A stretch of 64,000 nt of DNA, taken from positions 32,001 to 96,000 of the IMG/VR virus record IMGVR_UViG_3300037083_000054. One strand, given 5' to 3'. Positions 1-64,000 of the stretch are shown here, one piece after another. The notes under the pieces are model-generated. The model saw nothing but the letters and a program-made list of their open reading frames with translations, was not told the DNA's origin and made no database searches. The DNA comes from a virus. How positions within the stretch are numbered: position 1 is the first letter of the stretch; each line of letters begins with the position of its first letter. The translations under genes and the position numbers were made by a program.

Positions 1-632
1 CTATTGTCTGTCCGCATTGCTCACGGTCATACAGAGTAGGCGACACGGCCATCGGAAGAAAAGTGTCCTGCATGAATAAGCAGTGCGGGAAGGCATTTGT
101 CGCCACGACCTCAATCCGATCCGCTCAGTTTGATTTTGAAACGGCAAAAACAGAAACGCCAGTTGAGATCACGTTTAAGTCGATTGACGAGGAAAAAACC
201 GAGAAGCAAGCACAAGAATTTGGATTGCCAAAATTTGTGCCTTCCGCTGCGGCACCGCCGCTATCTCCCCCGCCAGTGACACCAGCCTTTTCTTTTGTGG
301 ATGATGATCGAGAGCCATCTCCGTCGCGTAGTACGAACTCTCGATATCCCAACTTGATGCTCAATCTCGAATGGCTGGAAAACGCCGCAAAACGTCAATT
401 AATGATCGCAAGGATAATTGCTCTTTTACTAGCAGTTCTTTCAGTGATCGGCGCAATCGGCGTGATGGTTCAGGTAGGGGATTTCACTACCGGAATCGTT
501 GGAATCGGTCTTTTCCCACCGCTCATCTTGTTTCTGATCATTTCTCCAGCATGGATTCTCTATGTTCTTATGATGGCGACAGTTGAATTCATTCGCGTCA
601 TTATGGACATCGAAAGAAATACCAGAAAATAA
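1..632 (+). CDS. Zn-ribbon (MJ0042-like CxxC..CxxxC) + two-TM membrane protein, 5' partial
   Basis: Frame is open from the window start (IVCPHCSRSYRV...VSCMNKQCGKAF), with a Pro-rich linker and two hydrophobic helices ending DIERNTR; typical planctomycete architecture. Confidence 0.7.
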   Translation, partial: IVCPHCSRSYRVGDTAIGRKVSCMNKQCGKAFVATTSIRSAQFDFETAKTETPVEITFKSIDEEKTEKQAQEFGLPKFVPSAAAPPLSPPPVTPAFSFVDDDREPSPSRSTNSRYPNLMLNLEWLENAAKRQLMIARIIALLLAVLSVIGAIGVMVQVGDFTTGIVGIGLFPPLILFLIISPAWILYVLMMATVEFIRVIMDIERNTRK

Positions 633-1054
633 TCAGACAATTCCGAAACGTCTTAATGCGTTTCAACTTGCGGAAATGCGTTGCGCCTGCCAATTGCGTT
701 GCAAAGCCCGCTCGGGCAACAGTTTCATGATGCCTATTGGCAGCCCGATTCTCTCGGCAATCTTCCTCGTGGAATGTGTTGGTTCCGACCGTGGAGCGAG
801 CAATCCAGCGGCACAAAATCGGCCTGCGAACGAGCGGCCCAAGATCTGATTCGCCCCTATCTGCGGAAGATTGCGGAACTGGAAAAACAGATTTCTTGTC
901 AGAATCTGGCAGAAAATTTCGCGGAATAGTGAACTGAAACCGCATTTCGTGCGTTCTGTGAAGAAGAATGCGGGGAGTGGCTCGTCAGTAAAGAAGAGAA
1001 GTGTTCATGGAGAGTGTGTTGTTGCAATGAATGTGCTGATGAGGAAGGAGAATC

Positions 1055-1342
1055 ATGAGCGACAGTATTCCTGCGGCTGTTCCAAATCCGACGCTGGGCG
1101 AAGTTGCCTTCGTCGCAATAAAAACTCGTGATTATTCCGACTACGGCGACGCCAGCTACTGGTCTGAAAAATATCGAAACCACACTCACGCCAGAGCAAA
1201 ACTCGATTATGAGTTTCAGGCCCAAGCCGTCCGTTCTGCCGTGCTGAAGGAAGTGAGAGAGAAGCTGATTGCGTTCGAACACAATCGCTGTAACAAAGAA
1301 CTGAAAATGAGCGAACTTTTGCAGGAGCTTGGCGATGAGTGA
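1055..1342 (+). CDS. hypothetical phage protein
   Basis: AAGGAG RBS; overlaps the next gene; GEVAF motif shared with paralogous small genes. Confidence 0.6.
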   Translation: MSDSIPAAVPNPTLGEVAFVAIKTRDYSDYGDASYWSEKYRNHTHARAKLDYEFQAQAVRSAVLKEVREKLIAFEHNRCNKELKMSELLQELGDE

Positions 1343-1862
1343 AAAAGACTTGATCGTCGATCGCAAAGAGGACATGTCGCCAGAAGGGAAGCTTCGCATT
1401 TTAATGCAGGACGACGGCGACATGATCGTCGAATGCCTTGAGTGGAACGATAGAACAAAGCTGATCGAGAGAACTGCGGCGGTTGAGTTTTGTACACATG
1501 CTGGCGGTGGTCGCAGTCCAAAAACACGCATGGCATTGTTGCAATTGGCTCATGCGATGGCTGAGGAGAATAAGGCTGATCCCGATAGTGCTGGTGACTG
1601 GCTTGGTGAAGCGTTTCTTGATTGGATATATGACGATGCAACAGCCCCACTTCACGCCAGAATCGCGGAGTTGGAGAAACGAAATTCAGAGATTGAAAAT
1701 CGGCTTGATGTTATTGGCTGTCGGATTGAAAAAGTTCGTGACCTAGCGGCGGAACAGCAAGGCTGGCGATGGGAAGCCGTGGCTAAGACGGTTAATGAGA
1801 TTGAACGAATTTACTGCGGCGAGTTGATTGATCCAGTTCTCGACGGAAAGGACGGTGGGTGA
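1335..1862 (+). CDS. hypothetical phage protein with coiled coil
   Basis: CAGGAG RBS before ATG 1335; coupled to neighbours; LHARIAELE motif. Confidence 0.65.
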   Translation: MSEKDLIVDRKEDMSPEGKLRILMQDDGDMIVECLEWNDRTKLIERTAAVEFCTHAGGGRSPKTRMALLQLAHAMAEENKADPDSAGDWLGEAFLDWIYDDATAPLHARIAELEKRNSEIENRLDVIGCRIEKVRDLAAEQQGWRWEAVAKTVNEIERIYCGELIDPVLDGKDGG

Positions 1863-2236
1863 TGAGTGAGAAATCCGACGGACAGGTAGCGTATGAAACA
1901 ATGTCAGCCGAATACCCGGAAGCACAGTTTGTTCCGTGGTTTCGATTGAGCATTGGGCAGCAGTCAGCATGGAACAAGGTCGTCATTGCGACAAATACAC
2001 ATCTTCACGCCAGAATCGCGGAACTCAACACGGACGTTTCCAATCTTGAAATGGCGGTTGATCATGCGGAAGCGATTGCCAAACAGGAGAAGAAAGAAGT
2101 GTTGTCGCTTCATGCCAGAATCGAGGAGTTGGGGACAGTTCTATGTTCCATCAAAACAGATTTGCACGGGAGTTGTACACCAGCGATGCGAGGAATAATC
2201 GACCGAGTTCTCGACGGAAAGGGTGGTGAAGTGTGA
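1862..2236 (+). CDS. hypothetical phage protein
   Basis: TGATG coupling; GQVAY and two LHARIxEL motifs. Confidence 0.6.
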   Translation: MSEKSDGQVAYETMSAEYPEAQFVPWFRLSIGQQSAWNKVVIATNTHLHARIAELNTDVSNLEMAVDHAEAIAKQEKKEVLSLHARIEELGTVLCSIKTDLHGSCTPAMRGIIDRVLDGKGGEV

Positions 2237-2490
2237 GAGATCTTACCTACGACGATATCGAGGATGTGATTGAGTTGGTACGAGATAATGCTCCAGCCAG
2301 TCGTCAGCTTAATACGATCATCATTTTGGCATATCAGCGAGATGATCAAATTGCTGAGATCGTCCGACTTCGTGTCGCGTTGGAGAATATTCTATCTGTT
2401 ACCAAAAATAATCGACTATCTCTTGGTGAAGCGTTCAGTGAAATGTCAATTATTGCCAGCGAAGCTCTGTCGGGAAAGGGGGAGATGTAA
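2233..2490 (+). CDS. hypothetical phage protein
   Basis: GTGA overlap with the previous gene. Confidence 0.5.
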   Translation: MRDLTYDDIEDVIELVRDNAPASRQLNTIIILAYQRDDQIAEIVRLRVALENILSVTKNNRLSLGEAFSEMSIIASEALSGKGEM

Positions 2491-2668
2491 TGATGATAAA
2501 AATTCTGTTGAGTGAGGGTGAGGCAAATTTGATTTTAGAGGTTGCTAAATCTTGTAGTGTTCCTGACTTGTCAGTCCCAAAGTGTCGGATCGGCAATAGC
2601 GTAACGGCAGACTATTGGAGGGGGATTGCCGAGAAAATTGAGCATCTACTGAAGCGGGAGGGGAAGTA

Positions 2669-2980
2669 GTGAACGGAATTGATTTAATCAAGCAAGAACG
2701 TGGACGGCAGATATCAATCGAAGGTTACCGAGACGTACACGATGATATGCACGTCAGTGGTGAACTTGTACGAGCCGCAGAAGCATATTGTCATGCGATT
2801 GAATGGGTTGATGATCAGATAGTTGCGCGAACACTAAGGCCATCATTTCCATGGCCGTGGGAGAAGAAATGGTGGAAACCGTCAACCGACAATATTAAAA
2901 ACCTCACGAAAGCCGGGGCATTGATCGCGGCTGAAATCGACAGGCTTTTACGTCTTCAGGAAAGGAAGTCAGCGAAGTGA
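2669..2980 (+). CDS. conserved phage hypothetical protein
   Basis: ERxRQI.EGY...HDD.H..GEL..AA, WPW..WWKP and L.KAGALIAAEIDRL pattern common in phages. Confidence 0.7.
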   Translation: MNGIDLIKQERGRQISIEGYRDVHDDMHVSGELVRAAEAYCHAIEWVDDQIVARTLRPSFPWPWEKKWWKPSTDNIKNLTKAGALIAAEIDRLLRLQERKSAK

Positions 2981-3365
2981 AAACCATCGACGAAATGATC
3001 GCAGTGATGCAGGCCGCAAAATTAGAAAACGGCAAAAACATTCAAATCAGCGATAAGAGCGTTGAACGCTGGTCTGACTGCTACGGAATGCCCGGTTGGA
3101 ACTGGGGGGAATTCGACTACCGCATCGTCCCTCCCCCCCCCCAGTAGAGAAGTGGGTGCATTGGACGATTGAGGAGTGGGAACAAAAAATTCCAATCGCC
3201 GTTCGCCAAAAGAGCACGGGAATCCTTGCGACAGCTTGCGTTTCGGAGAGAGGCAAGATTTGCGTTATTGGTTTGGAGGGGCCGAATTGGAGGACTCTTG
3301 AGCAAGCCTTGAAAGAGTTGACGCTATTTGATGGCAGTCCTTGTGGGAAGTTGGTGACGGAATGA
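2977..3365 (+). pseudogene. phage hypothetical gene split by a frameshift at a C10 tract
   Basis: GTG 2977 MKTIDEMIAVMQA...PGWNWGEFDYRIVPPPPQ stops at 3147; the continuation PVEKWVHW... lies in another frame across C10 (3133-3142). Confidence 0.6.
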
Positions 3366-4314
3366 TTAGTATTAAGCCTGCGACAGTTAATATGCCTCCA
3401 CGAATTGCTTTGTGCAGACGGTGCGGAAAGCCTTTATGTCGTAGTTCATGTCGTGGAGAAGTCTGTCCAAAGTGCCTGAAGATAAAGTGAAAGACAAATG
3501 ACTCTATCCCCATCCCAACTAGAAGCAGCGGCAAGAGAGTTGTGTAGGCTGAGAGGGAACGAGACGGACGATGAACAGCAGATGTTCCTGAATATCAGGT
3601 GGGCCATTCGAGAAATCAATTTAGCGTTATCAATTGACCCAGACATCCTCGCAGCCATCGAACACGGAAGGAAATCAAAACGACAACGTCAACAGTGATC
3701 ATGGTGAAATGTGACGGTCCTGATTGTCTGCGAAAACACACGGTGGAGACTGGCAGCACGAATCGCTCGGCTGTCGTTGGAAATCGAACTTGGGCGGACA
3801 CAGATGAATGTTCGAAGATAGTCCCGCATTTGCAGGCATTCGTTAATAGAGGGGAGTTGGGGGAATGAATTTTAAGGTAACGCGAACTACTGGGGACATT
3901 GGCAATATCGGAGAAGTTCTCATTGAGGACTGGAAGAACGATCTGCAATGGCAAGGAAAGATCGTGGAGAGTCGGAGCACTCCATGACGATTCTTCGCGG
4001 CTCAGAACGAATATGTCTGCATTAACGCAGGCGTCGTACCGGACTGGGGACTTCAGGGCGATCTGAACGAGGCCGTTCAGGATTTTATTTCCAAGGAAGT
4101 CTGCGTCGAATGTAAAGGGCCAACCAATTTGTCTGGCGATGACTGCCCCTTGAACGACGACAGTAAGGCACTCTGCATTGAATGCTTCAATAAGATGTCG
4201 ACATAACCGGCGGAGACCGGTCGTACAATCAGATTGTTTTCTCGAAATCAATCTGTGATAATAATTTGCACAAATTGACTCCCAACGAACCGCAAGATCA
4301 AGGATGGTTTTGAA

Positions 4315-4941
4315 ATGGCAGGAAAGCCAAGGCGGGCAAAGCCTTACAACGCGAAGCCCAAGAGTCAACAGAAGCCGTGGGAGCCGACCGCGACCCAGCA
4401 AGAGTGGTATCGCAAGTGGGTCATCGAGGGGTGGGGTCCATTGCAGATTGCCCAGAACGAGAACCCGCCGGTGCATGCTCAGAACGTCTGCACGATGCTG
4501 TGGAAGATCGACAAATGGATGCGAGCGATGACACAGGATCAATTGGCGTCCTATCGGCATCGGCAGGTCCAGCAGTGCGAGATGGTGATGGCGGAAGCAT
4601 TGGCGTCATGGCGGAAGTCCCATGGGAAGATCATTAAAATCACAACGATGGACAATGATAACGGAATATCGACAAAAGAGACAGTCGAGATGAGCCATGG
4701 GAATCCAGCCTATCTCATGGTTTACCTTGCGGCCCAGAAAGCGATTGCGAATATCCTCGGCCTCGAAGCGGCCAAGCAGTCGGAAATGAAGATCCTGCAT
4801 GCGGAAGAAATCGAGGGATTGCCAGGAATGCAAGGATATGCGAATCGGTCAGAAGCATTGCTGGCTCAAGCGGATGCCATTCGGACACTCGCTTTGACAT
4901 ATCAGCCGACCGAGGACGAGGCCATTCGGACGCTCGATTAA
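4315..4941 (+). CDS. candidate terminase small subunit / HTH protein
   Basis: 208 aa, basic N-terminus, HTH-like segment then helices ending ILGLEAA; TerS-like size and architecture but not adjacent to TerL. Confidence 0.4.
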   Translation: MAGKPRRAKPYNAKPKSQQKPWEPTATQQEWYRKWVIEGWGPLQIAQNENPPVHAQNVCTMLWKIDKWMRAMTQDQLASYRHRQVQQCEMVMAEALASWRKSHGKIIKITTMDNDNGISTKETVEMSHGNPAYLMVYLAAQKAIANILGLEAAKQSEMKILHAEEIEGLPGMQGYANRSEALLAQADAIRTLALTYQPTEDEAIRTLD

Positions 4942-4957
4942 ATAAGCGGCTTATTTA
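4939..4957. repeat. 19-bp palindrome TAAATAAGC-S-GCTTATTTA, copy 1
   Basis: Perfect 9-bp arms; recurs at 11851, 50297 and 54893. Confidence 0.9.
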
Positions 4958-5015
4958 TTTCAGTCTATTTTTCTCGATGTTTTTGAAAAGTGAGGAAGAA
5001 ATCTGGAGATTTGCC

Positions 5016-5048
5016 TTGACGCTGTCGATATCATTATTATGATATAGT
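5016..5048 (+). promoter_or_regulatory. sigma70-like promoter TTGACG-16-TATGAT with ATATCA-N6-TGATAT inverted repeat
   Basis: Near-identical to 50355-50388. Confidence 0.7.
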
Positions 5049-5097
5049 GAGTATTGGCCATCCATTCGAGAACAATTCAGACGCGGAGTGAAAACCC

Positions 5098-5490
5098 ATG
5101 CAAACTGAAACAATGACTCTTCCTGAAACTGTGAGCATTCCAGAACAGAATTTATTCCGCTTGCAGGAAGCGATTGCGAAGCTTCAGCGGCGTGCGGAGA
5201 CTCGGAAAGTTCTCGTCTATCGATTTCATGCCGAGAATGTGAGACCGGTAGCTTTGGAAGCGTCAGTGCGGATTGTCTTATCTCATATTCATAGGTATGG
5301 CGGCAAAGTGATTGCTGCTCAACTCGTCATCGAGATTGATCGAATCCGGAACCGATTTGAAGTGACAGCCTATTACGAAGGCGATATTCCTCCCATCAAT
5401 CGGCAGCGGGTCGAATCTTACATGAATCCAAAATCATGGGGCCAGTCGTGGTCGACTGAGGAGTTGAGAAATCAACGGCGACCTGTTTGA
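5098..5490 (+). CDS. hypothetical protein
   Basis: GGAG RBS, downstream of the promoter at 5016. Confidence 0.6.
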   Translation: MQTETMTLPETVSIPEQNLFRLQEAIAKLQRRAETRKVLVYRFHAENVRPVALEASVRIVLSHIHRYGGKVIAAQLVIEIDRIRNRFEVTAYYEGDIPPINRQRVESYMNPKSWGQSWSTEELRNQRRPV

Positions 5491-6344
5491 CGCAGTTTCA
5501 GGTTACTCCGGTTCTCCCATCCGGGAATATTCGATCGTCCGCCCGATCTGACTTTTCGTTCTGGAAGCGATGATCTCTGGCCGTTGAGCGTGCGGGGAAT
5601 GAAGAACTCGCCCTGGAGACCGCGTTTCAAACCGGCGAGTCTTGGAACTGCTGGCAAATCACCGATATCAATGATTGCGACATTTGTTTGATGGCCCGAA
5701 ACAGTATGGCGAATCCGGAAATTATCCCAAACGAATTTTCCGGCAGACGCTGCATGTTTGAATTCCGTGAAGAGGGAATACGAAACTGGCCAATATTTGT
5801 AAGAAGCGCCCGGACCTGCTCGATGCTTCGAATCTCCCGCAAGAAATCGAACGACGATTGCCCCGGTTCCGCTTGTGTCGCCATTCGTCGGGAACAGAAA
5901 CGCAATTGAAAATACATTAGATGAGCCATTCACCAGAATCGGCCCTTCCATGACCGGTTCTGTGTTGCGATGCCCCAATCGGTAATCGTCATCGTCTGGC
6001 GGCTGATTCGTTCTGACTTGATAATGCGGTCGTGCGGAAGGGATGTTCAATCCGCTATTTCCCGCAGCTTGCGGCAGTTCCAATTCATTCATCAATTGTT
6101 GAGCAGCTTCAATCTCCGCTCGCGAGAGTGAAGAGGACTGCTTACTGAACGGTTTGAAGAGTGCCGCAAGCAATTGGCCAGTCGCTCCGAGGCTTTTCTC
6201 GCCAGCGGTCGAAATTTGCTTGCTAAGCCATTGGCGAAGGCCCCCGGTCGTTTTCCCCGCCGATCCCGCTTTGGCTTGAATCTCGGCGGCAATTTGGTCC
6301 TGCTTGCGTTTGTTATTGAATGAGGGGAATAGGGGACTAGCCAC
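5472..6344 (-). CDS. KTSC-domain-containing protein
   Basis: SSNVFSIAF...VRF...YKY..V...F..AASAGKFV KTSC pattern. Confidence 0.65.
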   Translation of the reverse strand: MASPLFPSFNNKRKQDQIAAEIQAKAGSAGKTTGGLRQWLSKQISTAGEKSLGATGQLLAALFKPFSKQSSSLSRAEIEAAQQLMNELELPQAAGNSGLNIPSARPHYQVRTNQPPDDDDYRLGHRNTEPVMEGPILVNGSSNVFSIAFLFPTNGDTSGTGAIVVRFLAGDSKHRAGPGASYKYWPVSYSLFTEFKHAASAGKFVWDNFRIRHTVSGHQTNVAIIDIGDLPAVPRLAGLKRGLQGEFFIPRTLNGQRSSLPERKVRSGGRSNIPGWENRSNLKLRQTGRR

Positions 6345-6588
6345 TGAGAGACTCCTTCCGAGGCGTTTCGGCTTTCCAAATTAGAGTCTTTTTGCCATCT
6401 TCGACAACGGCGATGAATCCGCCGGTCGATTGTGGTGTCAAAAGCTCATAGATCCGCGTGAGTAGCAATTCATCGGAGAACGAATCGGCACGCAACAGGA
6501 TTCTCTGGACCCGCTTTGTTTGCTTCGCTGTTTCGCCGGTCAATCGCATGATGCCGCATTGTCATGTTTTTGCGGCATCCGGTCCAGA

Positions 6589-7269
6589 TCAAAGGCTCTG
6601 CGGGAACTCCGCAATCCGACTTTCCCACTGCTTATAGAACTCGCTTCGGAGCCGACCGTTTTTGTCGCAGAAGTCCCAGAGTTCTCGCGAGAAATAGATG
6701 CCTGTCGGGATTGTTTCGCCTTGATGATATTCGCCGCTCTGTGGGAATTCAGAGCGACGACTGGACCAGAGCCGATAAAACACAATCCCGCATCGGCTAT
6801 TGTCCCGATCGCGGCAAAAGTCCTCCAGGTCGCTCGACCAATAAACGCCGTGTGGAATCGGATCTTTCTCGCTTTTAATAAAATCAGTCGCCGATTTCTC
6901 TGGTGGATTCGCGAGCGTCATTCCGGGCGGCAGAAGGATCGCTTTCAGTCCCGCAGATTCGAATTCTTTCCTGATGAATGCATCCTTGTGCTGATTGCCC
7001 CATGCAGTTTGGTCGCATTGGATAATGATGAACTGTTGATTGTTCGTCGTTTGAGGAAGCAGAATGGGATTGCCCATTGAACCGCTGTTCTTGGCGATCA
7101 CTTCCCGCAGAAGTTCAATGGCCTCTGATGTTGGCTTGGCAAACAAGCATTTCTTCTCCGCTGCTGCCTGATGGTAAGCATTGTGAATGTCGACTTGTGA
7201 TTGTGCTTGTCGAAAAAGACGATCTATGGTTGCATCGTCGAATTCATCGGGCAACAGATTGTCTGTCAT
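6589..7269 (-). CDS. hypothetical protein
   Basis: 226-aa ORF within a coupled minus-strand run. Confidence 0.6.
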   Translation of the reverse strand: MTDNLLPDEFDDATIDRLFRQAQSQVDIHNAYHQAAAEKKCLFAKPTSEAIELLREVIAKNSGSMGNPILLPQTTNNQQFIIIQCDQTAWGNQHKDAFIRKEFESAGLKAILLPPGMTLANPPEKSATDFIKSEKDPIPHGVYWSSDLEDFCRDRDNSRCGIVFYRLWSSRRSEFPQSGEYHQGETIPTGIYFSRELWDFCDKNGRLRSEFYKQWESRIAEFPQSL

Positions 7270-7595
7270 AGTTCATCGAATTCCTTTCTCAATGCGGCAA
7301 TCTCGGCATCGCAAATGGCCAGCAACTTCAATTTGATCTCACTCATCAATTCTGAGACGACGATTGCTGAGGCGGAAAATTGATAGCCTATTGGAGTGTA
7401 TGGGCCATCCTCGGAATACTGAATTCTGCCGCCAATGTCATTGAATCCATGCGTGATTTGAAAGACACGACTTTTCTCGACCGATTGTCGAACAACAATC
7501 GCTCGACCAATTTGATGCTGAAGTGCATGGCCTCGATCAATCCGAGCGGCTTGACTGATCAGTTCTTCCGATTTCATGATTGCTTCCTCGCCCAT
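7266..7595 (-). CDS. hypothetical protein
   Basis: Coupled ORF in the minus-strand run. Confidence 0.5.
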   Translation of the reverse strand: MGEEAIMKSEELISQAARIDRGHALQHQIGRAIVVRQSVEKSRVFQITHGFNDIGGRIQYSEDGPYTPIGYQFSASAIVVSELMSEIKLKLLAICDAEIAALRKEFDEL

Positions 7596-7927
7596 TCAAG
7601 ACATTGGATCATTCGGTCAATATAACGCAAATGTGACACCAGTTTCGGAGAGGCTTTGCCGAATTCAGTCTCGTACTTCCGAGCGGCCTCGGCAATCTGT
7701 TCAGGTTCCAAGCAGGATGATTTCCAGTAGGCAATCTGATATTCATGCAAGCATTTCGTGATACCAGCAAACTGGTTGAAGAACTCGACTTCATAAGCAC
7801 CAGTCTGGTAGCAGTGGACGATCACTCCTGCCGTTCCCGCCGGGATCGTTCGATATTCGGTGCCGATTCCATTTCCGACAGTGAAGTCTCTGGTTGTGAC
7901 GATGCAATCGTGTTCTTCGAATCTCAT
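7574..7927 (-). CDS. DUF4926-like protein
   Basis: MRFEEHDCIV...IPAGTAGVIVHCY..GAYEVEF; start reassigned to 7927 (ATGA overlap). Confidence 0.65.
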   Translation of the reverse strand: MRFEEHDCIVTTRDFTVGNGIGTEYRTIPAGTAGVIVHCYQTGAYEVEFFNQFAGITKCLHEYQIAYWKSSCLEPEQIAEAARKYETEFGKASPKLVSHLRYIDRMIQCLEWARKQS

Positions 7928-8181
7928 CTGACAATCCTCGCCATCGACTTCAATCGTTTCTTCCAGTATTCCGGATCGTCTTCCATATGCTCCAAAAGAC
8001 GATTCAGGCATCCTCGCCGCACTTCTCCATCTATCCCTGCGTCTTCGACATCCTCGATGGTTTCGAGTTTCACCCCGAGCATTGCTGCAAACAATGGTTG
8101 CGACCATCCAAGCTTCTCTCGGACTTGCTTGACTCCGAGTCCATTATAAATCGGAGGTTCGTCGATGATGGGATCAGTCAT
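7924..8181 (-). CDS. XRE-family HTH protein
   Basis: VKQVREKLGWSQPLFAAMLGVKLETIEDVE. Confidence 0.75.
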   Translation of the reverse strand: MTDPIIDEPPIYNGLGVKQVREKLGWSQPLFAAMLGVKLETIEDVEDAGIDGEVRRGCLNRLLEHMEDDPEYWKKRLKSMARIVR

Positions 8182-8734
8182 GATTTTGAGCCATTGTATG
8201 ATGGTCCACGGCCTCAAATGTCTTCGTCGCCATCTTCGCGGCCACTTCGTCATAGCTCACGGGATAGAAGTCCCATGGATCGACACCGACATCAAATGAG
8301 CGATGATTCAGTTCGGGAAGCGATCCATGCGAATGAGCATGGAGGCTCCAAGACCCATAATGCATGCAATTCCAAGTTCTCAGAGCATAATGAAACAAGT
8401 AAATCTTCTGCGTGCCGACTTTCAATCCAAAATAATCCTTGATCCAAACAAACCGATCGACGCACAGCTTATGCTCTGCAACGCTCTCATGGTTCCCTCG
8501 GATCAAATAAATCTGGCCGTTGAGTCGATTCAGAATCTTCCGGGCTTCAGAAGGCGTTCCGAGTGCGACGTCGCCGAGATGGTAAACCCGGTCGGATTTG
8601 CTGATTCGTTCGTTCCATCTCTCGATGATCGTCTCGTTCATTTCTTCCAATGACGAGAAGTGATTATTGCGGAAGAGTTCTTGGCACTTCCGATGATTGA
8701 AATGCGTGTCGGCGGTGAAGAAGACGTTGTTCAT
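8174..8734 (-). CDS. calcineurin-like metallophosphoesterase
   Basis: DTHFNH, LGD, GNHE, HAHSH and DVGVD motifs. Confidence 0.9.
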   Translation of the reverse strand: MNNVFFTADTHFNHRKCQELFRNNHFSSLEEMNETIIERWNERISKSDRVYHLGDVALGTPSEARKILNRLNGQIYLIRGNHESVAEHKLCVDRFVWIKDYFGLKVGTQKIYLFHYALRTWNCMHYGSWSLHAHSHGSLPELNHRSFDVGVDPWDFYPVSYDEVAAKMATKTFEAVDHHTMAQNHD

Positions 8735-9171
8735 GATTCCCAGTGAAGGAAGAGCCTAACGATTTCACGAAAGACATAGACAAGCGACCAGACACCAATA
8801 GCGAACAGAACGAGGTCAGCGAGCAATTTCACGGGCTTTTTCATCATTCCTCCGCAATCATCAAAGCACGTCTCAAATCCACCAAATTAAAGAATTCGAT
8901 CGGCAACGATTCCGAATTGTGCGACGGAAACCATCGGATCTGAAATGCATCCCACATCACGCCAAACCGATCAATCCGTCTATCTCGACTGGCCAGATAT
9001 CGCATTAATGGAACGTCGTCTTGAGCCAGTAATCCTACTCGCAAATTCTTCACAGAAAACTTCCTTGTTTGATTTCGATGGTTTGTGCCCAGGGGATAAA
9101 CATTGCAATGCCGACTGCGGTCGCCATGAACATCACGGCGACGAGGAACGAAAAGAGATCCCGATGCCGTT

Positions 9172-9522
9172 TCATGCTTCCGACTCCGCTTCCAATATTG
9201 GCACGAAATCGTCGTCATCAACCATGTGTTCAAGCATGCTTGGTTTGCGACGGAAACTTTGAAACAGCAGCGGCGAATCTGGCGAACATGGAATCGGATG
9301 TCCGGGGATTACAAGATCGAACGACGGATGCCAGATCGTCGCCGTCAGCGTGCGATTCCATTGGCAGACATCCAAGGAAACGATATCGCATCCTTCTGGG
9401 ATCTCCTCCGTCACTGGCAATCCGTAGAACTCGTTCGGCTTATTGAACGAATTCAAAAGATTAATGAGGACGGAATAGCTGATGGCAATCTGTTTATAGC
9501 GTGGCTCACGTTCATACGACAT
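9172..9522 (-). CDS. hypothetical protein
   Basis: AAGGA RBS; part of the minus-strand run. Confidence 0.55.
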   Translation of the reverse strand: MSYEREPRYKQIAISYSVLINLLNSFNKPNEFYGLPVTEEIPEGCDIVSLDVCQWNRTLTATIWHPSFDLVIPGHPIPCSPDSPLLFQSFRRKPSMLEHMVDDDDFVPILEAESEA

Positions 9523-9537
9523 TGAGGCATTCCTTTG

Positions 9538-9789
9538 CTATTTTCGAGTGATGATCAATCGACCTGATGCGTCATATAACCTGACCACATTACCGGATTG
9601 ATTGGCATGACCAGTTTGGATGCCGCGTGCATTGTAGAATCGCGTGACGTTGCCGGATGTTGTCGAGCGACCGATAGGGATTCCAGATTGGGAATAGTAT
9701 CGGACCGTCTGCGATGGCTTGTCGGCAGCATCCACCGAATCCGCCGACAAAATGCACAATGAAATGATAGCCGCGAGCTGATAAATCAT
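9538..9789 (-). CDS. small secreted beta-hairpin repeat protein
   Basis: Signal peptide plus three (R)(Y/F/L)Y...G repeats. Confidence 0.6.
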   Translation of the reverse strand: MIYQLAAIISLCILSADSVDAADKPSQTVRYYSQSGIPIGRSTTSGNVTRFYNARGIQTGHANQSGNVVRLYDASGRLIITRK

Positions 9790-10340
9790 GGTGCGGGCGT
9801 CCAGATTGGTGGAGTTGTGTCATCGGGCCAAAACGGAAGAATAAATGTCCCGACCGTCTTCCCTTTGACTTCCAAGTCCCGGATATCGGTCGATGGATTG
9901 GCGAGGGATGGATAACGGCAAATCAACTGAACGCGATTTTTGCGGCCCCATTCAGCGAAGTCACCCGCGAACGATGGTTGCTCCTGAATGAAGGAATAGA
10001 CCGTCTGTTCGACGAACTGCGAGATGGCTTGTCGGCGTTCCCGCATCTCATTCACGACCTCATCGCGAATCGCCGTCTCCCGTGCTTTCTCTGGAGCGAC
10101 TTTCTCCACGGCTTGCGAGAACACTTCGTCATACAGCGGCTCGGTATCGCGACAACGGTCCATCCAGCCGGATTCGACGTCGTATTGAACTTGCTCGCCG
10201 TGGCATTCGTAGGTCAGGAGGAATCCGGATTTTCCATCCCGAGTGACCGGAACAGTAAACGCTTTCGCAACCTTTACGCCGCACTTCCCGCAGCGAGGGA
10301 GAGCTTTGCAGTGTTGGACTTTCAGGACTTCGGGCATCAT
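9786..10340 (-). CDS. hypothetical protein with CxxC
   Basis: 184-aa coupled ORF. Confidence 0.55.
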   Translation of the reverse strand: MMPEVLKVQHCKALPRCGKCGVKVAKAFTVPVTRDGKSGFLLTYECHGEQVQYDVESGWMDRCRDTEPLYDEVFSQAVEKVAPEKARETAIRDEVVNEMRERRQAISQFVEQTVYSFIQEQPSFAGDFAEWGRKNRVQLICRYPSLANPSTDIRDLEVKGKTVGTFILPFWPDDTTPPIWTPAP

Positions 10341-10606
10341 TGTTCCTTGCTATCGAGGAGTTCTTGCAGTTTCCGAATCTCAGTGTTTTTCTCGCTGATC
10401 GTATCTTCGAGTTCAGCAACTTTGTCTTCCAGATGACATTTGTCCGAATCGAGAACCTCTTCCCGAGCTTCCGATTCTTCAAGCTTTGTCTCAAGAGTCT
10501 CGATTTCGTCTTCGAGATCCACGACATCTGATTGCAAACCGGAAATTCTCGCATTCTCAGCGGAGTCGTCTTCATAGTCCGCGATCAATCGCCGGACGAC
10601 TTCCAC
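10337..10606 (-). CDS. acidic coiled-coil protein
   Basis: Heptad pattern; ATGA overlap. Confidence 0.55.
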   Translation of the reverse strand: MEVVRRLIADYEDDSAENARISGLQSDVVDLEDEIETLETKLEESEAREEVLDSDKCHLEDKVAELEDTISEKNTEIRKLQELLDSKEQ

Positions 10607-10709
10607 CGAATCGGTCGATCATGATTCAGATCGTCGTCGATTCCCATTCTCTCGAATTCGGAGAGCTGGCGAGATCGGACGGAATAGTCAACGCTCATCG
10701 GAGATTCCT

Positions 10710-11036
10710 TCAGTTAAGAGTCGCACGTCGTTTCATGAGTCCATCCGCAATATGTAACGCGATGAACTCGTGGGTCAATTTAATGAGCGGCTGAGAGAAA
10801 TCCGCCTTGCAATATTGGATTTTCTCGGCATCCGTCATGCCTGCACATTCTCGGATCAATGTCGCGAGATAGAACTCGACGAAGACGGTTGCGAGGACTC
10901 CCGCCATGATCGGTTCGACATTGGCATGGAAATTCGCGACTGTGACGGAAATCGACGATTTGAGCTTGTCGACTTGATCCGTGGCTTGTTCGACCAATTG
11001 CGGGTTGGTTTCGTTCAGATAGTGAATGAATGACAC
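10710..11036 (-). CDS. hypothetical protein
   Basis: CAGGA RBS; in the same run. Confidence 0.5.
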   Translation of the reverse strand: MSFIHYLNETNPQLVEQATDQVDKLKSSISVTVANFHANVEPIMAGVLATVFVEFYLATLIRECAGMTDAEKIQYCKADFSQPLIKLTHEFIALHIADGLMKRRATLN

Positions 11037-11038
11037 GA

Positions 11039-11368
11039 TTATTCCTGTTTCTGAATCTCTTCAGTATGCCACCACTCTCGAATCAATTGATCGCCGCTTC
11101 GACGGACAACATAGAATCCTTTTGTCGAATTGTAGGGTCCGACAATCAAACCTTTGATTCCGGTCAGATGCGTGACTTCGCCTTCGATTCGATGATAGGA
11201 CGATTCATTCCAAGTTTCCGGAGAAGGATCAATCAATCGAATTTCTTGAACCACAGGTGAAGTCAACTGAATCTCTCCCGAGAAGAGATACCAGATGCCT
11301 AAACCGATGATGGCAAGCGAAAAACCGATTTCAGCATTGCTGGGCGAAGTTCTCATCTCGGATTCCAA
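11039..11368 (-). CDS. single-TM hypothetical protein
   Basis: N-terminal hydrophobic helix. Confidence 0.5.
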   Translation of the reverse strand: MESEMRTSPSNAEIGFSLAIIGLGIWYLFSGEIQLTSPVVQEIRLIDPSPETWNESSYHRIEGEVTHLTGIKGLIVGPYNSTKGFYVVRRSGDQLIREWWHTEEIQKQE

Positions 11369-11850
11369 TCAGTTTGAAGCCGCTCGCCGTTTGTCAATAA
11401 ACGCATCAATCGCAGCCGTTGCTGCATCCCAAATGCGACCGACGATTTCCACTCGCTGTTTGCTCATCGCCCAACCACTGAAGTTCCTCGGGCGTGATTT
11501 CCAGCCGCATCATTAAGATCTCTTGGAGAGCGAGATCACTCAAGACGATCGCCGTGCAGTGATTGCAGAGGTCGTGTACTTCGACGAGTTCTCGAATATC
11601 TTCTGCCAACGCCTCCATGTTGATGGCGTTTTCTTCGCTGTTTTCGTGGTTGTGACTTTCCATTCATCCTCACCCATTATCGCCGGAGATTCGTTGACTA
11701 TTCGGATAACGCGAGAACATCATCGTCAGATCATGATTTTTATCGGAATTCTGGCAAAAAACAGGAAATCGCATCCATTCAGATCACGACCATCTCTCGC
11801 GGGCGACGGATGCCGTTTTTCGCGAAAATCATCTATGCCCCTCGAAAAAA

Positions 11851-11869
11851 TAAATAAGCCGCTTATTTA
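11851..11869. repeat. 19-bp palindrome, copy 2
   Basis: TAAATAAGCCGCTTATTTA just past the TerL stop. Confidence 0.9.
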
Positions 11870-11890
11870 GTTGTCCAGTTGTTTGTCCAC

Positions 11891-13852
11891 CTATCGTCGG
11901 CTTCCTGGAATATTGTCGCGACCGCCTCGAACCCGACGTTTTGGCTGATTGAACTTATTGCTCTCGATTTGAACGCTGCCTTTTGAGTGCTGATGGGCCA
12001 TGGTTGACGGCGTCAGACCTCGCGTGCTGGCTTCGGAGAAAAGCCCGTATCGCATGCAATCGACCGCGTCATCGTCAATTTTGACGGGATCAGCACGGAC
12101 GGCTGGCGAGTTCACGTTGGTTGTCAGTTGTTTGTGTCGATGGTAATTCACAAAGTTCCGGCAGAGATTCGGACACTTCTCGCGGACGACTTTCAGGCGA
12201 GATTCGACCGGGAGATCGGGAGCCAGTTGAAATGTCGGCTTCAGTAGATAGCGAACATATTCGATCCCCTCCTCGACATTGTCCTTTTTCGCAAGCTGGA
12301 GACTTGGAGCGTCGTATTCGCCATCAGGGAATTCTTCGCTGACCGTGTACTCGTTGACTTTGCCGAGCGTTCGAACCGCATCCAAATCATGGTCGCACCA
12401 TGTCACGCCGTAGTTTGGATTCCCTTCCGGCCACCAATGCATATCCGCGATTTCCTTCCAATGGTCAATCACGGTCTTCGAGGCATCGTTCGAATAGTAT
12501 TCGTCGTAGATCCACACGCGACCTCGTTGATCGAAGCAGAAGAATAAGCAGACGAAAGCGTGATCAATCGAGAATCCGAAGTCGATCGCTCGCACATGGA
12601 ATAGACCTGATGGCGGCTCCCATCCTTCCGGTGTGCAGTGAATGTTCGGGTTCCATTCGGGATAGACCGCTCCTTCGAAGTTGCCCCATAAGCCTTGTTC
12701 GCGGACAGGCTTCATTGAGTCGGGGACCATGCCGAAAAACTGGTGATACCATTGTTCTGAGATATGGCCCGCTTCCATTGCACAGCGGGTATTGCAGCGG
12801 AAGATGGCCGAGTCGGCGGGGATGTCGCCTTTTTCTTCCATTTCTCGCAATGGCATTGAAAGCGATGGGTCGACCGGCGTGAACTCGACAAGCTTGTTGC
12901 CGGTGAATGAATACTCGCGACAACCTCGCATGACTTCTTCGAGAATGCCCCACGGGAACTGTTCAACGAACAGGAAGCCGCCGATTGATTCGGCCTGCAT
13001 ACTCGCTCGGCCTTGCTCGTAAGACTTGAAGCAAAGCAGCCAGTTCTTGCCGGGTCGATTTGGCCATGACTTCAATGGAACGCTGTAGGGCCAATCCATG
13101 TTTGGCTTGTACCACTGGATACGTGGCCAGTCGATGTCGTTCGGATGGATGTGCCCTTTCTGATGAAGCTTTTCTTTCCAACATGCATTCATCACCATTG
13201 AATAGCTTTGGCTGATGAGCCAAAACGGCGTGTCTCGGCGTGGTGGTGGAGTCTTGTTGATAAACCGCATCATTTTCGCCAGACCGAGCGTCGTCGTCCC
13301 TGAATTGTGGTGATAGATGCCTTCCATCCAGTAGTTTTCATAGATCGGGACGTGAAAGTCCCAATAAACATCCCTACGAACAAAGCAATGAGCTTCGACG
13401 TAAGCGACTTTACCATCGGCCTGAATTAGTCTCACATCGCCATCCGCAACCACATCCCGCATCGTCATCCAGCCATATTCGGTGAAGACTCGATGATCGA
13501 GAGTGACGCAAAAAACATTTCCGTCTGAATCGCCAGAAAGCAGAAACTCGCAGAGATCTTCCGTTCCACAGGCATGCGGCTGTTCGGCTAATGCGATGAC
13601 GCGATTGCCAGTGAATTCGTCGATCGACCAGACGTGGAATGGGCCGGGGATCGAGTCTATGCGGCGAGAGACGTCCAGAATCGGATCATAGATTTCTTGC
13701 TCGGCAGCCGCGCATCCGTTGCCGCCAAGGCAGTACTGGATACCAGATAATTCAGACTCATAGAACGCCGTCTGCATATCATTTCGTTCAGGCTGATCAG
13801 GCCGAGGCTTGAAATGAAAGCATTCGAGTTCTTGAATTCTGGAGAGCGACAT
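11891..13852 (-). CDS. terL: terminase large subunit with intein
   Basis: Walker A GGNG|SGTT split by an intein, Walker-B-like FLFVEQ, FTP motif, nuclease RAIDFG and DDDAVDCMRY. Confidence 0.9.
   Translation of the reverse strand: MSLSRIQELECFHFKPRPDQPERNDMQTAFYESELSGIQYCLGGNGCAAAEQEIYDPILDVSRRIDSIPGPFHVWSIDEFTGNRVIALAEQPHACGTEDLCEFLLSGDSDGNVFCVTLDHRVFTEYGWMTMRDVVADGDVRLIQADGKVAYVEAHCFVRRDVYWDFHVPIYENYWMEGIYHHNSGTTTLGLAKMMRFINKTPPPRRDTPFWLISQSYSMVMNACWKEKLHQKGHIHPNDIDWPRIQWYKPNMDWPYSVPLKSWPNRPGKNWLLCFKSYEQGRASMQAESIGGFLFVEQFPWGILEEVMRGCREYSFTGNKLVEFTPVDPSLSMPLREMEEKGDIPADSAIFRCNTRCAMEAGHISEQWYHQFFGMVPDSMKPVREQGLWGNFEGAVYPEWNPNIHCTPEGWEPPSGLFHVRAIDFGFSIDHAFVCLFFCFDQRGRVWIYDEYYSNDASKTVIDHWKEIADMHWWPEGNPNYGVTWCDHDLDAVRTLGKVNEYTVSEEFPDGEYDAPSLQLAKKDNVEEGIEYVRYLLKPTFQLAPDLPVESRLKVVREKCPNLCRNFVNYHRHKQLTTNVNSPAVRADPVKIDDDAVDCMRYGLFSEASTRGLTPSTMAHQHSKGSVQIESNKFNQPKRRVRGGRDNIPGSRR
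13304..13714 (-). other. 137-aa mini-intein (Hint domain only)
   Basis: N-terminal Cys, block B TLDHRVFT, block F WDFHVP, C-terminal HN followed by Ser; no endonuclease domain. Confidence 0.9.
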
Positions 13853-13990
13853 CCGTGTCCATTCGGTGAGTTGGCGTCATTGCCACTATTTACTTTAACG
13901 ACGGCACTTCTGTTTAGCCATCACTATCAAAGCAAAAGCGACAGTAGAGGGGAATCTCTGTCGCTTTCACGGAACGGCTCAACGCCGATT

Positions 13991-14869
13991 TTATGCCTGC
14001 GGGATGTCTTCGATGATCACTCCGCTCCATCCGCATGCGACTTCCACTTCGAACTGATCGAAGACGGCGATGTTCTCGCCATCAATCTCGACACGAAGAT
14101 CATTCGCTTTGTTGATGCGAAGTGCAATCGTTGACCGCGTTGACTTATCAGTTTCTGACGGAGTTTGTCGGCAGAGAACCGCAACTGCATTCGTCGGGAA
14201 TGTAAACTCGGCCTTCATTCCAGTCAGAGGAGACTGGCTCACAGTGATCGAGTCTTCAATCACCACGGGCGAATCGTCAATCATTGTGGGGCAGTCGTAT
14301 TGCTCATCGCGTGGATAGATACCGACAGTCCACGGGCATTCGCCAATCCGCTTGGCCATTCCCGGACTCACGATCACCGTCAGGTCTGGCAATTCGATTC
14401 CAACCTTCTTTGCAACACTCTTTCGATCATGCTGCTTTGAAATCCGCGAAATCTGGCGGCGAATCTGTTCGAACAAAGTATTCGCGGGGACTTCCTCCCA
14501 TGCCGCCAATGACAGTCGAGAAATCGCGGGATCGCTTTTCAGTTTCTCAATCACGGCTGATGTTCGGACTGACATCGCGAGTTGAGCCAATGCTCGCACA
14601 CGCCTCTCGATCTCGTCGGGATCTTTCGATTTGCAGATATCGGTATGCTTCCGCAGAATTCCGCCGCTCTCGATCGGGACAATTTCCACATAACGATTCA
14701 GGGGGAAGTCTTCCGTGTTTCGACTGAAGTCTTTCAGCAGATGCTGCGTTAGTGCATCGTCTCGGAACGACACATTCGAAAGCGTGTTTGCCGTGGCATT
14801 CCGCTGGACAATCCAGCCAAGTCCAAGCCATCCAAAAACAGTCGTCAAAATTGCAGTGCGTCGGTTCAT
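13991..14869 (-). CDS. major-capsid-protein paralog with Tat-like signal peptide
   Basis: Colinear matches to ORF 58837 (DFSRN, RALAQLAM..RT, VIED, IAV.D.F.V); N-terminus MNRRTAIL + hydrophobic + ATA. Confidence 0.75.
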   Translation of the reverse strand: MNRRTAILTTVFGWLGLGWIVQRNATANTLSNVSFRDDALTQHLLKDFSRNTEDFPLNRYVEIVPIESGGILRKHTDICKSKDPDEIERRVRALAQLAMSVRTSAVIEKLKSDPAISRLSLAAWEEVPANTLFEQIRRQISRISKQHDRKSVAKKVGIELPDLTVIVSPGMAKRIGECPWTVGIYPRDEQYDCPTMIDDSPVVIEDSITVSQSPLTGMKAEFTFPTNAVAVLCRQTPSETDKSTRSTIALRINKANDLRVEIDGENIAVFDQFEVEVACGWSGVIIEDIPQA

Positions 14870-15074
14870 GTTCGATTCGCTCCATTTCGTTCAGATTCGG
14901 AAATCGCATCAATCCACTTCATATCATAATCCCATTCCTCGCACAAATAATCAACGGAATTCAAGAGAACCGGATCGAGGGTGCCGCGAGGAAGGCGGAT
15001 GATTCCGCCATGATAATCCACATGATTCTTGATCAGGATCTCAATTGCTTCGGCATCGGATTCAAAAGGCTGGC

Positions 15075-15341
15075 TCATGACTTCTCCCTGAATTCCACAA
15101 TCAAATCCTTTCCCAATCCAAACGCGATTTTCTTCAGCGTCAGCAATGTTTGCGTGTTCGACTTTGCGTCTTCCAGCGAGGAAATTGTTTGTTGACGCAC
15201 GCCACCAAGTTCCGCGAATTGCGTTTGATTCAAGCCACTGGCATCTCTCAGAGCCATGACTTGACGTGCGATATTGGCGTCGATGGCAGCGAAGAAAGCT
15301 TCGCGAGCAGTCGCTTCGGGATCTTCCATGATCACTTTCAT
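15075..15341 (-). CDS. XRE-family HTH regulator
   Basis: LRDASGLNQTQFAELGGVRQQTISSLE. Confidence 0.85.
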   Translation of the reverse strand: MKVIMEDPEATAREAFFAAIDANIARQVMALRDASGLNQTQFAELGGVRQQTISSLEDAKSNTQTLLTLKKIAFGLGKDLIVEFREKS

Positions 15342-15431
15342 TCAAAAACAGGACTGCCGATCGGGATTCCACCGATCACCAACAATTTTTGTAGCTGGCA
15401 GTCCATTTACGGCCCGGCAGTCCCGTATATG

Positions 15432-15713
15432 TCACACAATCACAATCTCTCTTGTCGGCGTCGGAAGCCCGCGAGGATCTCCATCGTCAGCCGCAAACCA
15501 TCTCAAATACCATATATTTCCGCGTCTCGATTTCCACATCTTTCCGGGATAGACGCCAGATGGTGTCGATGTGGAATACTCAGCGAGGTTTTTGAATAGT
15601 TGTTCGGTCATCATTGCACAGTTATCGTCGATAAGAACCTGTCTTGAATCCGGTTGACGCCATCCGCGTCCAAGAGGATCTGTAATGGGCGGAATAATAT
15701 TTTCGTGATTCAT
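15432..15713 (-). CDS. conserved phage hypothetical protein
   Basis: L.EYS.S.PSGVY.GKMWK motif. Confidence 0.65.
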   Translation of the reverse strand: MNHENIIPPITDPLGRGWRQPDSRQVLIDDNCAMMTEQLFKNLAEYSTSTPSGVYPGKMWKSRRGNIWYLRWFAADDGDPRGLPTPTREIVIV

Positions 15714-16062
15714 GACAACAACGCTTCCGCCAGAGGATCATTCGTCTCGTCAATCTCATTCATCACAGCCCAAGCCGATACGCCGAATGGCACTAGGATA
15801 AGGGAACTGCTCCCGAAGCAAGCTTTCGATGGTACGTATTTCGTGGCCGCGACATCATATCTTTCCAGCCTTCGCGTGGCTTTGCACGTTTAATCCCGAA
15901 TAAAAGTGCAGACGGACCCGAACGGCGAATTAAACGTGCATGCCAAAGGATCTGACAATTGGCGATTATCCGGATTATTTCATTGAAGTTTCTGAATTTG
16001 CAACAGACGTTTTCGCTGCGGCCTTCGCGGCTTTCATGGCTTTAATCTTTTCTCGATACCAG

Positions 16063-16467
16063 TCAGGTATCTTGTGCGTCGTCACAGGCGGAAAGGGAAT
16101 CGTTTCTTTTGAGCAGATGCTTTCTGAGACTGGAAATTCTTCGAAAACGAGCTCCAAACTCCCATTCACCAGTTTTAATGTCCAGTGCGACATAATTCAT
16201 CTCTTCGGTTTCGCAGTGATCAAAATATCGGAGCAGTTCGTCTAAGTCCTTGATGGCAGCAGGTTCATATGTGCCGACAGTTGTCCATTCGTCACGCTCG
16301 GCGATGAATTGCTTTGCTGCCATCTCGCTGGAAAACAATGGAGCGGCATTTTGGATCTCTTCTGGCGAGAGAACAGCCAATATCCCCCTCCATCCCGCGA
16401 CAATATCGACAGGAATCCAAATAGGATACGTAATGTCGATATCATCGTTTTCATGGATTGATTCCAT
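16063..16467 (-). CDS. passenger protein, homolog of 35593-35937 (possibly SseB-like)
   Basis: AAPLFSSE...YVALD versus AAPIFTDE...HVTFD. Confidence 0.6.
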   Translation of the reverse strand: MESIHENDDIDITYPIWIPVDIVAGWRGILAVLSPEEIQNAAPLFSSEMAAKQFIAERDEWTTVGTYEPAAIKDLDELLRYFDHCETEEMNYVALDIKTGEWEFGARFRRISSLRKHLLKRNDSLSACDDAQDT

Positions 16468-16589
16468 TATGCGAACTCCCGATTGACTACGTACCGGGAG
16501 TTGCTACCATGCCATCGCCATAACCGCATGGTTCTCCCAGAGAACAAAAGAACGCCAGCAATCCCCATTGCTGGCGTTTATCATTTTCC
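16468..16589 (-). ncRNA. conserved structured element, copy A
   Basis: Aligns with 24002-24121 and 35462-35592; stems conserved. Confidence 0.7.
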
Positions 16590-16618
16590 AAGATTCATTC
16601 TGAACTGCAATGGCAGAT

Positions 16619-17125
16619 TCAGATTGATCTCTCGGTCTCAATTTTGACTGTCGACATCGTTGCCCAGACCATCAACAAGATCCATACGATGCCGGTCCAC
16701 GCCAAACAGAAGTTCAGAATCAGGATCGGAACCAGATTCCGATGTGCTCGTAAATAGGCGATTATGGACGGCAAGAAATGCAACAAGATTAAAGCAACAA
16801 TGGCAACTGATCCAAATGCCGCGAAAAACACGGCGCGAATTTTGTCGTCGGCCAATGTCTTATTGTTCGCAAAAATCCCCACGCACATTACGACAAACAA
16901 GAGTGCAGTAAGAATCGCAGAGCCAATGACGATAATTTTCCCTTGTCCGTTCTTCGTCCAATAAACTGAAGAATGATCCGATTTCTGGATGATAATTGGT
17001 TCTTCTTTGTCGGCATCACACCTTGGACACACGGTCATTTTCGATGTGTTTGCCGTTGCCGGTATTGCGTAAACTTTACCGCACGACGGACAGGTCCATT
17101 TTTGACGTGACGCACCTGAAGACAT
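16619..17125 (-). CDS. Zn-ribbon + superinfection immunity (T4 Imm-like) membrane protein
   Basis: CPSC/CPRC; C-terminal HFLPSIIAYLRAHRN..PILILNFCLAWTGIVWILLMVWA. Confidence 0.8.
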   Translation of the reverse strand: MSSGASRQKWTCPSCGKVYAIPATANTSKMTVCPRCDADKEEPIIIQKSDHSSVYWTKNGQGKIIVIGSAILTALLFVVMCVGIFANNKTLADDKIRAVFFAAFGSVAIVALILLHFLPSIIAYLRAHRNLVPILILNFCLAWTGIVWILLMVWATMSTVKIETERSI

Positions 17126-17160
17126 GATCTCTCTTTCGTCGTGTTGAGTGTTGAGCAGAA

Positions 17161-17199
17161 AAGACGCATCGGATGCTTGTAAGACTACCGATGCGTCTT
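17161..17199. terminator. hairpin downstream of transposase A
   Basis: 12-bp arms AAGACGCATCGG / CCGATGCGTCTT; T-run on the minus strand. Confidence 0.6.
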
Positions 17200-17220
17200 G
17201 CTGAGATTCAAGCGATGCGT

Positions 17221-18438
17221 TTACTTCGCGAATGCAGGTTCGATACCTAGTTCGTAAAACTCACTGATTAGGCAGCAGATGTTATGTGCCAAAACCTTAC
17301 ACAGAACTTCGTTTTTCATGGCGATTTCGGTCTTGCTGCGAACTGAATCTCCGAACTTGCGTTTTACCATTGAGAATGTGGATTCAATGTTACTCCGCTT
17401 GTGATACGACTGAAGAAACTCCTCACGGTACAAGCTGAAGAAATGAAATGCCTTGCCAAACAATCCACCGATGCCGCCTGTAGTTCCCGAACGAAACGTG
17501 ATGTATGGCTCGGCCCCGAGAGCATTGATGGCTCGGAAGTTCGATTCGCTCGCATACTGAGTGTCGGCACTCACTTCCTTAACGTCGAAATTCTTTGCGG
17601 TTGTCTGCATGAGTGCTGGCAGAAGTGGTGAATCATTCGCGTTGCGGTCAAGGATTTCCACAGCCGTGATGACATTCGTTTTCACCCCGCACACGGCATG
17701 CAGCTTGACCCAAGTATGCTCAGTCCTGACTTTTCCATATTTATGATCGAACCATCTAATGAACTTCGACGATGTGAAACCTGATGAATCAACCGCAAAA
17801 TCGGTTTCAACGCTTTTGAGCGGCAAACTGGATGTCTGGATCAATTGAACAAGATGTTCCGTCATTTCTTCATCTTCTAGCGCAGTGCTGATCGCATTGA
17901 AATGCGGTGTTCGTTCGATATACCCCTTGTACTTCGCATCGTCCAGATCGCACATAAATCTTCTCTGGCTGACAGTGCTGTAAACCTTGAAACAGGCCAT
18001 GAATATGCAGTCAGACATGGGAATTCGTGGGCGACCGCGTCCAGGCGTCGCTAAGGGTGCCTTGACGTTGTCGCACAGCGATCGCAATAGCGACTGAAAG
18101 TGATCTTTCTCGCTCGTCTGCGCCTGATTGTATTCCGCCCACATTTGAGGATATGTCGGACGTTTGACGGTCGTAGAAATAGTCACTTCCTCAGTCGTTG
18201 TCTCAGTGCCGTCCGCGTTCTGCTCGCGTTTGATGACATATCGGACGGCGTAAATGTGCTTGCACTCTTGACCACGTTTTTCGAAGTCCGGGCAATTGCA
18301 ATAGGGCGTTTGCTCATCTGCCACGACGGTGTATTTGCCTTCGCCTGTCTGACTGGGGACGATCCACACTTGTCCTTTTTGCACAATTCGACTTCCGGCA
18401 GCGATCGTAGCACCACGTTGTTCTCTTGCTTCGCACAT
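17221..18438 (-). CDS. DDE transposase with N-terminal SWIM zinc finger
   Basis: CNCPDF..CKH; FAVDSSG, SADTQY, RSNIESTF; start set by homology to 32195. Confidence 0.9.
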   Translation of the reverse strand: MCEAREQRGATIAAGSRIVQKGQVWIVPSQTGEGKYTVVADEQTPYCNCPDFEKRGQECKHIYAVRYVIKREQNADGTETTTEEVTISTTVKRPTYPQMWAEYNQAQTSEKDHFQSLLRSLCDNVKAPLATPGRGRPRIPMSDCIFMACFKVYSTVSQRRFMCDLDDAKYKGYIERTPHFNAISTALEDEEMTEHLVQLIQTSSLPLKSVETDFAVDSSGFTSSKFIRWFDHKYGKVRTEHTWVKLHAVCGVKTNVITAVEILDRNANDSPLLPALMQTTAKNFDVKEVSADTQYASESNFRAINALGAEPYITFRSGTTGGIGGLFGKAFHFFSLYREEFLQSYHKRSNIESTFSMVKRKFGDSVRSKTEIAMKNEVLCKVLAHNICCLISEFYELGIEPAFAK

Positions 18439-18571
18439 GACTTGCCTCTTTTTCTGTTGAGGCATTCCCGATAGAATCGCAATTGCTATGTCGCGGATTG
18501 GCGGGAACGCCAGTTTGTGATTCGCCCCGGTTTCGATTCGCAGTCGATTCCGGGTTTTCCTTACGCATAGT

Positions 18572-18638
18572 ATTGTACGGACATAATTATCGGAAGTCAA
18601 TAAGAAACCATTGACAAAAATAATTTTGTCCGTACACT
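18572..18638. promoter_or_regulatory. divergent promoters with inverted-repeat operator
   Basis: TGTACGGACA / TGTCCGTACA overlapping the -10 boxes; TTGACA (+) and TTGACT-17-TACAAT (-). Confidence 0.7.
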
Positions 18639-18644
18639 TCCAGC

Positions 18645-18902
18645 ATGCACGAAAAACGACCAGGAAGACCGCCAAAGTCAGGCGTCGCATTCGGAGTTCG
18701 CATCGAGATTCGAGCGACGGACGAAGAGCGAGACCGCATCGACAAGGCGGCGAGCATTGCCGGTAAAGAGCGATCCGAGTGGATTCGTAGCACGCTGCAA
18801 TTAGCGGCGAATCAGACAATTGAAGAACATGATTCACAACCAGTGTTGAAAATGACGAAGAGATCTGTAAAATCAAAGAAGACCGGCCATGCTGGAACAT
18901 GA
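18645..18902 (+). CDS. small RHH/MobC-like regulator
   Basis: RPGRPPK then IEIRATDEERDRIDKAA...SEWIRSTL. Confidence 0.75.
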   Translation: MHEKRPGRPPKSGVAFGVRIEIRATDEERDRIDKAASIAGKERSEWIRSTLQLAANQTIEEHDSQPVLKMTKRSVKSKKTGHAGT

Positions 18903-19183
18903 CCGGCTTCGAGAGAAAAACGCCAATCTTCGGGATTGGCACCGATGGCATCCTGCCATCACCTGCTATCCGTCGAGGAACAGCCTGTCATTGCGGCAAA
19001 TTGCCGTCTTGTCAGATCGAACCAAAACGGAAGCAGGCCATGAAGCCATATGGCTTGCATGGCAGTCCTCCTGAAAACCGAGCGATTGGATTATCTTGGG
19101 TTCTAAGTCAAAGTACCCAATCCTCGGTCACTGAGGCACCACTATCCACAGTGGCCCGGATGTCGCCTCGTTTGGCATCCGGG

Positions 19184-19534
19184 TTATTTCTTCGCTTCCT
19201 CTCCACTCCATTTCCCGTCCGGGAGCTTTCTGAAGTTTTTGTCGTTCAGCGTGGTATTGACAGTTCCCTGCGGAATTCCTGATTTGGCGATAACGTCACG
19301 ACGCAACATCGGCCCCTCTTTAATCAAAAACTCTCTCAATTCTTGAACCCTAGTCTTTCCCGCAGTAGTGGCATTGCCTGCTGGCGTTTTATTGCCTCCG
19401 CCTGCCGGAGTTTTCTGATTCGACCGGGGCGGTTTTGAAGTAATTCGCTCAATTGCTTCTGCACCGAGCATTAATTCCTCCACTGTCGTTCCGATTGCAA
19501 TCCAGCCATTTTCTGTTTTTTGAATTGATGCCAT
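19184..19534 (-). CDS. passenger protein with winged-HTH-like C-terminus
   Basis: LREFLIKEGPMLRRDVIAKSGIPQGTV. Confidence 0.55.
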   Translation of the reverse strand: MASIQKTENGWIAIGTTVEELMLGAEAIERITSKPPRSNQKTPAGGGNKTPAGNATTAGKTRVQELREFLIKEGPMLRRDVIAKSGIPQGTVNTTLNDKNFRKLPDGKWSGEEAKK

Positions 19535-19767
19535 ACAAGTCCCCGCGATTCTGTTCCAGACGTCGATAATGACAATACTTATGAATGGTATCGACCATAA
19601 CGTAAAAAGCAATAGCGCAGGGAACGACCATAATTTGGTCATGCGTCCATATTGCCTGAAAACGAAAAAGGCCCGGAGATCCGCAGATCACCGAGCCTTG
19701 ATAAGTTTGAGAAAGCCCCCGTCAGTTGATTAAAAGTGCAGAACTGCGATTATTCGTGCAAGTGCCA

Positions 19768-20316
19768 TTAAACGTGCAAAGCCACCGCACCAGTGGCAAA
19801 AGAAATCAGAGCGACTGCCCGCATGATGGGGAATCCGAGGCCCGCGACGGTGGTTTTGACTCGTGGGAATTCCAATTGGTTCTCAGCAGTATCCGGCATT
19901 GAGAGTGTCGTACCGTCAGCCAGGAACAGTTCACGGCCTCGCCAGTGCCAAGCATTGTCGGCAGTACCGTGAACGCTGCATCCGATTTCCTTCGCAAGTC
20001 GCGACATCACTTGAAGAGGGAAGCGACTGCGGGCGTCGGCATAGCTAGCGGATGACGCTGAACAGGCAGGAAGTCCATTCGCCACGCGATGAGCCAGAAT
20101 CCGGCTCACAGCTTCATTGAGCGATTTATCTTGACTGAGACACTGAGACAGCCACGCCCATAGAGTGACCAGCGGGCAAAACACTCGTTGACGATATTCG
20201 TGCCCTTCATCTTCGAGAACACCGACAACATGGTCGCGTTTGAGAAGTCGTCCAAATGGAAGCCCGTCATCATTTGCAAATGTGTCACGAACTAAGCGGA
20301 AGTCTTTTCTGCTCAT
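19768..20316 (-). pseudogene. IS4-family transposase, 3'-truncated by element A
   Basis: RQRVFCPLVTLWAWLSQ, SYADARSR, LADGTTLSMPDT, GFP; reads into the TIR and stops. Confidence 0.85.
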
Positions 20317-20551
20317 CTGATTCGCCTTTTCTTCAGGGCGAACCGTGATAGAATGCTGTTGTGATACGGGGCATTCTGGCGGATTCGCTGGTTTGAACTG
20401 GACCCGGTTTCGACGCCAATTGAAGCCGGGTTTTTCTTTTGTCAGGTCGCCAAACCCAACGCATGAAATAATATCAATCCTCTGATTTATTGTCCAGACA
20501 AAAAAACATTCGAATTGACAAATTTTTGTCTGGACGTAATATGTCGGAATC

Positions 20552-20749
20552 ATGAAGCACAAAACTGATCCACTGAAGCGGGGTCGATCGTCGACCGGGC
20601 AAATGCCGATGAAGTATTTCAGGATTGCGGACGAAGACTGGCAACAGATCGAATCTGCGGCCAGTGCGTCCGATGAAACGACTTCTGAATACATTCGCCG
20701 AGTCCTGTTGAAAGACTCGGCCCGCATTCTCAAGAAAAAAGATGCCTAG
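20552..20749 (+). CDS. small RHH-like regulator
   Basis: KRGRS..FRIADEDWQQIESAA...SEYIRRVL; operator IR at 20492-20535. Confidence 0.7.
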   Translation: MKHKTDPLKRGRSSTGQMPMKYFRIADEDWQQIESAASASDETTSEYIRRVLLKDSARILKKKDA

Positions 20750-21258
20750 ACTTCACCGCCCTGGAGATTTAATCTATGCAACCGATCAGGATGCCTGTTA
20801 TTGCTCGGTATTGCAGACGTGACAGATATTCCCAGAACCAGTAAACATACCGCGATCCTTGCAGAGCAGACATTTCTGTCCCTTCCTTGTTTTGCTTGTT
20901 TGTGGAGTGTCAGTAGAGCGTCAAACCACATCCGAGCGAGTTGCTGGGGATAAAACGTAAGAGACAGTCATCAGGCCCCAACCTGATGACTTCTTTTTTT
21001 GGAGGACTCCAAAAACTCAATGGACGATTTCATATACAGGACCGTTTTCAAAAGCGAAAAAGATTCTTTCAATCTCACTTATCCGCCCATTCAACCTACG
21101 CAAATCCAAAAGCAGAAAAGAGACAAGGCCCCGCCAAGTTATCGATACTTGACGGGGCTCATTGTTTCAGAGTTATTCAGATGAGCAATCGCAGTTGCCA
21201 TGTGTGTTCGCGCGAACACTTTCTTGCGCGCGAACACTTTGTTCGCGTTTTGTTCGCG

Positions 21259-21957
21259 CTATGGGTTGTATCGACCGCGTGCTTTGAGCATGCGAAGGCT
21301 CGCCAGTAGTCGCTTGGCTTTAGTGTCGCTTCCTAATGTTTCTCCCGTAAATTCACGAGCGGTTTGATTTTGGCTTTTGCCGCTTCCCTTGTCAGAGTTC
21401 AATCGAATGGCGAGATCGCGAATATCAGGATTATCAGGAATTCCTTTCGGGAACATTTTGTGAGTGTTCGCGTCGATGGCGATCTTTTGTGCAGCCAACT
21501 CAATGCCAGCATTCAGAATGTCATCAATTGCTGAGGACGGAATTGGATGAAATGTATATCCATACCGATGAATGCGATGAGATTCGTAACATGCGACTGA
21601 TGACCGCACGACATGGCTGACCCAAGGTAATTTCAGAAGTTTGCGGAACAAATGCGCGAGACGTGACGTAGGATAGGAAACTATGATTTGCGAATGGATT
21701 GATCGCAGCAGACTCGCCATTGTCTGCAATGCGGGTATGTTCGCAATTGCTTCGGCAAGACTCGGCTCAGGATTTGTATTCAGAAGCCCTGAAAACAGAG
21801 ACGATTCCCCGGCAGTAGAATCCGCATCCAATTCTCGTTCGTCGTCCACGGTAAACAACCATTCTGCCATTTCTGGTGGATTGCCTTGTGGATGAAAATA
21901 CTGCCTTAGGTGAACGGCCAATTGATGCAACTCTCCGACCAGAATATCTGCCGTCAT
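21259..21957 (-). CDS. hypothetical protein, possible C-terminal HTH
   Basis: 232-aa ORF. Confidence 0.55.
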   Translation of the reverse strand: MTADILVGELHQLAVHLRQYFHPQGNPPEMAEWLFTVDDERELDADSTAGESSLFSGLLNTNPEPSLAEAIANIPALQTMASLLRSIHSQIIVSYPTSRLAHLFRKLLKLPWVSHVVRSSVACYESHRIHRYGYTFHPIPSSAIDDILNAGIELAAQKIAIDANTHKMFPKGIPDNPDIRDLAIRLNSDKGSGKSQNQTAREFTGETLGSDTKAKRLLASLRMLKARGRYNP

Positions 21958-22431
21958 TGCGCTGCCCGATCATGCCTCAACCTTGATAATAAGCCATATG
22001 GAAAATCTTCATTATCAATATTGTGATTTGAATTAGACTGCGAAAGCAAACGATCGTCTCTCTGTCGAAAGCATTGTTTCCCAAGATTGAGAATATCACA
22101 TTGTGATTTATCTCGGTCTCGTCGTCATCGCCTTGAATCCTGCTCCGCCGAAGCGGTAGTCTGCTGTCGATTGAGAGAGTTCGTTTAGTGATTAGGAGTT
22201 TTGACGTGTGGCCGATTTGGTCACTAATGACATTGTGAATTGACGCGTGTGCGTCTCTGCTTCGCCGAAAATCCGCCAACTTGGACCGCCTATGGTTCTT
22301 GAAATGGAAGCAGTGCTTCGACCGCGCTCCCGCAAGGGAGCGTCGGCGTGGTGCTGTTCCGTTTCATCCCTTGGCGGGGATTCGGCGAGCGGTCCTGTCG
22401 ACGCTCTTTTTCGTTTTCGGGGGCCAGATCA

Positions 22432-23952
22432 ATGCAACGATTTGAATGGACCTGTCCAGGATGCCAGAAGAAATTCAGTGTTCCCACACTTGAAGGGTTG
22501 ACCCTGTGTCCTGCCTGTCAGCCGTTCAAGCTTGATACGTCTCAGTCGCCACCGAGCATTAAGCGTGTTCAGAAAAAACAAACCACTTCCCTGCTTGCTT
22601 TGACTTCCTGTGTGATTTTAATCCCTGTCATTATTTGGCAATGGCATCACCTGATTTCATCAGGGAAACTCGCTGAGATTGCTGCGATTTTCCCCGCAGA
22701 AGACATCGGGAAATCTCCGGTTCGAAAATGGCTGAAAGACAATCTCGATGATGGGTCTTGGGAAGAAGTGAAATGGTGGCCAACGATTCCCACTCAAACA
22801 CTCTATAACGCCAATGCTCTGCGACTGCTGGAACATATCGAGGAACAAAAGAGTCGATTCGAGAGAGGTCTTCCAACAAAGCATGACGCTCTTGCCCATT
22901 GCAAAGCTCAATTAGACGCATTTCAAGTAGCTGGAGTTCGTCATTTTTGTGCCATCAAATTTCGAACAAAAAGCCCCTTTGGAGGAATGGTTCTTCAGAC
23001 GCGAACATTTGAAATTCGTGAAAGAGAGGCCATCCCACTGAAAGCCGATCGGATTGTGGAGCAGGATATTCGCGATGCGGAAGTCATCACTCATGATGTT
23101 TGGGATTTTCTCAATAACTCTGAATACGACCCTTCGCCGCAGCCGTTCCCCTTGAAAATCACTGAACGGATTCGCACGGCCCTTGTCTGGAAGAAGCCGA
23201 AAAAGAAAGAAGCAAAAGAGGAAAATCCGGAGCCAATCGTTCAGCAGGAGCGAAACATTCGCCCGCGCCCGATGCAAGTCCAAATGCCAGTTGAACAAAT
23301 TGAAATTCCTGAACGGAAGCCACATCAAATCGTCAAAAACGACCCGCCAATGGAGAAGCCACCGGAACTACAAAGTGGTGTTCCGAAGAAGGTTCGCGAA
23401 TATTTCGAACGAAGCAATGAATTGAAAAACAAACAAAAAGAATTGGAGTCTCAGAGCGACAAACTGGAGTCCGCAATCAAAGGGGCAGCACCCGCGAGCA
23501 AAAATATTTTGCGTGACAAGCTGACGACAGTCAATAAATCATTAGTGGAACTCAAAAAGTTGAAGTTCATACCATTCATGCCGTCGTCGCCGGAATTCGG
23601 CGATATTGGTTCGTTCAGGGCAATTGAAGTGCGGGCAATCTTTAACGATGAAACCGCCATTATCGCATGGTCCCCGAACGGATATTCACCAAATGGCGAA
23701 TTATTGAATCCGATCTATCACTTGGTTGTCACACCAATTGACGCGAAGCAGGCGAAAGTTGGTAAATCGGCTGTGAATACCGATCTCTTCCGAATCACGG
23801 CAAGTCGCGAAGTTCCTCTGCCTATTATGAATGATGACATGGTTAAAGCCGTCTATGATGCGCCTCTCATGTTCGTGGCCGAACCGGTCAAGAAATACGA
23901 GATCGAACAATATCGCGAACAGTACCAAAAAGAAAACACTAAAAAGAAATAG
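22432..23952 (+). CDS. Zn-ribbon + TM protein with large extracytoplasmic domain
   Basis: WTCPGC..CPAC and a TM helix; start reassigned to ATG 22432. Confidence 0.7.
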   Translation: MQRFEWTCPGCQKKFSVPTLEGLTLCPACQPFKLDTSQSPPSIKRVQKKQTTSLLALTSCVILIPVIIWQWHHLISSGKLAEIAAIFPAEDIGKSPVRKWLKDNLDDGSWEEVKWWPTIPTQTLYNANALRLLEHIEEQKSRFERGLPTKHDALAHCKAQLDAFQVAGVRHFCAIKFRTKSPFGGMVLQTRTFEIREREAIPLKADRIVEQDIRDAEVITHDVWDFLNNSEYDPSPQPFPLKITERIRTALVWKKPKKKEAKEENPEPIVQQERNIRPRPMQVQMPVEQIEIPERKPHQIVKNDPPMEKPPELQSGVPKKVREYFERSNELKNKQKELESQSDKLESAIKGAAPASKNILRDKLTTVNKSLVELKKLKFIPFMPSSPEFGDIGSFRAIEVRAIFNDETAIIAWSPNGYSPNGELLNPIYHLVVTPIDAKQAKVGKSAVNTDLFRITASREVPLPIMNDDMVKAVYDAPLMFVAEPVKKYEIEQYREQYQKENTKKK

Positions 23953-24001
23953 CACGTTTGTGATATTGGCAAGAGATTGCAAGTTTTCCGAAATGATTCA
24001 C

Positions 24002-24121
24002 AATGCAAAACGCCAGCAACGGAAATTGCTGGCGTTGTTTGTTCTCGTTGGGAGAACCGTGCCGAAATGGTGTCAGCATGGTAACGACTCCCGATTTGTT
24101 TTCAAGATGGGAGTCGCATCA
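24002..24121 (+). ncRNA. conserved structured element, copy C
   Basis: Same four stems as copies A and B. Confidence 0.65.
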
Positions 24122-24475
24122 ATGTTTCTGGTCATCGACAAAAACGATCACTTCATATTCCTTCAAGCCGACCCGAGCATGGAGGAGAATTTTCATCTGA
24201 CTGTCGTGAAAGATGTAGAAATTAGGTGGGATATGAAACCATACGGAAATGGATTGTGGCCAGACTCTACCGAACGATCAGTTCGAATGGGAGAAACCGG
24301 ACAGAATCCCAACAATCGAAAGCAATATCGTTATTTCAAGTGTCGCGATGATTTAATTGCGGCTGGATATGAAATGGTTGATAAAACTCACGCGATCAAG
24401 GAACCTCCACGTGAAGCGGCTTCGTGGTCGGAATATCTGAAACAATGCGAACAGCGGGGTGAGTCCACCACATAA
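24122..24475 (+). CDS. hypothetical protein
   Basis: GGGAG RBS within the element; MFLVIDKNDH. Confidence 0.6.
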   Translation: MFLVIDKNDHFIFLQADPSMEENFHLTVVKDVEIRWDMKPYGNGLWPDSTERSVRMGETGQNPNNRKQYRYFKCRDDLIAAGYEMVDKTHAIKEPPREAASWSEYLKQCEQRGESTT

Positions 24476-24720
24476 TTGTGACTTCAGTTCCGTCTCGCTC
24501 AAAAACGAACCCCCAATCGGCAATTTTTTTTGGTGACCCGTGAGCATTAATAGCGGTAAGTTGCACGCGGTCGTCTGCGAACAGGTCGACGAGACTCTGA
24601 ATCAGTTCCATAACTTTCGGCTTATTCCGATTGACGCCTGTTTCACCCATGACATTTCATTCCTTTTTCAAATCGTATATATCATAAAATCGCCATTTTT
24701 CAGGCCCAATTCCTTATCCT

Positions 24721-24806
24721 AGTGCCATTCTAGATTCGAACTACCATGAATCTTTCGATCCGCAGAATTTTAAGTTCTGTGCGTTTGCCAGTTTCGCCAC
24801 GCATTC
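24721..24806 (-). tRNA. tRNA-Leu(TAA)-like pseudogene
   Basis: D arm, CAGAA-CTTAAAA-TTCTG anticodon arm, long variable arm, GTTCGAAT; acceptor stem does not pair. Confidence 0.6.
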
Positions 24807-24810
24807 AAAA

Positions 24811-24879
24811 TGGATGATGTAGGATTCGAACCCACGCCGCAGGATTTACATCCCCGTTCTACCGCTGAACTAATCATCC
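24811..24879 (-). tRNA. tRNA-Tyr(GTA)-like, atypical
   Basis: Perfect acceptor GGATGAT/ATCATCC, D and T arms; about 1 nt short around the anticodon arm; short variable loop. Confidence 0.65.
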
Positions 24880-24975
24880 GTCGGCAGTTCTCTCAATCAT
24901 CATCTCGAAGGCAAATGACAACGCCAGATACACACTGCCAATCTCTCTGGCTCTCTCACGGTTTGTTCAATTCAG

Positions 24976-25129
24976 TTGTCACGGCAGGATTCGAACCTGC
25001 ATCACGCTTAGTCCACGGTCCGCATACGCGGTTACGCTGCTGCTCTCGCTGTGATTTAGGCAGGTCCGCCTTGGATTGAGCATCACCAAAGTTATCCCGC
25101 CGCGTCTCTACCAGTTCCGCCACATGACA
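24976..25129 (-). ncRNA. tRNA-like RNA with large insert
   Basis: Acceptor TGTCATG/CGTGACA, D arm, T arm GCAGG-TTCGAAT-CCTGC; about 100 nt between the D and T arms. Confidence 0.65.
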
Positions 25130-25165
25130 ACGGATGCCGTTTTCCATCGACTCATTTTCCGGCTG

Positions 25166-25441
25166 TCACAACAGTTGACGATTGCCCACTTCAATGACTT
25201 GTTCAGCGATCGCCTTACCGCCGCCAAATACGAAGCCCCCAAGTTCTCTGCCAGCATCGGGCCGACTATTGAAGACACGACTGAGAATGATTCCGCACAA
25301 TTCGAGTAATTCATGACAAGCCCGCAATTCCGTGGCACTGAGCGGGACATGATCGTCTTGAGCGATGAGATGTTCAATGACGTCATCGCATTCGCGAAGC
25401 TTACTAAGCGTTCCGCGAAATCGCCAGTTGTCATGATGCAT
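25166..25441 (-). CDS. hypothetical protein
   Basis: AAGGAG RBS before MHHDNW. Confidence 0.5.
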   Translation of the reverse strand: MHHDNWRFRGTLSKLRECDDVIEHLIAQDDHVPLSATELRACHELLELCGIILSRVFNSRPDAGRELGGFVFGGGKAIAEQVIEVGNRQLL

Positions 25442-25757
25442 TCTGAGTCTCCTTTGGGGCAGGCGATCCCGGCTTCTCTCGCGGCGAAATGCCGAGTCTC
25501 CGCAGCCGATCATTCAATGTTCTCGGAGCAATCGCCAATTGACGACACATTTCCATTCGATTCCCGCCGCACCGATGATATGCCGATCGAATCGCGGCAT
25601 CTTCGAGTTCCTGCAATGTTGCGGTCGGATTTCCGAGCATCGCTTGATCCTGAAGGAACTCAATCTCTCGCAGTAAATCCAAGATAGTCAACGACTTCGT
25701 ATCACTTGAAGCACTATGCGTGAATCGAATATGCTCGATTATTTCCTTTGTCATCAT
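25431..25757 (-). CDS. Fis-type HTH protein
   Basis: LQELEDAAIRSAY..CGGNR...RQLAIAPRTL..RLRRLGI. Confidence 0.8.
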   Translation of the reverse strand: MMTKEIIEHIRFTHSASSDTKSLTILDLLREIEFLQDQAMLGNPTATLQELEDAAIRSAYHRCGGNRMEMCRQLAIAPRTLNDRLRRLGISPREKPGSPAPKETQNAS

Positions 25758-26215
25758 CGCGTTGTTCCTCCCTGAAACGTGAAAGTTGAATAATATCCGG
25801 GTTCTCGCCGTTAATGGGGGCAAAGTCCTCCACGACCGGCAGGTTCACCACCGCTATCATCAGCCAAAGACACCCGAACATTGCAATGAACACAACGACG
25901 GAAAGCAGGATTTCGGCAGTCATTATGCCAAACATTTTGGACTCCTTTGCGAGTGAGAATAAATCAATGGTTGATTTATCGGCGATTCAGTCATTCCGCA
26001 TCAGGCATTTCCTTCTGACGGGCAACCCAACTGGGAATCTCGCCCAAACTGGGCATGCATTAATTTAAACGACCGAAACCGCTTAGCGGATCATGAAAAT
26101 CTCTCATCTTTCGCAAAGTTTTTGTTTCTTGTATGCTTCATAGTTCTTATCGGCCCAGTGAAAACGAGTCGCGAATATGCCTTCTGGTGTGCTTGCGACT
26201 TTCGCCTTTTAATGG

Positions 26216-27904
26216 ATGCATGAAATGGATCTGGCCTCGAACCCGTATCTGTCTGGAATCAAAGTGCTCCAACGGAATTCCGATGGCGGAAACGATTGGG
26301 TCGCACCAAATTCGGGTCGATATCCGGTTTCGCACGTCACTACGTTTATGAATCAATACACCTCTCTCGCCCATGTTTACAGGGATTATGATGAAAGTTT
26401 GATCGATAGTCGTGAAAATGCCCGCTTCATGATGTTAAATTTGGGCATAAGGGAATGCCTCGACTCGAGGCGTCGTAGTGTCGCCCTTCTCAATTACCAC
26501 ATTGCTCCTGAAGACGACAAATCACCGCATCAAATCGAGTTTTGCCAACTCCTCGAAAAAGTCGTGAACAGGATCAAGAATTTTCAACAATATCGCGAGA
26601 GCATGCAGTTCGGAATTTGGTTCGGAAAACAAGGTTGCTGGCATCGCTTTTTGCCGCAAGTGTTTAATGGGAAAAGCATTTATGTGCCAAAAGGCCTCCA
26701 TCCAGACGACAATGGTTGGCGACCGCTTCATGGCGACAAGATTGTGTTTCGTCAATCGCGTCCTCTTATGGTCCCCGGTGCGTATGAAGGACAAATGGGG
26801 GTCCGTGTTGGATGGCTAGGCCATCAGCCTGGACAGGTTGTTAACCAACGATGGCGACTCGAAGCGACCGATTACGGTCTTGCCTATTTCCTTAATCCTG
26901 CCGAACGTCGATTGATGCTCATACATAAGCATCACCCATATGATGCCTCATTCGAAGACGGCTTACGAGCCGGGTCAATTCATGGCCTCGGAATTCGTTC
27001 GATTGTTTATTGGGAGTGGAAGCAAGCGACAGAAATTCAAGCGTTTCTTGTGGAATATCTTGAACGAATGGCGGGCGGCATTCAGATTTGGAAGTATCCA
27101 ATGGGGAATCGCCAAGCCGAAGCGAAAGCTCGGGAGGCGGCTGAGAACTATAACAGCGGACACGAACACATCATGCTTGTCCCAGTGCCCATCGGTGAAG
27201 CGGGCAATCAGTATGGTGTCGATGTCGTCGAGCCTGGATTCCAAGGCATTGAGACGATCCAGCACTTGATCAAGGATTACTTCAACGATCGCGTCAAGCG
27301 GTACATCTTGGGCCAGAAACTGAGTTCCGAAGCCGAAGCAACGGGCATGGGTTCCGGCGTCGCCGAGCTGCATATGGACACGCTGTTGCAGATCATCAAG
27401 AGCGATGCGACGGCCCATGAAGAAACGCTGACCGACGAATTGCTCGGGGCGATTATCAAGGTCAATGTCGACAAAAAGGTCTGGCATGATCCGGGATTCC
27501 GACCGCGATTCGTGTGCGAGACGGAAGAATCGGACATTGACAAGAAGTCGGAAGTCGTCTTGGCGTTCATGGGGCAGGGGATTAAGTTCCGCCTGCCTGA
27601 TATTTACGATTTGGTAGGGATGGCTCAGCCAGGACCGGACGACGAAGTCAATCCTGATGCTCCGCAGGGAGCGAAACCGGGTGAAGCGGGCTTGCCAAAA
27701 CCCGATGCGAAAACGAAAGAATCGGGTGATCCAAAGTCGCCTTCCGAGCGTTCTGAAAGCATAAAGGACGGCGAGGACTCGACCGCTCGTGACGATAATG
27801 CGGCGAATAACGGACATGCCGCGTCGCATATCCAAAGGTATAGTCGTCGGTTGCCGTTCTCCGTTCCGTCTGGTTGGAAACGACGACCGAAAACAGGGAA
27901 ATAA
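26216..27904 (+). CDS. portal protein (DUF935 / Mu gp29-like)
   Basis: GLG...YW, YILGQKLSS...GSGVAELH...IIKSDA, PRFV. Confidence 0.8.
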   Translation: MHEMDLASNPYLSGIKVLQRNSDGGNDWVAPNSGRYPVSHVTTFMNQYTSLAHVYRDYDESLIDSRENARFMMLNLGIRECLDSRRRSVALLNYHIAPEDDKSPHQIEFCQLLEKVVNRIKNFQQYRESMQFGIWFGKQGCWHRFLPQVFNGKSIYVPKGLHPDDNGWRPLHGDKIVFRQSRPLMVPGAYEGQMGVRVGWLGHQPGQVVNQRWRLEATDYGLAYFLNPAERRLMLIHKHHPYDASFEDGLRAGSIHGLGIRSIVYWEWKQATEIQAFLVEYLERMAGGIQIWKYPMGNRQAEAKAREAAENYNSGHEHIMLVPVPIGEAGNQYGVDVVEPGFQGIETIQHLIKDYFNDRVKRYILGQKLSSEAEATGMGSGVAELHMDTLLQIIKSDATAHEETLTDELLGAIIKVNVDKKVWHDPGFRPRFVCETEESDIDKKSEVVLAFMGQGIKFRLPDIYDLVGMAQPGPDDEVNPDAPQGAKPGEAGLPKPDAKTKESGDPKSPSERSESIKDGEDSTARDDNAANNGHAASHIQRYSRRLPFSVPSGWKRRPKTGK

Positions 27905-27906
27905 TC

Positions 27907-28377
27907 ATGGATTTGATCGACCGCATTAGCCGAGCTAAATCAAACGACGATGTCGATCGCTATTCATTTGAGGAATCGAAACATCCTCGCGGCGACGGCG
28001 GAAAGTGGTCTGGAGTCGATCATGCCGCAAAAGCGGTCGAACACTCCAAGTCGGCAATGGATCGTCCGGCGAACTCAAAAGGCGACCCGAAGATTGTTGC
28101 GGGCTGGGCACACGAAGCGTCTGAGGATGCTCACGAGGCCACAAAATCGGCCACAGATGCCAAGTCCCATGAGAAAGCGGCAGCGGCTCACAAGTCAGCC
28201 GCGAGACTCCATGCTTCGAACGCCAAGTTTCATTATTACCATACAAATCCGATGTTGCATGAGGCTGCCGAAGATCACGAGAAGGCGGCTGACATCCATA
28301 GGACACTTCAGCAAAAGCACTCGGAAATGGCTGGCGGTCCGAAGATGGACAAGTTCGCAAACCGGACACTTTCATAG
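27907..28377 (+). CDS. putative internal head protein, His-rich helical
   Basis: Leader DRYSF + ESKHPRGDGGKW; HxxAAxxH repeats. Confidence 0.6.
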   Translation: MDLIDRISRAKSNDDVDRYSFEESKHPRGDGGKWSGVDHAAKAVEHSKSAMDRPANSKGDPKIVAGWAHEASEDAHEATKSATDAKSHEKAAAAHKSAARLHASNAKFHYYHTNPMLHEAAEDHEKAADIHRTLQQKHSEMAGGPKMDKFANRTLS

Positions 28378-28396
28378 TCGATAAGGAATGTGAATC

Positions 28397-28918
28397 ATGG
28401 AACTGACAGACCGCATCAATCAAGCTCGATCGCAGTACGAAGTCGATCGCTATTCCTTCAACCCTGATCAGAAGCGGGACGAATCCGGGAAATGGTCAAA
28501 ATCCGAAGATGAATCGAACAGCGATTATCACAAAGCTCGCGACGAGGCAACTGAAGCCACTCGTGTATCTCATGTGCAGACGAAGGACGCCGTTACCTAT
28601 GCTCCGTGGCGATTCACAACCAAAGTTCTGTCGCCATCTATGCAAGAGGCTCTCGAAAAGCAGCGGTCAAACAAACCTGCCTATGAGTTTTCCTCGAACG
28701 CAATTGAAATGGCAAAGCGTGGTTATCACGGAATCGCGAGCGAGTTTCATCAAGCCGCCGCAGAAGACCATCAAAAAGCGATTGATGAACATCCTTGGGG
28801 CCGCGAGAAAGAACGCCATCATCTTGCGAAAAATGGCCATCTCGAAGCGTCCGAACTTCATCTCAAAGCACACGCCTTGCAGAAAAAGCGTGCGGCGGAC
28901 GATCGGCCTTCCGAGTAA
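28397..28918 (+). CDS. putative internal head protein, His-rich helical
   Basis: Leader DRYSF + QKRDESGKW; HxxAxxxH repeats. Confidence 0.6.
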   Translation: MELTDRINQARSQYEVDRYSFNPDQKRDESGKWSKSEDESNSDYHKARDEATEATRVSHVQTKDAVTYAPWRFTTKVLSPSMQEALEKQRSNKPAYEFSSNAIEMAKRGYHGIASEFHQAAAEDHQKAIDEHPWGREKERHHLAKNGHLEASELHLKAHALQKKRAADDRPSE

Positions 28919-28987
28919 TAAATTTCGCCTGATTGGTATGTCTGGAAAATAACACGCTTATTTATTTCGTTCAGGAATTTACGGCAA

Positions 28988-30838
28988 ATGAGCACAATCC
29001 GAGAGCGAATTCGTGGTGCGGTTGACTTGTATTCTTTTAATACAAACGAGAAGCGTGATGCTGATGGAAGATGGGCTTCCAGCGGCGATGCTCATTCGGA
29101 AGCCGAGCGAGCGAATTCCGTGTTCAGGAAGCATGAGCAACCGACCGCTTCTGCGTCCGTTGACGAGGATGGTTCGTACAAGGTCGAGCATCCCACGCAT
29201 GGGGAATTGACTTCGAACGAGATTGATAACCTGCATTCCGCCGCATCGGATGTCGATCGAGCCAACAAAGTGCTCTCGAAGCACGGCCATGAACCTCTGG
29301 CGACAATCGGCGACGACATGCAGACAACGCACGATCCTGACAACCTCGAAGATGCGAGCGATGAGGTCAAGCGAGCCAATAAGGTCTTCGAAAAGCACGG
29401 ACTGCCGGATCGAGCGAATCTGGAAAATGTGAGTGGTATGTTCGGCGATTACAACTCGTCAGTGGACGCCGACGAACTTGAGCAAGCCGACGCGGATCAC
29501 GAGAAGGTCAAGAGGATCTTCGAAAAGCACGGGATTGACCCAAAGCATTCCAGCATCACAAACGCGAACGGTTCGTGGGAGTCAAAACACAATCTCGACG
29601 ATATTGAGTCCCTGCATCAGGACATTTCGCGGGCCAACAAACGATTGGAAGCGATTGGGTTGAAACCGAATCTGAAGATGGCGATTCAGTTGGGGGAAGC
29701 TTACTCGCCGCATGATCTGGATGAAATCAATGACGCGATCGACGTTCTGAAGAAGTTCCGAGACAAGGAACGATATTCACGCCGCGAGGATCTATCGTCG
29801 ATTGTGCGGGCCAAATACGTTCTGCGGGATTTCGCGATTGACCGCTATGCCGAAGGTCACTGGATTACAGTTGAGCCATCTGGGACGCATATTGAGCTTG
29901 ATGGCAAAGGAAACGTTCTCAAAGGTCCGAACATCAATAAAAGTCCACACGGAACGCTTCCGCCTCCTGCTAAACCAAAAGTTAAGACTCCTATTCAAGA
30001 TCCAATGTTGCGAGGAACAACGCCGCTTCCGCCTCCTGCTAATAAGAAATTGCCGCCAGTTCCCGGACAAGAACCGCCATCCGCTCCATCATGGTTCAAA
30101 GGCGGCAAGAAAAGCGAAGTTTCCGCTCCCGGAAGCATGACTCATCGTTTGCGATCGGCAATGGAAAATCATGTTCACTCAGTTGTCCAGCCGAAGAAGG
30201 ATGAACACTTTGCGGAACATGCCCCCGAAGAAAAGGCAGCCTCCCAAATGACTCCCGATGAGCATCTCCGCAAAACCGTGGAAGACATCAAAAAGCGACT
30301 TGCCGCAAGCGTGAAGCAAGCGGTTGCCTCGCCATCAGCCGAGAAGCCCAAGCCGAAAAAGCTGACGGCCCAGATTGATCCGGAAACGACGAAAGCGGCC
30401 TTTGCTCCGAAAGCCAAACCGGAAAAGAAACCGGAGATGCCGAAACCGCAGTCGGTCGCTCCTGCCGCTCCAACTCCGCATACCGATTTCTCGCAAGATC
30501 GACTCGCTGTCAATCGAGCGAAATCAACAGGCGATACAGAACAAGCGAAACAACTTCAGTCCGTCTTGACGAACAAAATCGCAGCGGCAATGGGAATCGT
30601 TCAGACGTCAGCGAGTGCCATCAATGACTTTGAAGCACGGCTGCGGAATGGGGTCGCGAACTACGCGAAACGCAAGTCAGCGGTTGGCCAATTGGATCTG
30701 TTTTCCGGCGAGACTCGATCATCATCCAAAACACAATCGCACTTGGATTGGGACGAGAGTAAGCATCATCGGGGGCTTTGCCCATTTAATGGCACTTGCC
30801 CGAATAATGAAAGGTCTGCCCGTTTAATCGGTGCATGA
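28988..30838 (+). pseudogene. multi-domain (polyvalent-like) head-associated protein truncated by element B
   Basis: DLYSF + KRDADGRW leader, five RANKV.EKHG-type repeats, WITV..GTHIELD motif; runs into the TIR at DWDESKHHRG. Confidence 0.65.
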
Positions 30839-30847
30839 AAAATTATC

Positions 30848-31183
30848 ATGGCCATGAAGCCTGAAGAACTATTCAATTTAGCCGTCACAGACAAGTTTCC
30901 CGACTATTTCCATCCAGGGCAAGGCGATTTGGTGCCAGACGATCTTCTGTCGGCCATGATTGTCCGCTGTGGCGCTCCAGATCTGGGCGGAAAAACGAAC
31001 AGTGCGCTTGAGGGTGGTGGGCTGGTGATCGATTACATTCCAAAAGGAATGCTTGGCGTCAAGCGGCTTGTGCTGAGTTTAAATGATTTGGGAATCAATG
31101 TTGTTATGTGTGATCACCTTCCAGAAGATAATGAGACCATTGTGGATTCAGTTCCACTAAATACCGCCGAACAGCATTCTTGA
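30848..31183 (+). CDS. passenger hypothetical protein
   Basis: 111-aa ORF inside the element. Confidence 0.5.
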   Translation: MAMKPEELFNLAVTDKFPDYFHPGQGDLVPDDLLSAMIVRCGAPDLGGKTNSALEGGGLVIDYIPKGMLGVKRLVLSLNDLGINVVMCDHLPEDNETIVDSVPLNTAEQHS

Positions 31184-31721
31184 CGTGCGTCAGTTCATGA
31201 ATGTGGAAAGCCTGCTCGATTGGCGTTCCTTCGTGGTGATATCTCCATTTGGAGAATACTTCTGAGCAGTCGTTCAAAATCTGATCAATTGTCGCTTTCT
31301 GTTTTGGTTGTGTTGTATCTGAACAAAACTGAATGCGAACAAGATCTTTTGAACTATTCTCTTCATATAAAGCAGCAATCTTCTTCTGGCTGTTGGCTGT
31401 CATTTTCTGAAACAATTCGTTCAGTGGGTGTATTCGCTTGATAGATGTGTTTTCGCATTTGAGAACGGACTTGAAATACAACTCAACACAGAAAGCTGTT
31501 GCGACAACGAATGCTTTTAGAGTGGGAAGCCGTGTTTCAACTGTTGATCTTGGGTTTTTCTGATGTTCAACCCTCGCTGCTTCGAGACGATTCAGCGAGT
31601 CAGCGGCGAGAACCTCAGACGAATAGTCCCAATTGACCGCATTGGCAAATAACCCAATTCCAGTGTCGTATGGTTCTGTGTCGAGGGCCACATGGTAAAT
31701 CGTCATATTCGTTGAATCCAT
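31104..31721 (-). CDS. HEPN-like protein
   Basis: AFCVELYFKS...HPLNELF...FSKWRY pattern. Confidence 0.55.
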   Translation of the reverse strand: MDSTNMTIYHVALDTEPYDTGIGLFANAVNWDYSSEVLAADSLNRLEAARVEHQKNPRSTVETRLPTLKAFVVATAFCVELYFKSVLKCENTSIKRIHPLNELFQKMTANSQKKIAALYEENSSKDLVRIQFCSDTTQPKQKATIDQILNDCSEVFSKWRYHHEGTPIEQAFHIHELTHVKNAVRRYLVELNPQWSHYLLEGDHT

Positions 31722-31805
31722 AATTCGCGCGAACCATGTCCGATGTCATGACGTCTTAAGAATATCATGATTCAACATTTGACTCTCTTCGCCCCCACGC
31801 TCTAA

Positions 31806-31997
31806 TCACGACTTCTTTCGTGATTGCTCACGCCGAGCTTCTTCCAGCAGAATTTCCCTGGCCCAGGTAGATGTGTGACCATCTGCCGCCGCGTCGAGAA
31901 CTGTTCGCTCCTCTTTCGTGAGGCGAATACGCAGTTCTGCACTCTTGCGTGCCGCATCGGATTTGAAGGGCCGTCCCCGTTCTCGTTTGGTTTCCAT
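31806..31997 (-). CDS. small RHH/MobC-like regulator
   Basis: RGRPFK..LRIRLTKEERTVLDAAA...STWAREILL. Confidence 0.75.
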   Translation of the reverse strand: METKRERGRPFKSDAARKSAELRIRLTKEERTVLDAAADGHTSTWAREILLEEARREQSRKKS

Positions 31998-32008
31998 ATT
32001 ATTTACGA

Positions 32009-32064
32009 TAGCAACAATAAATAATGAGTCAACCCCTTGACGGAGTATTTATTGTTGCTACAAT
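32009..32064. promoter_or_regulatory. operator IR and transposase promoter
   Basis: 15-bp arms TAGCAACAATAAATA / TATTTATTGTTGCTA; TTGACG-16-TACAAT. Confidence 0.75.
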
Positions 32065-32194
32065 AAATCAGTCGAAACAAAACCCGGTCGCTGCTGAAAC
32101 AACAACCGGGAGCAACCACAACCAGCGTTTCCACTGAATGCGATCAACCAAGTTCATTCTACTGGAAACGCCTCTTAAGAAAAGAGGCTTCATC

Positions 32195-33463
32195 ATGTGC
32201 GACCGGGAACAACGAGGTTTGGCAATCGCGGCAATGACGAAAATCAAACGATGCGGTTATGTGTGGGTCGTTCCCAGCCAGTCCGGAAGCGGTAAATACT
32301 CGGTTTCTCCAGACGAACAGTCCCCCTATTGCTCGTGCCCCGACTTTGAAACGCGGGGCGTCACCTGTAAGCATATTTTCGCGGTTCGATTCACGATGAA
32401 GCGAGAACAGCATAGCGATGGTTCAGAGACGATCACAGAAAGCGTGACCGTCACGGAGACGGTACGTAAAACGTATCCGCAGAAATGGAAGGAGTACAAC
32501 GAAGCACAGAAAAATGAGAAAGACCACTTTCAAGCGTTGCTCCGCAGTCTGTGCGACATGATCAAGGAACCAAACGTTAAGCCCGGTCGTGGACGGCCCA
32601 AGCTGGCGATGTCCGATTGCGTGTTCATGTCATGCTTCAAGGTTTACTCGACCGTCTCGCAGCGTCGGTTTATGTGCGATTTGGATGACGCAACGGAAAA
32701 AGGATATCTGGAGCGGACTCCGCACTACAATGCCATCGGAGCGTCACTCGAAGGCGAAGCGATGACGCCAGTCCTTATGAAACTGATCGCTGCATCAAGC
32801 CTGCCATTGAAGGAAGTCGAAACGGATTTCGCTGTCGATTCGACTGGATTCACAACCTCGAAATTCTATCGCTGGTACGATCACAAGTATGGAAAAGTCC
32901 GCGAAGATCACGACTGGGTCAAATTGCACGCAGTTTGCGGAGTGAAGACGAACGTGATTACCGCAGTTGAGATTCACGAACGGAACACGAACGATTGCCC
33001 GCTTCTGCCATCGCTCTTGGCAAAGACCGCCGAGAACTTCACGGTCAATGAGATGTCAGCCGACAAGCAATATGCCTCGCGTGACAACTTTGACGCCATT
33101 AACGCGATTGGTGCCGACGCCTACATTCCATTCAAAGCGAACGCGACCGGGAGCGTGGGAGGAATGTTCCAGAAGGCGTTTCACTTCTTCAGCCTGTACC
33201 GGGAAGACTTCCTGAAATCCTACCACAAACGGAGTAACATCGAGTCCACGTTCAGCATGTTGAAACGCAAGCATGGGGACAGCGTCCGAAGCAAGACGGA
33301 GGTCGCGATGAAAAACGAAGTGCTGTGCAAGGTTCTCTGTCACAATATCTGCTGCCTGATTTCCGCGATTCACGAATTGGGAATCCAGCCGGTTTTTGAT
33401 AAGCTGATCGGCTGCACATTTAATCGGGAACCTGCACAAGAAATCGCCGCTTTTCGGGATTAA
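32195..33463 (+). CDS. DDE transposase with SWIM zinc finger
   Basis: CSCPDF..CKH; FAVDSTG, SADKQY, RSNIESTF; close paralog of 17221-18438. Confidence 0.92.
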   Translation: MCDREQRGLAIAAMTKIKRCGYVWVVPSQSGSGKYSVSPDEQSPYCSCPDFETRGVTCKHIFAVRFTMKREQHSDGSETITESVTVTETVRKTYPQKWKEYNEAQKNEKDHFQALLRSLCDMIKEPNVKPGRGRPKLAMSDCVFMSCFKVYSTVSQRRFMCDLDDATEKGYLERTPHYNAIGASLEGEAMTPVLMKLIAASSLPLKEVETDFAVDSTGFTTSKFYRWYDHKYGKVREDHDWVKLHAVCGVKTNVITAVEIHERNTNDCPLLPSLLAKTAENFTVNEMSADKQYASRDNFDAINAIGADAYIPFKANATGSVGGMFQKAFHFFSLYREDFLKSYHKRSNIESTFSMLKRKHGDSVRSKTEVAMKNEVLCKVLCHNICCLISAIHELGIQPVFDKLIGCTFNREPAQEIAAFRD

Positions 33464-33619
33464 ATGTGCAAAGCCGAGTCGAGCCGACATTTATTAACTC
33501 CTGATCGTCTGTCTCATCAATCAACCGCCAGTAAGCGAGAAATGTTTGCTGGCGGTGCGCATTTGTGGCGTAATGCTATTGGATAAATGTCTAACCCTGG
33601 ATGATAATCGCGAATCAAT

Positions 33620-34207
33620 TTGTCGAGATCCGAAGGGAATCGCGAGGCTATTCGAATGTGCGTCGAAGACAACATTTTCTCGGATGATTGGGAAAACACC
33701 AACGCCGGTCGATCCGTCAATATTTGGTTTGATCACTATTTCAAAAATGTGTCGGACGACGCCACTGATAAGTACGACGTCATTTACGGATACTCCGATA
33801 CGGTCTGGTCAGAATACATTGCGGCCAAGCGTCACATTGACACCAAAGCGGAAGGGATTTTGCGATTTGGTGCCGCGTCGGCGACGGTTGTCATTGCCCT
33901 CGCGAAATTGAACTCAGTACCCAATTGGGTTGCATTTACCCCCTTTGGATTCTTTTGCATTGCGGCAGCATTTTCTCTTGCGGCAACACGAATCACGATA
34001 TGGCCGCATCCATTGCCGATCAAGGAAGCTCTTCTCAGATTGGCGGAATTTCACCTCGGCACGCAAAAGGCGATGTTGGCTGCCAACATTCACCGAGCGG
34101 CTGTTGGATATGAGATCCTACTCAGGCGACGGGCGAAGTTGCTTGGCTGCGCATACACGTTTACCGCAGTCGGCATTTTATCACTCGCCCTGTTTCTATT
34201 CTTCTAA
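33620..34207 (+). CDS. three-TM membrane protein
   Basis: IDTKAEGIL, two TM helices, a loop and a final TM; start uncertain. Confidence 0.55.
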   Translation: MSRSEGNREAIRMCVEDNIFSDDWENTNAGRSVNIWFDHYFKNVSDDATDKYDVIYGYSDTVWSEYIAAKRHIDTKAEGILRFGAASATVVIALAKLNSVPNWVAFTPFGFFCIAAAFSLAATRITIWPHPLPIKEALLRLAEFHLGTQKAMLAANIHRAAVGYEILLRRRAKLLGCAYTFTAVGILSLALFLFF

Positions 34208-34675
34208 TCCACCGGCTGGATTGCCGTGTTCGGTGCCGCCCGTTTTTGAATACGGCATGTGCCGCTGTGGATTGGCAAGCGATTCGCGAGGCGGTTTGAT
34301 TTGCTGCTGCGGCGACGTCACGGCAACTGGATTGGCAGTCGGAATAACAGCAGGAACCGATTGAGCGTCCGTGGTTGCTGTGGGGACCGGTATGTTTGAT
34401 TCTTGATTCTGCTGCGTATCCATTTTCCACCCATCATGATTTGTCGAACGATCAACAACTCTCGACGAATTAACTTAACCGCCTCGTTCTTCATATCAGT
34501 ATTGTGATTTGCATTCACTGACGAAAGCGAGTGATTCAAGCCTCATGGAAACCAGTGTTTCTCAAAATCGGGAATATCACACTGTGATATATCAGGAAGC
34601 CCGTAATGTCTCCTTGAACAACTCCAACTCGAATCGGTAGCCTTTCTGGCGACGGATTCGAGTTTTTTCATATTA

Positions 34676-35422
34676 GTGAAATGGAGAATCTGCATTGTGA
34701 TGCGCAAGAGATATTCCAGCAGCATAGTCGTCATTACGATTGCATCGGCAATTTTCGTCTCTCTCACATTAGGGGAAGACGACGAATCGAAGACCACGAT
34801 CGCGGCAACGGCAAAGCAGAAAGAACTGCTGGAAAAAGACCCGTTTATCAAAAAGTCCATTGCGGAATTTGAACGAGACGTTCGACTTGCCGAAGAAGCC
34901 TTGCGTCACGCGAAATTCTCTTGTGCCAGCCGGTCTGTGGAACTTTATGAGCACTATCAAAAAGTGTTCACGATGGCGGGCGATTTTGACAAGGCCCTCG
35001 CCTGCAAAACGATGATTGAAGAATTGGAAGCGAGCGGGATGGAATGCTCGCGACCCCGACCGAAGCACACCATTAAGTCGAACGGCCATTTATACGCAAT
35101 CATTCGTGAAGCGGAGACATGGCATGTCGCCAAGCATCGCTGCGAGCAGATGGGAGGACATCTTGCCTATGCAAAGACTCCAGCCGTTATCGCGATGATT
35201 TCCAGAATGTCAGTAGGCGTTGATGTGCATTTGGGAGCGTCTGACGAAGAGAAGGAAGGCGAGTGGAAATGGCTGGATGGAACGAAATATTCACCAAGGC
35301 CCGGATTGATGAATAATGCCATGACTTATCAACACCACCTGATGTGGCTAGATGGTCAGCAAACACTGGACGACGGTTTTGCCGGTCATCGAGCGTATTA
35401 CATCTGCGAATGGGACAAGTGA
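34676..35422 (+). CDS. secreted C-type lectin domain protein
   Basis: Signal peptide; GHLY..TW..AK..C..MGGHLA, LGASDEEKEGEWKWLDG, YICEW. Confidence 0.85.
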   Translation: MKWRICIVMRKRYSSSIVVITIASAIFVSLTLGEDDESKTTIAATAKQKELLEKDPFIKKSIAEFERDVRLAEEALRHAKFSCASRSVELYEHYQKVFTMAGDFDKALACKTMIEELEASGMECSRPRPKHTIKSNGHLYAIIREAETWHVAKHRCEQMGGHLAYAKTPAVIAMISRMSVGVDVHLGASDEEKEGEWKWLDGTKYSPRPGLMNNAMTYQHHLMWLDGQQTLDDGFAGHRAYYICEWDK

Positions 35423-35461
35423 CCGACCATGAATTTGCCATTGCAGTTCGCGACGAATCCC

Positions 35462-35592
35462 GGAAAATGACAAACGCCACGAACTGGTATTCGTGGCGTT
35501 CTCTGATTCAACGTTCTCGGGATGAGAACCATGCAGTTATGGTGACAGTATGGTAACGACTCCCGGTACGCAGTCAACTGGGAGTTTGCAAC
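35462..35592 (+). ncRNA. conserved structured element, copy B
   Basis: Aligns with copies A and C. Confidence 0.7.
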
Positions 35593-35937
35593 ATGGACGA
35601 AATGTTTGATGAGCCGTTTCCATTTGAGGTTCCATTTTGGTTCTTAGAAAACGACGACCGCGAAGTATTTCTGAAGATGGATTTGGAAGAAGGAATTGTT
35701 GCGGCACCGATATTCACAGATGAAGACTTATGTATTCGATACCGGAATTTTTTGGGAGACATTGGTACTCCGTTCCATCCAAGGGAACTTCCGTATCCAT
35801 TATTTATGATAAGCCTGTTCGATTTTTATGACACGAATGGAATAACCCATGTCACATTTGACCCCAGAAATACCATCGCCAACACCTATTCAGTCCAGCA
35901 AATGCGGGAACACTTTAACAGACTCCTCGACCAATAA
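35593..35937 (+). CDS. passenger protein, homolog of 16063-16467
   Basis: AAPIFTDE...HVTFDP. Confidence 0.6.
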   Translation: MDEMFDEPFPFEVPFWFLENDDREVFLKMDLEEGIVAAPIFTDEDLCIRYRNFLGDIGTPFHPRELPYPLFMISLFDFYDTNGITHVTFDPRNTIANTYSVQQMREHFNRLLDQ

Positions 35938-36160
35938 ATGGCCAAGGAAAATGAAAATCCTTAAGATCGGATATGTGGGAAAAGACGGGATTGAACATTC
36001 AAAAGATGTTTCGCGAGACATCGAACCAGATGATCAATAATGGACTCCAATTTTCCGTTCCGACTGGCATGCCCGATTAATCCCCAGCTTGCCCGTTTAT
36101 TCAGGGCCAAATAGGATTAAATGGGCAAAGCCCGTCCATTCGTGTGATTGCGAGTGAATC

Positions 36161-36592
36161 ATGAGCCAACCCAGTTTGCCGCAAGCTCCGAAAGAACATC
36201 CCGTCAAGCACGAATGCAAATTTGCAAGATTGCGTAAATACATCCGCGTTTTGCGGAAAGAATTTCCGGCAGAGTATCCCGTGACTATCTATCGCCGAAA
36301 CGCTCTTTTTCTGAATCCCCACACGGGCGAGCATTGTTGTAACGAATTGCGTGCTGTTAAGGATTCGCAACAGGTCTATGCCTTGGCGTATGGGCCGGAA
36401 GATTATCCGGGACGATTTGTCTTGTTTCTGGCGTATCATCCGGATTTTGGATTCATGGCGGAATCGCTATTTCACGAATGGGCACATTTCCTGACATGGA
36501 ATAGCAAGGGCACGAAAGAGCATCCCTTGGAATATTTCAAGATGTATGGAAAGATTTACCAACGATGTATTGATCAGGGGGTTCCGAAGTGA
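36161..36592 (+). CDS. putative zincin metallopeptidase
   Basis: LFHEWAH with downstream EH. Confidence 0.6.
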   Translation: MSQPSLPQAPKEHPVKHECKFARLRKYIRVLRKEFPAEYPVTIYRRNALFLNPHTGEHCCNELRAVKDSQQVYALAYGPEDYPGRFVLFLAYHPDFGFMAESLFHEWAHFLTWNSKGTKEHPLEYFKMYGKIYQRCIDQGVPK

Positions 36593-36966
36593 AGTTGATT
36601 TATCTTGCCGCTCCCTATTCCCTCGGTGATCAAGCGTTGAATGTCCGTTCGCAGATTCGCAACTTTTCTGAATTGCTCGATGAAGGCATTGTCATTCCCT
36701 ATGCTCCGTTACTCACTCACTTCGTTCACATGCTGCATCCGAAATCCTACGATGCATGGCTCTCCCATTGCTTGAACATGCTCGCTCGAATGGACGCGGT
36801 TCTCCTCTTGCCAGCGATTGAAGAGTCGGTGGATTATCGACAGGAAGAATCCAAGGGCGTCCAGATTGAATTGGCGTTCTGTGCGGCCAACAAAATTCCT
36901 GTGTTCCGCAATAAAGAAACTCTTTATAACTGGGTGACTCAAACGTCCACGGAAGGAAGCGAATGA
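36589..36966 (+). CDS. DUF1937/DUF4406 nucleoside deoxyribosyltransferase-like protein
   Basis: IYLAAPYS, YAPL, SKGVQIE, IPVF. Confidence 0.8.
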   Translation: MKLIYLAAPYSLGDQALNVRSQIRNFSELLDEGIVIPYAPLLTHFVHMLHPKSYDAWLSHCLNMLARMDAVLLLPAIEESVDYRQEESKGVQIELAFCAANKIPVFRNKETLYNWVTQTSTEGSE

Positions 36967-37616
36967 CTGATACTGAATCCGCTCCGATCAAACTCAAGAC
37001 TCCCGAAGAATGGGAACAGATCTGCCATCTCGTGGTTCGTGAACCATCCGGATGGCGGCATCCGGAAAAGAAGTGGAGCGAACCAATCAGCCGCGAAGAG
37101 TTCGAAGAGCGAGCGAAAAAATCCATGTCGGTGCAACTGCACTCCCCATCGAACTATCGCAAGCCTGCGTTCCCGATAATTCATTCAGTGTCGAGCACTG
37201 TCGGAGAAACGTCGACTCATGAACTGCTCGTGAAAACCGACGATGTCCAAATTCGGCACTTCGAAACCGGAGCAACCCGTAATCCCTCGACGCACAAAAT
37301 CAATCCGGCAAAAGCGATGTCATCCCTCGTGATGGAACGATATTGCCGATACATGGCATCACGTCGAGTTCAGCCCGGCGGCGAGATTCGATCGGATGAC
37401 AACTGGAAAAAAGGAATTGATCTCGACTCCTATATGGAATCGGGGCAACGTCACAATCTGCACTGGCTGGAAATTCACGACGGATTCGAATGCACGGATG
37501 AAGACAGCGGCGAGAAAGTCGATCTGGAAACGGCCTGTTGTGCGTTGCTATTCAATGTCAGCGGCTACCTCCACGAAATTCTGAAAGCCAAATCCGTCCC
37601 ATTAAACCGTCAGTAA
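36963..37616 (+). CDS. dATP/dGTP diphosphohydrolase-like (DUF5664) protein
   Basis: FETGATR, DNWKKGI..Y.ES..RH, CALLFN. Confidence 0.75.
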   Translation: MTDTESAPIKLKTPEEWEQICHLVVREPSGWRHPEKKWSEPISREEFEERAKKSMSVQLHSPSNYRKPAFPIIHSVSSTVGETSTHELLVKTDDVQIRHFETGATRNPSTHKINPAKAMSSLVMERYCRYMASRRVQPGGEIRSDDNWKKGIDLDSYMESGQRHNLHWLEIHDGFECTDEDSGEKVDLETACCALLFNVSGYLHEILKAKSVPLNRQ

Positions 37617-37634
37617 TTCGAAGGAATTCAATGC

Positions 37635-37904
37635 ATGGCTAAGAAACCAGTGATATCCGGCAGTCTTTTGAATCAGTTGAAGAAAAAGAAGCCGTCGCTT
37701 CATCAATCGTTTCTCGACAAGCTTCCTGACGCTGTTGCCGAGGAACTAATGGACTTGGCTAAAGCGTTCGTCAATGGCGAACTAATCAATTACAGCCGCT
37801 CCGATGCCATGACATTAATCAACGAAAGCGGCAAGGTTCCGCACGAATTCACGCGGCATCACTGGCAAGCCTTGATCAACAAAGCCAAAAAGGAACTCAA
37901 ATGA
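37635..37904 (+). CDS. hypothetical protein
   Basis: AAGGA RBS; overlaps the next gene. Confidence 0.55.
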   Translation: MAKKPVISGSLLNQLKKKKPSLHQSFLDKLPDAVAEELMDLAKAFVNGELINYSRSDAMTLINESGKVPHEFTRHHWQALINKAKKELK

Positions 37905-39109
37905 AAAAAGCCCGTTTGTTGGAATCGGCTCATGCAGACGCTTCTGACAAACAGAGGCGACCGGAATCCTGTGAAATCACGGAGAAATCCGACAATTGCG
38001 ATATCGTCTATTACGGCTATGAAATCAAAACTGTCGAACAATTGTTAGAGTCCCAAGGCATTGATATGGCCATTTTGGAAATCGTCACGAAAACGATCAA
38101 CAATTGGGAAGTGACCGGAAAACGATCGTTGGGCCAAGATCCTGCGACGAAAGTATGGAAAGGCGATCAGCTCTGGAAAACCGGCAATCGTCAGATCAAA
38201 GTGACGCTGCGGCGAAAGGCCCCGAAATTCATTCAGGATGGCATTCGAGAGCTTTTGCGGAATATCCAGCCTTTTCATTGCCCCAAGCCGCCCAAGCCGT
38301 CGAAATCCGATCGGCACATGGCGGAAATCTCTCTGTATGATCACCATTTTGGAAAACTCGCATGGGGGGCGGAAACAGGCACGCCGTATGATTTGGAAAT
38401 TGCCGAACAAGATTGGTCGGAAGCGATCGTCGGAATGATCGAACGCATTCATGATTTCAATATCGAGAAGATCGTTCTGCCGCTCGGAAATGACTTTTTT
38501 CATTCTGACTCCTTCGACAGCAAGACATCGAATGACACGCGCGTCGATTCGGTCGATGACCGTTTCTCAAAAGTGTTTCGCGTCGGATGTCGATCGGCAT
38601 CGTTTGCGATCGAGCGATGCCTGGAAATCGCCCCAGTCGAAATCATCTTCGTTCCAGGGAATCATGATCGGCATACCGCGTGGTATCTCACGGAAGTGAT
38701 TGCCTCGCGATTTGAAGGCAATAAGCACGTCACGATTGATAACGGGCCTCGTGAGAGAAAATACGTCTCGTATGGGCCGTCTCTGAATGGGTATGTTCAC
38801 GGCGACGAATCAAAACATTCCGACCTACCGACGCTCATGGCCACGGAAGTCCCCCTCTTATGGTCGACAGCCAAGTTCCGATCATGGCGACTCGGTCACT
38901 GGCACAAGCGAAAAGAAGTTCGGCATACAGTGGGCGACACATTCAATGGCGTGGAGGTCCGCATTCTTCCTTCGCTCTGCGGTACAGACGCATGGCATTT
39001 TCGTAAAGGGTATGTTGGCAATCACCGCATGGCCGAAGTGCATCTATTTTCGGCGACGGATGGACCGGTCGGATATTTCTTGCAGCACGCGAAATCAGCC
39101 GCATTATAA
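37901..39109 (+). CDS. metallophosphoesterase / SbcD-like nuclease
   Basis: DHHFGK, GNDFFH, GNHD, HGD and GHWH motifs. Confidence 0.85.
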   Translation: MKKARLLESAHADASDKQRRPESCEITEKSDNCDIVYYGYEIKTVEQLLESQGIDMAILEIVTKTINNWEVTGKRSLGQDPATKVWKGDQLWKTGNRQIKVTLRRKAPKFIQDGIRELLRNIQPFHCPKPPKPSKSDRHMAEISLYDHHFGKLAWGAETGTPYDLEIAEQDWSEAIVGMIERIHDFNIEKIVLPLGNDFFHSDSFDSKTSNDTRVDSVDDRFSKVFRVGCRSASFAIERCLEIAPVEIIFVPGNHDRHTAWYLTEVIASRFEGNKHVTIDNGPRERKYVSYGPSLNGYVHGDESKHSDLPTLMATEVPLLWSTAKFRSWRLGHWHKRKEVRHTVGDTFNGVEVRILPSLCGTDAWHFRKGYVGNHRMAEVHLFSATDGPVGYFLQHAKSAAL

Positions 39110-39116
39110 CAGCCCG

Positions 39117-39488
39117 CTATAATTTACCATATGTCGACGGTGTCCACGAAAACCATTGTCCGTCTTGCCAAATTGTTTTTTCATACAGCTTTTGAAAGAG
39201 TCCGCCGTATTCGTCGTAGCCATCACAGGCGACTCTGGTGAGAACGATTCGCACTGAACAATTGCGAGTTTCGATAATGCGATTGCATGCGGCTACGATA
39301 TCGCTCTTGAATTCATGATAAGTTAGCTCCTTCGTAGTCGTCGATGTCCACTTGAAGAACCAGAATGATTTGGCAGATTCTGTGCTCTTGAAATAACGAT
39401 CGTCTCCATGTTCATGATATCGAATTGGATGATCGGTCCAGACGTCGTCGAAATTGTTGTATTGGATTTTAAACGAATTCATACTCAT
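39117..39488 (-). CDS. hypothetical protein
   Basis: Third gene of a minus-strand trio. Confidence 0.5.
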   Translation of the reverse strand: MSMNSFKIQYNNFDDVWTDHPIRYHEHGDDRYFKSTESAKSFWFFKWTSTTTKELTYHEFKSDIVAACNRIIETRNCSVRIVLTRVACDGYDEYGGLFQKLYEKTIWQDGQWFSWTPSTYGKL

Positions 39489-39490
39489 GT

Positions 39491-39859
39491 TTATTCCGAC
39501 AATTTAATCTCATTCTGATTTCCGCCGATGTGCGTTTTAATGCCGAGTTTATTCTCGACGTTCATGAGTCGCTTGTTGATGCCGTGATAGAAGTCGAGGC
39601 AGCGACCGACTCGGCCATTTAGTTCATTGACCAGTTCATACGAATCCGATGGCAGTGGCGTTTTTTTCGAAAGCTTGTGCAAATCGGACTGTAATCCAAC
39701 CAGCGACTGCGTGAGTTTCGATCCGCCTTTCGCATTCAGAAGTTCGCAGAGAGATTGATCAGTTCGATTCAACAACTCTCGTAATTCTCGAATGGCGTCT
39801 TGAGCCCAATAAAAATCTTGCTGTAGCTTCTCGATTTCTTCTCGTTTCTTTCCCATCAT
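39491..39859 (-). CDS. coiled-coil hypothetical protein
   Basis: Heptad pattern. Confidence 0.55.
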   Translation of the reverse strand: MMGKKREEIEKLQQDFYWAQDAIRELRELLNRTDQSLCELLNAKGGSKLTQSLVGLQSDLHKLSKKTPLPSDSYELVNELNGRVGRCLDFYHGINKRLMNVENKLGIKTHIGGNQNEIKLSE

Positions 39860-39867
39860 AATTTCCT

Positions 39868-40509
39868 TTAGTCGTCACATTCTTCCCACTCAAATCGTAA
39901 TGCACGGGCGAGCCTGCGAAAGTCTCCGCGAGTCGAAATTTCGCCGATCTGAGACAGGATGGCAAACTCCTGATATTGACCGATCGCATAAACGATAAAC
40001 ATTTTTGGGTCGCTGTCTCTCGTCTCATCGAGACGGAATTCCAGTTTGGTTTCTGCCGCGACCCAGACAACAGGATCGTTAGAACGAAGTTCTTCGCAGA
40101 TCCATTCTTTCGTGAGTTGCTCGCTATCATCGGCCTGATGCTCCTGCCGATATAGGCTGGCGTCTTGCTGATAACCGAGCATCTTGTTATGAGCGTATTC
40201 GAATTCCAGTTGTGATCTCGCCAGTTGAGCCATCAGAAATGAATTCGATTGTCGGATCGGAGCCGGGTGTCGTTCGGTCGGGCCTTCCGGTCCGCGATTC
40301 ATCAGATTGCCCATCTCTCCTTGCAACAGTTGCAGGAATTCCGGTGTTCTGCACTGATTTACGATCCAATTTTCCACGGCGTCATTCCAAAGTTGCTGTC
40401 GTTCTGGTGAGAGATCGGACCATTTGTCGCGGAATCCCATAGAATCTATGACGCCACGAAATCCAACCTCGCCTGCCGACATTCGGTCGTTATTAATTTC
40501 AGAATCCAT
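39868..40509 (-). CDS. hypothetical phage protein
   Basis: SAGEVGF...W.DLS...Q.LW motif shared with 1862 and 51569. Confidence 0.6.
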   Translation of the reverse strand: MDSEINNDRMSAGEVGFRGVIDSMGFRDKWSDLSPERQQLWNDAVENWIVNQCRTPEFLQLLQGEMGNLMNRGPEGPTERHPAPIRQSNSFLMAQLARSQLEFEYAHNKMLGYQQDASLYRQEHQADDSEQLTKEWICEELRSNDPVVWVAAETKLEFRLDETRDSDPKMFIVYAIGQYQEFAILSQIGEISTRGDFRRLARALRFEWEECDD

Positions 40510-40653
40510 CAGTATTTCCCTTCGAGTTCACCGATTGCCCACAATCTCTATAACGCAACATTTTCCAAACAGATCACGAAAATCGTGATCCGAATCCAAT
40601 AAACATCCGTTATGAGAGATAGTCGAACGAAAACACACGCCAAAGGAACTCAA

Positions 40654-41766
40654 ATGCCGGAAGTGAAATTGCAGACCAAATCGTTTGCTGAAGCGTTTTC
40701 CCGAGTCTCATCAGTATGCCCGGCTCGCACGACCATGCCGATGCTGAAATCCGTCCTGTTTCAATTTACGCAGGATGGCGGCACATTAATCGCCTCCGAT
40801 TCCGAAATCGGGATTCGCGGCACATTGACGAACATTCAGGCGAGTGAGTCTGGCGAATGCCTCTTGCCAGTCGATCGCATGTCATCAATATTGGGAGCGG
40901 TGGTTGATGATCTCATTACGATCAAAATCACAGACGCGAAGCTGGAAATCAAGTGCGGCTATTCGAAGTTCAACTTGGGGGCCGAAGATCCGAAAGGGTT
41001 CTCGCCGGTCACATGCTTCAATGATCAATTGCCGCATCGAACTGTGCCGTCCGCGAAATTGCGTGATATGATCACGAAAACGGTATTCGCTGTGGATCAA
41101 TCGGCTCAACGACATGCAACTCAAGGATTGTGCGTGGAGGATAATGGAGCGATGCTGACGATCTTCGCGACTGACAAGCGACGGATTGCAGTGATTGGTT
41201 GCGATATGGGATCGACTGGACCGCTGACTCGCGAAGGAAAGTATCCGATCCTGCCGCCGAAAGCATTGCTCGCCGTCAATCGGTTTTTGGGCGATGAAGG
41301 CGAAGTGTCCTTTGTCCAAAACGAGAATCAAAGCCTGTTTCGCTACGGCAATTACACGCTTGTCACGCAGCATATCGTCGGTATCTTTCCGAACTGCCGC
41401 AAGATTATCCCGAGTGAACGATTGCCGCTGACGATCGAAATGGTTTCATCATCACTGATGGCAACGCTCAAGCAGGCGATGGTCATGACGAACGCGGAAT
41501 CATGCGGCGTGAAGTTTCAATTCGCGAATGGAAACCTGAAGATTGATTCGGTCGCAAATGGCGTTGGCGATTCGGCGGTCGAAATGCCCATCAGCTATTC
41601 GGGGGCGGACATCACGATCGCTCTCAATCCGGCGTTCATTGTGGAATACCTGAAAGCGATTGGCGTGGGAGTTCCGTTCACTTGGGAAATGTCGCATGAC
41701 CCCGACAATCTCGTTCAGTTGCGATGTGGTGACTATATCTACTGTGTGGCTCCATTTAACGTATAA
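40654..41766 (+). CDS. dnaN: DNA polymerase III beta sliding clamp
   Basis: P.L.SVL, ASDSEIGI, KTVFAV, ATDKRRIA, G.FPN..KIIP, ALNP.F..E.LKA. Confidence 0.92.
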   Translation: MPEVKLQTKSFAEAFSRVSSVCPARTTMPMLKSVLFQFTQDGGTLIASDSEIGIRGTLTNIQASESGECLLPVDRMSSILGAVVDDLITIKITDAKLEIKCGYSKFNLGAEDPKGFSPVTCFNDQLPHRTVPSAKLRDMITKTVFAVDQSAQRHATQGLCVEDNGAMLTIFATDKRRIAVIGCDMGSTGPLTREGKYPILPPKALLAVNRFLGDEGEVSFVQNENQSLFRYGNYTLVTQHIVGIFPNCRKIIPSERLPLTIEMVSSSLMATLKQAMVMTNAESCGVKFQFANGNLKIDSVANGVGDSAVEMPISYSGADITIALNPAFIVEYLKAIGVGVPFTWEMSHDPDNLVQLRCGDYIYCVAPFNV

Positions 41767-41788
41767 CTCGAAAAGGATTTTATTACAT

Positions 41789-42697
41789 ATGCCAACAGAC
41801 AAATGGGATATCTATCACGGAGATTGTATTCCGCACATGACATTAGAGATGGATGAACGGAGCGTCGATTTCGTAATCAGTTCACCGCCATTTCCGGCGT
41901 TATACGCGTACAGTTCGTCCCCCTCCGATATTGGCAATACTGACACGATGGGATCGGAAGCCAAGGTGCATCTGTCGTTTTTTTATCAAGCGTTATCAAG
42001 GGTCTTAAGGCCCGGACGTGTCGCCTGTATTCATGTGTGCCAGATTCCGCGAATGAAGCGTAGTGGAGGAGTCGGCCTTTGCGATTTCCGTGGTATCAAT
42101 ATTCGACTCGCCGAGCGGGCAGGATTGATTTACGAGTATGATTGGTGCATCACAAAAAATCCTCAAGCCCAGGCCATTCGTACACGATCTAGAGAACTAC
42201 AATTCGCCGGGTTGGAATCGGATCGAGCGAAACAACGCGGGGCACTTGCTGACTATCTGATTAAATTTCGCAGTCCTGGCGAGAACAAGATTCCGGTTGT
42301 CGGCCATAATCAGGTGACTCGCAACGAATGGATTGATTGGGCCGAAGCTGCATGGACAGGGATTCGAGAGACGGACACGTTGAATGCCAAAGAAGGCAAA
42401 GGCGACGATGACACGAAGCATATTTGTCCGTTCTCATTGCCATTAGTCGATCGCTGCATTCGTCTGTTCTCGAATCCAGGCGAAAAAGTTTTCGATCCAT
42501 TCACCGGCATCGGCAGTGTTGGATATGTGTCAATCAAACTGGGTCGCACATTTTATGGATGCGAACTGAAGCCAGAATATCATCGTGCCGCGTGTGCGAA
42601 TCTCGAAAAGATCGAGAACGAAATTCATTTCAGTAAACAGAGAAACATTTTCGAAGACAGCGATCTCGCGGAAGGTGAAAATGAAACTACGCTTTGA
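41789..42697 (+). CDS. N4/N6 DNA methyltransferase (beta class)
   Basis: SPPF catalytic motif before HICP and DPFTGIGS; GCELKPEY. Confidence 0.9.
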   Translation: MPTDKWDIYHGDCIPHMTLEMDERSVDFVISSPPFPALYAYSSSPSDIGNTDTMGSEAKVHLSFFYQALSRVLRPGRVACIHVCQIPRMKRSGGVGLCDFRGINIRLAERAGLIYEYDWCITKNPQAQAIRTRSRELQFAGLESDRAKQRGALADYLIKFRSPGENKIPVVGHNQVTRNEWIDWAEAAWTGIRETDTLNAKEGKGDDDTKHICPFSLPLVDRCIRLFSNPGEKVFDPFTGIGSVGYVSIKLGRTFYGCELKPEYHRAACANLEKIENEIHFSKQRNIFEDSDLAEGENETTL

Positions 42698-44156
42698 CTC
42701 TCATTCAATGAGTTCGTATGAGCAATTCTTGAAGCTCAAGTCCATTCCGAAATATGGCTGGGACGGACATGCGGCTGTCATTCCTGATGAATATGCGTCA
42801 CTGTTCCATACGGACGCTCCGGTGATTCACAAGTCGGATTATGTGCCATCGGATTTTCTGTTTGACTATCAACGCGATATTGCGGCAATGGCCATCCAGA
42901 AGCAGAAGTTCTCGGTGTTTGCTGAGTGTGGTTTGGGAAAAACGCTAATTCTTATGGAAATGGCGAAGCATACGCACCGCATCGGCAACAAAACGCTAAT
43001 TGTCTCGCCGCTGATGGTGGTGGATCAGACGCTCGGCGAGGCCGCGAAATTCTATCCGTCGCTTCCGATTGAACAAGTTCGATCTGCTAACTTGCAACAA
43101 TGGCTTGATGCTCCAGTCACAGCTAAGACGCCAATTGGCATTACGAACTATGAGTCGATTCGAGATGATTTATCAATCGGGAATGCAGGGGCACTCCTCT
43201 TGGATGAAAGTAGTTTACTGAAATCGGCCTACGGATCGTGGGGCACTCGCTTAATCGAGATGGGCCGATGTCTTCATTGGAAGGCGTGCTTTACAGGAAC
43301 ACCAGCCCCGAATGATCAAATCGAATATGCGAACCATTCGATCTTCATGAACCATAAGAAAACTGTGAACGAATTCTTGGCGTCCTATTTCATCAATCGC
43401 GGACAGACTTCCGAGCGTTGGGAGCTAAAACGACACGCGGTCAGTAAGTTTTACCGCGACTTATCTCACTGGTGCATTTTCCTCAATAACCCGGCAACGT
43501 ATGGATGGAAAGACAACTGTTCAACAATCCCGCCCATCCATGTTCACATTGAGCAAATCGAATTGACCGACGAGCAGCGTAAATTGTCACAAAAGCTGAC
43601 TGGAAACATTTTCGCTGGCAACATCGGCGGAATCGGGATGCGAGGAAAGCTGTCCCAAATCTCGAAGGGGAAAGGCGGAATTTCGACGAACAAGCCGCAG
43701 TTCATTCGCAATCTTGTCGATTCGTGGCCAGAAGAATCGACAATCATCTGGTGTCATTATAATGACGAGCAAAAGATCATGGAGAGAACCTTTCCAGAAG
43801 CCGCGTCGATTACCGGCGATACTCCCATTGAAGATCGCATGCGACTGATCGCAGATTTCAAAGCGGGTCGCGTGAAACAATTAATCACGAAGGCAAAGAT
43901 TCTTGGATTCGGCCAGAATCTTCAGATTGCCACGCGGCAAGTCTTCTCAGGAATTTCCGATAGTTACGAAATGTACTGGCAAGCAGTTAAGCGATCAAAC
44001 CGCATTGGCTCAAAGCTCCCTCTCAATGTGCATATTCCCGTGACTGAACTGGAGGAGCCAATGGTTCAGAATGTCTTGAGAAAGGCCAAGCGAATTCAGC
44101 GGGATACTGAGGAGCAAGAAAAGCTGTTTCGCGAAAAGCGATTCCAATTTTCGTGA
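42681..44156 (+). CDS. SNF2/DEAD-like helicase
   Basis: LFDYQ, GLGKT, LDESS, TGTPAPN, FGQNLQ, QAVKRSNRIG. Confidence 0.9.
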   Translation: MKLRFDSHSMSSYEQFLKLKSIPKYGWDGHAAVIPDEYASLFHTDAPVIHKSDYVPSDFLFDYQRDIAAMAIQKQKFSVFAECGLGKTLILMEMAKHTHRIGNKTLIVSPLMVVDQTLGEAAKFYPSLPIEQVRSANLQQWLDAPVTAKTPIGITNYESIRDDLSIGNAGALLLDESSLLKSAYGSWGTRLIEMGRCLHWKACFTGTPAPNDQIEYANHSIFMNHKKTVNEFLASYFINRGQTSERWELKRHAVSKFYRDLSHWCIFLNNPATYGWKDNCSTIPPIHVHIEQIELTDEQRKLSQKLTGNIFAGNIGGIGMRGKLSQISKGKGGISTNKPQFIRNLVDSWPEESTIIWCHYNDEQKIMERTFPEAASITGDTPIEDRMRLIADFKAGRVKQLITKAKILGFGQNLQIATRQVFSGISDSYEMYWQAVKRSNRIGSKLPLNVHIPVTELEEPMVQNVLRKAKRIQRDTEEQEKLFREKRFQFS

Positions 44157-44213
44157 TCCGCACGCCATCAATTCACGTTCAGCAATCAGCCAGCGATTTT
44201 TTAGGGGAAAGTC

Positions 44214-45032
44214 ATGTCCACATTCGGCAATAGGTTTAATGAGTCGTCGCCGTTTCCTGATGGTCAACCGCATTTGATGATCGAGGAATTCGATGACGGA
44301 TTGCCGGTCATCAAATGTCGCATCGTCTCCGGTGACGACTTGATTCGCGTTGGGATGGCCGTCGATGTGTTTCGGCATCAGGGACGAAATCCGCTGTTGT
44401 CGATCTATTATCTGATGGGAAGCCGCATGGATCGGCGACTCTCTGATCAGGAGCCATATACCCTGAAGGTTGTTTGTAATTTCATTAATGCCTTGGATGT
44501 CCATGCCGTGCGTGTATTTGTTCCGCATTCGTCGGCCACATCGGATTTGTTAGGCAAGTTCCGCGACTGGAATCCAGAATATGAACGAGGATTCTATGAG
44601 CAAGGGATTTTGCAGTCTTGTGCCTTTACTCGTCTCTCATCAGCGACATCAATGTCACTCGTCTTCCCTGACGCGGGAGCAACGAAGCGATTTGTGAAAA
44701 TGGGAATCGCCAATCTCTTTTCAGAGGCTCCAATCGTCACGCTCTACAAGGATCGCGACGAACGCACAGGCAAGATTCACGGCACGAAATTGCTCAATGG
44801 CGAAGTTCGAAAACATTGCGTCATCGTCGATGATCTGTGCGACGGTGGAGCGACATTCAAAGGGGCGGCGGAATGTTTGAAATCGCATGGAGCGGAGACA
44901 GTCAGTCTTGTCGTCGCTCATGGGGTCTTTTCAAAGGGCGAGTCGATTGACGGCATTGACTGCATCTCGACGAGCAATTCATTTTGCGAGCGAGAGAATC
45001 GTGATGGGTTTTATGTTCAGAAGGTATTTTGA
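44214..45032 (+). CDS. PRPP-synthetase-like protein (Adps-like, NARP1)
   Basis: FPDGQ, R.DR, PHS, PDAGA, VDDLCDGGATF, HGVFSKG; directly upstream of a NAMPT-like gene. Confidence 0.85.
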   Translation: MSTFGNRFNESSPFPDGQPHLMIEEFDDGLPVIKCRIVSGDDLIRVGMAVDVFRHQGRNPLLSIYYLMGSRMDRRLSDQEPYTLKVVCNFINALDVHAVRVFVPHSSATSDLLGKFRDWNPEYERGFYEQGILQSCAFTRLSSATSMSLVFPDAGATKRFVKMGIANLFSEAPIVTLYKDRDERTGKIHGTKLLNGEVRKHCVIVDDLCDGGATFKGAAECLKSHGAETVSLVVAHGVFSKGESIDGIDCISTSNSFCERENRDGFYVQKVF

Positions 45033-45046
45033 TAAGGGCTGAATGA

Positions 45047-46573
45047 ATGTCGTTCAAGATGAATCCGCTTTTTGCGACGGATGCGTATAAAATTGGTCAT
45101 CATTCGATGACGCCGACTGGCACGCAGTACATTTACTCCAATCTCACACCCCGTAAATCGCGAGTGACGGGACAGAATGAAGTGGTCGTGTTCGGTCTTC
45201 AGTATTTCCTTCAGGAGTATCTGATTGACCGATTCAACGAAGAGTTCTTCTCTCGTCCGCTGGGCAAACTGATTGATGAGTATCAATCAACAATGGATTC
45301 CTACCTCGGATTCGGAGCGGTCACAACGGATCATATCGCCGCATTGCACGAGTTGGGCTATTTGCCGCTTCTCATCAAGTCCTTACCGGAAGGAACGCTC
45401 TGCCCGATCAAAGTGCCGATGCTGACGATCGTGAATACGCATCCCGATTTCCCGTGGCTGACGAATTATCTCGAAACCATCATGTCAGCCTGTCTGTGGC
45501 AACCCTGCACGTCAGCAACCACGGCTTATCAGTTTCGAAAACGATTCGACAGAGCCTCCGAAGAATCAGGGCTTGACGTGTCGTTTAACAAATTCATGGG
45601 ACATGATTTCTCGTTTCGCGGGATGTCGTCGCTCGAATCGGCGATGCTGTCGGGAGCGGGGCATCTGACGTCATTCGTTGGAACGGATACGATTCCCGCA
45701 GTCAAATTCATTGAGCGATATTATCCAGGTAACAATGGATTGATCGGAGCGAGCGTATTTGCCACGGAGCACAGCATTGCGTGCCTGCTGTCAGACGACT
45801 TCGCTCGCAAGATTGTTCCGACAGGTGAGTCCGGAGAAAATCTCTTGGCTCGCGGAGAGATCGAGCATGTCCGCTATCTCATTACCGAAGTCTATCCGAA
45901 AGGAATCGTGTCGATCGTTTCGGATACATGGGACTTCTGGTCTCTGATCACTGTCGGCATGAGAGAATTGCGTGGCGACATTCTCGCTCGTGACGGCAAA
46001 GTCGTGTCTCGCCCTGATAGCGGCGATCCCGTCAAAATCATTTGTGGTGACCGCGATGCGAAGATCGACTCTCCAGAGTTCAAAGGGGCGGTCGAATGCC
46101 TCTGGGACATCTTCGGCGGTTCATGGACGAACAAGGGATATCGAATGCTCGATCCTCATGTGGGAGCGATCTATGGCGATTCCATCAATCTCGAACGCCA
46201 AGATCAAATCATCAATGGCCTGATGAAGAAAGGATTCGCTCCAGAAACAGTCCTTGGCATCGGATCGTACTCCTATCAGTTCGTGACTCGCGACACATTC
46301 GGATTCGCCATGAAAGCGACATGGGGCCAAGTGAACGGCGAACCTCGCGAAATCTATAAAGATCCGAAAACCGACAAGGGCAGCGAAAAGAAATCCGCCA
46401 AAGGATTGTTGGCCGTCTATCTCGATGACTTTGGCAAGATGCGATTGTACGATCAATGCACGAGGCAACAGGAACGCGGCGGAATGTTGACGCCTGTTTT
46501 TGAAGACGGCAAGATCTTGCGTACAGACTCGTTGGCGGATATTCGGTATCGGTTGCATGGGGATAATTTCTGA
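45047..46573 (+). CDS. nicotinamide phosphoribosyltransferase-like protein (Namat-like, NARP1)
   Basis: TDAYKIGH, HDFSFRG, ATEHS, SIVSDTWD, RPDSGDP, IYGDSI, KKSAKG. Confidence 0.92.
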   Translation: MSFKMNPLFATDAYKIGHHSMTPTGTQYIYSNLTPRKSRVTGQNEVVVFGLQYFLQEYLIDRFNEEFFSRPLGKLIDEYQSTMDSYLGFGAVTTDHIAALHELGYLPLLIKSLPEGTLCPIKVPMLTIVNTHPDFPWLTNYLETIMSACLWQPCTSATTAYQFRKRFDRASEESGLDVSFNKFMGHDFSFRGMSSLESAMLSGAGHLTSFVGTDTIPAVKFIERYYPGNNGLIGASVFATEHSIACLLSDDFARKIVPTGESGENLLARGEIEHVRYLITEVYPKGIVSIVSDTWDFWSLITVGMRELRGDILARDGKVVSRPDSGDPVKIICGDRDAKIDSPEFKGAVECLWDIFGGSWTNKGYRMLDPHVGAIYGDSINLERQDQIINGLMKKGFAPETVLGIGSYSYQFVTRDTFGFAMKATWGQVNGEPREIYKDPKTDKGSEKKSAKGLLAVYLDDFGKMRLYDQCTRQQERGGMLTPVFEDGKILRTDSLADIRYRLHGDNF

Positions 46574-46929
46574 TGAGATCGAAACTTCATTCGCAGCTTG
46601 AACCTATGCGAGTTCAGTATCCGAAGTATGAATCGCCGATCGGCGCCGATTACGGGATGTTCGAGTGCTCCTATAAAGGCCAACGACTTCGAATGATGTC
46701 GAGCGGATCGACAAATGGCCAATGGGAGTATGTTTCTGTCTCGGCTCCCGACCGTTGTCCGACATGGGAAGAAATGTGCTTTGTGAAAGATCTGTTCTGG
46801 AGTGGCAGCGAAACGGTGATCCAGTTCCATCCGAAGAAATCGGAGTATGTGAACACTCACGAGAACTGTCTCCATTTATGGAAACGAGTCGGTGTTGACG
46901 AGAAGTTGCCGCCGCAGAATTTCGTTTAA
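46573..46929 (+). CDS. conserved phage hypothetical protein
   Basis: WEYVSVS..RCPTWEEMC.VKDLFW...HP..SEYVN.H..CLHLW. Confidence 0.75.
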   Translation: MRSKLHSQLEPMRVQYPKYESPIGADYGMFECSYKGQRLRMMSSGSTNGQWEYVSVSAPDRCPTWEEMCFVKDLFWSGSETVIQFHPKKSEYVNTHENCLHLWKRVGVDEKLPPQNFV

Positions 46930-46944
46930 TTGAAAGATTATTGA

Positions 46945-47745
46945 ATGCCAACGAATTTCGAATTAGTCCGCGAGTTCCATGAAAAGTTCCATGTTGCGAT
47001 TGAGGCCGAGCCAACGTTTCCGAGTCAGGCGATTCGCGACTTGCGGTTCGAATTGATTCAAGAGGAATTAGGTGAACTCGAAGTCGCTGATGGAAACGAT
47101 GATCTGATCGAAGTGGCCGATGCGTTGACGGATCTTCTGTATGTCATCTACGGCATGGGGCACGCCTACGGAATCAATCTCGATGATTGCTTCCGAGAAG
47201 TGCATGCGTCGAATATGTCGAAACTTGGCCACGACGGAAAGCCGATCTTGCGAGCGGACGGCAAGATTATGAAGGGGCCGAACTTTCGATTGCCGGACCT
47301 TCAGCGAGTTCTCTTTCATCCAATTCCGCCGTATGTCGATCGAGACGAAAACGGCCAGATGTTTCTTGTCGATCCTGTCGGATTCGCAGTAGCAACGACG
47401 GTTGCAAAGCACAATTGCAAAAAGACACTGGAACTGAACGCCGAGCGAGCGGAGCATTTCCGACAGCGTGCGATTGATCTTGGGAAAAGCAATGAGGAAG
47501 TGGTGGTCTTGATTGCCAATGCGGATGACAAATATGGAGCGGATATTCTGCGTCTTGCGATGCCGGGTTATGACTTTCAGGCGATTCGTGATCGAGGCGA
47601 GGTTCCGTTCGGTCGCGGGCTATGTTCAAGGGAGGGAGTCCAAGACTTTCTCGAATTGATGGATGATGCGGCATTCCAAAAGCTTTCCAAATTTGATGGA
47701 CTTGCAGTTGTTGTCGTTGATCATGGTGTGGCCGATGTGTTTTGA
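46945..47745 (+). CDS. MazG-like NTP pyrophosphohydrolase with C-terminal extension
   Basis: VREFH, LIQEELGEL, VADALTDLLYV, EVHASNMSK, DGKIMKG. Confidence 0.88.
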   Translation: MPTNFELVREFHEKFHVAIEAEPTFPSQAIRDLRFELIQEELGELEVADGNDDLIEVADALTDLLYVIYGMGHAYGINLDDCFREVHASNMSKLGHDGKPILRADGKIMKGPNFRLPDLQRVLFHPIPPYVDRDENGQMFLVDPVGFAVATTVAKHNCKKTLELNAERAEHFRQRAIDLGKSNEEVVVLIANADDKYGADILRLAMPGYDFQAIRDRGEVPFGRGLCSREGVQDFLELMDDAAFQKLSKFDGLAVVVVDHGVADVF

Positions 47746-47754
47746 AAGAGTGGG

Positions 47755-48456
47755 ATGATCAAATACGAAGATTCCGCTGGCTATAAACTAGAACGCGAAG
47801 TTCGCCAGCTGATGGATAAACGATTTGCCTCGTTCCAAGTTCAGGAACGATTGCGGAGCGGAATCTATCGCTCGTGGTACTGTGCCGAGCCGGGTCAGTG
47901 GGATTGTTCGTTCACGATCACAACAATTCCAGGTCGGTTGATTATGACTGGCGATTTGGGATCACTGATTGTCGAGCGATGTTACGACATGCTCCCGTGG
48001 TGTCGCGGCTCCTGCGAATCGACTGGATACTTCGCCGAGAAAGTTCCGCGAGAGATGCCGACAACCGAGTTCTCTGAGGATGTTCTCAGGGAATGGATTC
48101 AGGATGAGATTGAGGAGCTTGAAGAAGCTAAGGCTAGTTGGGATGAAGAATCTGATCCGACAGGAAATCATGTCGATGAGATAGCGTCCAAAATCGAACT
48201 GTTGCAGGAAACTCTCGAATGGGACATGGAAAACGGGGAAGCCTATTTCGCCAGAAAACTCGAAGATGTCTGGCAAGGAAATGACTATCCAAACTGGCGC
48301 GTCTGGAAACGTCAATTCCTCGTGCAGCGAGAAGCGATTCGTTGGTTCGCGATGAACCATAGCGAACCAGAAATTAGAGATCCCGATCGCATTGAGCGAT
48401 CAGCCGTTCGTGTTCCGGCATCTGAACACAAAACAACAGAAGGAACCGAATTATGA
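47755..48456 (+). CDS. conserved phage hypothetical protein
   Basis: F.I...PG.L.MTGD.G, YFAEK. Confidence 0.65.
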
Positions 48457-49580
48457 AGCAAACATCAGGTCACTCGAACCATCGGAAAGGATTCACGCTC
48501 ATCGAGCTATTGGTGGTGATTTCGATCATCGCCGTTTTAGTCTCATTAGTCGCACCGGCGGTCCAGGCGGCACGGCGTGCGGCACGGCGAATCGAATGTC
48601 TCAACAACATGCGAAACGTGGCTCTGTCGATTCAGAATTTTTCCGTAGTGCAAAACGGAACATTGCCATCGCTCACGATGGATCTGCCCGACTTCAATGG
48701 TCAGCTGACTGTCTATGAAACATCGTGGGCCGTGCAATTGTTACCGGGACTCGATCAGTCGAATTTGTACAAAAGTCTGCGAAACAATGTGGTCGCGAGC
48801 GGAACAACAGGAGCGGGCATCTACTCGACGGCGGATCTGATTTGGTTGCCGGTGTTTACGTGTCCGGAAGACAATGATTCCTATCGCCAAGTCGGCGGCT
48901 TGAGCTACGTCGTCAACTCGGGGTTTATTCCCGATACGATTTGGGGCACGACCGAAGTCTATGCGTCTGGCGGACCATTCCTGCAACCGTATTTGATCGA
49001 CTGGGACGCCAATGGTGTCTACTCACTCGATGGTGTGACGATGAACGGAACGCCTCCCCATTTGGATACCGCCGATCTGTCCATCCAGATCTCGACAGGT
49101 GTCTTCACGCGGCAAAATACCTACTACACGCCAACGATTGACGCGTTGTCGATTGGAGACGGTTCAGGCAATACGCTGCTAGTGACGGAGAACGCGAATG
49201 CAGGGCCTTGGAATGCCAGTCGCGATTCCTTGAGCGGATATGGCGTGAATTATTTGGGATTCGGTTGTCGCATCCCGACCTCGTCGATGGTTCCGAGTCC
49301 CGCGTTATTCACCAGCACTTCGCTGCCATTGCAAACGACTGCTGGATTTTCCAATGAGACGACCAATCCAGGATCTTACACAATCAATCGTAATCTTGCC
49401 GCCGCCGTCGGGACTGCACCTCGACCGAGTTCATGGCACACAGGCGGCGTGAATGTGATGTTCGGTGATTCGCATGGTCAGTTTCTGAATGAGGGAATTG
49501 ACCGACAGGTTTATGCGAAACTCTGCACGAGCAATGGCGGGACGTTTGGTGAAACGACTTTGAACAATGCGAGTTACTGA
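48453..49580 (+). CDS. DUF1559 prepilin-type N-terminal cleavage/methylation protein
   Basis: [45 protein letters not shown]9-D(G/S) motif [13 protein letters not shown]. Confidence 0.92.
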
Positions 49581-49583
49581 ACC

Positions 49584-49868
49584 ATGAAATCAAAGCAAGT
49601 GCTCGACATTCCGATGGAAGAAAACGACGCTGGAGCGGAAACAATCCGTGGCTATTTAAAGGCGTTGCTGGCGAGTGTCTGGATCGAAGAGGAAGGATTC
49701 AGCGGTAAGCGGCCCTTCGGAAATAGTGGATGGAAAAACGATGTTTGCATCGCACTCGTGAAAGCGGGTGCTGTCGCAGGCAAGTTTGATCATAATGGTT
49801 ATTTGGAGGAATGCGATCGGGAGAAAGCGGATCAGATTATTCTGGACGCCATCGAGGAGTTGCAATGA
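49584..49868 (+). CDS. conserved phage hypothetical protein
   Basis: EGFSGKRPFGNSGW motif. Confidence 0.7.
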   Translation: MKSKQVLDIPMEENDAGAETIRGYLKALLASVWIEEEGFSGKRPFGNSGWKNDVCIALVKAGAVAGKFDHNGYLEECDREKADQIILDAIEELQ

Positions 49869-50272
49869 ATCGACCGCCAAAACCGGAGTATATGTGCCCG
49901 CATTGCGGAGAGATCTTCAAAATGCGATCGGATGCTTTGATTCCGACGCATGATTTTCCCAAACCGTGCCGATCGGTTTGTCCAGGATCGGGTCAGTATC
50001 CTCGCAATCCAAAAACGGATCGCAGGCCGCTTTGGAAGGATGAGGAAAAAGAGGAATCGGAGATATTGCAAGACAACATTGCAATTCTTCGCAACTGGGC
50101 GATTGGAAATCCCGTTGAGGAAGTCCGTGCCGAAGCAGCGAAGGCCGGATGGACCTGTCGCGTTCGCAACGCCGATGGAAAGAGCATGATCGGAACGTGC
50201 GATTTCGTGACTAACCGTTTCAATGTGACTGTTGAAAATGGATTGATCGTTTCTGTCGATGGAATCGGGTAA
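49865..50272 (+). CDS. Zn-finger fused to peptidase inhibitor I78-like domain
   Basis: CPHC..H..CPGSG; C-terminal RV....IGTCDFVTNRFNVTVENGLIVSVDGIG. Confidence 0.6.
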   Translation: MNRPPKPEYMCPHCGEIFKMRSDALIPTHDFPKPCRSVCPGSGQYPRNPKTDRRPLWKDEEKEESEILQDNIAILRNWAIGNPVEEVRAEAAKAGWTCRVRNADGKSMIGTCDFVTNRFNVTVENGLIVSVDGIG

Positions 50273-50296
50273 AATAACTGTACAACAACTGTACGA

Positions 50297-50314
50297 TAAA
50301 TAAGCCGCTTATTT
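50297..50314. repeat. palindrome, copy 3
   Basis: TAAATAAGCCGCTTATTT. Confidence 0.88.
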
Positions 50315-50354
50315 TATCAAGTTTGGGAATTCCGATATTTTGTGGATTGATTCG

Positions 50355-50388
50355 TTGACGCGATACGATATCACAATTATGATATAGT
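50355..50388 (+). promoter_or_regulatory. sigma70-like promoter TTGACG-17-TATGAT with ATATCA-N6-TGATAT
   Basis: Paralogous to 5016-5048. Confidence 0.7.
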
Positions 50389-50423
50389 TGTGTTGAACGC
50401 AGTCCAAATCAGGAATCAAGCAA

Positions 50424-50690
50424 ATGTCTGTTTTTTACTTTGTCGCTGGCGAACAACTGATTCGTTCGGAGTCAATTTCCATTCTTGATGCCTGGATGCT
50501 GCTTGAGCAGCGAGCAAAGCATTGCTATCCCGTCGCTCGTGAGTTTAGAGAGTTACCAATAGCGGGGACAGATTGCGATGGCAATGTGCTTGCCACTCGA
50601 TCATGGCAGGGATGGCACGATGCTGTTCTGGAAGATACCTATGGAAGCAATTGGCGAGAAGTTCTAGATCACGCCTCATCCCTCATGTAA
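50424..50690 (+). CDS. hypothetical protein
   Basis: CAGGA RBS; first gene after the promoter. Confidence 0.6.
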   Translation: MSVFYFVAGEQLIRSESISILDAWMLLEQRAKHCYPVAREFRELPIAGTDCDGNVLATRSWQGWHDAVLEDTYGSNWREVLDHASSLM

Positions 50691-51067
50691 TAAGAATCAA
50701 AAATGACGCCAGCACAAACCAAAGCCGCTCTGAAGCTCTATGTGGACTACAAAACGGACACTCGTGCGTATCGCGAAATCGCAGATGCTCTCGGCATTCC
50801 GACGACAGAATTGAATCGCCGAATGTGGCACGTCTCGCGAAATCGGAACTATTAATCAGGAGCCATTGCAATGTTGGCCACTATCAAGACGCTAAATCCT
50901 GTTCGTGCTCTCGTTCGCCGCAATCATCGCGACGAATTGATTCAGATTCCATCAGAGGCAAAGCAGCCCGAACTGCGGAAGCTGTATTCCGACCTGCGTC
51001 TCGGCGAGAGAGTCATTGTCAGTCGCCGCACGAACAGTCCTTATTTGATCTTGGAAGGAAGGGCGTG

Positions 51068-51361
51068 ATGCAATTTGTGCCTGTCGCCGGTTATCGCGAT
51101 ATCATCGACCATGCCTTTCAGGTTCAGCGAGATTACTATGCTTGCGCGGGCGAAAACGAAAAACGTTTCTGGCTGGATCGGATGGAGCGAGCGGTCGCAG
51201 AATTGAAGTCCGTCGATTGCAAGCGGGCGAACGAGACCGATCGAACGCAGTATGCGAATGCGATTCGAACCAGCGATTTTATGATCCGGGAGATGCAGAA
51301 ACGATTTCAATCGTTTGACGCTCTGCATCAAAAGCTGGCGTTTGCGGGGGAATGGAAATGA
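51068..51361 (+). CDS. hypothetical protein
   Basis: TGATG coupling; MQFVPVAG. Confidence 0.5.
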   Translation: MQFVPVAGYRDIIDHAFQVQRDYYACAGENEKRFWLDRMERAVAELKSVDCKRANETDRTQYANAIRTSDFMIREMQKRFQSFDALHQKLAFAGEWK

Positions 51362-51568
51362 TCGTTCGTGAAGTCTTAACGTCTGATCGTGAGTTGAATA
51401 ATTTCGATTATTACAACGATGCGAAAGACACAATTGCATGGTTGAAAATGATGCTCGTGCGATCTGATGACGTCGCACTTAAATTATCGAGAGACAGATG
51501 TCGACATTGCCTTGAAGTGATTGAACAGGGATGGAAGAATTTCCGATTATTTTAAAAGGAAACTCGTA

Positions 51569-51865
51569 ATGAATTCCGGCGAAGTAGCCTATATCGCTTA
51601 CGAGAAGTATTTCGGTCGCACAGGTCGAGATTTTCACGACCCATCGACTCCCGAATCATTTCGGCAGGGTTGGCAACAATCGGCAGATGCGGTTGAAATT
51701 CCGCTGTTGATTGATATTCAAGAGTTGCGGGCCAAAATTGCGGAACTGGAAAAGAATCTCGTAGCGACACGGATCGCAACCCATCTCGCCGCTAATCATC
51801 ACGTAATTTCCGATCTCGAAAGGCGATTACGAGACGAAGAGGCGATTGACTGTCAGTCGACATAA
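51569..51865 (+). CDS. hypothetical phage protein
   Basis: AAGGA RBS; SGEVAY and LRAKIAELEK motifs. Confidence 0.55.
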   Translation: MNSGEVAYIAYEKYFGRTGRDFHDPSTPESFRQGWQQSADAVEIPLLIDIQELRAKIAELEKNLVATRIATHLAANHHVISDLERRLRDEEAIDCQST

Positions 51866-51942
51866 AATACGGTTTCTCGTGATCCGTTCGCCAGTTTCTT
51901 GCGTTATCAAATCGGGACAATCAATTTCATGAGGGGAAAACA

Positions 51943-53538
51943 ATGCAACCGACAATCCAAGTGTATGCCGATCGAGATTACGATCAGTTCGTCGGACGAC
52001 TTCAGTCCGAATTCGTGGCGAGAACGAATAACGGGAAAGAACCTCTCTTTACGACTGCATTCGACAATCTGTTCGAACTCTATCTGAACGCGATTCCAGA
52101 ATCTGAACGTCAGTATCACAACTGCCATTGCTGTCGTCGATTCGTCAATGAGTTCGGCGGACTGGTGACGATTGATGACCACGGCGATACCCATTCGGCA
52201 TTCTGGACTTTGACGGATATTCCGCACGAATTGCGGGAATCTGTCAAAGCGGTCATCGATGTGGTCGAGCGAGCGAAAGTGGCGGGTGTCTTTCTCTCGC
52301 CATCGCCAGTCTACGGAACCGCCGTTTCCTTCGATGGGAAGAAGAACAAAACATGGCATCATCTGTCGATCATGCCGCCGGGTGCGATGCGATTTAAGGA
52401 CAGTCTTCAAACAGCCCATCAAGCATCGGCAGAAAAGTTGCAGGACTTTCTGATGGTGCGAACGGCCTTGATCGACTTCACGAAACAAATGCTCGAACAA
52501 GCGGTCAAGCTGTTGAAAACTGAGTCGCTGTATCGAAGCGAAAAACTGCTCGGTCAAGCCGAATGGTTGCTGGATCTGAAAACCAAGCCGATCAATCTGC
52601 TTTGGAAAGCCGTTGCGACCGCTCCCGCCGGGTTCTGCCATCCTCGTTCGTCGATGATCGGAACGCTTCTGGAAGATATCAGATCGGGTATGGAATTCAG
52701 TCAGATTGAAAAGCGTTTCGCGGCCAAGATGCATCCATTGCAATACCAGAGACCGCAAGCCGCTCCGTCTGCCGGGGCGATTGCGGAAGCGGAAAAGATC
52801 GTCGAGAAACTGAAAGCCGCAGGTTCGCTTGATCGTCGCTTCTGCCGTAGGGAGGAAGTTCCGGCGATTTGGATTCCGCACGAGGCGATTGAAGTCGAAA
52901 CGTCGGAAGGCGGTGTCTTCGGTCATTTGAAACCGAAGTCCAGTGAACCGCAAGTCACGGATCTTCGCATGCCACCGATTTCGATGACGTGGGAGAAGTT
53001 CCGCCGGACGGTGCTGCCTGATGCTGATCAAATCGAACTGTACTGCGATGGGTCGAGAAACAGCTATGGAGCACTCGTGACCGCAGCGAATCCCGATTCG
53101 CCGCCAATCCTGCAATGGGATTCGGAAGAGAATCGCAATCCGGTTTCGTGGTATCTGTGGCACGGCGGATCAGTTCCAGCACAGTATGGACTTTCCGGCG
53201 GTCGATTTAACAAGATCGAGAAGATTTGCTTGGGGCCGAACCAATGGCGGAACGAAGACGATTTCGCTCATCAGGGACAACGAGTCATTCTTTTGATCGA
53301 GGGAGCCAAGGAAACGAAGATGGCCGGAAATGCTCTGTTCCCAGAAATCATGCGATCCGAGTTTCATGGCATCCGCAGCGTGATTGAAGCGTATGCTCGA
53401 TCGGCGAAGATTGCAGGAATGGAATCGCCGCATGCTTGTGGTTTGATTTTGGCCAAAGGAAATGACACGTGGGATGCTCATTTGCGAGTGACGTCCAAGG
53501 GATTGAAAACGGAATACAAACTCGACAGATGGGACTGA
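51943..53538 (+). CDS. conserved phage hypothetical protein (HNCxCC motif)
   Basis: 531 aa; RQYHNCHCCRRF, MIGTLL, P.QYQRP, RNPVSWY. Confidence 0.8.
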   Translation: MQPTIQVYADRDYDQFVGRLQSEFVARTNNGKEPLFTTAFDNLFELYLNAIPESERQYHNCHCCRRFVNEFGGLVTIDDHGDTHSAFWTLTDIPHELRESVKAVIDVVERAKVAGVFLSPSPVYGTAVSFDGKKNKTWHHLSIMPPGAMRFKDSLQTAHQASAEKLQDFLMVRTALIDFTKQMLEQAVKLLKTESLYRSEKLLGQAEWLLDLKTKPINLLWKAVATAPAGFCHPRSSMIGTLLEDIRSGMEFSQIEKRFAAKMHPLQYQRPQAAPSAGAIAEAEKIVEKLKAAGSLDRRFCRREEVPAIWIPHEAIEVETSEGGVFGHLKPKSSEPQVTDLRMPPISMTWEKFRRTVLPDADQIELYCDGSRNSYGALVTAANPDSPPILQWDSEENRNPVSWYLWHGGSVPAQYGLSGGRFNKIEKICLGPNQWRNEDDFAHQGQRVILLIEGAKETKMAGNALFPEIMRSEFHGIRSVIEAYARSAKIAGMESPHACGLILAKGNDTWDAHLRVTSKGLKTEYKLDRWD

Positions 53539-53541
53539 GGC

Positions 53542-53811
53542 ATGCGAAAATATTTGTCTGGATTGCGACAGATCATTTCCGAGATGGATTGTTGGATTGC
53601 CTTTGGATTCTGGTGTGGACTGTTCAATATGGCGGTCAGTGCCGCTCTGGGTCGTTGGCTGGAATCTGTTGCATGGTCATCCTCTGTTGCTGCCTGCTTC
53701 GTAGCAGCCTGTCAATTTTCCATGAAAAATATTCGCAATGAAGCGATTCAAGAAGCATTGAAAACCGGCGATCTTGATGCAATTCGCCAAGTGACGGAAT
53801 GGCCGCTTTAG
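53542..53811 (+). CDS. small membrane protein
   Basis: Two hydrophobic segments. Confidence 0.45.
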   Translation: MRKYLSGLRQIISEMDCWIAFGFWCGLFNMAVSAALGRWLESVAWSSSVAACFVAACQFSMKNIRNEAIQEALKTGDLDAIRQVTEWPL

Positions 53812-53823
53812 GAGTAAATTGAA

Positions 53824-54450
53824 ATGCAAAAAACACGAAAGATGGTGGAGCTTGAGAGTCTGAAAAACGCTTCTCACAATCCGCCAAATCGAATCACGAA
53901 AGCGAATATCCAATCGCTCGCGGATTCCATGTCTGTCATCGGACAATTGTCTCCGATCATCATCACATTGACGGATGAGATTATTGACGGGCATCGTCGG
54001 GTTGCTGCCGCGAAGTTTCTCGGCTGGTCTGAGATCGAGGCGAACATCGTCAAGGATCTGGACAAGAACTTCGCCTATGGAACGGCCAATGCGACATCTC
54101 GAAAGCTGTCTGGTTGTGATGCCTTATATGTTTATCTCGAACAGCCGGATGCCGTCGTTCGCTCGACACGGCTGAAGTTCGATGAGATGGTCGAAGTGCT
54201 CACGCGACCTCTGGTGAAGAAGATTTGCAAGTCCGGAAACTCGTGGCGAATCTATGTCAATGCAAAGCAAGTCGCGAAGTATGTCGACGACGAAAACCCT
54301 GAGACACTGAAGGCCATCGTTGAGTGGTTGCTGGCGTTTCCAGTTCAAAGGACGGTGATTCAGGCAATGGCATCTGGTGAGTCCCCGCGAACAATTCTGA
54401 ACGCCATAACGAATGGCAAAGCGATCAAACTGAAACTGGCAATTGTGTGA
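53824..54450 (+). CDS. ParB/Srx-like N-terminal domain protein
   Basis: LADSM..IGQLSPIII...IIDGHRRVAAAK.LGW..I. Confidence 0.85.
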   Translation: MQKTRKMVELESLKNASHNPPNRITKANIQSLADSMSVIGQLSPIIITLTDEIIDGHRRVAAAKFLGWSEIEANIVKDLDKNFAYGTANATSRKLSGCDALYVYLEQPDAVVRSTRLKFDEMVEVLTRPLVKKICKSGNSWRIYVNAKQVAKYVDDENPETLKAIVEWLLAFPVQRTVIQAMASGESPRTILNAITNGKAIKLKLAIV

Positions 54451-54461
54451 CAGAGTGACTG

Positions 54462-54899
54462 ATGAGCAAAGCAATGACAAATCTCGCCGCATTACGAAAA
54501 CTCGAAGGGCGTCCGATCGTCATCAATATTTTCGATGATCTTCGTCATATCCGAGATTTGGTTGAATATGACAGCCCGCTCGTTTCGGAGTATGGCCGAT
54601 TTGATGGCGAGCGATTCCTCTTGTTTTGGTGCGACTGCGATGACGACTTCCACCGATGGATGCTCGTCCGGCAAGACACCGTATGCATCGAGAGTTTTGT
54701 TCAAGGTAAGATCCCGCTCGATTATCTTGTCAAAGGATGTTCTGATTCGTTCGTGACGTTTTTCGATTGCACAAGGAATCCTTCACAGTCCATGCACATC
54801 GTAGAAGTCCCGTTTCATAAAATACCAGACGACTACTTCCCGGATGACGGCCTGCTTTACGAGGATATTTCGGACAAGTTTCCCAGCCCTGATAAATAA
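54462..54899 (+). CDS. hypothetical protein (DUF6575-like)
   Basis: YDSPL, W.D, RWML, IPDDYFP pattern. Confidence 0.55.
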   Translation: MSKAMTNLAALRKLEGRPIVINIFDDLRHIRDLVEYDSPLVSEYGRFDGERFLLFWCDCDDDFHRWMLVRQDTVCIESFVQGKIPLDYLVKGCSDSFVTFFDCTRNPSQSMHIVEVPFHKIPDDYFPDDGLLYEDISDKFPSPDK

Positions 54900-54913
54900 G
54901 CCGCTTATTTATC
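54891..54913. repeat. palindrome, copy 4 (23-bp extended)
   Basis: GATAAATAAGC-C-GCTTATTTATC. Confidence 0.9.
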
Positions 54914-55069
54914 GTACGCTGATTCTTGTCTGAAAATTTCCATCTTTCCTGATTCGGAGAAATCCTTTACACTTTTCGGTTAATCGGTTCAAGCTCGTGA
55001 AAACAGCCCGCAATCCTTTGGATTTGGCGGGCTGTTCTGTTTTACAATCCACAGAAAAGGACTTCTGCC

Positions 55070-55546
55070 ATGACCGCTCCCAATGTGATTTCTCGCGATG
55101 GCTCTGACATCAGCGGCCCCACGGCGAATGCTCCCACGAATCAGGTTCCGGGAATTTTCTTCTACGATACGACTCTCGATATTCCCAAAGTTGTCAATGC
55201 GGCGGGGGTGTGCGTTCCTGTGGCCGCGAGTCTCGGCGGACCGGGGGCCATCACGGCGGCGGCTGGCAGTAGCTCCACGACAGCGGGCGTGCTTCCGGCA
55301 GCAACTGCGGCGGTTTATCCCGTCTCGGCCTCGGATGGCACCAAGGGCGTCATCATCAATGCGGCGGACAATATTACCGGTCGACTCATCCGATTGATCA
55401 ATCTGGTTGCCGGTCAACCGATTATTGTTTACCCACCCAGCGGCGGCACGATCGACAACGGCTCGGCGAATGCGAGCTATTCCGGGACAAGCGGAAAAGG
55501 CATCCAGCTTTATTGCGAAACGCCCGGAACATGGTTCGTGGTCTAA
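55070..55546 (+). CDS. putative virion structural (fibre/decoration) protein
   Basis: G/A/T/S-rich beta-strand composition; AAGGA RBS. Confidence 0.55.
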   Translation: MTAPNVISRDGSDISGPTANAPTNQVPGIFFYDTTLDIPKVVNAAGVCVPVAASLGGPGAITAAAGSSSTTAGVLPAATAAVYPVSASDGTKGVIINAADNITGRLIRLINLVAGQPIIVYPPSGGTIDNGSANASYSGTSGKGIQLYCETPGTWFVV

Positions 55547-55582
55547 TAGTTCTGGCGAGCCAGTTTGCTTTTGATTATAATG

Positions 55583-55611
55583 CCCGGCTGGAGTGAACAG
55601 CCGGGTTTTTT
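55583..55611 (+). terminator. intrinsic terminator
   Basis: CCCGGCTG / CAGCCGGG followed by T6. Confidence 0.8.
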
Positions 55612-56440
55612 CATGGACGAATCATGCGAGAATGTCTCTCGTGCGGCAGGGAATTGCCAAAGCCGATTATCGCGGGAGTACCATCCGGCGTTGATTGTTG
55701 TTTTCGTTGCTGGCATCGTGTGCCGATTGCCGAGAGACTGAAAATCTCGATCGCTGTGCGTGATCGACAGTTTGGCGGTGTTCTGAGTGAATTGGCCAGC
55801 GTTGCCGGGGCTTTCCAAGAAATCCAGAAACGGGAACTCGACTCATGAATGAAACCATCGACGACGATGCCGACGAAGAAATTGACTGCTATGGCCGAGC
55901 CATCAATCAAGAGGAAGTTTCCGCACGCGACGAACGCGACCATCAGCGTTATTCGCGCCGGGACGGGAGCACCGCAGGGGCCGCGTATCCAGTGACGGTG
56001 ACTTGCGACGAAACGCCCCCGGGGAATGCACCGTAATCACTCGCCCTGTTGCGAAGTCCAGCACGTCATAAACAATCCGCGACTTCAATTGCGGACCGCC
56101 CATGAAGTCTCGCCACGGTGTTCGCGGGAGAGTCCGAATGCCGATCAATTGCACGTCGACGACTTGCCCTTGAATCTTCATGCGATATCGTTCCATGACT
56201 TTCAGATCGGATTTCGTCAGTTTTGGGTCAGATGCCATATCATTTCTTTCTCTCAATGCCTGTAAGATTGCACCACAAATTCTAGCGAGATTGTCAAAAG
56301 AAAAAACACGTCTTGCGTCGATCGTGAAAATTTCGTAAATCATTGTCTCCTGCCAACGATTGGCATGCCGAGCTTGTGAGAACAGCCCGTGACTCTCAGA
56401 AATGAGAATCAGCGGGCTGTTATTTTTTCATGGACGAGAA

Positions 56441-58264
56441 ATGTCTCCCACGATGACCGCCCCGCCGATGCCGAAACAGACGCAACCGTCTGTGATGCCA
56501 TTGCCCGGCGAGGCACAGGGAGCGTTCTTCGATCGTGCATGGGTTGCTCTCGCAAAAAAGTTTCCTAAAGCGAATCGTCGGACGGTCGCCATTATCCGAC
56601 TCTGGCAACAGTCCGAAAATGATCAGGACTTGCGGAACGAGGCGAAAGAACGTTTCTCGCCCGACAAGTACACGCAACAGGGTCCACGCTGCGTCTTCCT
56701 CTCGCACACAATCCCGGAGATTGCCGAAACGCGAGACGAGACGACCGGCGAAGTGAATCCCGGTCGTGAGGGCACGGAATACAACCGCGAGAATTTGCAG
56801 CATCTTGTTGACTTTGCAAACTATCGAATTCGCAATGCGGGCCAGTTCGCCGCTTTGAGCGACGGGCACATGCCGACCTTGGAAGAGAAATCGACCGGTC
56901 GACCGGATGCCGAGGTTTTGGGATGGGCTGGTCCGTTCTACATCGGATTGTTTGGCAACGAACATCCTCAATGGGCCATCTTCTGCGACGAGTGGATTCA
57001 TAACGAGAATCTTTCGAAAGCGGAAAAACTCCAACGACGCTCGCCGGAAGTCTGGTGCAAGGAACCGATCGAACGCCGAACGATGGACCCGATTGCCATG
57101 CTCGGCAGTGAAACGCCCCGCCTTGATAGTGGCATGAACCTTTATTCAATGCGAGCGGACGGCCAAGAGGTCATGCGATATTCGATGTCGATGGCCATGC
57201 CGAACGCCGTGAACTCGTATGTGCCTGGATCGGAAACGGGCAAGAAAACCAACTACGGAGCCAATATGAACGATCTGCAACAGCCTGTTCCCGCTGGTCC
57301 TGCTCCCGATACGAACAGTGAAACGCCCGACGAAAACAAGGCTCTGGTCGATGCGATCATTGATGCTCTCGGCGGACTCATGCCTTCGATCGTCGAAAAG
57401 GTTTCGATGGCCATGCGTCAAGGCTCGGGAAACGATCCGGATGCCGTTCCGTCCGACAATGAGAATCAAGACACCGAACCGGTTGAAGGGAAAGAAGCGG
57501 TTCCTCGTGGAATTGATTCACCCGAAGGCGACGGGATGGCGAAACAGGCTCCCGGTCAAAACGCCCCTCCGACTCCTGCACCCGCCGCGACTCCGGGTGC
57601 TCCCGCGGCGACAGGCGGACAGCCCGCGGCGGTCGCTCCCGCTCCTCCTCTCGACGACAAACATGCTCAATACGCGGCGATGTCCCCCGAATGTGGGGCG
57701 GCGTATGCGGCAGGCCATCAATCTGGATGCATGAAAGGCAGACCAATGACTTATTCCAAAGTGTCAGAAGATCCCGAATTCGTGGCCATGGCCGAAGCCC
57801 ACAAGGCCGCACTCACTCGCATTCACGACCTGGAAATGCTCCAGCGCGATAAAGAGCGATATTCGAAAGTGCATGCGATCGTGACGAATCACGTTGTGTG
57901 TGCCGAAGACGAGATCAAGGCGAAGGAAGACGAAATCCTGACGGACATTCTGCCGGTCAGCGATGCCGAATTCGATCGCTATTGCAAGGCTCTCTCGCAA
58001 GCTCCGGTTCGCGAGAAGGAAGTCACGAACTTCGAGCTTTACATTGATCCGACCGACACCCAGACCGAGAACTACTCGCGAGCCCACGGCCTGACGGTCC
58101 GGGCTTCGAAAGAGGACATTGACCGGTACACGCGGCAAGCCGCCGATATGGTCGTGACAAAACGTCGACGGGGCGAAACGACCGATATCGACACGGAAAT
58201 GAAAACGATTTTTCTGGCCAATGGTTTGCCAGATCCCACGTTGGTCGGTCCGAAAGCCGCCTAA
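56441..58264 (+). CDS. prohead protease / scaffold
   Basis: DGH..., RRSPE, IAMLGSETP protease-like N-terminal domain; Pro/Ala linker; helical C-terminus; upstream of the capsid genes. Confidence 0.7.
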   Translation: MSPTMTAPPMPKQTQPSVMPLPGEAQGAFFDRAWVALAKKFPKANRRTVAIIRLWQQSENDQDLRNEAKERFSPDKYTQQGPRCVFLSHTIPEIAETRDETTGEVNPGREGTEYNRENLQHLVDFANYRIRNAGQFAALSDGHMPTLEEKSTGRPDAEVLGWAGPFYIGLFGNEHPQWAIFCDEWIHNENLSKAEKLQRRSPEVWCKEPIERRTMDPIAMLGSETPRLDSGMNLYSMRADGQEVMRYSMSMAMPNAVNSYVPGSETGKKTNYGANMNDLQQPVPAGPAPDTNSETPDENKALVDAIIDALGGLMPSIVEKVSMAMRQGSGNDPDAVPSDNENQDTEPVEGKEAVPRGIDSPEGDGMAKQAPGQNAPPTPAPAATPGAPAATGGQPAAVAPAPPLDDKHAQYAAMSPECGAAYAAGHQSGCMKGRPMTYSKVSEDPEFVAMAEAHKAALTRIHDLEMLQRDKERYSKVHAIVTNHVVCAEDEIKAKEDEILTDILPVSDAEFDRYCKALSQAPVREKEVTNFELYIDPTDTQTENYSRAHGLTVRASKEDIDRYTRQAADMVVTKRRRGETTDIDTEMKTIFLANGLPDPTLVGPKAA

Positions 58265-58323
58265 GTGTCTTCGGAACCTTCCCTCAAAAACAAACGCCAT
58301 TCCAACGCAGGAGACAGTAAAAC

Positions 58324-58737
58324 ATGGCCAACCAGTATCAGAATATGTGGGCGAACAGCACGATCCCGTGCTCTGTGATCCTTGTGCCCGACGCGACTCA
58401 CAATAACTCCGTCAAACAAGCCGTTAGCGGTGCGATTCGACCGAGCGGCATTTCGGTCAACTCGAACCGAACTCGCCCTGATCCCGATTTCTCGCTGACC
58501 ACGCAAGCCCAACAAATTGCGGCGATTGCTGGTGAAGAAGTTGTTGTCTGGGTCGATGGGGCGACAGGCGTCGACTTGGTCTGCAATTATCCGTGGCTCG
58601 CCGGTGATCTGGTGATGTCCGACTCGAACGGCTATGGCATCGAAGTGACCGCTGGAAACTTCTATGTCGCTCGTGCTCAGACGCCCGGTACGGTCGGAGC
58701 CTTGTGTCCGGTCGATATCGTGATTGGCAAGTTCTAA
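58324..58737 (+). CDS. capsid decoration/cement protein
   Basis: AGDLVMSDSNGYG motif; position before the MCP. Confidence 0.7.
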   Translation: MANQYQNMWANSTIPCSVILVPDATHNNSVKQAVSGAIRPSGISVNSNRTRPDPDFSLTTQAQQIAAIAGEEVVVWVDGATGVDLVCNYPWLAGDLVMSDSNGYGIEVTAGNFYVARAQTPGTVGALCPVDIVIGKF

Positions 58738-58836
58738 CAAACCTTCGCGGCATGTGACCGCAAACGACGACTCAGTGAGAACGGGTCGATTACCAGATGG
58801 TGATCGACCCTTTATTTTTTTCGAAAGGCAAACAAG

Positions 58837-59907
58837 ATGGCTCCCGTACTGAACAGAGTTCTGCCGAATCAGTGGAACGTGTATGTTCCGAACGCCAAGG
58901 AATCTGGCAACTTGTTTGTCGATTTCAGCCGCAACCCGGTTGACTTTAAAGTCAACCAATACTGTCAGCTTGTGCCCGTGCACCAAACGGTGGGGATTTG
59001 GTATCAGATGGGTCTCGATCAACGAGCACGCATCCTGGATACCGATGGGGCGAAGTATATGTTCCCGGACGGTGTTGACCGACCGGAAGCCCACGACCAG
59101 TCGGAATACTTTTCCGAACTGGGATTCCGCTGCCGCCGACGTTCGTACATGGACGTCATGGGCAAGATGATGAACGAACAGGCCGCATGGGATGAACGCG
59201 ACCGCCGAAGTCGCGCCCTCGCTCAACTCGCGATGACGTTCCGAACCCAACAGGTCATCACGAAACTGACCGATTCGACGCAGTATGCTTCGACGCACTA
59301 CTGGGACTTGTCGCAGACGAATCAGTTCACCAATCAGACGGGGAACTGGGCTCAATCGACGTCCGCTCGCGAAACGATCAAGAGAACCTTGAACGCCGCG
59401 AAACAGCAGATCCTGTTGGATACCCGAGCGGCGGTGAAGTCGAAAGACTTGCTGTTGATCATGGGTCCAGATACGGCGGCTCAGATCAGCGTGACGCAGG
59501 AAATCGTCGAACTTGTGAAGCAGAATGCGGGTGGAATCCAGTACCTGCAAAACAAGGGCGAGTACAAGAAGGACAACTACGGTTTGCCCGATCGGTTGTA
59601 CGACACGGAATACGTCATCGAGGACACGGTCATTGTGACTTCACAACGCGGTCTGTTGACGCAAACCGCTCAGTTCGTGCTGCCACTCGGCACCGTGCTG
59701 TTGGTGCATCGTCCGAATTCGCTGGAAGGCATTGAAGGGGGTCGAAGCTTCTCGACCGTCTCGATGCACATCTACCGAAACGACGACTTGACGCTCGAAA
59801 CCGATGCGGATAGTTGGAACCGTGTCGAACGCATCGCGGTCACCGACAACTTCGATGTCAACATGACGGCCCCTGTGACCGGCATGCTGATTGTCAATGT
59901 CTGCTAA
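58837..59907 (+). CDS. major capsid protein
   Basis: 356 aa; syntenic position; YGLP..L and VIED motifs; biased codon use. Confidence 0.8.
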   Translation: MAPVLNRVLPNQWNVYVPNAKESGNLFVDFSRNPVDFKVNQYCQLVPVHQTVGIWYQMGLDQRARILDTDGAKYMFPDGVDRPEAHDQSEYFSELGFRCRRRSYMDVMGKMMNEQAAWDERDRRSRALAQLAMTFRTQQVITKLTDSTQYASTHYWDLSQTNQFTNQTGNWAQSTSARETIKRTLNAAKQQILLDTRAAVKSKDLLLIMGPDTAAQISVTQEIVELVKQNAGGIQYLQNKGEYKKDNYGLPDRLYDTEYVIEDTVIVTSQRGLLTQTAQFVLPLGTVLLVHRPNSLEGIEGGRSFSTVSMHIYRNDDLTLETDADSWNRVERIAVTDNFDVNMTAPVTGMLIVNVC

Positions 59908-59925
59908 TTTTCTTGAGGATGCGTC

Positions 59926-60489
59926 ATGGCTGTGACCTCTTATGCAACCGGGTTAGATTTTCTAGCCCGGTATGACGCCAGACTCTTCGGGGATCTCGTC
60001 AGCGATGAGGGGTATCGCGTTCCGCCCAACGAATTGCCAACGAATACCAATCTGATTGCGGCCCTCGAAGACGCCTACGGTGAGATTGTTTCGACGATCG
60101 TCGTTGGCGGACGATATACGCTTTATCAGATTGATCCCGCGAATCTCAGCCCAGCCGCGATGTCTTATTTGGTGCGTTTGAATTGTGATCTGGCACTGAT
60201 CTTGATTAAGCGACGTCGAGGCGTTGTGAGTGATAAAGACAAGGCGATTATTGAGTCGGCTGCCAATCGCCTCAAGGCCCTGAAAGATGGAGCAGGTTAT
60301 TTGCTCTCCATCACCGACACAATGGCCGATGCCAGCGTGATGAAACTTGCCAATCCCTTGACGGTGATTCCCATTTGGCGACGCAATACGATCCGTGGGC
60401 GAACGCGAGAATACTATCCGAATTACCCGGTCGACCGTGGTCCCGGCTGTTCCAATACTTCAGGGCCATGTGGCCCCCCCTGTCAATAG
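59926..60489 (+). CDS. head-tail adaptor (gp36/DUF1320-like)
   Basis: SYAT..D, ALEDA..EI, RY, L.RL.CDLA, LKALKDG. Confidence 0.7.
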   Translation: MAVTSYATGLDFLARYDARLFGDLVSDEGYRVPPNELPTNTNLIAALEDAYGEIVSTIVVGGRYTLYQIDPANLSPAAMSYLVRLNCDLALILIKRRRGVVSDKDKAIIESAANRLKALKDGAGYLLSITDTMADASVMKLANPLTVIPIWRRNTIRGRTREYYPNYPVDRGPGCSNTSGPCGPPCQ

Positions 60490-60499
60490 GACTTGAAAC

Positions 60500-61069
60500 A
60501 TGACTAATATATTGCCGTTCCCTCTGACAGTGCCGTGCTTCGAAGTTGCGGGACCAACACAGATTTGGTGCAGCACCGGTTCGACGAATGCCATGCAGTT
60601 TTTGGGTGTCACCCGCAACGGGATTGAGATCAACGAACAAGCCTTCATTTCTGAATTGAAGTCGGATTATGGGGGCGGTGAACAGGGTCCGCCCACCGAT
60701 TATCAATATCTCGGCGAAATGCATTCGATCGTGGCGGAATTGGCTCAGTGGAATCCTGAGGTGCTTGCGGTTCTCGAAACTCGCGTGAATGCCGCGTATG
60801 CCTTGACACGAACCAAAGGGCAGTTGCTTCGTTGTTCCGGAGCGTACTTTCGCGTCCTGTTTTTGGCCGCGAACTTCGGTCGCAATTATACGAACGTCTA
60901 TATCAACGAACCGATTGCCTACTCGCCGGTCGGAACGCCTGCGACGTTCCCTCGCATCACATTTACGGGCTTGGAAGATTTGACGACAAATAGCAGCGGG
61001 GCCTATATCAATCCGAATGGTTCGCCGTGGAATGGAACATGGACGGTGTCTGGTTCGGTCGTGACTTAA
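60500..61069 (+). CDS. tail tube protein (putative)
   Basis: LGVTRNGIEI, D.GG..PP.D motif; precedes the chaperone. Confidence 0.65.
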   Translation: MTNILPFPLTVPCFEVAGPTQIWCSTGSTNAMQFLGVTRNGIEINEQAFISELKSDYGGGEQGPPTDYQYLGEMHSIVAELAQWNPEVLAVLETRVNAAYALTRTKGQLLRCSGAYFRVLFLAANFGRNYTNVYINEPIAYSPVGTPATFPRITFTGLEDLTTNSSGAYINPNGSPWNGTWTVSGSVVT

Positions 61070-61085
61070 TCGAATATGACTCTGT

Positions 61086-61118
61086 CAAGCCGTGATTGTC
61101 GTCACGGCTTGTTTGCTT
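61086..61118 (+). terminator. hairpin terminator
   Basis: CAAGCCGTGA / TCACGGCTTG followed by a T-rich tail. Confidence 0.65.
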
Positions 61119-61159
61119 TAGAATGACGTGTGAACTCTCTCTAAGACAAGGATGTCAAG

Positions 61160-61803
61160 ATGATGTACCGATTATGGCTCTGGTTCCTGCAATGTCTCGG
61201 CTTTGACCCTCGCGGCATCTTTCGCTATTGGGACGGCAAGCGATATCGGAATGGCGACCCCATGGAAATGGCTCGCAATCTCTGGTCCGTCAATATCACG
61301 CGACAACTCGCTCCGGGAATTCCGGGGATTGAAGAACCGTTTGACTCTGCCGTCTCCCGAAAACTCATTGCCTCTGGGATCGGCATGCAGATTCAACAAG
61401 GCTATGCGGAAGTCGATTATGCCGTCCGCACCGCATGGGGCATTCAGCCGTTGTCACAAGGCGGCTTGACAGAAGAAGAGTGCGACCGTCTCTTGCTCCG
61501 CTTCGAGCGATATCTGGGTGATGTAAAAAAAAATGGCAATCCTCCGCCGATTGCGTCTGTCAATACGGATACGAACACCGACGAATCTACCACGAAGAAC
61601 GCACGGCCCACTGGTTATGCCTCGGAAGGGCATTCCTTCGAACTGCCAAATGTTACCGAATTGCTGTAGGTCTCTCGATGCCGGATTGGTGGATGTGTGA
61701 TGCTCATAACATCACACCGGAATTAGCAACAAAAGAGTTTCTGGAATATGAACGGGCGGAAGCGATGGCCCGAGCACGACAAAACGGACGGACGCGAATG
61801 TGA
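61160..61803 (+). CDS. tail assembly chaperone (61160-61669) with -1 frameshift extension to 61803
   Basis: A9 slippery run at 61525-61533; the -1 frame is open to TGA 61803, overlapping the next start. Confidence 0.8.
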
Positions 61804-63212
61804 ATAGCTTAGTCCAGATCATTCAGGCGATTGCTACAGCCGTCAATGCAAAAATGACGATGACGCTGTCGCAACGCATTTCGCAACTGTCGCATCAGAT
61901 GCTGACGGGAAGCGGAGCGGGATGGATTGATCGGTCGACGGCGAGCGAGGGCATGCGACGGCAGAGACTCGGCACATCGGCAGAACGAGTCACTCAGGCC
62001 ACGGAAAAACGGAACGACCTGAAAGGCAAAGTCGATGCTCTCGGTGAGTTCCTGATCAATAATGCTCAGACGCTGACTGATAAAGAATTCAAACAACTTC
62101 AGAGAGCATTGGATCAATATACGCGACAGCTTGATCGTGCTCGCGAGGTCCTAAAGAAAGTCACCGATTCCGACAAGAAATTGAAGGAGGAAAATGATCG
62201 GCTGACTCGGGCCGAGAATGCCGCATCACTTCGGCAACCAAAAGGGATTTGGGGTCAAGTTCAAAATGCATATACGAATCTTCGTCGCAAAATTGGACCG
62301 TCCGGACGCAAGCGATTACTCGCTGTTCACGATGTCATTTCCTCTGTCCTGAATCCAAAACGAGCGAAAGCGAAAGCGGCTACTGCCAGATCCCGAGCAG
62401 ATCAAGCGAATAAGGCTTATTATTCCGCCAAAGCGGCACACAATCAGGCGATGGCGGTTCATCGAAAAAATCTCGAACTTCATCAACGCTCGCCGACTGT
62501 TCAAACCGCAAAAGATGTCGCGTCGAGTGAAAACACCCTTAAAAAAACTCGGCACGCGGTTGTTGAAGCTGGTCAAACAGTACAGGCATTAGCAGAAGTC
62601 GCAACCGGACTCGAAGGAATCGCTGCCGTTGGAGCGTTTATTAATCCGGTGATTGCGGGCATTGCCTCTGCATTCGCTCTAGCAGTTGTAGTCGTTTCTG
62701 CGGCTCTCGTTTTCATTAACAAAACGCTCGCAAGTGCTCAGAAAGAAGTTGAGCGGTTTCGTTCAGAACGCTCGCATTTTTCCTCGCAAGTTGCGGGAGC
62801 GGTTGCAAGATATGATGCTCAGTCGCTTCAGCTAGAACAGCGATCGACACGAGCGACCAGTGGAAGTGCGACTGAAGTCATTAAAGCCACAATGAACCTT
62901 CGAGAATCTATGCAAGATCGAAGCGAGCGATGGGAAAATATCGCAAATCAGCTTTTGTCCGCGACGATTTCGGTTGCCACATTCGCCAGCGATGTCTTGT
63001 CATCGGTTGATATTGTTACGCCAGTCGCGGAGGGAATATTGGCCATTGGCCGTTCCATTCTCACGCAATTCGGAATCAAGCTAGACGATATCAGCAAGAA
63101 TACCAGTAAGTCCGCTGGAAACATGGGCCTCGATGTGATCCAACTATTGAACAACGAAAATCGAAACGCTCGCGGCAATAAAGCATTTCCCCCACTGAAG
63201 CCCATTAAATAA
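61800..63212 (+). CDS. tape-measure-like protein (short)
   Basis: Helical and Ala-rich with a hydrophobic segment; follows the chaperone. Confidence 0.65.
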   Translation: MNSLVQIIQAIATAVNAKMTMTLSQRISQLSHQMLTGSGAGWIDRSTASEGMRRQRLGTSAERVTQATEKRNDLKGKVDALGEFLINNAQTLTDKEFKQLQRALDQYTRQLDRAREVLKKVTDSDKKLKEENDRLTRAENAASLRQPKGIWGQVQNAYTNLRRKIGPSGRKRLLAVHDVISSVLNPKRAKAKAATARSRADQANKAYYSAKAAHNQAMAVHRKNLELHQRSPTVQTAKDVASSENTLKKTRHAVVEAGQTVQALAEVATGLEGIAAVGAFINPVIAGIASAFALAVVVVSAALVFINKTLASAQKEVERFRSERSHFSSQVAGAVARYDAQSLQLEQRSTRATSGSATEVIKATMNLRESMQDRSERWENIANQLLSATISVATFASDVLSSVDIVTPVAEGILAIGRSILTQFGIKLDDISKNTSKSAGNMGLDVIQLLNNENRNARGNKAFPPLKPIK

Positions 63213-63224
63213 AGTCAAGAAAAA

Positions 63225-64000
63225 ATGTCGTCTGGTTTTACTACTGTCAGCTATGGGAATATCACGCTATACCGCTGCGCGACACGGCAGGTCAATCAAG
63301 AGGAAATTCTCGATCCGAGCGGCACAGACCTTCGGTATATGCAGACGACCGTTACGGTCGAGGGGCGGCTGAATGGTCATGATCAAGGGACACAATGGTT
63401 GTTTTCTCAGCAGAGTAATTTAACGCAGTATTCGCTCACATATGCAGGGGGTGCTGACACTCCCAATGGGCTTGCGAGCATTCGCGAAGCGAGCATTCGC
63501 TATCAACTTCCGCCACGCCAAGTCTTTCTGATGCAAGTCGGCTGCGATCAAAATGGCGGCGGCGGTCAAACGTTGATTTCTGCGAAACCAGCTCCCCTCA
63601 CCATGACTCCCGTCGGGCCTCGAAGTGCGGCAGTCAACATGAACGTTTCTGGAGTCGACCTCAATAATGGGCCGCACTGCAAGAGCTTTGTGATTACGAA
63701 AATTGTTGGCGACGAACAGTATACGGTCGAAGCGACGTTTGTGGTCTGTAAAGTGGAATGCGATTCGAACGGCAATGTCAACGGAAATACGAAAGGGATT
63801 CTCTACAATCGCTGGTCATGTCAAGACACGATGGATGCCAATTTAAGGACGTCCAGAGTCTACTCTGGGCAACTCGCTCTGACATCAGCCAATCTCAATA
63901 TGCAGCAGTTGCGATGGCTTGTAATACCGCCGATTGTCCAAATCTTTCGTCGCGACAATATCATGGTCGCGGCATCAGAAGACGGACTCCTCATGAATTG
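63225..64000 (+). CDS. tail protein, 3' partial
   Basis: ATG 63225 MSSGFTTVSYGNITL...; frame appears open to the window end, hence absent from the ORF track. Confidence 0.65.
   Translation, partial: MSSGFTTVSYGNITLYRCATRQVNQEEILDPSGTDLRYMQTTVTVEGRLNGHDQGTQWLFSQQSNLTQYSLTYAGGADTPNGLASIREASIRYQLPPRQVFLMQVGCDQNGGGGQTLISAKPAPLTMTPVGPRSAAVNMNVSGVDLNNGPHCKSFVITKIVGDEQYTVEATFVVCKVECDSNGNVNGNTKGILYNRWSCQDTMDANLRTSRVYSGQLALTSANLNMQQLRWLVIPPIVQIFRRDNIMVAASEDGLLMN

Follow-up and report, generated by a model that had tools for sequence, protein, structure and literature searches.

A trimmed HK97-fold paralogue of the major capsid protein carrying an export-type leader in a large uncultured phage from peat

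In the genome of a large, uncultured phage from peat (IMG/VR record IMGVR_UViG_3300037083_000054), a second and strongly diverged copy of the major capsid protein (MCP) gene was identified, which encodes an export-type leader followed by a trimmed HK97 fold. The whole record comprises 122,834 bp and is estimated to be 83% complete. All coordinates given here refer to the window, the stretch of 64,000 nt that was analysed (positions 32,001 to 96,000 of the record). The gene occupies 13991..14869 on the minus strand and encodes 292 aa, exactly as described in an earlier sequence-only reading of the window, and was characterised here by ORF analysis, BLASTP, AF2 modelling and Foldseek/VIA searches. 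We consider it rather probable that the paralogue is a neofunctionalised MCP duplicate which takes no part in shell building and is directed to the cytoplasmic membrane or across it. The sequence-only reading knew of no described case, and in the literature searched at the title and abstract level no description of this design was found.

Homology to the major capsid protein and the missing parts

The canonical, parent-type MCP gene of the phage is located at 58837..59907 on the plus strand and encodes 356 aa matching phrog_1005 (major head protein, E 1.3e-5). A protein of 620 aa is encoded upstream of it (56402-58264). Its AF2 model (pLDDT 79.4) matched 3bjq in Foldseek with an E of 5e-13, together with many other capsids, and its sequence was 70-81% identical to the MCPs P0006, P0007, P0009 and P0010 and 60% identical to P0005. 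The claimed colinear alignment between the paralogue and this MCP was recovered by BLASTP (76.6 bits, E 2e-20 as a single comparison, 87/334 identities, 26%, with 27% gaps). When all six frames of the 122,834-bp record were searched with the MCP, only the MCP itself and the paralogue (E 1.8e-10) were found, the latter with 33% identity over MCP residues 119-354. The aligned blocks that had been pointed out are real, and identity to the phage's own MCP peaks in the DFSRN block of the N-arm (6/12) and in the spine helix (18/28), compared with 83/264 overall. In HK97-type capsids the N-arm and the spine helix face the scaffold and the interior, and their strong conservation would also fit a protein that meets capsid-assembly partners in the cytoplasm. 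In 24 MCPs, 33 columns reach a conservation of 90% or more; the paralogue kept 18 of these, and 6 were located in its deletions. L010 and L019 were omitted from alignments A3 and A4, and L019 also from the tree, because of an unclear start or truncation, and L006 was omitted as identical to L004. The match in L008 gave no open frame at its locus, and the L008 record has one MCP match.

With the paralogue as query, phmmer found the MCP-type proteins P0003, P0004 and P0005. The second-best match, P0002, is a 1524-aa tandem-repeat protein of which 23 residues were matched; it was judged spurious and excluded from the leader count given below. Pfam, NCBIfam and PHROGs held no family for the paralogue, and a profile of the MCP family had no match among PDB sequences at E <= 1. 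In the ESM Atlas only leads below 0.9 were found for the paralogue, and these were to capsid clusters.

The AF2 model of the paralogue was confident (pLDDT 82.2, pTM 0.80, 162 residues at a pLDDT of at least 90) and matched 3bjq in Foldseek (E 5.5e-7, TM 0.6). The VIA comparison gave a Z of 17.6 and an rmsd of 3.4 A over 233 residues to 3bjq_J and a Z of 13.7 to the lambda MCP 7sj5_A, and the top named matches in BFVD were capsid proteins. The fold core is kept, including the N-arm motif, the spine helix and the P- and A-domain sheets. The paralogue is a true, very divergent MCP homologue with the HK97 fold.

MCP residues from about 60 to 117 have almost no counterpart in the paralogue in the alignments. 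The junction of the missing E-loop and the segment following it is located at codons ~72-85 (14615..14656, minus strand), as placed by the alignments and the secondary structure of both models. The spine helix of the MCP model (120-144) comes after a long hairpin formed by strands 52-58 and 92-98 with a tip of 30 residues, and that of the paralogue model (84-112) directly after a short hairpin (62-66 / 71-78). The two models identify the large missing segment as the predicted E-loop hairpin of the MCP, and the assignment to the HK97 E-loop of a gap of about 50 aa in the sequence-only reading agrees with this and with the alignments. Such an extended E-loop hairpin links neighbouring capsid subunits. 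Further deletions, absent from that reading, correspond to MCP residues 151-163, 229-243 and 326-331, the last being a conserved six-residue loop which carries the N-R-R-type motif of the family; an A-domain loop is among the missing parts. A complex prediction of paralogue residues 30-292 with the MCP scored 0.01 against a mark of 0.32 in a run that included no controls, and counts neither for nor against binding.

In sequence, fold, DFSRN motif and spine helix the paralogue thus resembles its own MCP and the lambda gpE and Bordetella BB3626 proteins (PDB 3bjq, 7sj5), but it differs from these proteins by the absence of the E-loop and the 326-331 loop, by shorter A-domain loops, by its RR/hydrophobic leader and by the location of its gene, which is separated from the head module by 44 kb. 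Some MCP paralogues have structural roles, and the protein might alternatively be a vertex or minor capsid protein, a virion subunit specialised for particular positions of the shell. The model for this would be T4 gp24, the paralogue of the MCP gp23, which is likewise a second, diverged MCP copy in the same genome and has the HK97 fold (Z 13.6 to 1yue). The proximity of the gene to the terminase and portal genes described below would suit such a role. T4 gp24 is, however, a full shell subunit encoded next to gp23 and has no export leader, and in gp24-type proteins the E-loop is retained and a hydrophobic leader is absent, whereas the paralogue is devoid of lattice-forming parts, the E-loop among them, and carries a leader. 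The match to gp24 was also no better than those to dozens of other HK97 proteins, and relatives with 70-81% identical MCPs lack the paralogue, which makes a virion subunit quite improbable.

Other capsid-type proteins with jobs beyond the parent shell are found in satellites. The cf-PICI capsid proteins (9gyi) and the satellite proteins Sid, CpmB and Ccm are, like the paralogue, diverged capsid-type or capsid-binding proteins, and 9gyi_A was among its best structural matches (Z 15.1). The cf-PICI and satellite capsid proteins work in the cytoplasm, where they assemble into shells or attach onto them, and to our knowledge none of them has a signal peptide. Encapsulins provide a further example of an HK97 fold exapted for non-viral jobs, several of them matching with a Z of about 14. 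Their likeness is structural only; the nearest sequence relatives of the paralogue are phage MCPs, and in contrast to encapsulins the paralogue lacks the E-loop and has no adjacent cargo gene that was recognised. We know of no encapsulin with a signal peptide.

The N-terminal leader

The leader was delimited by sequence and hydropathy to codons 1-27 (14789..14869, minus strand) and consists of MNRR, 18 uncharged residues (TAILTTVFGWLGLGWIVQ), R, N and A-T-A, so that the uncharged stretch following MNRR gives way to QRNATA. The core is long, uncharged and rich in glycine and threonine. The highest hydropathy of the paralogue (1.81) was found at residues 7-21, and residues 1-29 had a pLDDT below 50. 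The replaced N-terminus of the sequence-only reading stood as far as the MNRR/hydrophobic/ATA start is concerned, but the leader takes the place of only about the first 10 MCP residues, and the rest of the N-arm (NVSF..DFSRN) aligns. The ATG of the paralogue overlaps the upstream stop codon (ATGA), so the leader is translated, and a GGAG is located 10 nt upstream of this ATG. Both signals put the true start ahead of the hydrophobic segment. An in-frame GTG at codon 33, just past the hydrophobic stretch, has no SD-like motif ahead of it; judged from the sequence, it could yield a leaderless form, which counts against the preferred reading of a membrane-directed protein.

By the TATFIND-type rule, a twin arginine in a short N-region is followed by at least 13 uncharged residues, and the paralogue agrees with this rule (RR at 3-4, run of 18). 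The Tat consensus is S/T-R-R-x-F-L-K, and the corresponding motifs are N-R-R-T-A-I-L in the paralogue, N-R-R-T-F-F-G in P0003 and L-R-R-L-F-L-K in P0004. Tat signals also carry a basic C-region residue and a cleavage site of the small-x-small type, and these are present as Q-R-N-A-T-A in the paralogue, I-R-G-I-A-P-V-S-A in P0003 and A-S-K-A-K-A in P0004. The three leaders are similar to Tat signals, including the uncleaved Rieske-type anchors, in their RR within the first 4-9 residues, their long and weakly hydrophobic core, their basic residue and their A-x-A. The leader of the paralogue differs from them in being unscored by PF10518 and TIGR01409 and in having a virus capsid fold as passenger; in the literature searched at the title and abstract level, a capsid fold was not reported as a Tat substrate. 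Searched against all six frames of the record, these two curated Tat-signal HMMs had no match at E <= 10, whereas the controls were matched in 12/14 genomes; such short models are easily lost to the HMMER filters, and hmmscan of the paralogue, P0003 and P0004 likewise found no Tat family. Accordingly, the Tat-like signal proposed from the sequence was retained in its RR, uncharged core and A-x-A, but not in any match to the HMMs, and the leader might instead function through Sec or as an anchor that is not cleaved. A candidate assignment to the superinfection immunity protein family PF14373 was rejected, as its 11 bits (E 0.42) fell short of the Pfam gathering threshold of 27.9 and the match covered the hydrophobic leader only; the true PF14373 gene of the phage is located at 16619-17125.

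MCPs related to that of the phage were found in metagenome-assembled genomes (MAGs) of Planctomycetaceae and Thermoguttaceae, and the host is likely a member of the Planctomycetota. TatC was encoded in 3/3 Planctomycetota MAGs holding related MCP genes, which favours the preferred reading in that a host of this kind would be equipped for Tat export. The presence of TatC in the probable host lineages, together with an RR leader on a bulky and self-associating fold, would suit an interference with the Tat pathway, in which a folded, oligomerising capsid-fold passenger jams or occupies the translocon in the course of host takeover. No precedent was found in the literature searched at the title and abstract level, however, and the leader is missed by the Tat HMMs; we regard this as most improbable.

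Genomic context, recurrence and descent

The paralogue gene is found outside the head module, 44 kb from the MCP gene and on the opposite strand, between an HTH gene and terL; the sequence-only reading had likewise placed it next to terL and far from the capsid genes. The HTH gene (15075..15341, minus strand) encodes an XRE-type protein of 88 aa (Pfam HTH_3, E 5.9e-8; phrog_1373, E 8.5e-9) and heads a tightly coupled string of three genes consisting of the HTH gene, an ORF of 70 aa and the paralogue. The 70-aa ORF (14866..15078, minus strand), for which no family above threshold was found, overlaps the HTH stop with its ATG and the ATG of the paralogue with its TGA. On the same strand, terL (11891..13852; phrog_5653, E 1.9e-12; phrog_2, E 1.4e-7) begins 138 bp downstream of the paralogue, and the portal gene (26216-27904), on the other strand, is found at a distance of about 11 kb. 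By RNA folding, a strong stem-loop with a U-rich tail (13935..13970, minus strand) is located in the 138-nt spacer that separates the paralogue from terL; the region 13853-13995(-) folded at -50.5 kcal/mol (z -5.56), and 0/200 shuffles were as stable. A simple terminator scan did not call this stem-loop, which is a possible terminator or attenuator according to the predicted fold. Transposon cargo was rejected, as the paralogue is located outside the perfect 19-bp inverted repeats 15876-15894 / 19767-19785, which flank a transposase and an immunity gene. The record contained no match to PF00589 or PF00239 that would indicate a temperate lifestyle, a negative which is weak because the record is estimated to be 83% complete.

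A search for further MCP paralogues with signal peptides, as suggested in the sequence-only reading, found an RR leader combined with a trimmed MCP in only two further proteins, P0003 and P0004, among 1.84 billion representatives, with the leader conserved in kind. RR followed by at least 13 uncharged residues occurred in 3/25 family proteins inspected, exactly the three trimmed ones, and in 0/22 others; likewise, none of the locus-encoded MCPs examined starts with RR and an uncharged run. The RR is found at 5-6 in P0003 (uncharged run of 13) and at 8-9 in P0004 (run of 16). Beyond the RR the three leaders have little in common (8/27 and 5/27 identities), although their architecture is the same. 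MCP residues 326-331 are missing with identical borders in all three leader-bearing proteins; the tip of the E-loop and a portion of the A-domain loop are absent from all three as well. The paralogue, P0003 and P0004 are each a singleton cluster. P0003, which is encoded on an 84,410-bp contig, and P0004 had no match in IMG/VR, and family scans of metagenomes and genomes gave only ordinary MCPs.

Searches of 5.8 billion clusters and of 1.84 billion representatives yielded no orthologue of the paralogue, and the MCPs of the closest relatives (P0006 on a 118,608-bp contig, P0007 and P0010) surfaced without any paralogue match. All of the related IMG/VR records searched (7/7) hold one MCP match only, and the paralogue is therefore dispensable for this kind of phage. 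In the phylogenetic tree the paralogue is located inside a 100/100 clade with six MCPs, its placement within the clade of nine not being fixed. Its tip branch is 3.0 compared with 0.05-0.5 for the MCPs, which makes it roughly 6 to 60 times faster. The AU test rejected neither a single clade of the three leader-bearing proteins (p 0.13) nor a sister relation of the paralogue and its own MCP (p 0.24). The residues shared exclusively by the paralogue number 25 with P0003/P0004, 8 of them in the leader, and 38 with any of the six MCPs; these counts, too, favour neither line of descent.

The gene sequence was found to be identical in contigs from the peat run of another study (X2), where three pieces meet or overlap over the full gene, and in two 151-nt contigs of a third study (X3). 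Contigs from X1-X3 matching the gene at 99% or above had zero differences, and the identical sequence in assemblies of independent studies shows that the paralogue is no assembly artefact. Low-identity pieces from X1-X3 (6-7 other letters per ~38 nt) were rejected as short matches that are foreign or due to chance. Next to none of the sequence words of the paralogue occurred in two metatranscriptome runs, both from one study. Its GC content and codon use resemble those of other phage genes, and all 292 codons form an open frame although the tip branch measures 3.0 changes per site. Given the open frame and the native-like composition, the paralogue appears not to be a pseudogene. A functionless or decaying MCP copy under relaxed constraint, with a signal-like N-terminus arisen by chance, would fit the very long tip branch, the multiple deletions, the lack of orthologues in those cluster and representative sets and the related phages that do without the paralogue. 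The length of the open frame is against it, however, as are the confidently predicted fold, the 18/33 near-invariant family columns kept, the translational coupling to the upstream gene, the recurrence of leader and trimming in P0003 and P0004 and the identical sequence in the assemblies of three studies. Decay is for these reasons held to be improbable.

Possible roles of the paralogue

The sequence-only reading had put forward a putative assembly-incompetent, exported or membrane-anchored capsid mimic that might act as a decoy for capsid-sensing defences, in superinfection exclusion or as a membrane tether for head assembly. The history of the paralogue may be depicted as follows: an old and fast-evolving duplicate of a lambda-E/3bjq-like MCP with the HK97 fold was probably reused away from the shell. 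This duplicate would have lost lattice elements conserved in capsid-forming relatives (the E-loop, the A-domain loop and the six-residue loop) and gained an N-terminal signal with a twin arginine, an uncharged core, a basic residue and an A-x-A site. We infer that the leader carries the paralogue to the cytoplasmic membrane, where by the positive-inside rule the N-terminus would be cytoplasmic and the capsid-fold domain outside. The transport would probably take place in the folded state via Tat, with Sec or an uncleaved anchor as alternatives. The paralogue may then act in the envelope as a monomer or small oligomer and not as a shell subunit. Because of its rapid divergence and patchy distribution, a conflict-type job would fit, for example the blocking of superinfecting relatives. 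Counting against this reading are the lack of a match to the Tat HMMs, a motif that reads R-R-T-A-I-L and not R-R-x-F-L-K, the small number of leader-bearing proteins in this MCP family and the absence of the gene from related phages.

The domain may alternatively remain inside, the leader docking the paralogue at the membrane or at the Tat receptor while the domain binds MCP, scaffold or portal. Acting on the side of assembly, such a protein could serve as a tether or nucleation point for head assembly, much as T4 gp40 acts on the portal, set its timing, or poison the assembly of competitors, as satellite proteins do. The N-arm motif and spine helix, being the best kept parts, speak for this role, as does the position of the gene directly upstream of terL with the portal gene in the vicinity. 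From the RR-first topology, however, the domain is predicted to pass through the membrane; two elements that assembling relatives use, the E-loop and the conserved loop, have been lost, and the gene is missing from close relatives. A role in assembly, with its variants taken jointly, appears unlikely.

In a wider reading, which we regard as rather unlikely, leader-tagged capsid copies would be a widespread device, stripped of lattice loops, keeping the N-arm/spine surface and delivered to or through the Tat translocon, with P0003, P0004 and the paralogue forming one functional class. A copy in the envelope could capture binders of the capsid interior, for example pilot or ejection proteins that incoming relatives introduce, and if true this would constitute a novel form of superinfection exclusion. 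A copy docked at the translocon could instead tether assembling heads or let bound capsid protein hitchhike outward.

Few virus proteins have been studied as thoroughly as capsid proteins, and reuse of the HK97 fold inside cells is known from encapsulins, gene transfer agents and satellite capsids. A capsid fold with a bacterial export signal would place it in the envelope, where no role for it is known. For annotation, fold-based pipelines will label such genes 'major capsid protein', although the building of capsids by their products is improbable. Since phages keep such genes and the genes evolve fast, their job is likely part of a conflict between phages or between phage and host.

The phage's major capsid protein and its paralogue

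The 356 aa product of the gene at 58837-59907 is the major capsid protein (MCP) of the phage. It matched phrog_1005 'major head protein' (E 1.3e-5) and shared 70-81% identity with the metagenomic MCP-type proteins P0006, P0007, P0009 and P0010 and 60% with P0005. Its AlphaFold model (pLDDT 79.4, pTM 0.78) retrieved 3bjq as the first solved capsid in Foldseek (E 5e-13), followed by HFTV1, cyanophage A4, T5 and HK97.

The minus-strand ORF at 13991-14869 (292 aa) had been described from the sequence alone as a colinear paralogue of this MCP. The resemblance proved to be far beyond chance. BLASTP aligned the two proteins colinearly (76.6 bits, E 2e-20, 87/334 identical, 27% gaps), and a six-frame search with the MCP through the whole 122,834 bp IMG/VR record (estimated completeness 83%), of which the window covers bases 32001-96000, returned two matches only, the MCP itself and the paralogue ORF (E 1.8e-10). 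With 83/264 residues identical overall, the DFSRN block (6/12) and the spine helix (18/28) stood out as the best-conserved parts.

A structure model of the paralogue, built on a 27-row alignment, reached a pLDDT of 82.2 and a pTM of 0.80, 162 residues scoring at least 90 and values below 50 being confined to residues 1-29 and 152-158. Foldseek matched it to 3bjq (E 5.5e-7), and the VIA comparison with 3bjq_J gave a Z of 17.6 and an rmsd of 3.4 Å over 233 aligned residues, followed by a cf-PICI capsid protein (15.1), encapsulins (about 14), HK97 gp5 (13.9), lambda gpE (13.7) and T4 gp24 (13.6). The top named matches in BFVD were also capsid proteins. That the paralogue is a virion subunit in the manner of gp24 seems very unlikely to us.

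The spine helix of the MCP model (120-144) is preceded by a long hairpin, formed by strands 52-58 and 92-98 with a tip of about 30 residues, at the position of the E-loop in HK97-type proteins. The paralogue instead has a short hairpin (62-66/71-78) that runs directly into the spine helix at 84-112. By alignment it is without MCP residues 60-68, 79-117, 151-163, 229-243 and 326-331, and the first two of these gaps support the proposal that the missing part corresponds to the E-loop. Lacking this feature, the paralogue would not count, functionally, among the MCPs that form shells.

Leader and trimmed relatives

No start codon precedes the paralogue ATG at 14869 in its frame, and this ATG overlaps the TGA of a 70-codon ORF (ATGA). 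The ATG of that ORF overlaps in turn with the stop of an 88 aa HTH_3 gene (Pfam E 5.9e-8). By these overlaps the three genes are translationally coupled. GGAG is located 10 nt before the paralogue ATG. Immediately past the hydrophobic stretch, the sole candidate start is a GTG in frame at codon 33, which has no SD-like motif upstream. The N-terminus consists of MNRR, a run of 18 uncharged residues in which Gly, Thr and Trp are frequent, and then QRNATA; this stretch has the highest hydropathy of the whole protein. The leader replaces only about the first ten MCP residues, and the remaining N-arm aligns.

Four features of Tat signals recur in the leader: the twin arginine, a long core of weak hydrophobicity, a basic C-region residue and an A-x-A site. 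The curated Tat-signal models PF10518 and TIGR01409 found nothing in the record up to E = 10, the same searches being positive in 12 of 14 control genomes, and hmmscan returned no Tat family. Of the 'Tat-like export signal' of the sequence-only reading, the likeness in features therefore stands and membership of the curated Tat signals does not; judged by its residues, 'Tat-like' is a reading of the leader. The leader would fit a Sec signal, or an N-in/C-out anchor that is not cleaved, equally well. To jamming of Tat by the paralogue we give hardly any credence. An RR-type leader was also seen in a second phage protein, a 592 aa ORF (L030:753-2531, or G000:C1:115753-117531 of the whole record, outside the window) without a Pfam family, which begins with MKNRR and a 21-residue uncharged run.

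Among 5.8 billion protein clusters, a word-indexed search with the paralogue recovered only the paralogue itself (1 of 1181 candidates). Five matches were obtained by phmmer against 1.84 billion representatives (E ≤ 0.001): the paralogue, a 1524 aa repeat protein that was set aside as only 23 residues match, P0003 (327 aa), P0004 (329 aa) and P0005 (358 aa), an ordinary MCP. The MCP-like proteins P0003 (NRRTFFG, 13 uncharged residues) and P0004 (LRRLFLK, 16 uncharged residues) have leaders of the same build, in which a basic residue and a small-x-small site follow. The E-loop tip (approximately MCP 63-94) is missing from both proteins, as is some of the A-domain loop, and the exact absence of MCP 326-331 is common to them and the paralogue. 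An RR with a hydrophobic run was present in 3 of the 25 family proteins scored, exactly the trimmed ones, the other 22 having neither. New matches to a three-protein profile and to P0003 (10 and 17 proteins) were all ordinary MCPs. The MCP-type ORFs at IMG/VR, GTDB-genome and metagenome loci all had ordinary MCP starts, in a survey that left out loci L008 (match not placed) and L019 (cut by a contig end). The three trimmed proteins are each a singleton cluster, and a second MCP match was absent from all seven related IMG/VR records searched, each having a single one. A C-terminal NVC, with a final Cys, is common to all MCPs of the closest clade and to P0003 and P0004; the paralogue has lost this ending.

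A maximum likelihood tree of 28 rows grouped the three leader-bearing proteins with the MCP of the window and P0005-P0007, P0009 and P0010 in a 100/100 clade, in which P0003 and P0004 paired at 84/86. Neither of two placements, the three as one clade (p 0.13) or the paralogue as sister to its own MCP (p 0.24), was rejected by AU tests, and counts of exclusive residues favoured neither of them. The shared leader, the loss of the E-loop tip and the identical six-residue deletion suggest that a single origin of the three is likely. The tip branch of the paralogue is long, at 3.0 changes per column, compared with 0.9 for P0003 and P0004 and 0.05-0.5 for the MCPs. Despite this divergence its frame is open, its fold is predicted with confidence, 18 of the 33 near-invariant family columns are kept, and base composition and codon use are native-like, all of which argues against neutral decay; a decaying copy seems quite improbable.

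Genomic setting and host

The terL gene (phrog_5653, E 1.9e-12) lies 138 bp downstream of the paralogue. The 138 nt spacer (13853-13990) holds a strong stem-loop with a U-rich tail (MFE -50.5 kcal/mol, z -5.56, 0/200 shuffles as stable), which may be a terminator, an attenuator or a regulatory leader of terL. Just upstream of the string of HTH gene, 70-codon ORF and paralogue is a 93 aa gene of unknown function (15432-15713), whose match to phrog_24427 (E 5.5e-29) is the strongest family match in the neighbourhood. A 3.9 kb transposon with perfect 19 bp inverted repeats (15876-15894/19767-19785) is also located upstream of the HTH gene. It contains a superinfection-immunity gene (16619-17125; PF14373, E 4e-14), a SWIM-DDE transposase (17221-18951) and two small ORFs; the paralogue lies outside the repeats. 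The portal gene (phrog_113, E 2e-20) is at 26216-27904 on the plus strand. Searches of the record, at its estimated completeness, for integrase and resolvase families gave no match. The arms of a 39 nt inverted repeat pair (16547-16585/24002-24040), 85% complementary and 7.4 kb apart, each form a hairpin. Outside the window, the same 27 bp tandem repeat is present at both ends of the record (G000:C1:1-130 and 122660-122834), and the opening 20-100 bases of the record are found again close to its far end; the assembly may thus close on itself within a repeat array and not be a fragment.

Related MCP genes were found in three MAGs, one of Planctomycetaceae and two of Thermoguttaceae. All three encode TatC, and the likely host phylum accordingly has the Tat pathway. 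Window positions 13000-16000 recurred with zero differences in contigs of a second peat-metagenome study and as short identical pieces in a third, and one identical 250 nt piece (15526-15775) was found in a lake-water run.

Proposed role of the paralogue

Beyond the homology, fold, deletions, leader and coupling, which were shown, as was the recurrence of the design, we infer export, a topology, a loss of assembly and a job. We favour, with modest confidence, a neofunctionalised MCP duplicate that would no longer build shells and whose leader would direct it to the cytoplasmic membrane. With the RR end remaining in the cytoplasm, the capsid-fold domain would cross the membrane, folded via Tat, via Sec, or held as an anchor, and the envelope would be its place of action. 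Its fast evolution and scattered occurrence suggest a role in conflict, with superinfection exclusion as our first guess. In HK97-type shells the surface of N-arm and spine helix faces the capsid interior; the paralogue has kept it, and may therefore still bind the proteins that normally meet it. Such a surface would also be at hand for a role in assembly at the cytoplasmic face, which we regard as unlikely.

The neofunctionalised duplicate would work like an exapted capsid fold. The sequence-only reading knew of no described case, and full-text literature searches listed no report in which a phage capsid paralogue carries a signal peptide, of Tat type or other; within that coverage, a leader-bearing capsid paralogue appears undescribed in print. 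The paralogue would represent a leader-bearing capsid copy in a new MCP family, and probably in a new host phylum as well.

Follow-up and report, generated by a model that had tools for sequence, protein, structure and literature searches.

The window analysed here, a 64,000 nt stretch of a peat phage contig (record IMGVR_UViG_3300037083_000054, positions 32,001 to 96,000), contains three copies, A, B and C, of a 150–170-base control cassette. A fourth, copy D, is found outside the window at contig positions 114,532–114,693 (plus strand), 18.5 kb beyond the window end. Coordinates are window positions unless marked as contig positions, and the cassettes, their transposons and the genes that follow them are arranged as listed.

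15785–24730, unstranded: IS4-type transposon with perfect 19-bp inverted repeats, copy B and its gene near one end
15876–19785, minus strand: SWIM/IS5-like cargo transposon with copy A and perfect 19-bp terminal inverted repeats; transposase at 17221–18438
16063–16467, minus strand: gene after copy A, 134 aa, without family match
16455–16625, minus strand: whole cassette of copy A, sense −35 to start codon (covariance model 103–114 bits)
16583–16610, minus strand: sense promoter-like pair of copy A, TTGCAG-16-GAAAAT, position fixed in 20 of 21 copies
16551–16578, unstranded: P1 of copy A, an 11–12 bp hairpin with T-rich tails on both strands
16531–16545, minus strand: P2 of copy A, GTTCTC/GAGAAC
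16508–16530, minus strand: P3 of copy A, CATGC...GCATG, its 3' arm overlapping the antisense −10
16483–16510, plus strand: predicted antisense promoter of copy A, TTGACT-16-TACCAT
16475–16501, minus strand: P4 of copy A, ACTCCCGG/TCGGGAGT, burying the SD GGGAG, with the antisense −35 in its loop
23977–24121, plus strand: whole cassette of copy B, sense pair TTGCAA-16-CACAAT
24009–24036, 24041–24057, 24058–24080 and 24087–24114, plus strand: stems P1, P2, P3 and P4 of copy B
24078–24105, minus strand: predicted antisense promoter of copy B, TTGAAA-16-TACCAT
24122–24475, plus strand: gene after copy B, 117 aa, without family match
30773–36133, plus strand: SWIM/IS5-like cargo transposon with copy C; transposase at 32138–33463, internal end at 33453–33475, right end at 36105–36133
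35441–35592, plus strand: whole cassette of copy C, sense pair TTGCAG-16-GAAAAT
35473–35500, 35513–35529, 35530–35552 and 35559–35585, plus strand: stems P1, P2, P3 and P4 of copy C
35550–35577, minus strand: predicted antisense promoter of copy C, TTGACT-16-TACCAT
35593–35937, plus strand: gene after copy C, 114 aa

A 42-nt degenerate core pattern matches the window three times, against 0.00 expected from 100 shuffles, and homology among the phage copies spans exactly the interval bounded by the sense −35 and the start codon. The three structured elements reported in a preliminary description of this DNA are present on the strands assigned to them; to these is added the fourth copy, and the cassette begins further upstream, with its onset ~35–45 nt before the starts first proposed. 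A covariance-model search of genomes, which that description had put forward as a check, finds 17 further clean copies in Planctomycetaceae. Of the 151 genomes searched in this family, that of a Schlesneria MAG, 7 contain strong matches (E < 1e-8), and one bacterial contig holds four copies inside 8 kb. The comparisons below use the 21 clean copies (4 phage and 17 genomic) aligned to model R2 at E < 1e-7. When the whole window is compared with Rfam 15 only a tRNA-Tyr exceeds its gathering threshold, and E-value scans of copy A and eight copy-bearing loci return sub-threshold, terminator-type matches only, to Thr_leader (at most 42.6 bits, threshold 55) and Esr41 (25.6 bits, threshold 102). The earlier view of the element as undescribed agrees with this, as no family reached the gathering threshold at the element.

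Each of the four phage copies is carried by a cargo transposon, where the element is followed by a single gene and then by the transposon end; the same order is seen in the bacterial transposons with mapped ends (loci L136, L135 and L137). The SWIM transposon of copy A is itself nested within the IS4-type transposon that carries copy B. Across the 21 copies the element sits directly behind transposases of three IS types (SWIM/IS5-like, IS4 and IS1-like) or behind passenger genes: eight copies, spread over the three types, start 17–39 nt past a transposase stop codon, copies A, B and C of the phage, like several bacterial ones, are preceded by passenger genes, and copy D follows a divergent gene. 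The flanks are mosaic: what precedes related downstream genes can be an Imm gene, a lectin gene or an IS4 transposase, one SWIM transposase precedes three unrelated genes, and in a comparison of three SWIM transposons homology breaks within the P4 loop. A cassette recombination site, one of the possibilities raised in the preliminary description, would suit such flanks. That description had overlooked the fourth copy, the sense promoter and the location of the copies in transposons.

The ORFs downstream of the 21 copies encode 63–263 aa and represent four or more unrelated groups, mostly soluble and with no common pathway. One of these families is DUF4145/PD-T7-4-like, and Imm_superinfect genes adjoin two copies. 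The gene after copy C is SseB/DUF2750-like by Atlas features and structure, an assignment offered as a lead only. Two of the small downstream genes had been taken for homologs, but those after copies A and C share 22% identity with a BLASTP E-value of 0.078, which does not support the relationship. Envelope-protein labels had also been given to the genes flanking the copies on the other side; those of Imm_superinfect (4e-14) and Lectin_C (3e-8) hold, whereas the gene that precedes copy B matches no family.

The cassette is built of four stems, P1 to P4, as first claimed. In the 21 copies 94.4% of 621 cells are paired, compared with 77.0% in shuffles and 34–41% in slid controls, and double changes are present at 25 of 30 pairs; none of 500 shuffles equals the cassette by any measure, in an alignment that was model-fitted to the structure. 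When 20 of the 21 copies are aligned by sequence alone with MAFFT, P1 and P3 are the only stems that RNAalifold recovers. Compensatory change in P1 is confirmed by three arm pairs across the four phage copies (CAGC/GCTG, CACG/CGTG and, in the fourth copy, CGCG/CGCG), and all eight P4 pairs show double changes. Single-sequence folds contain P1 and P4 in all four phage sense leaders and P3 in three, an alternative helix replacing it in copy D, with z-scores of −2.9 to −5.6. Junctions and the loops of P1 and P2 are variable, while the P3 loop holds a recurrent RUGGUAAC-like motif. The strand of the RNA is indicated by mismatch type: P3 has 11 G-U against 0 A-C and P4 24 G-U against 2 A-C, and this excess (35 G-U to 2 A-C) places both stems in the sense RNA. 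P2 counts against the model, for the sense strand shows 8 A-C there against 2 G-U, largely at the apex pair.

P4 matches each downstream gene's own SD, the gene start lying 5–10 nt further on, and at least three of the four nt of the SD core are paired in 19 of the 21 copies (mean P4 dG −13.9 kcal/mol). This pairing and the G-U excess in P4 bear out the proposed masking of the SD, by a stem that compensatory changes have maintained in the mRNA. In none of the 21 copies is the gene 3' of the element, whose SD is masked, a transposase. A cassette of the classic transposase-targeting kind (IS10/ISPpu9) was rejected on this ground.

The cassette's only invariant letters are the hexamers of the antisense promoter, placed with the −10 TACCAT on the 3' arm of P3 and the −35 TTGAC in the P4 loop. 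On the antisense strand both TACCAT and TTGNNN are found in 21/21 copies (TTGAC in 17) with a spacer of 16–18, and at least 9 of 12 sigma-70 positions match in 19/21 copies, compared with 3.3% of shuffles; a mechanical promoter scan calls TTGA(CT/AA/CG)-16-TACCAT in all four phage copies, each with 9/12 matches. An opposite-strand promoter inside the leader is conserved among the copies, and the 21-copy comparison upholds the earlier claim of such a promoter and of a predicted short RNA ending at P1. The predicted antisense RNAs fold as a tail, a hairpin and a terminator (z −4.0 to −6.9). Their overlap with the leader stops in the P3 loop and does not cover the SD or start codon, so any translational effect must be indirect. 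When the antisense-covered part of the leader is removed in silico pairing between the start codon and the 3' arm of P3 is seen in 13/21 copies, against an expectation of 8.1 with unrelated gene starts grafted on, a modest enrichment (P ~0.016, uncorrected for copy relatedness).

A second promoter-like pair, on the sense strand, has at least 7/12 matches at one fixed place before P1 in 20/21 copies, and 28% of shuffles reach this score at some point along the 49 nt scanned. Copy D is preceded by a divergent gene, and the gene of copy D therefore needs its own promoter. The tails of P1 are equally T-rich on the two strands (5.4 and 5.7 T per 10 nt). We read P1 as the probable terminator of the antisense RNA and as the putative 5' hairpin of the leader; being T-rich both ways, it could terminate sense-promoter transcripts too, a difficulty for the model.

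With modest confidence we favour the view that the cassette is a portable unit, combining promoter, leader and cis-antisense RNA, that gates the translation of transposon passenger genes in Planctomycetaceae and the peat phage. We infer the production of either RNA, and the direction and mechanism of regulation, from the conserved features described above; none of the listed RNA runs contains the stretch and two metatranscriptome runs gave 0 contigs, an outcome neutral to the model. The sigma-70-like sense promoter would direct a ~115–125 nt leader starting at or just inside P1 and continuing through P2 and P3 to P4, which would pair the SD of the passenger gene. The antisense promoter in P3/P4 would drive transcription in the opposite direction, across P2 and as far as P1, where it would end. 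The resulting RNA, ~75–85 nt long, would have an unpaired 5' tail, a single hairpin and a terminator, and its complementarity to the leader would be complete over the initial two thirds of the latter. The passenger gene would be held by two locks, the first being constitutive SD masking by P4. In the second, the antisense RNA would remove the 5' arm of P3, freeing the 3' arm to pair the start-codon region, or alternatively it may mark the duplex for cleavage. P1 may also insulate the passenger gene, in both directions, from the upstream transposase or cargo gene.

Several features of this arrangement have counterparts in known systems. In IS10/Tn10 face-to-face promoters produce a short structured antisense RNA, RNA-OUT, directed against the 5' end of the mRNA, RNA-IN. 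The cassette likewise has opposed promoters within a transposon and a predicted short structured RNA antisense to an mRNA 5' end, but RNA-OUT covers the transposase RBS and start codon, whereas here the overlap ends before the SD and the target is not a transposase. The tnpA 5'-UTR of IS200 joins an SD-sequestering hairpin to an antisense RNA with which it acts, a combination in a mobile element that the cassette resembles; IS200 differs in its transposase target, its Y1 IS family and a structure not common to the cassette, which has no Rfam match. Type I toxins of the hok/sok kind are small hydrophobic peptides, by criterion below ~60 aa, encoded by folded mRNAs with a hidden SD and countered by a short antisense RNA whose promoter lies within the leader. 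This layout is similar, but the type I toxin-antitoxin function suggested earlier finds no support in ORFs of several unrelated, mostly soluble families, none shorter than 63 aa, and in an antisense RNA predicted to miss the translation start. In ISPpu9 of Pseudomonas putida, as far as its description extends (PMC8450116), a stable cis-antisense RNA, Asr9, is complementary to and acts on a long transposase 5'-UTR that masks the RBS inside the IS, and a second sRNA gene, Ssr9, lies downstream of the transposase, a layout that the cassette is predicted to share. On the same description there is no sequence similarity between the two, and Asr9 targets the transposase and activates it, whereas the cassette would target a variable passenger gene 3' of the transposase. 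By analogy, this activation would argue against fixing a repressive sign here.

Part of the evidence could also be accommodated by other models. PeSLs of T4-type phages are described as composite terminator/promoter motifs mediating exchange (PMC4122927), and the cassette resembles that description in being a short intergenic repeat with a sigma-70-like promoter and terminator stem-loop, placed between variable accessory genes with mosaic flanks in a large phage. In a punctuation and shuffling cassette of this type P1 would stop upstream transcription, the adjacent promoter would restart it for the next gene, and ~150 bp of homology would permit passenger swaps, the antisense promoter and leader stems being secondary. 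The terminator-like appearance of P1 in both directions beside a promoter-like pair, the exact −35 to start codon homology of the phage copies and the break in homology among the three SWIM transposons inside the P4 loop are all consistent with this. It is nonetheless unlikely, as P3 and P4 would be needless yet are kept by G-U and double changes, P4 tracks each SD, conservation is highest in the antisense promoter, and the promoter-like pair lies before the hairpin, not after it. By their description PeSLs are also without an SD-masking leader or conserved antisense promoter and are not transposon-borne, occupying hyperplastic regions of T4-like phages, whereas the cassette is found in transposons common to Planctomycetaceae chromosomes. 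A role for the antisense RNA in serving the transposon itself, dampening transposase or transposition through read-through antisense or pairing in trans (cf. Ssr9, RNA-OUT), would explain why its promoter aims at the transposase gene and why eight copies closely follow transposases, as the Ssr9 gene does in the account of ISPpu9 (PMC8450116). This is decidedly improbable, for P1 should end the RNA short of the transposase, the copies behind passenger genes or a divergent gene do not fit, duplex energies of the antisense RNA or leader with transposase leaders are unremarkable (z −1.0 to −1.75), and P4 masking of the SD is left unexplained.

The riboswitch-like reading of the preliminary description belongs to a class of sensor leaders (riboswitch, protein-binding or RNA thermometer) in which GCAUGGUA and GUCAA would form an RNA binding site whose likeness to a promoter is coincidental. 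Its appeal lies in the well-folded leader, the sense-strand structures of P3 and P4, the sequestered SD and the recurrent P3-loop motif. We consider it very improbable because invariance is confined to the promoter hexamers, at the most conserved sigma-70 positions, and their spacing is held at 16–18 nt while the P4 loop outside these blocks varies by up to 8 nt; the P1 and P2 loops and the junctions vary, and neither an Rfam match nor any relationship or common pathway among the downstream genes lends it support. A site acting as DNA, either an attC-like folded single-strand recombination site or an accessory transposon end capturing single genes, is hardly credible in view of the G-U over A-C excess, which indicates RNA, and of the way each element is phased to the following gene's SD and start codon. 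Among the subset of neighbours scanned, neither integrases nor other recombinases, tyrosine recombinases included, were found. The element–gene–end order in the phage and mapped bacterial transposons, the four copies within 8 kb and the association with three unrelated transposase types are what such a site would predict.

The model of a portable leader with a cis-antisense RNA can be extended, speculatively and with low expectation, to a mobile 'terminal passenger cassette'. Element and single ORF would together travel as a self-regulated unit, captured beside the termini of three or more unrelated IS families, from Planctomycetaceae chromosomes into phage, as an integron-like form of gene capture for DDE transposons, the RNA switch being a common adaptor that silences potentially harmful defence or exclusion genes until a trigger is received.

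Antisense RNAs and RBS-masking leaders are classic brakes on transposases, and the cassette would turn this logic onto the passenger genes of cargo transposons. Its reuse by three unrelated IS types and a phage would mark it as a shared adaptor for the safe transfer of accessory genes, some of which resemble defence genes. For the phage this means that at least four accessory genes were brought in by host transposons, every one of them under a control region of its own. To our knowledge almost no regulatory RNAs have been characterised in Planctomycetota, in which the cassette is a well-supported candidate for a new RNA family. Searching for the cassette and reading the next ORF provides a handle for locating transposon cargo in their genomes.

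The three structured stretches that the preliminary description placed in the phage window are present there on inspection of the sequence, and a degenerate 42-nt pattern for their core has three window matches and none in 100 shuffles. The source contig (122,834 bp, IMG/VR, rated 83% complete; the window is its bases 32,001-96,000) carries a further copy, D, and a second DNA run gave identical sequence, with zero differences on the pieces listed.

Copies of the element and the transposons around them in the phage (window coordinates unless marked contig)
16455-16625, minus strand: copy A
23977-24121, plus strand: copy B
35441-35592, plus strand: copy C
contig 114,532-114,693, plus strand: copy D, fourth copy, outside the window
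15876-15894 and 19767-19785: perfect 19-bp terminal inverted repeats of the 3.9 kb SWIM element holding copy A
15785-15803 and 24712-24730: perfect 19-bp inverted repeats of the IS4-type transposon around copy B

In a contig self-comparison, homology among the copies begins at a TTGCAG-type hexamer ~40 nt 5' of P1, the first of four ordered stems (P1-P4), extends as far as the following gene's start codon and no further. The unit is therefore 150-170 bp: the proposed ~120-nt element is real but had been drawn slightly too short. The transposon holding copy A encodes a 405-aa transposase with a SWIM finger and a DDE_Tnp_1 domain, for which the top NCBIfam model is IS5, at a score under that model's cut-off. 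Downstream of copy C, and likewise of copy D, come a single ORF and a right end like that of the SWIM element, with three subterminal repeats that end in GCAAAGCC. Copy B and its ORF stand ~240 nt from an end of the second, IS4-type transposon. IS4 transposons of two Planctomycetaceae genomes are flanked by its 19-bp repeat too, with target duplications of 11 and 12 bp. The mapped ends therefore give all four phage copies a common order: element, one gene, transposon end.

Within the IS4-type element (15785-24730) the SWIM-type element (15876-19785) is nested, its end adjoining the stop codon of an IS4 transposase fragment of 321 aa (minus strand, 19768-20733); the IS4 transposase gene was probably disrupted by the SWIM insertion. 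A tRNA-Tyr (GTA) gene (24811-24879, minus strand) lies 81 nt beyond the IS4-type inverted repeat at 24712-24730, and in the two DNA runs contigs of other organisms match the tRNA-Tyr stretch only, as loose ends at 24767 and 24799-24801 show. The stretch coding for the N-terminus of the lectin protein whose gene lies 5' of copy C (contig 66739-66860, window 34739-34860) recurs inverted (80% over 122 nt) at contig 114269-114390, in the divergent 145-aa gene 5' of copy D, and a ~107-nt intergenic repeat (22006-22112 and 34488-34593, 77% identity), which may be another shared control region, lies 5' of the genes preceding copies B and C. Outside the window, contig 1-383 and 122596-122834 hold the same tandem array (period ~54 nt, 93-98% identity), so a circular or terminally redundant phage genome is possible; the assembly break probably falls within this terminal repeat array.

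Among 8000 candidates scored, 3758 matched the SWIM transposase family at or below 1e-5, the closest relatives being those of Schlesneria and other Planctomycetaceae MAGs (identity up to 76%). A single-protein transposase search of viral contigs found no relatives, whereas alignment-based searches did find some. Simple IS copies, with the right end directly 3' of the transposase, lacked the element at the seven loci inspected; cargo-carrying relatives contain it (nhmmer; covariance models R1 and R2). Bacterial sampling covered 151 genomes of a single family, that of the Schlesneria MAG, with E below 1e-8 in 7 and at or below 1e-3 in 21 genomes. R1 was seeded by three sequences only, because MAFFT alignments A2, A4, A5 and A6 put P2 or P1 wrongly. 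The clean aligned set comprises 21 copies, four from the phage and 17 from nine bacterial genomes; loci L102 (29.6 bits) and L054 (28.8 bits, R1) show four stems by eye but fall under the cut-off and stand outside the 21, L057/L059, L070 and L088 were not accepted, and L017, a duplicate of L016, was uncounted. Four inspected weak matches (L115-L118) proved to be P1-like terminators without P3 or P4 and were kept out of all counts. Exact-motif scans of viral contigs with three patterns gave zero matches, and two loci from one further pattern and four metagenome loci were dismissed as chance matches, since P1, P2 and P4 were absent around them. One bacterial contig (L135, G123:C88:8000-27000) carries four copies in 8 kb (5831-15451), adjoining an IS4 transposase, an IS1-like transposase and a GYF + Imm_superinfect protein; its module of Imm, element and small gene has the same arrangement as phage copy A.

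Genes upstream of the 21 copies (same strand)
SWIM/IS5-like transposase: 3 copies
IS4 transposase: 2 copies
IS1-like transposase: 3 copies (marginal by Pfam: 24.6-28.6, cut-off 24.1)
Imm_superinfect protein: 2 copies
C-type lectin protein: 2 copies (Pfam-tested for copy C only; L103 by similar C-terminus)
TerB protein: 1 copy
Unknown or divergent: 8 copies

The ORFs downstream belong to several groups with no relation to one another: small SseB/DUF2750-like, Zn-ribbon and membrane proteins, and a DUF4145 protein. When three SWIM transposons are compared, homology spans transposase and element, breaks within the P4 loop and returns only in the ~70-nt right end. The DUF4145 passenger of L102 (877-1506, minus strand; outside the 21) gives a match (5e-11) to the candidate defence gene PD-T7-4, a hint from sequence that part of the transposon cargo may be anti-phage; a homolog (1622-2008, plus strand) lies 3' of the L107 copy, which is within the 21.

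The compensatory changes claimed earlier are borne out, with double changes at 25 of 30 pairs over the 21 copies in an alignment fitted to the structure. Standard pairs fill 94.4% of 621 cells, against 77.0 +/- 0.9% in shuffles and 34-41% in slid-register controls, and 0/500 shuffles attain any of five pairing measures; these statistics are biased in the structure's favour by the fitted alignment, and the shuffle tests are inflated by kinship of the copies. Given 20 of the 21 copies aligned by MAFFT alone, RNAalifold predicts P1 and an extended P3 and misses P2 and P4 owing to misaligned arms; when the copies are folded one by one, the large majority form P4. Counted on the sense strand, that of the passenger gene, wobbles are 11 G-U and 0 A-C in P3, 24 and 2 in P4, 7 and 6 in P1, and 2 and 8 (mostly the apex pair) in P2, which indicates that P3 and P4 are predicted sense-RNA stems and P1 is strand-neutral. 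RBS masking by P4, likewise proposed, is upheld: at least three of the four SD core letters are paired in 19/21 copies (mean dG -13.9 kcal/mol), and P4 varies in step with the SD of each downstream gene. A role for the P2 loop GGGA as an anti-anti-SD was dropped, this sequence being present in the four phage copies and unconserved among the 21.

Two blocks alone are invariant in the 21 copies: ATGGTA, directly 3' of the P3 stem, and, in the loop of P4, GTCAA. Their spacing is held within 3 nt, while the rest of that loop shows variation of up to 8 nt. On the opposite strand they read TTGAC-(16 to 18)-TACCAT, with TTGAC in 17 copies. The antisense TTGA-16-TACCAT promoter of the preliminary description is thus promoter-like by sequence, TACCAT and TTG each occurring in 21/21 with a spacer of 16 to 18, and a pair matching at least 9/12 positions is found in 19/21 copies against 3.3% of shuffles. 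In the divergent L054, read by eye, the P3 arms covary (CGCGC/GCGCG) and the hexamer is a shifted TATCAT, so stem and hexamer are separable. In 20/21 copies, against 28% of shuffles, there is a sense pair with at least 7/12 matches, e.g. TTGCAG-16-GAAAAT or TCGACG-17-TAAAAT, and it ends 4-6 nt upstream of where the model begins P1; the gene of copy D needs it, because its upstream gene is divergent. Both flanks of P1 are T-rich (5.4 and 5.7 T in 10 nt), and these equal T-tails on both strands led us to reject P1 as a one-strand terminator; sub-threshold Rfam terminator-type matches fall mostly on the antisense strand. In most copies the P3 loop (e.g. 16513-16525, minus strand) has a recurrent (A/G)UGG(U/C)(A/G)AC-like motif, whose opposite strand supplies the opening few bases of the predicted antisense RNA.

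The predicted antisense RNAs span the leader 5' end to the P3 loop and fold as a ~13-nt free 5' tail, the P2 hairpin and the P1 terminator (z -4.0 to -6.9). When the part they cover is removed from the folds, the start codon pairs with the freed P3 3' arm in 13/21 copies, against 8.1 expected from unrelated gene starts grafted on (P about 0.016, ignoring kinship of the copies); in copy D this alternative helix is already preferred in the full-length fold. We therefore favour a double lock on the passenger gene, in which P4 would mask its SD and the antisense RNA would drive refolding or cleavage of the leader; the regulation could be of either sign. Predicted trans pairing of the antisense RNA or leader with transposase leaders was no better than in shuffles. 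The runs listed as containing the sequence include none of RNA, and two metatranscriptome runs from the study of the second DNA run yielded 0 contigs on 20 kb.

The element had been called undescribed, and indeed no Rfam family matches it, nor did open-access papers and preprints describe an antisense/passenger-gene control element in IS or Planctomycetes. Antisense RNA and RBS masking operate within an IS in IS10 and IS200, both of which the element resembles in this logic. It is likewise comparable to ISPpu9, where a 5'-UTR masks the RBS and an antisense RNA directed at it activates translation (PMC8450116), and in layout to PeSLs (PMC4122927). Three features set the element apart from IS10, IS200, ISPpu9 and PeSLs: its putative targets are passenger genes, it is common to three IS types, and it has been brought into a phage.
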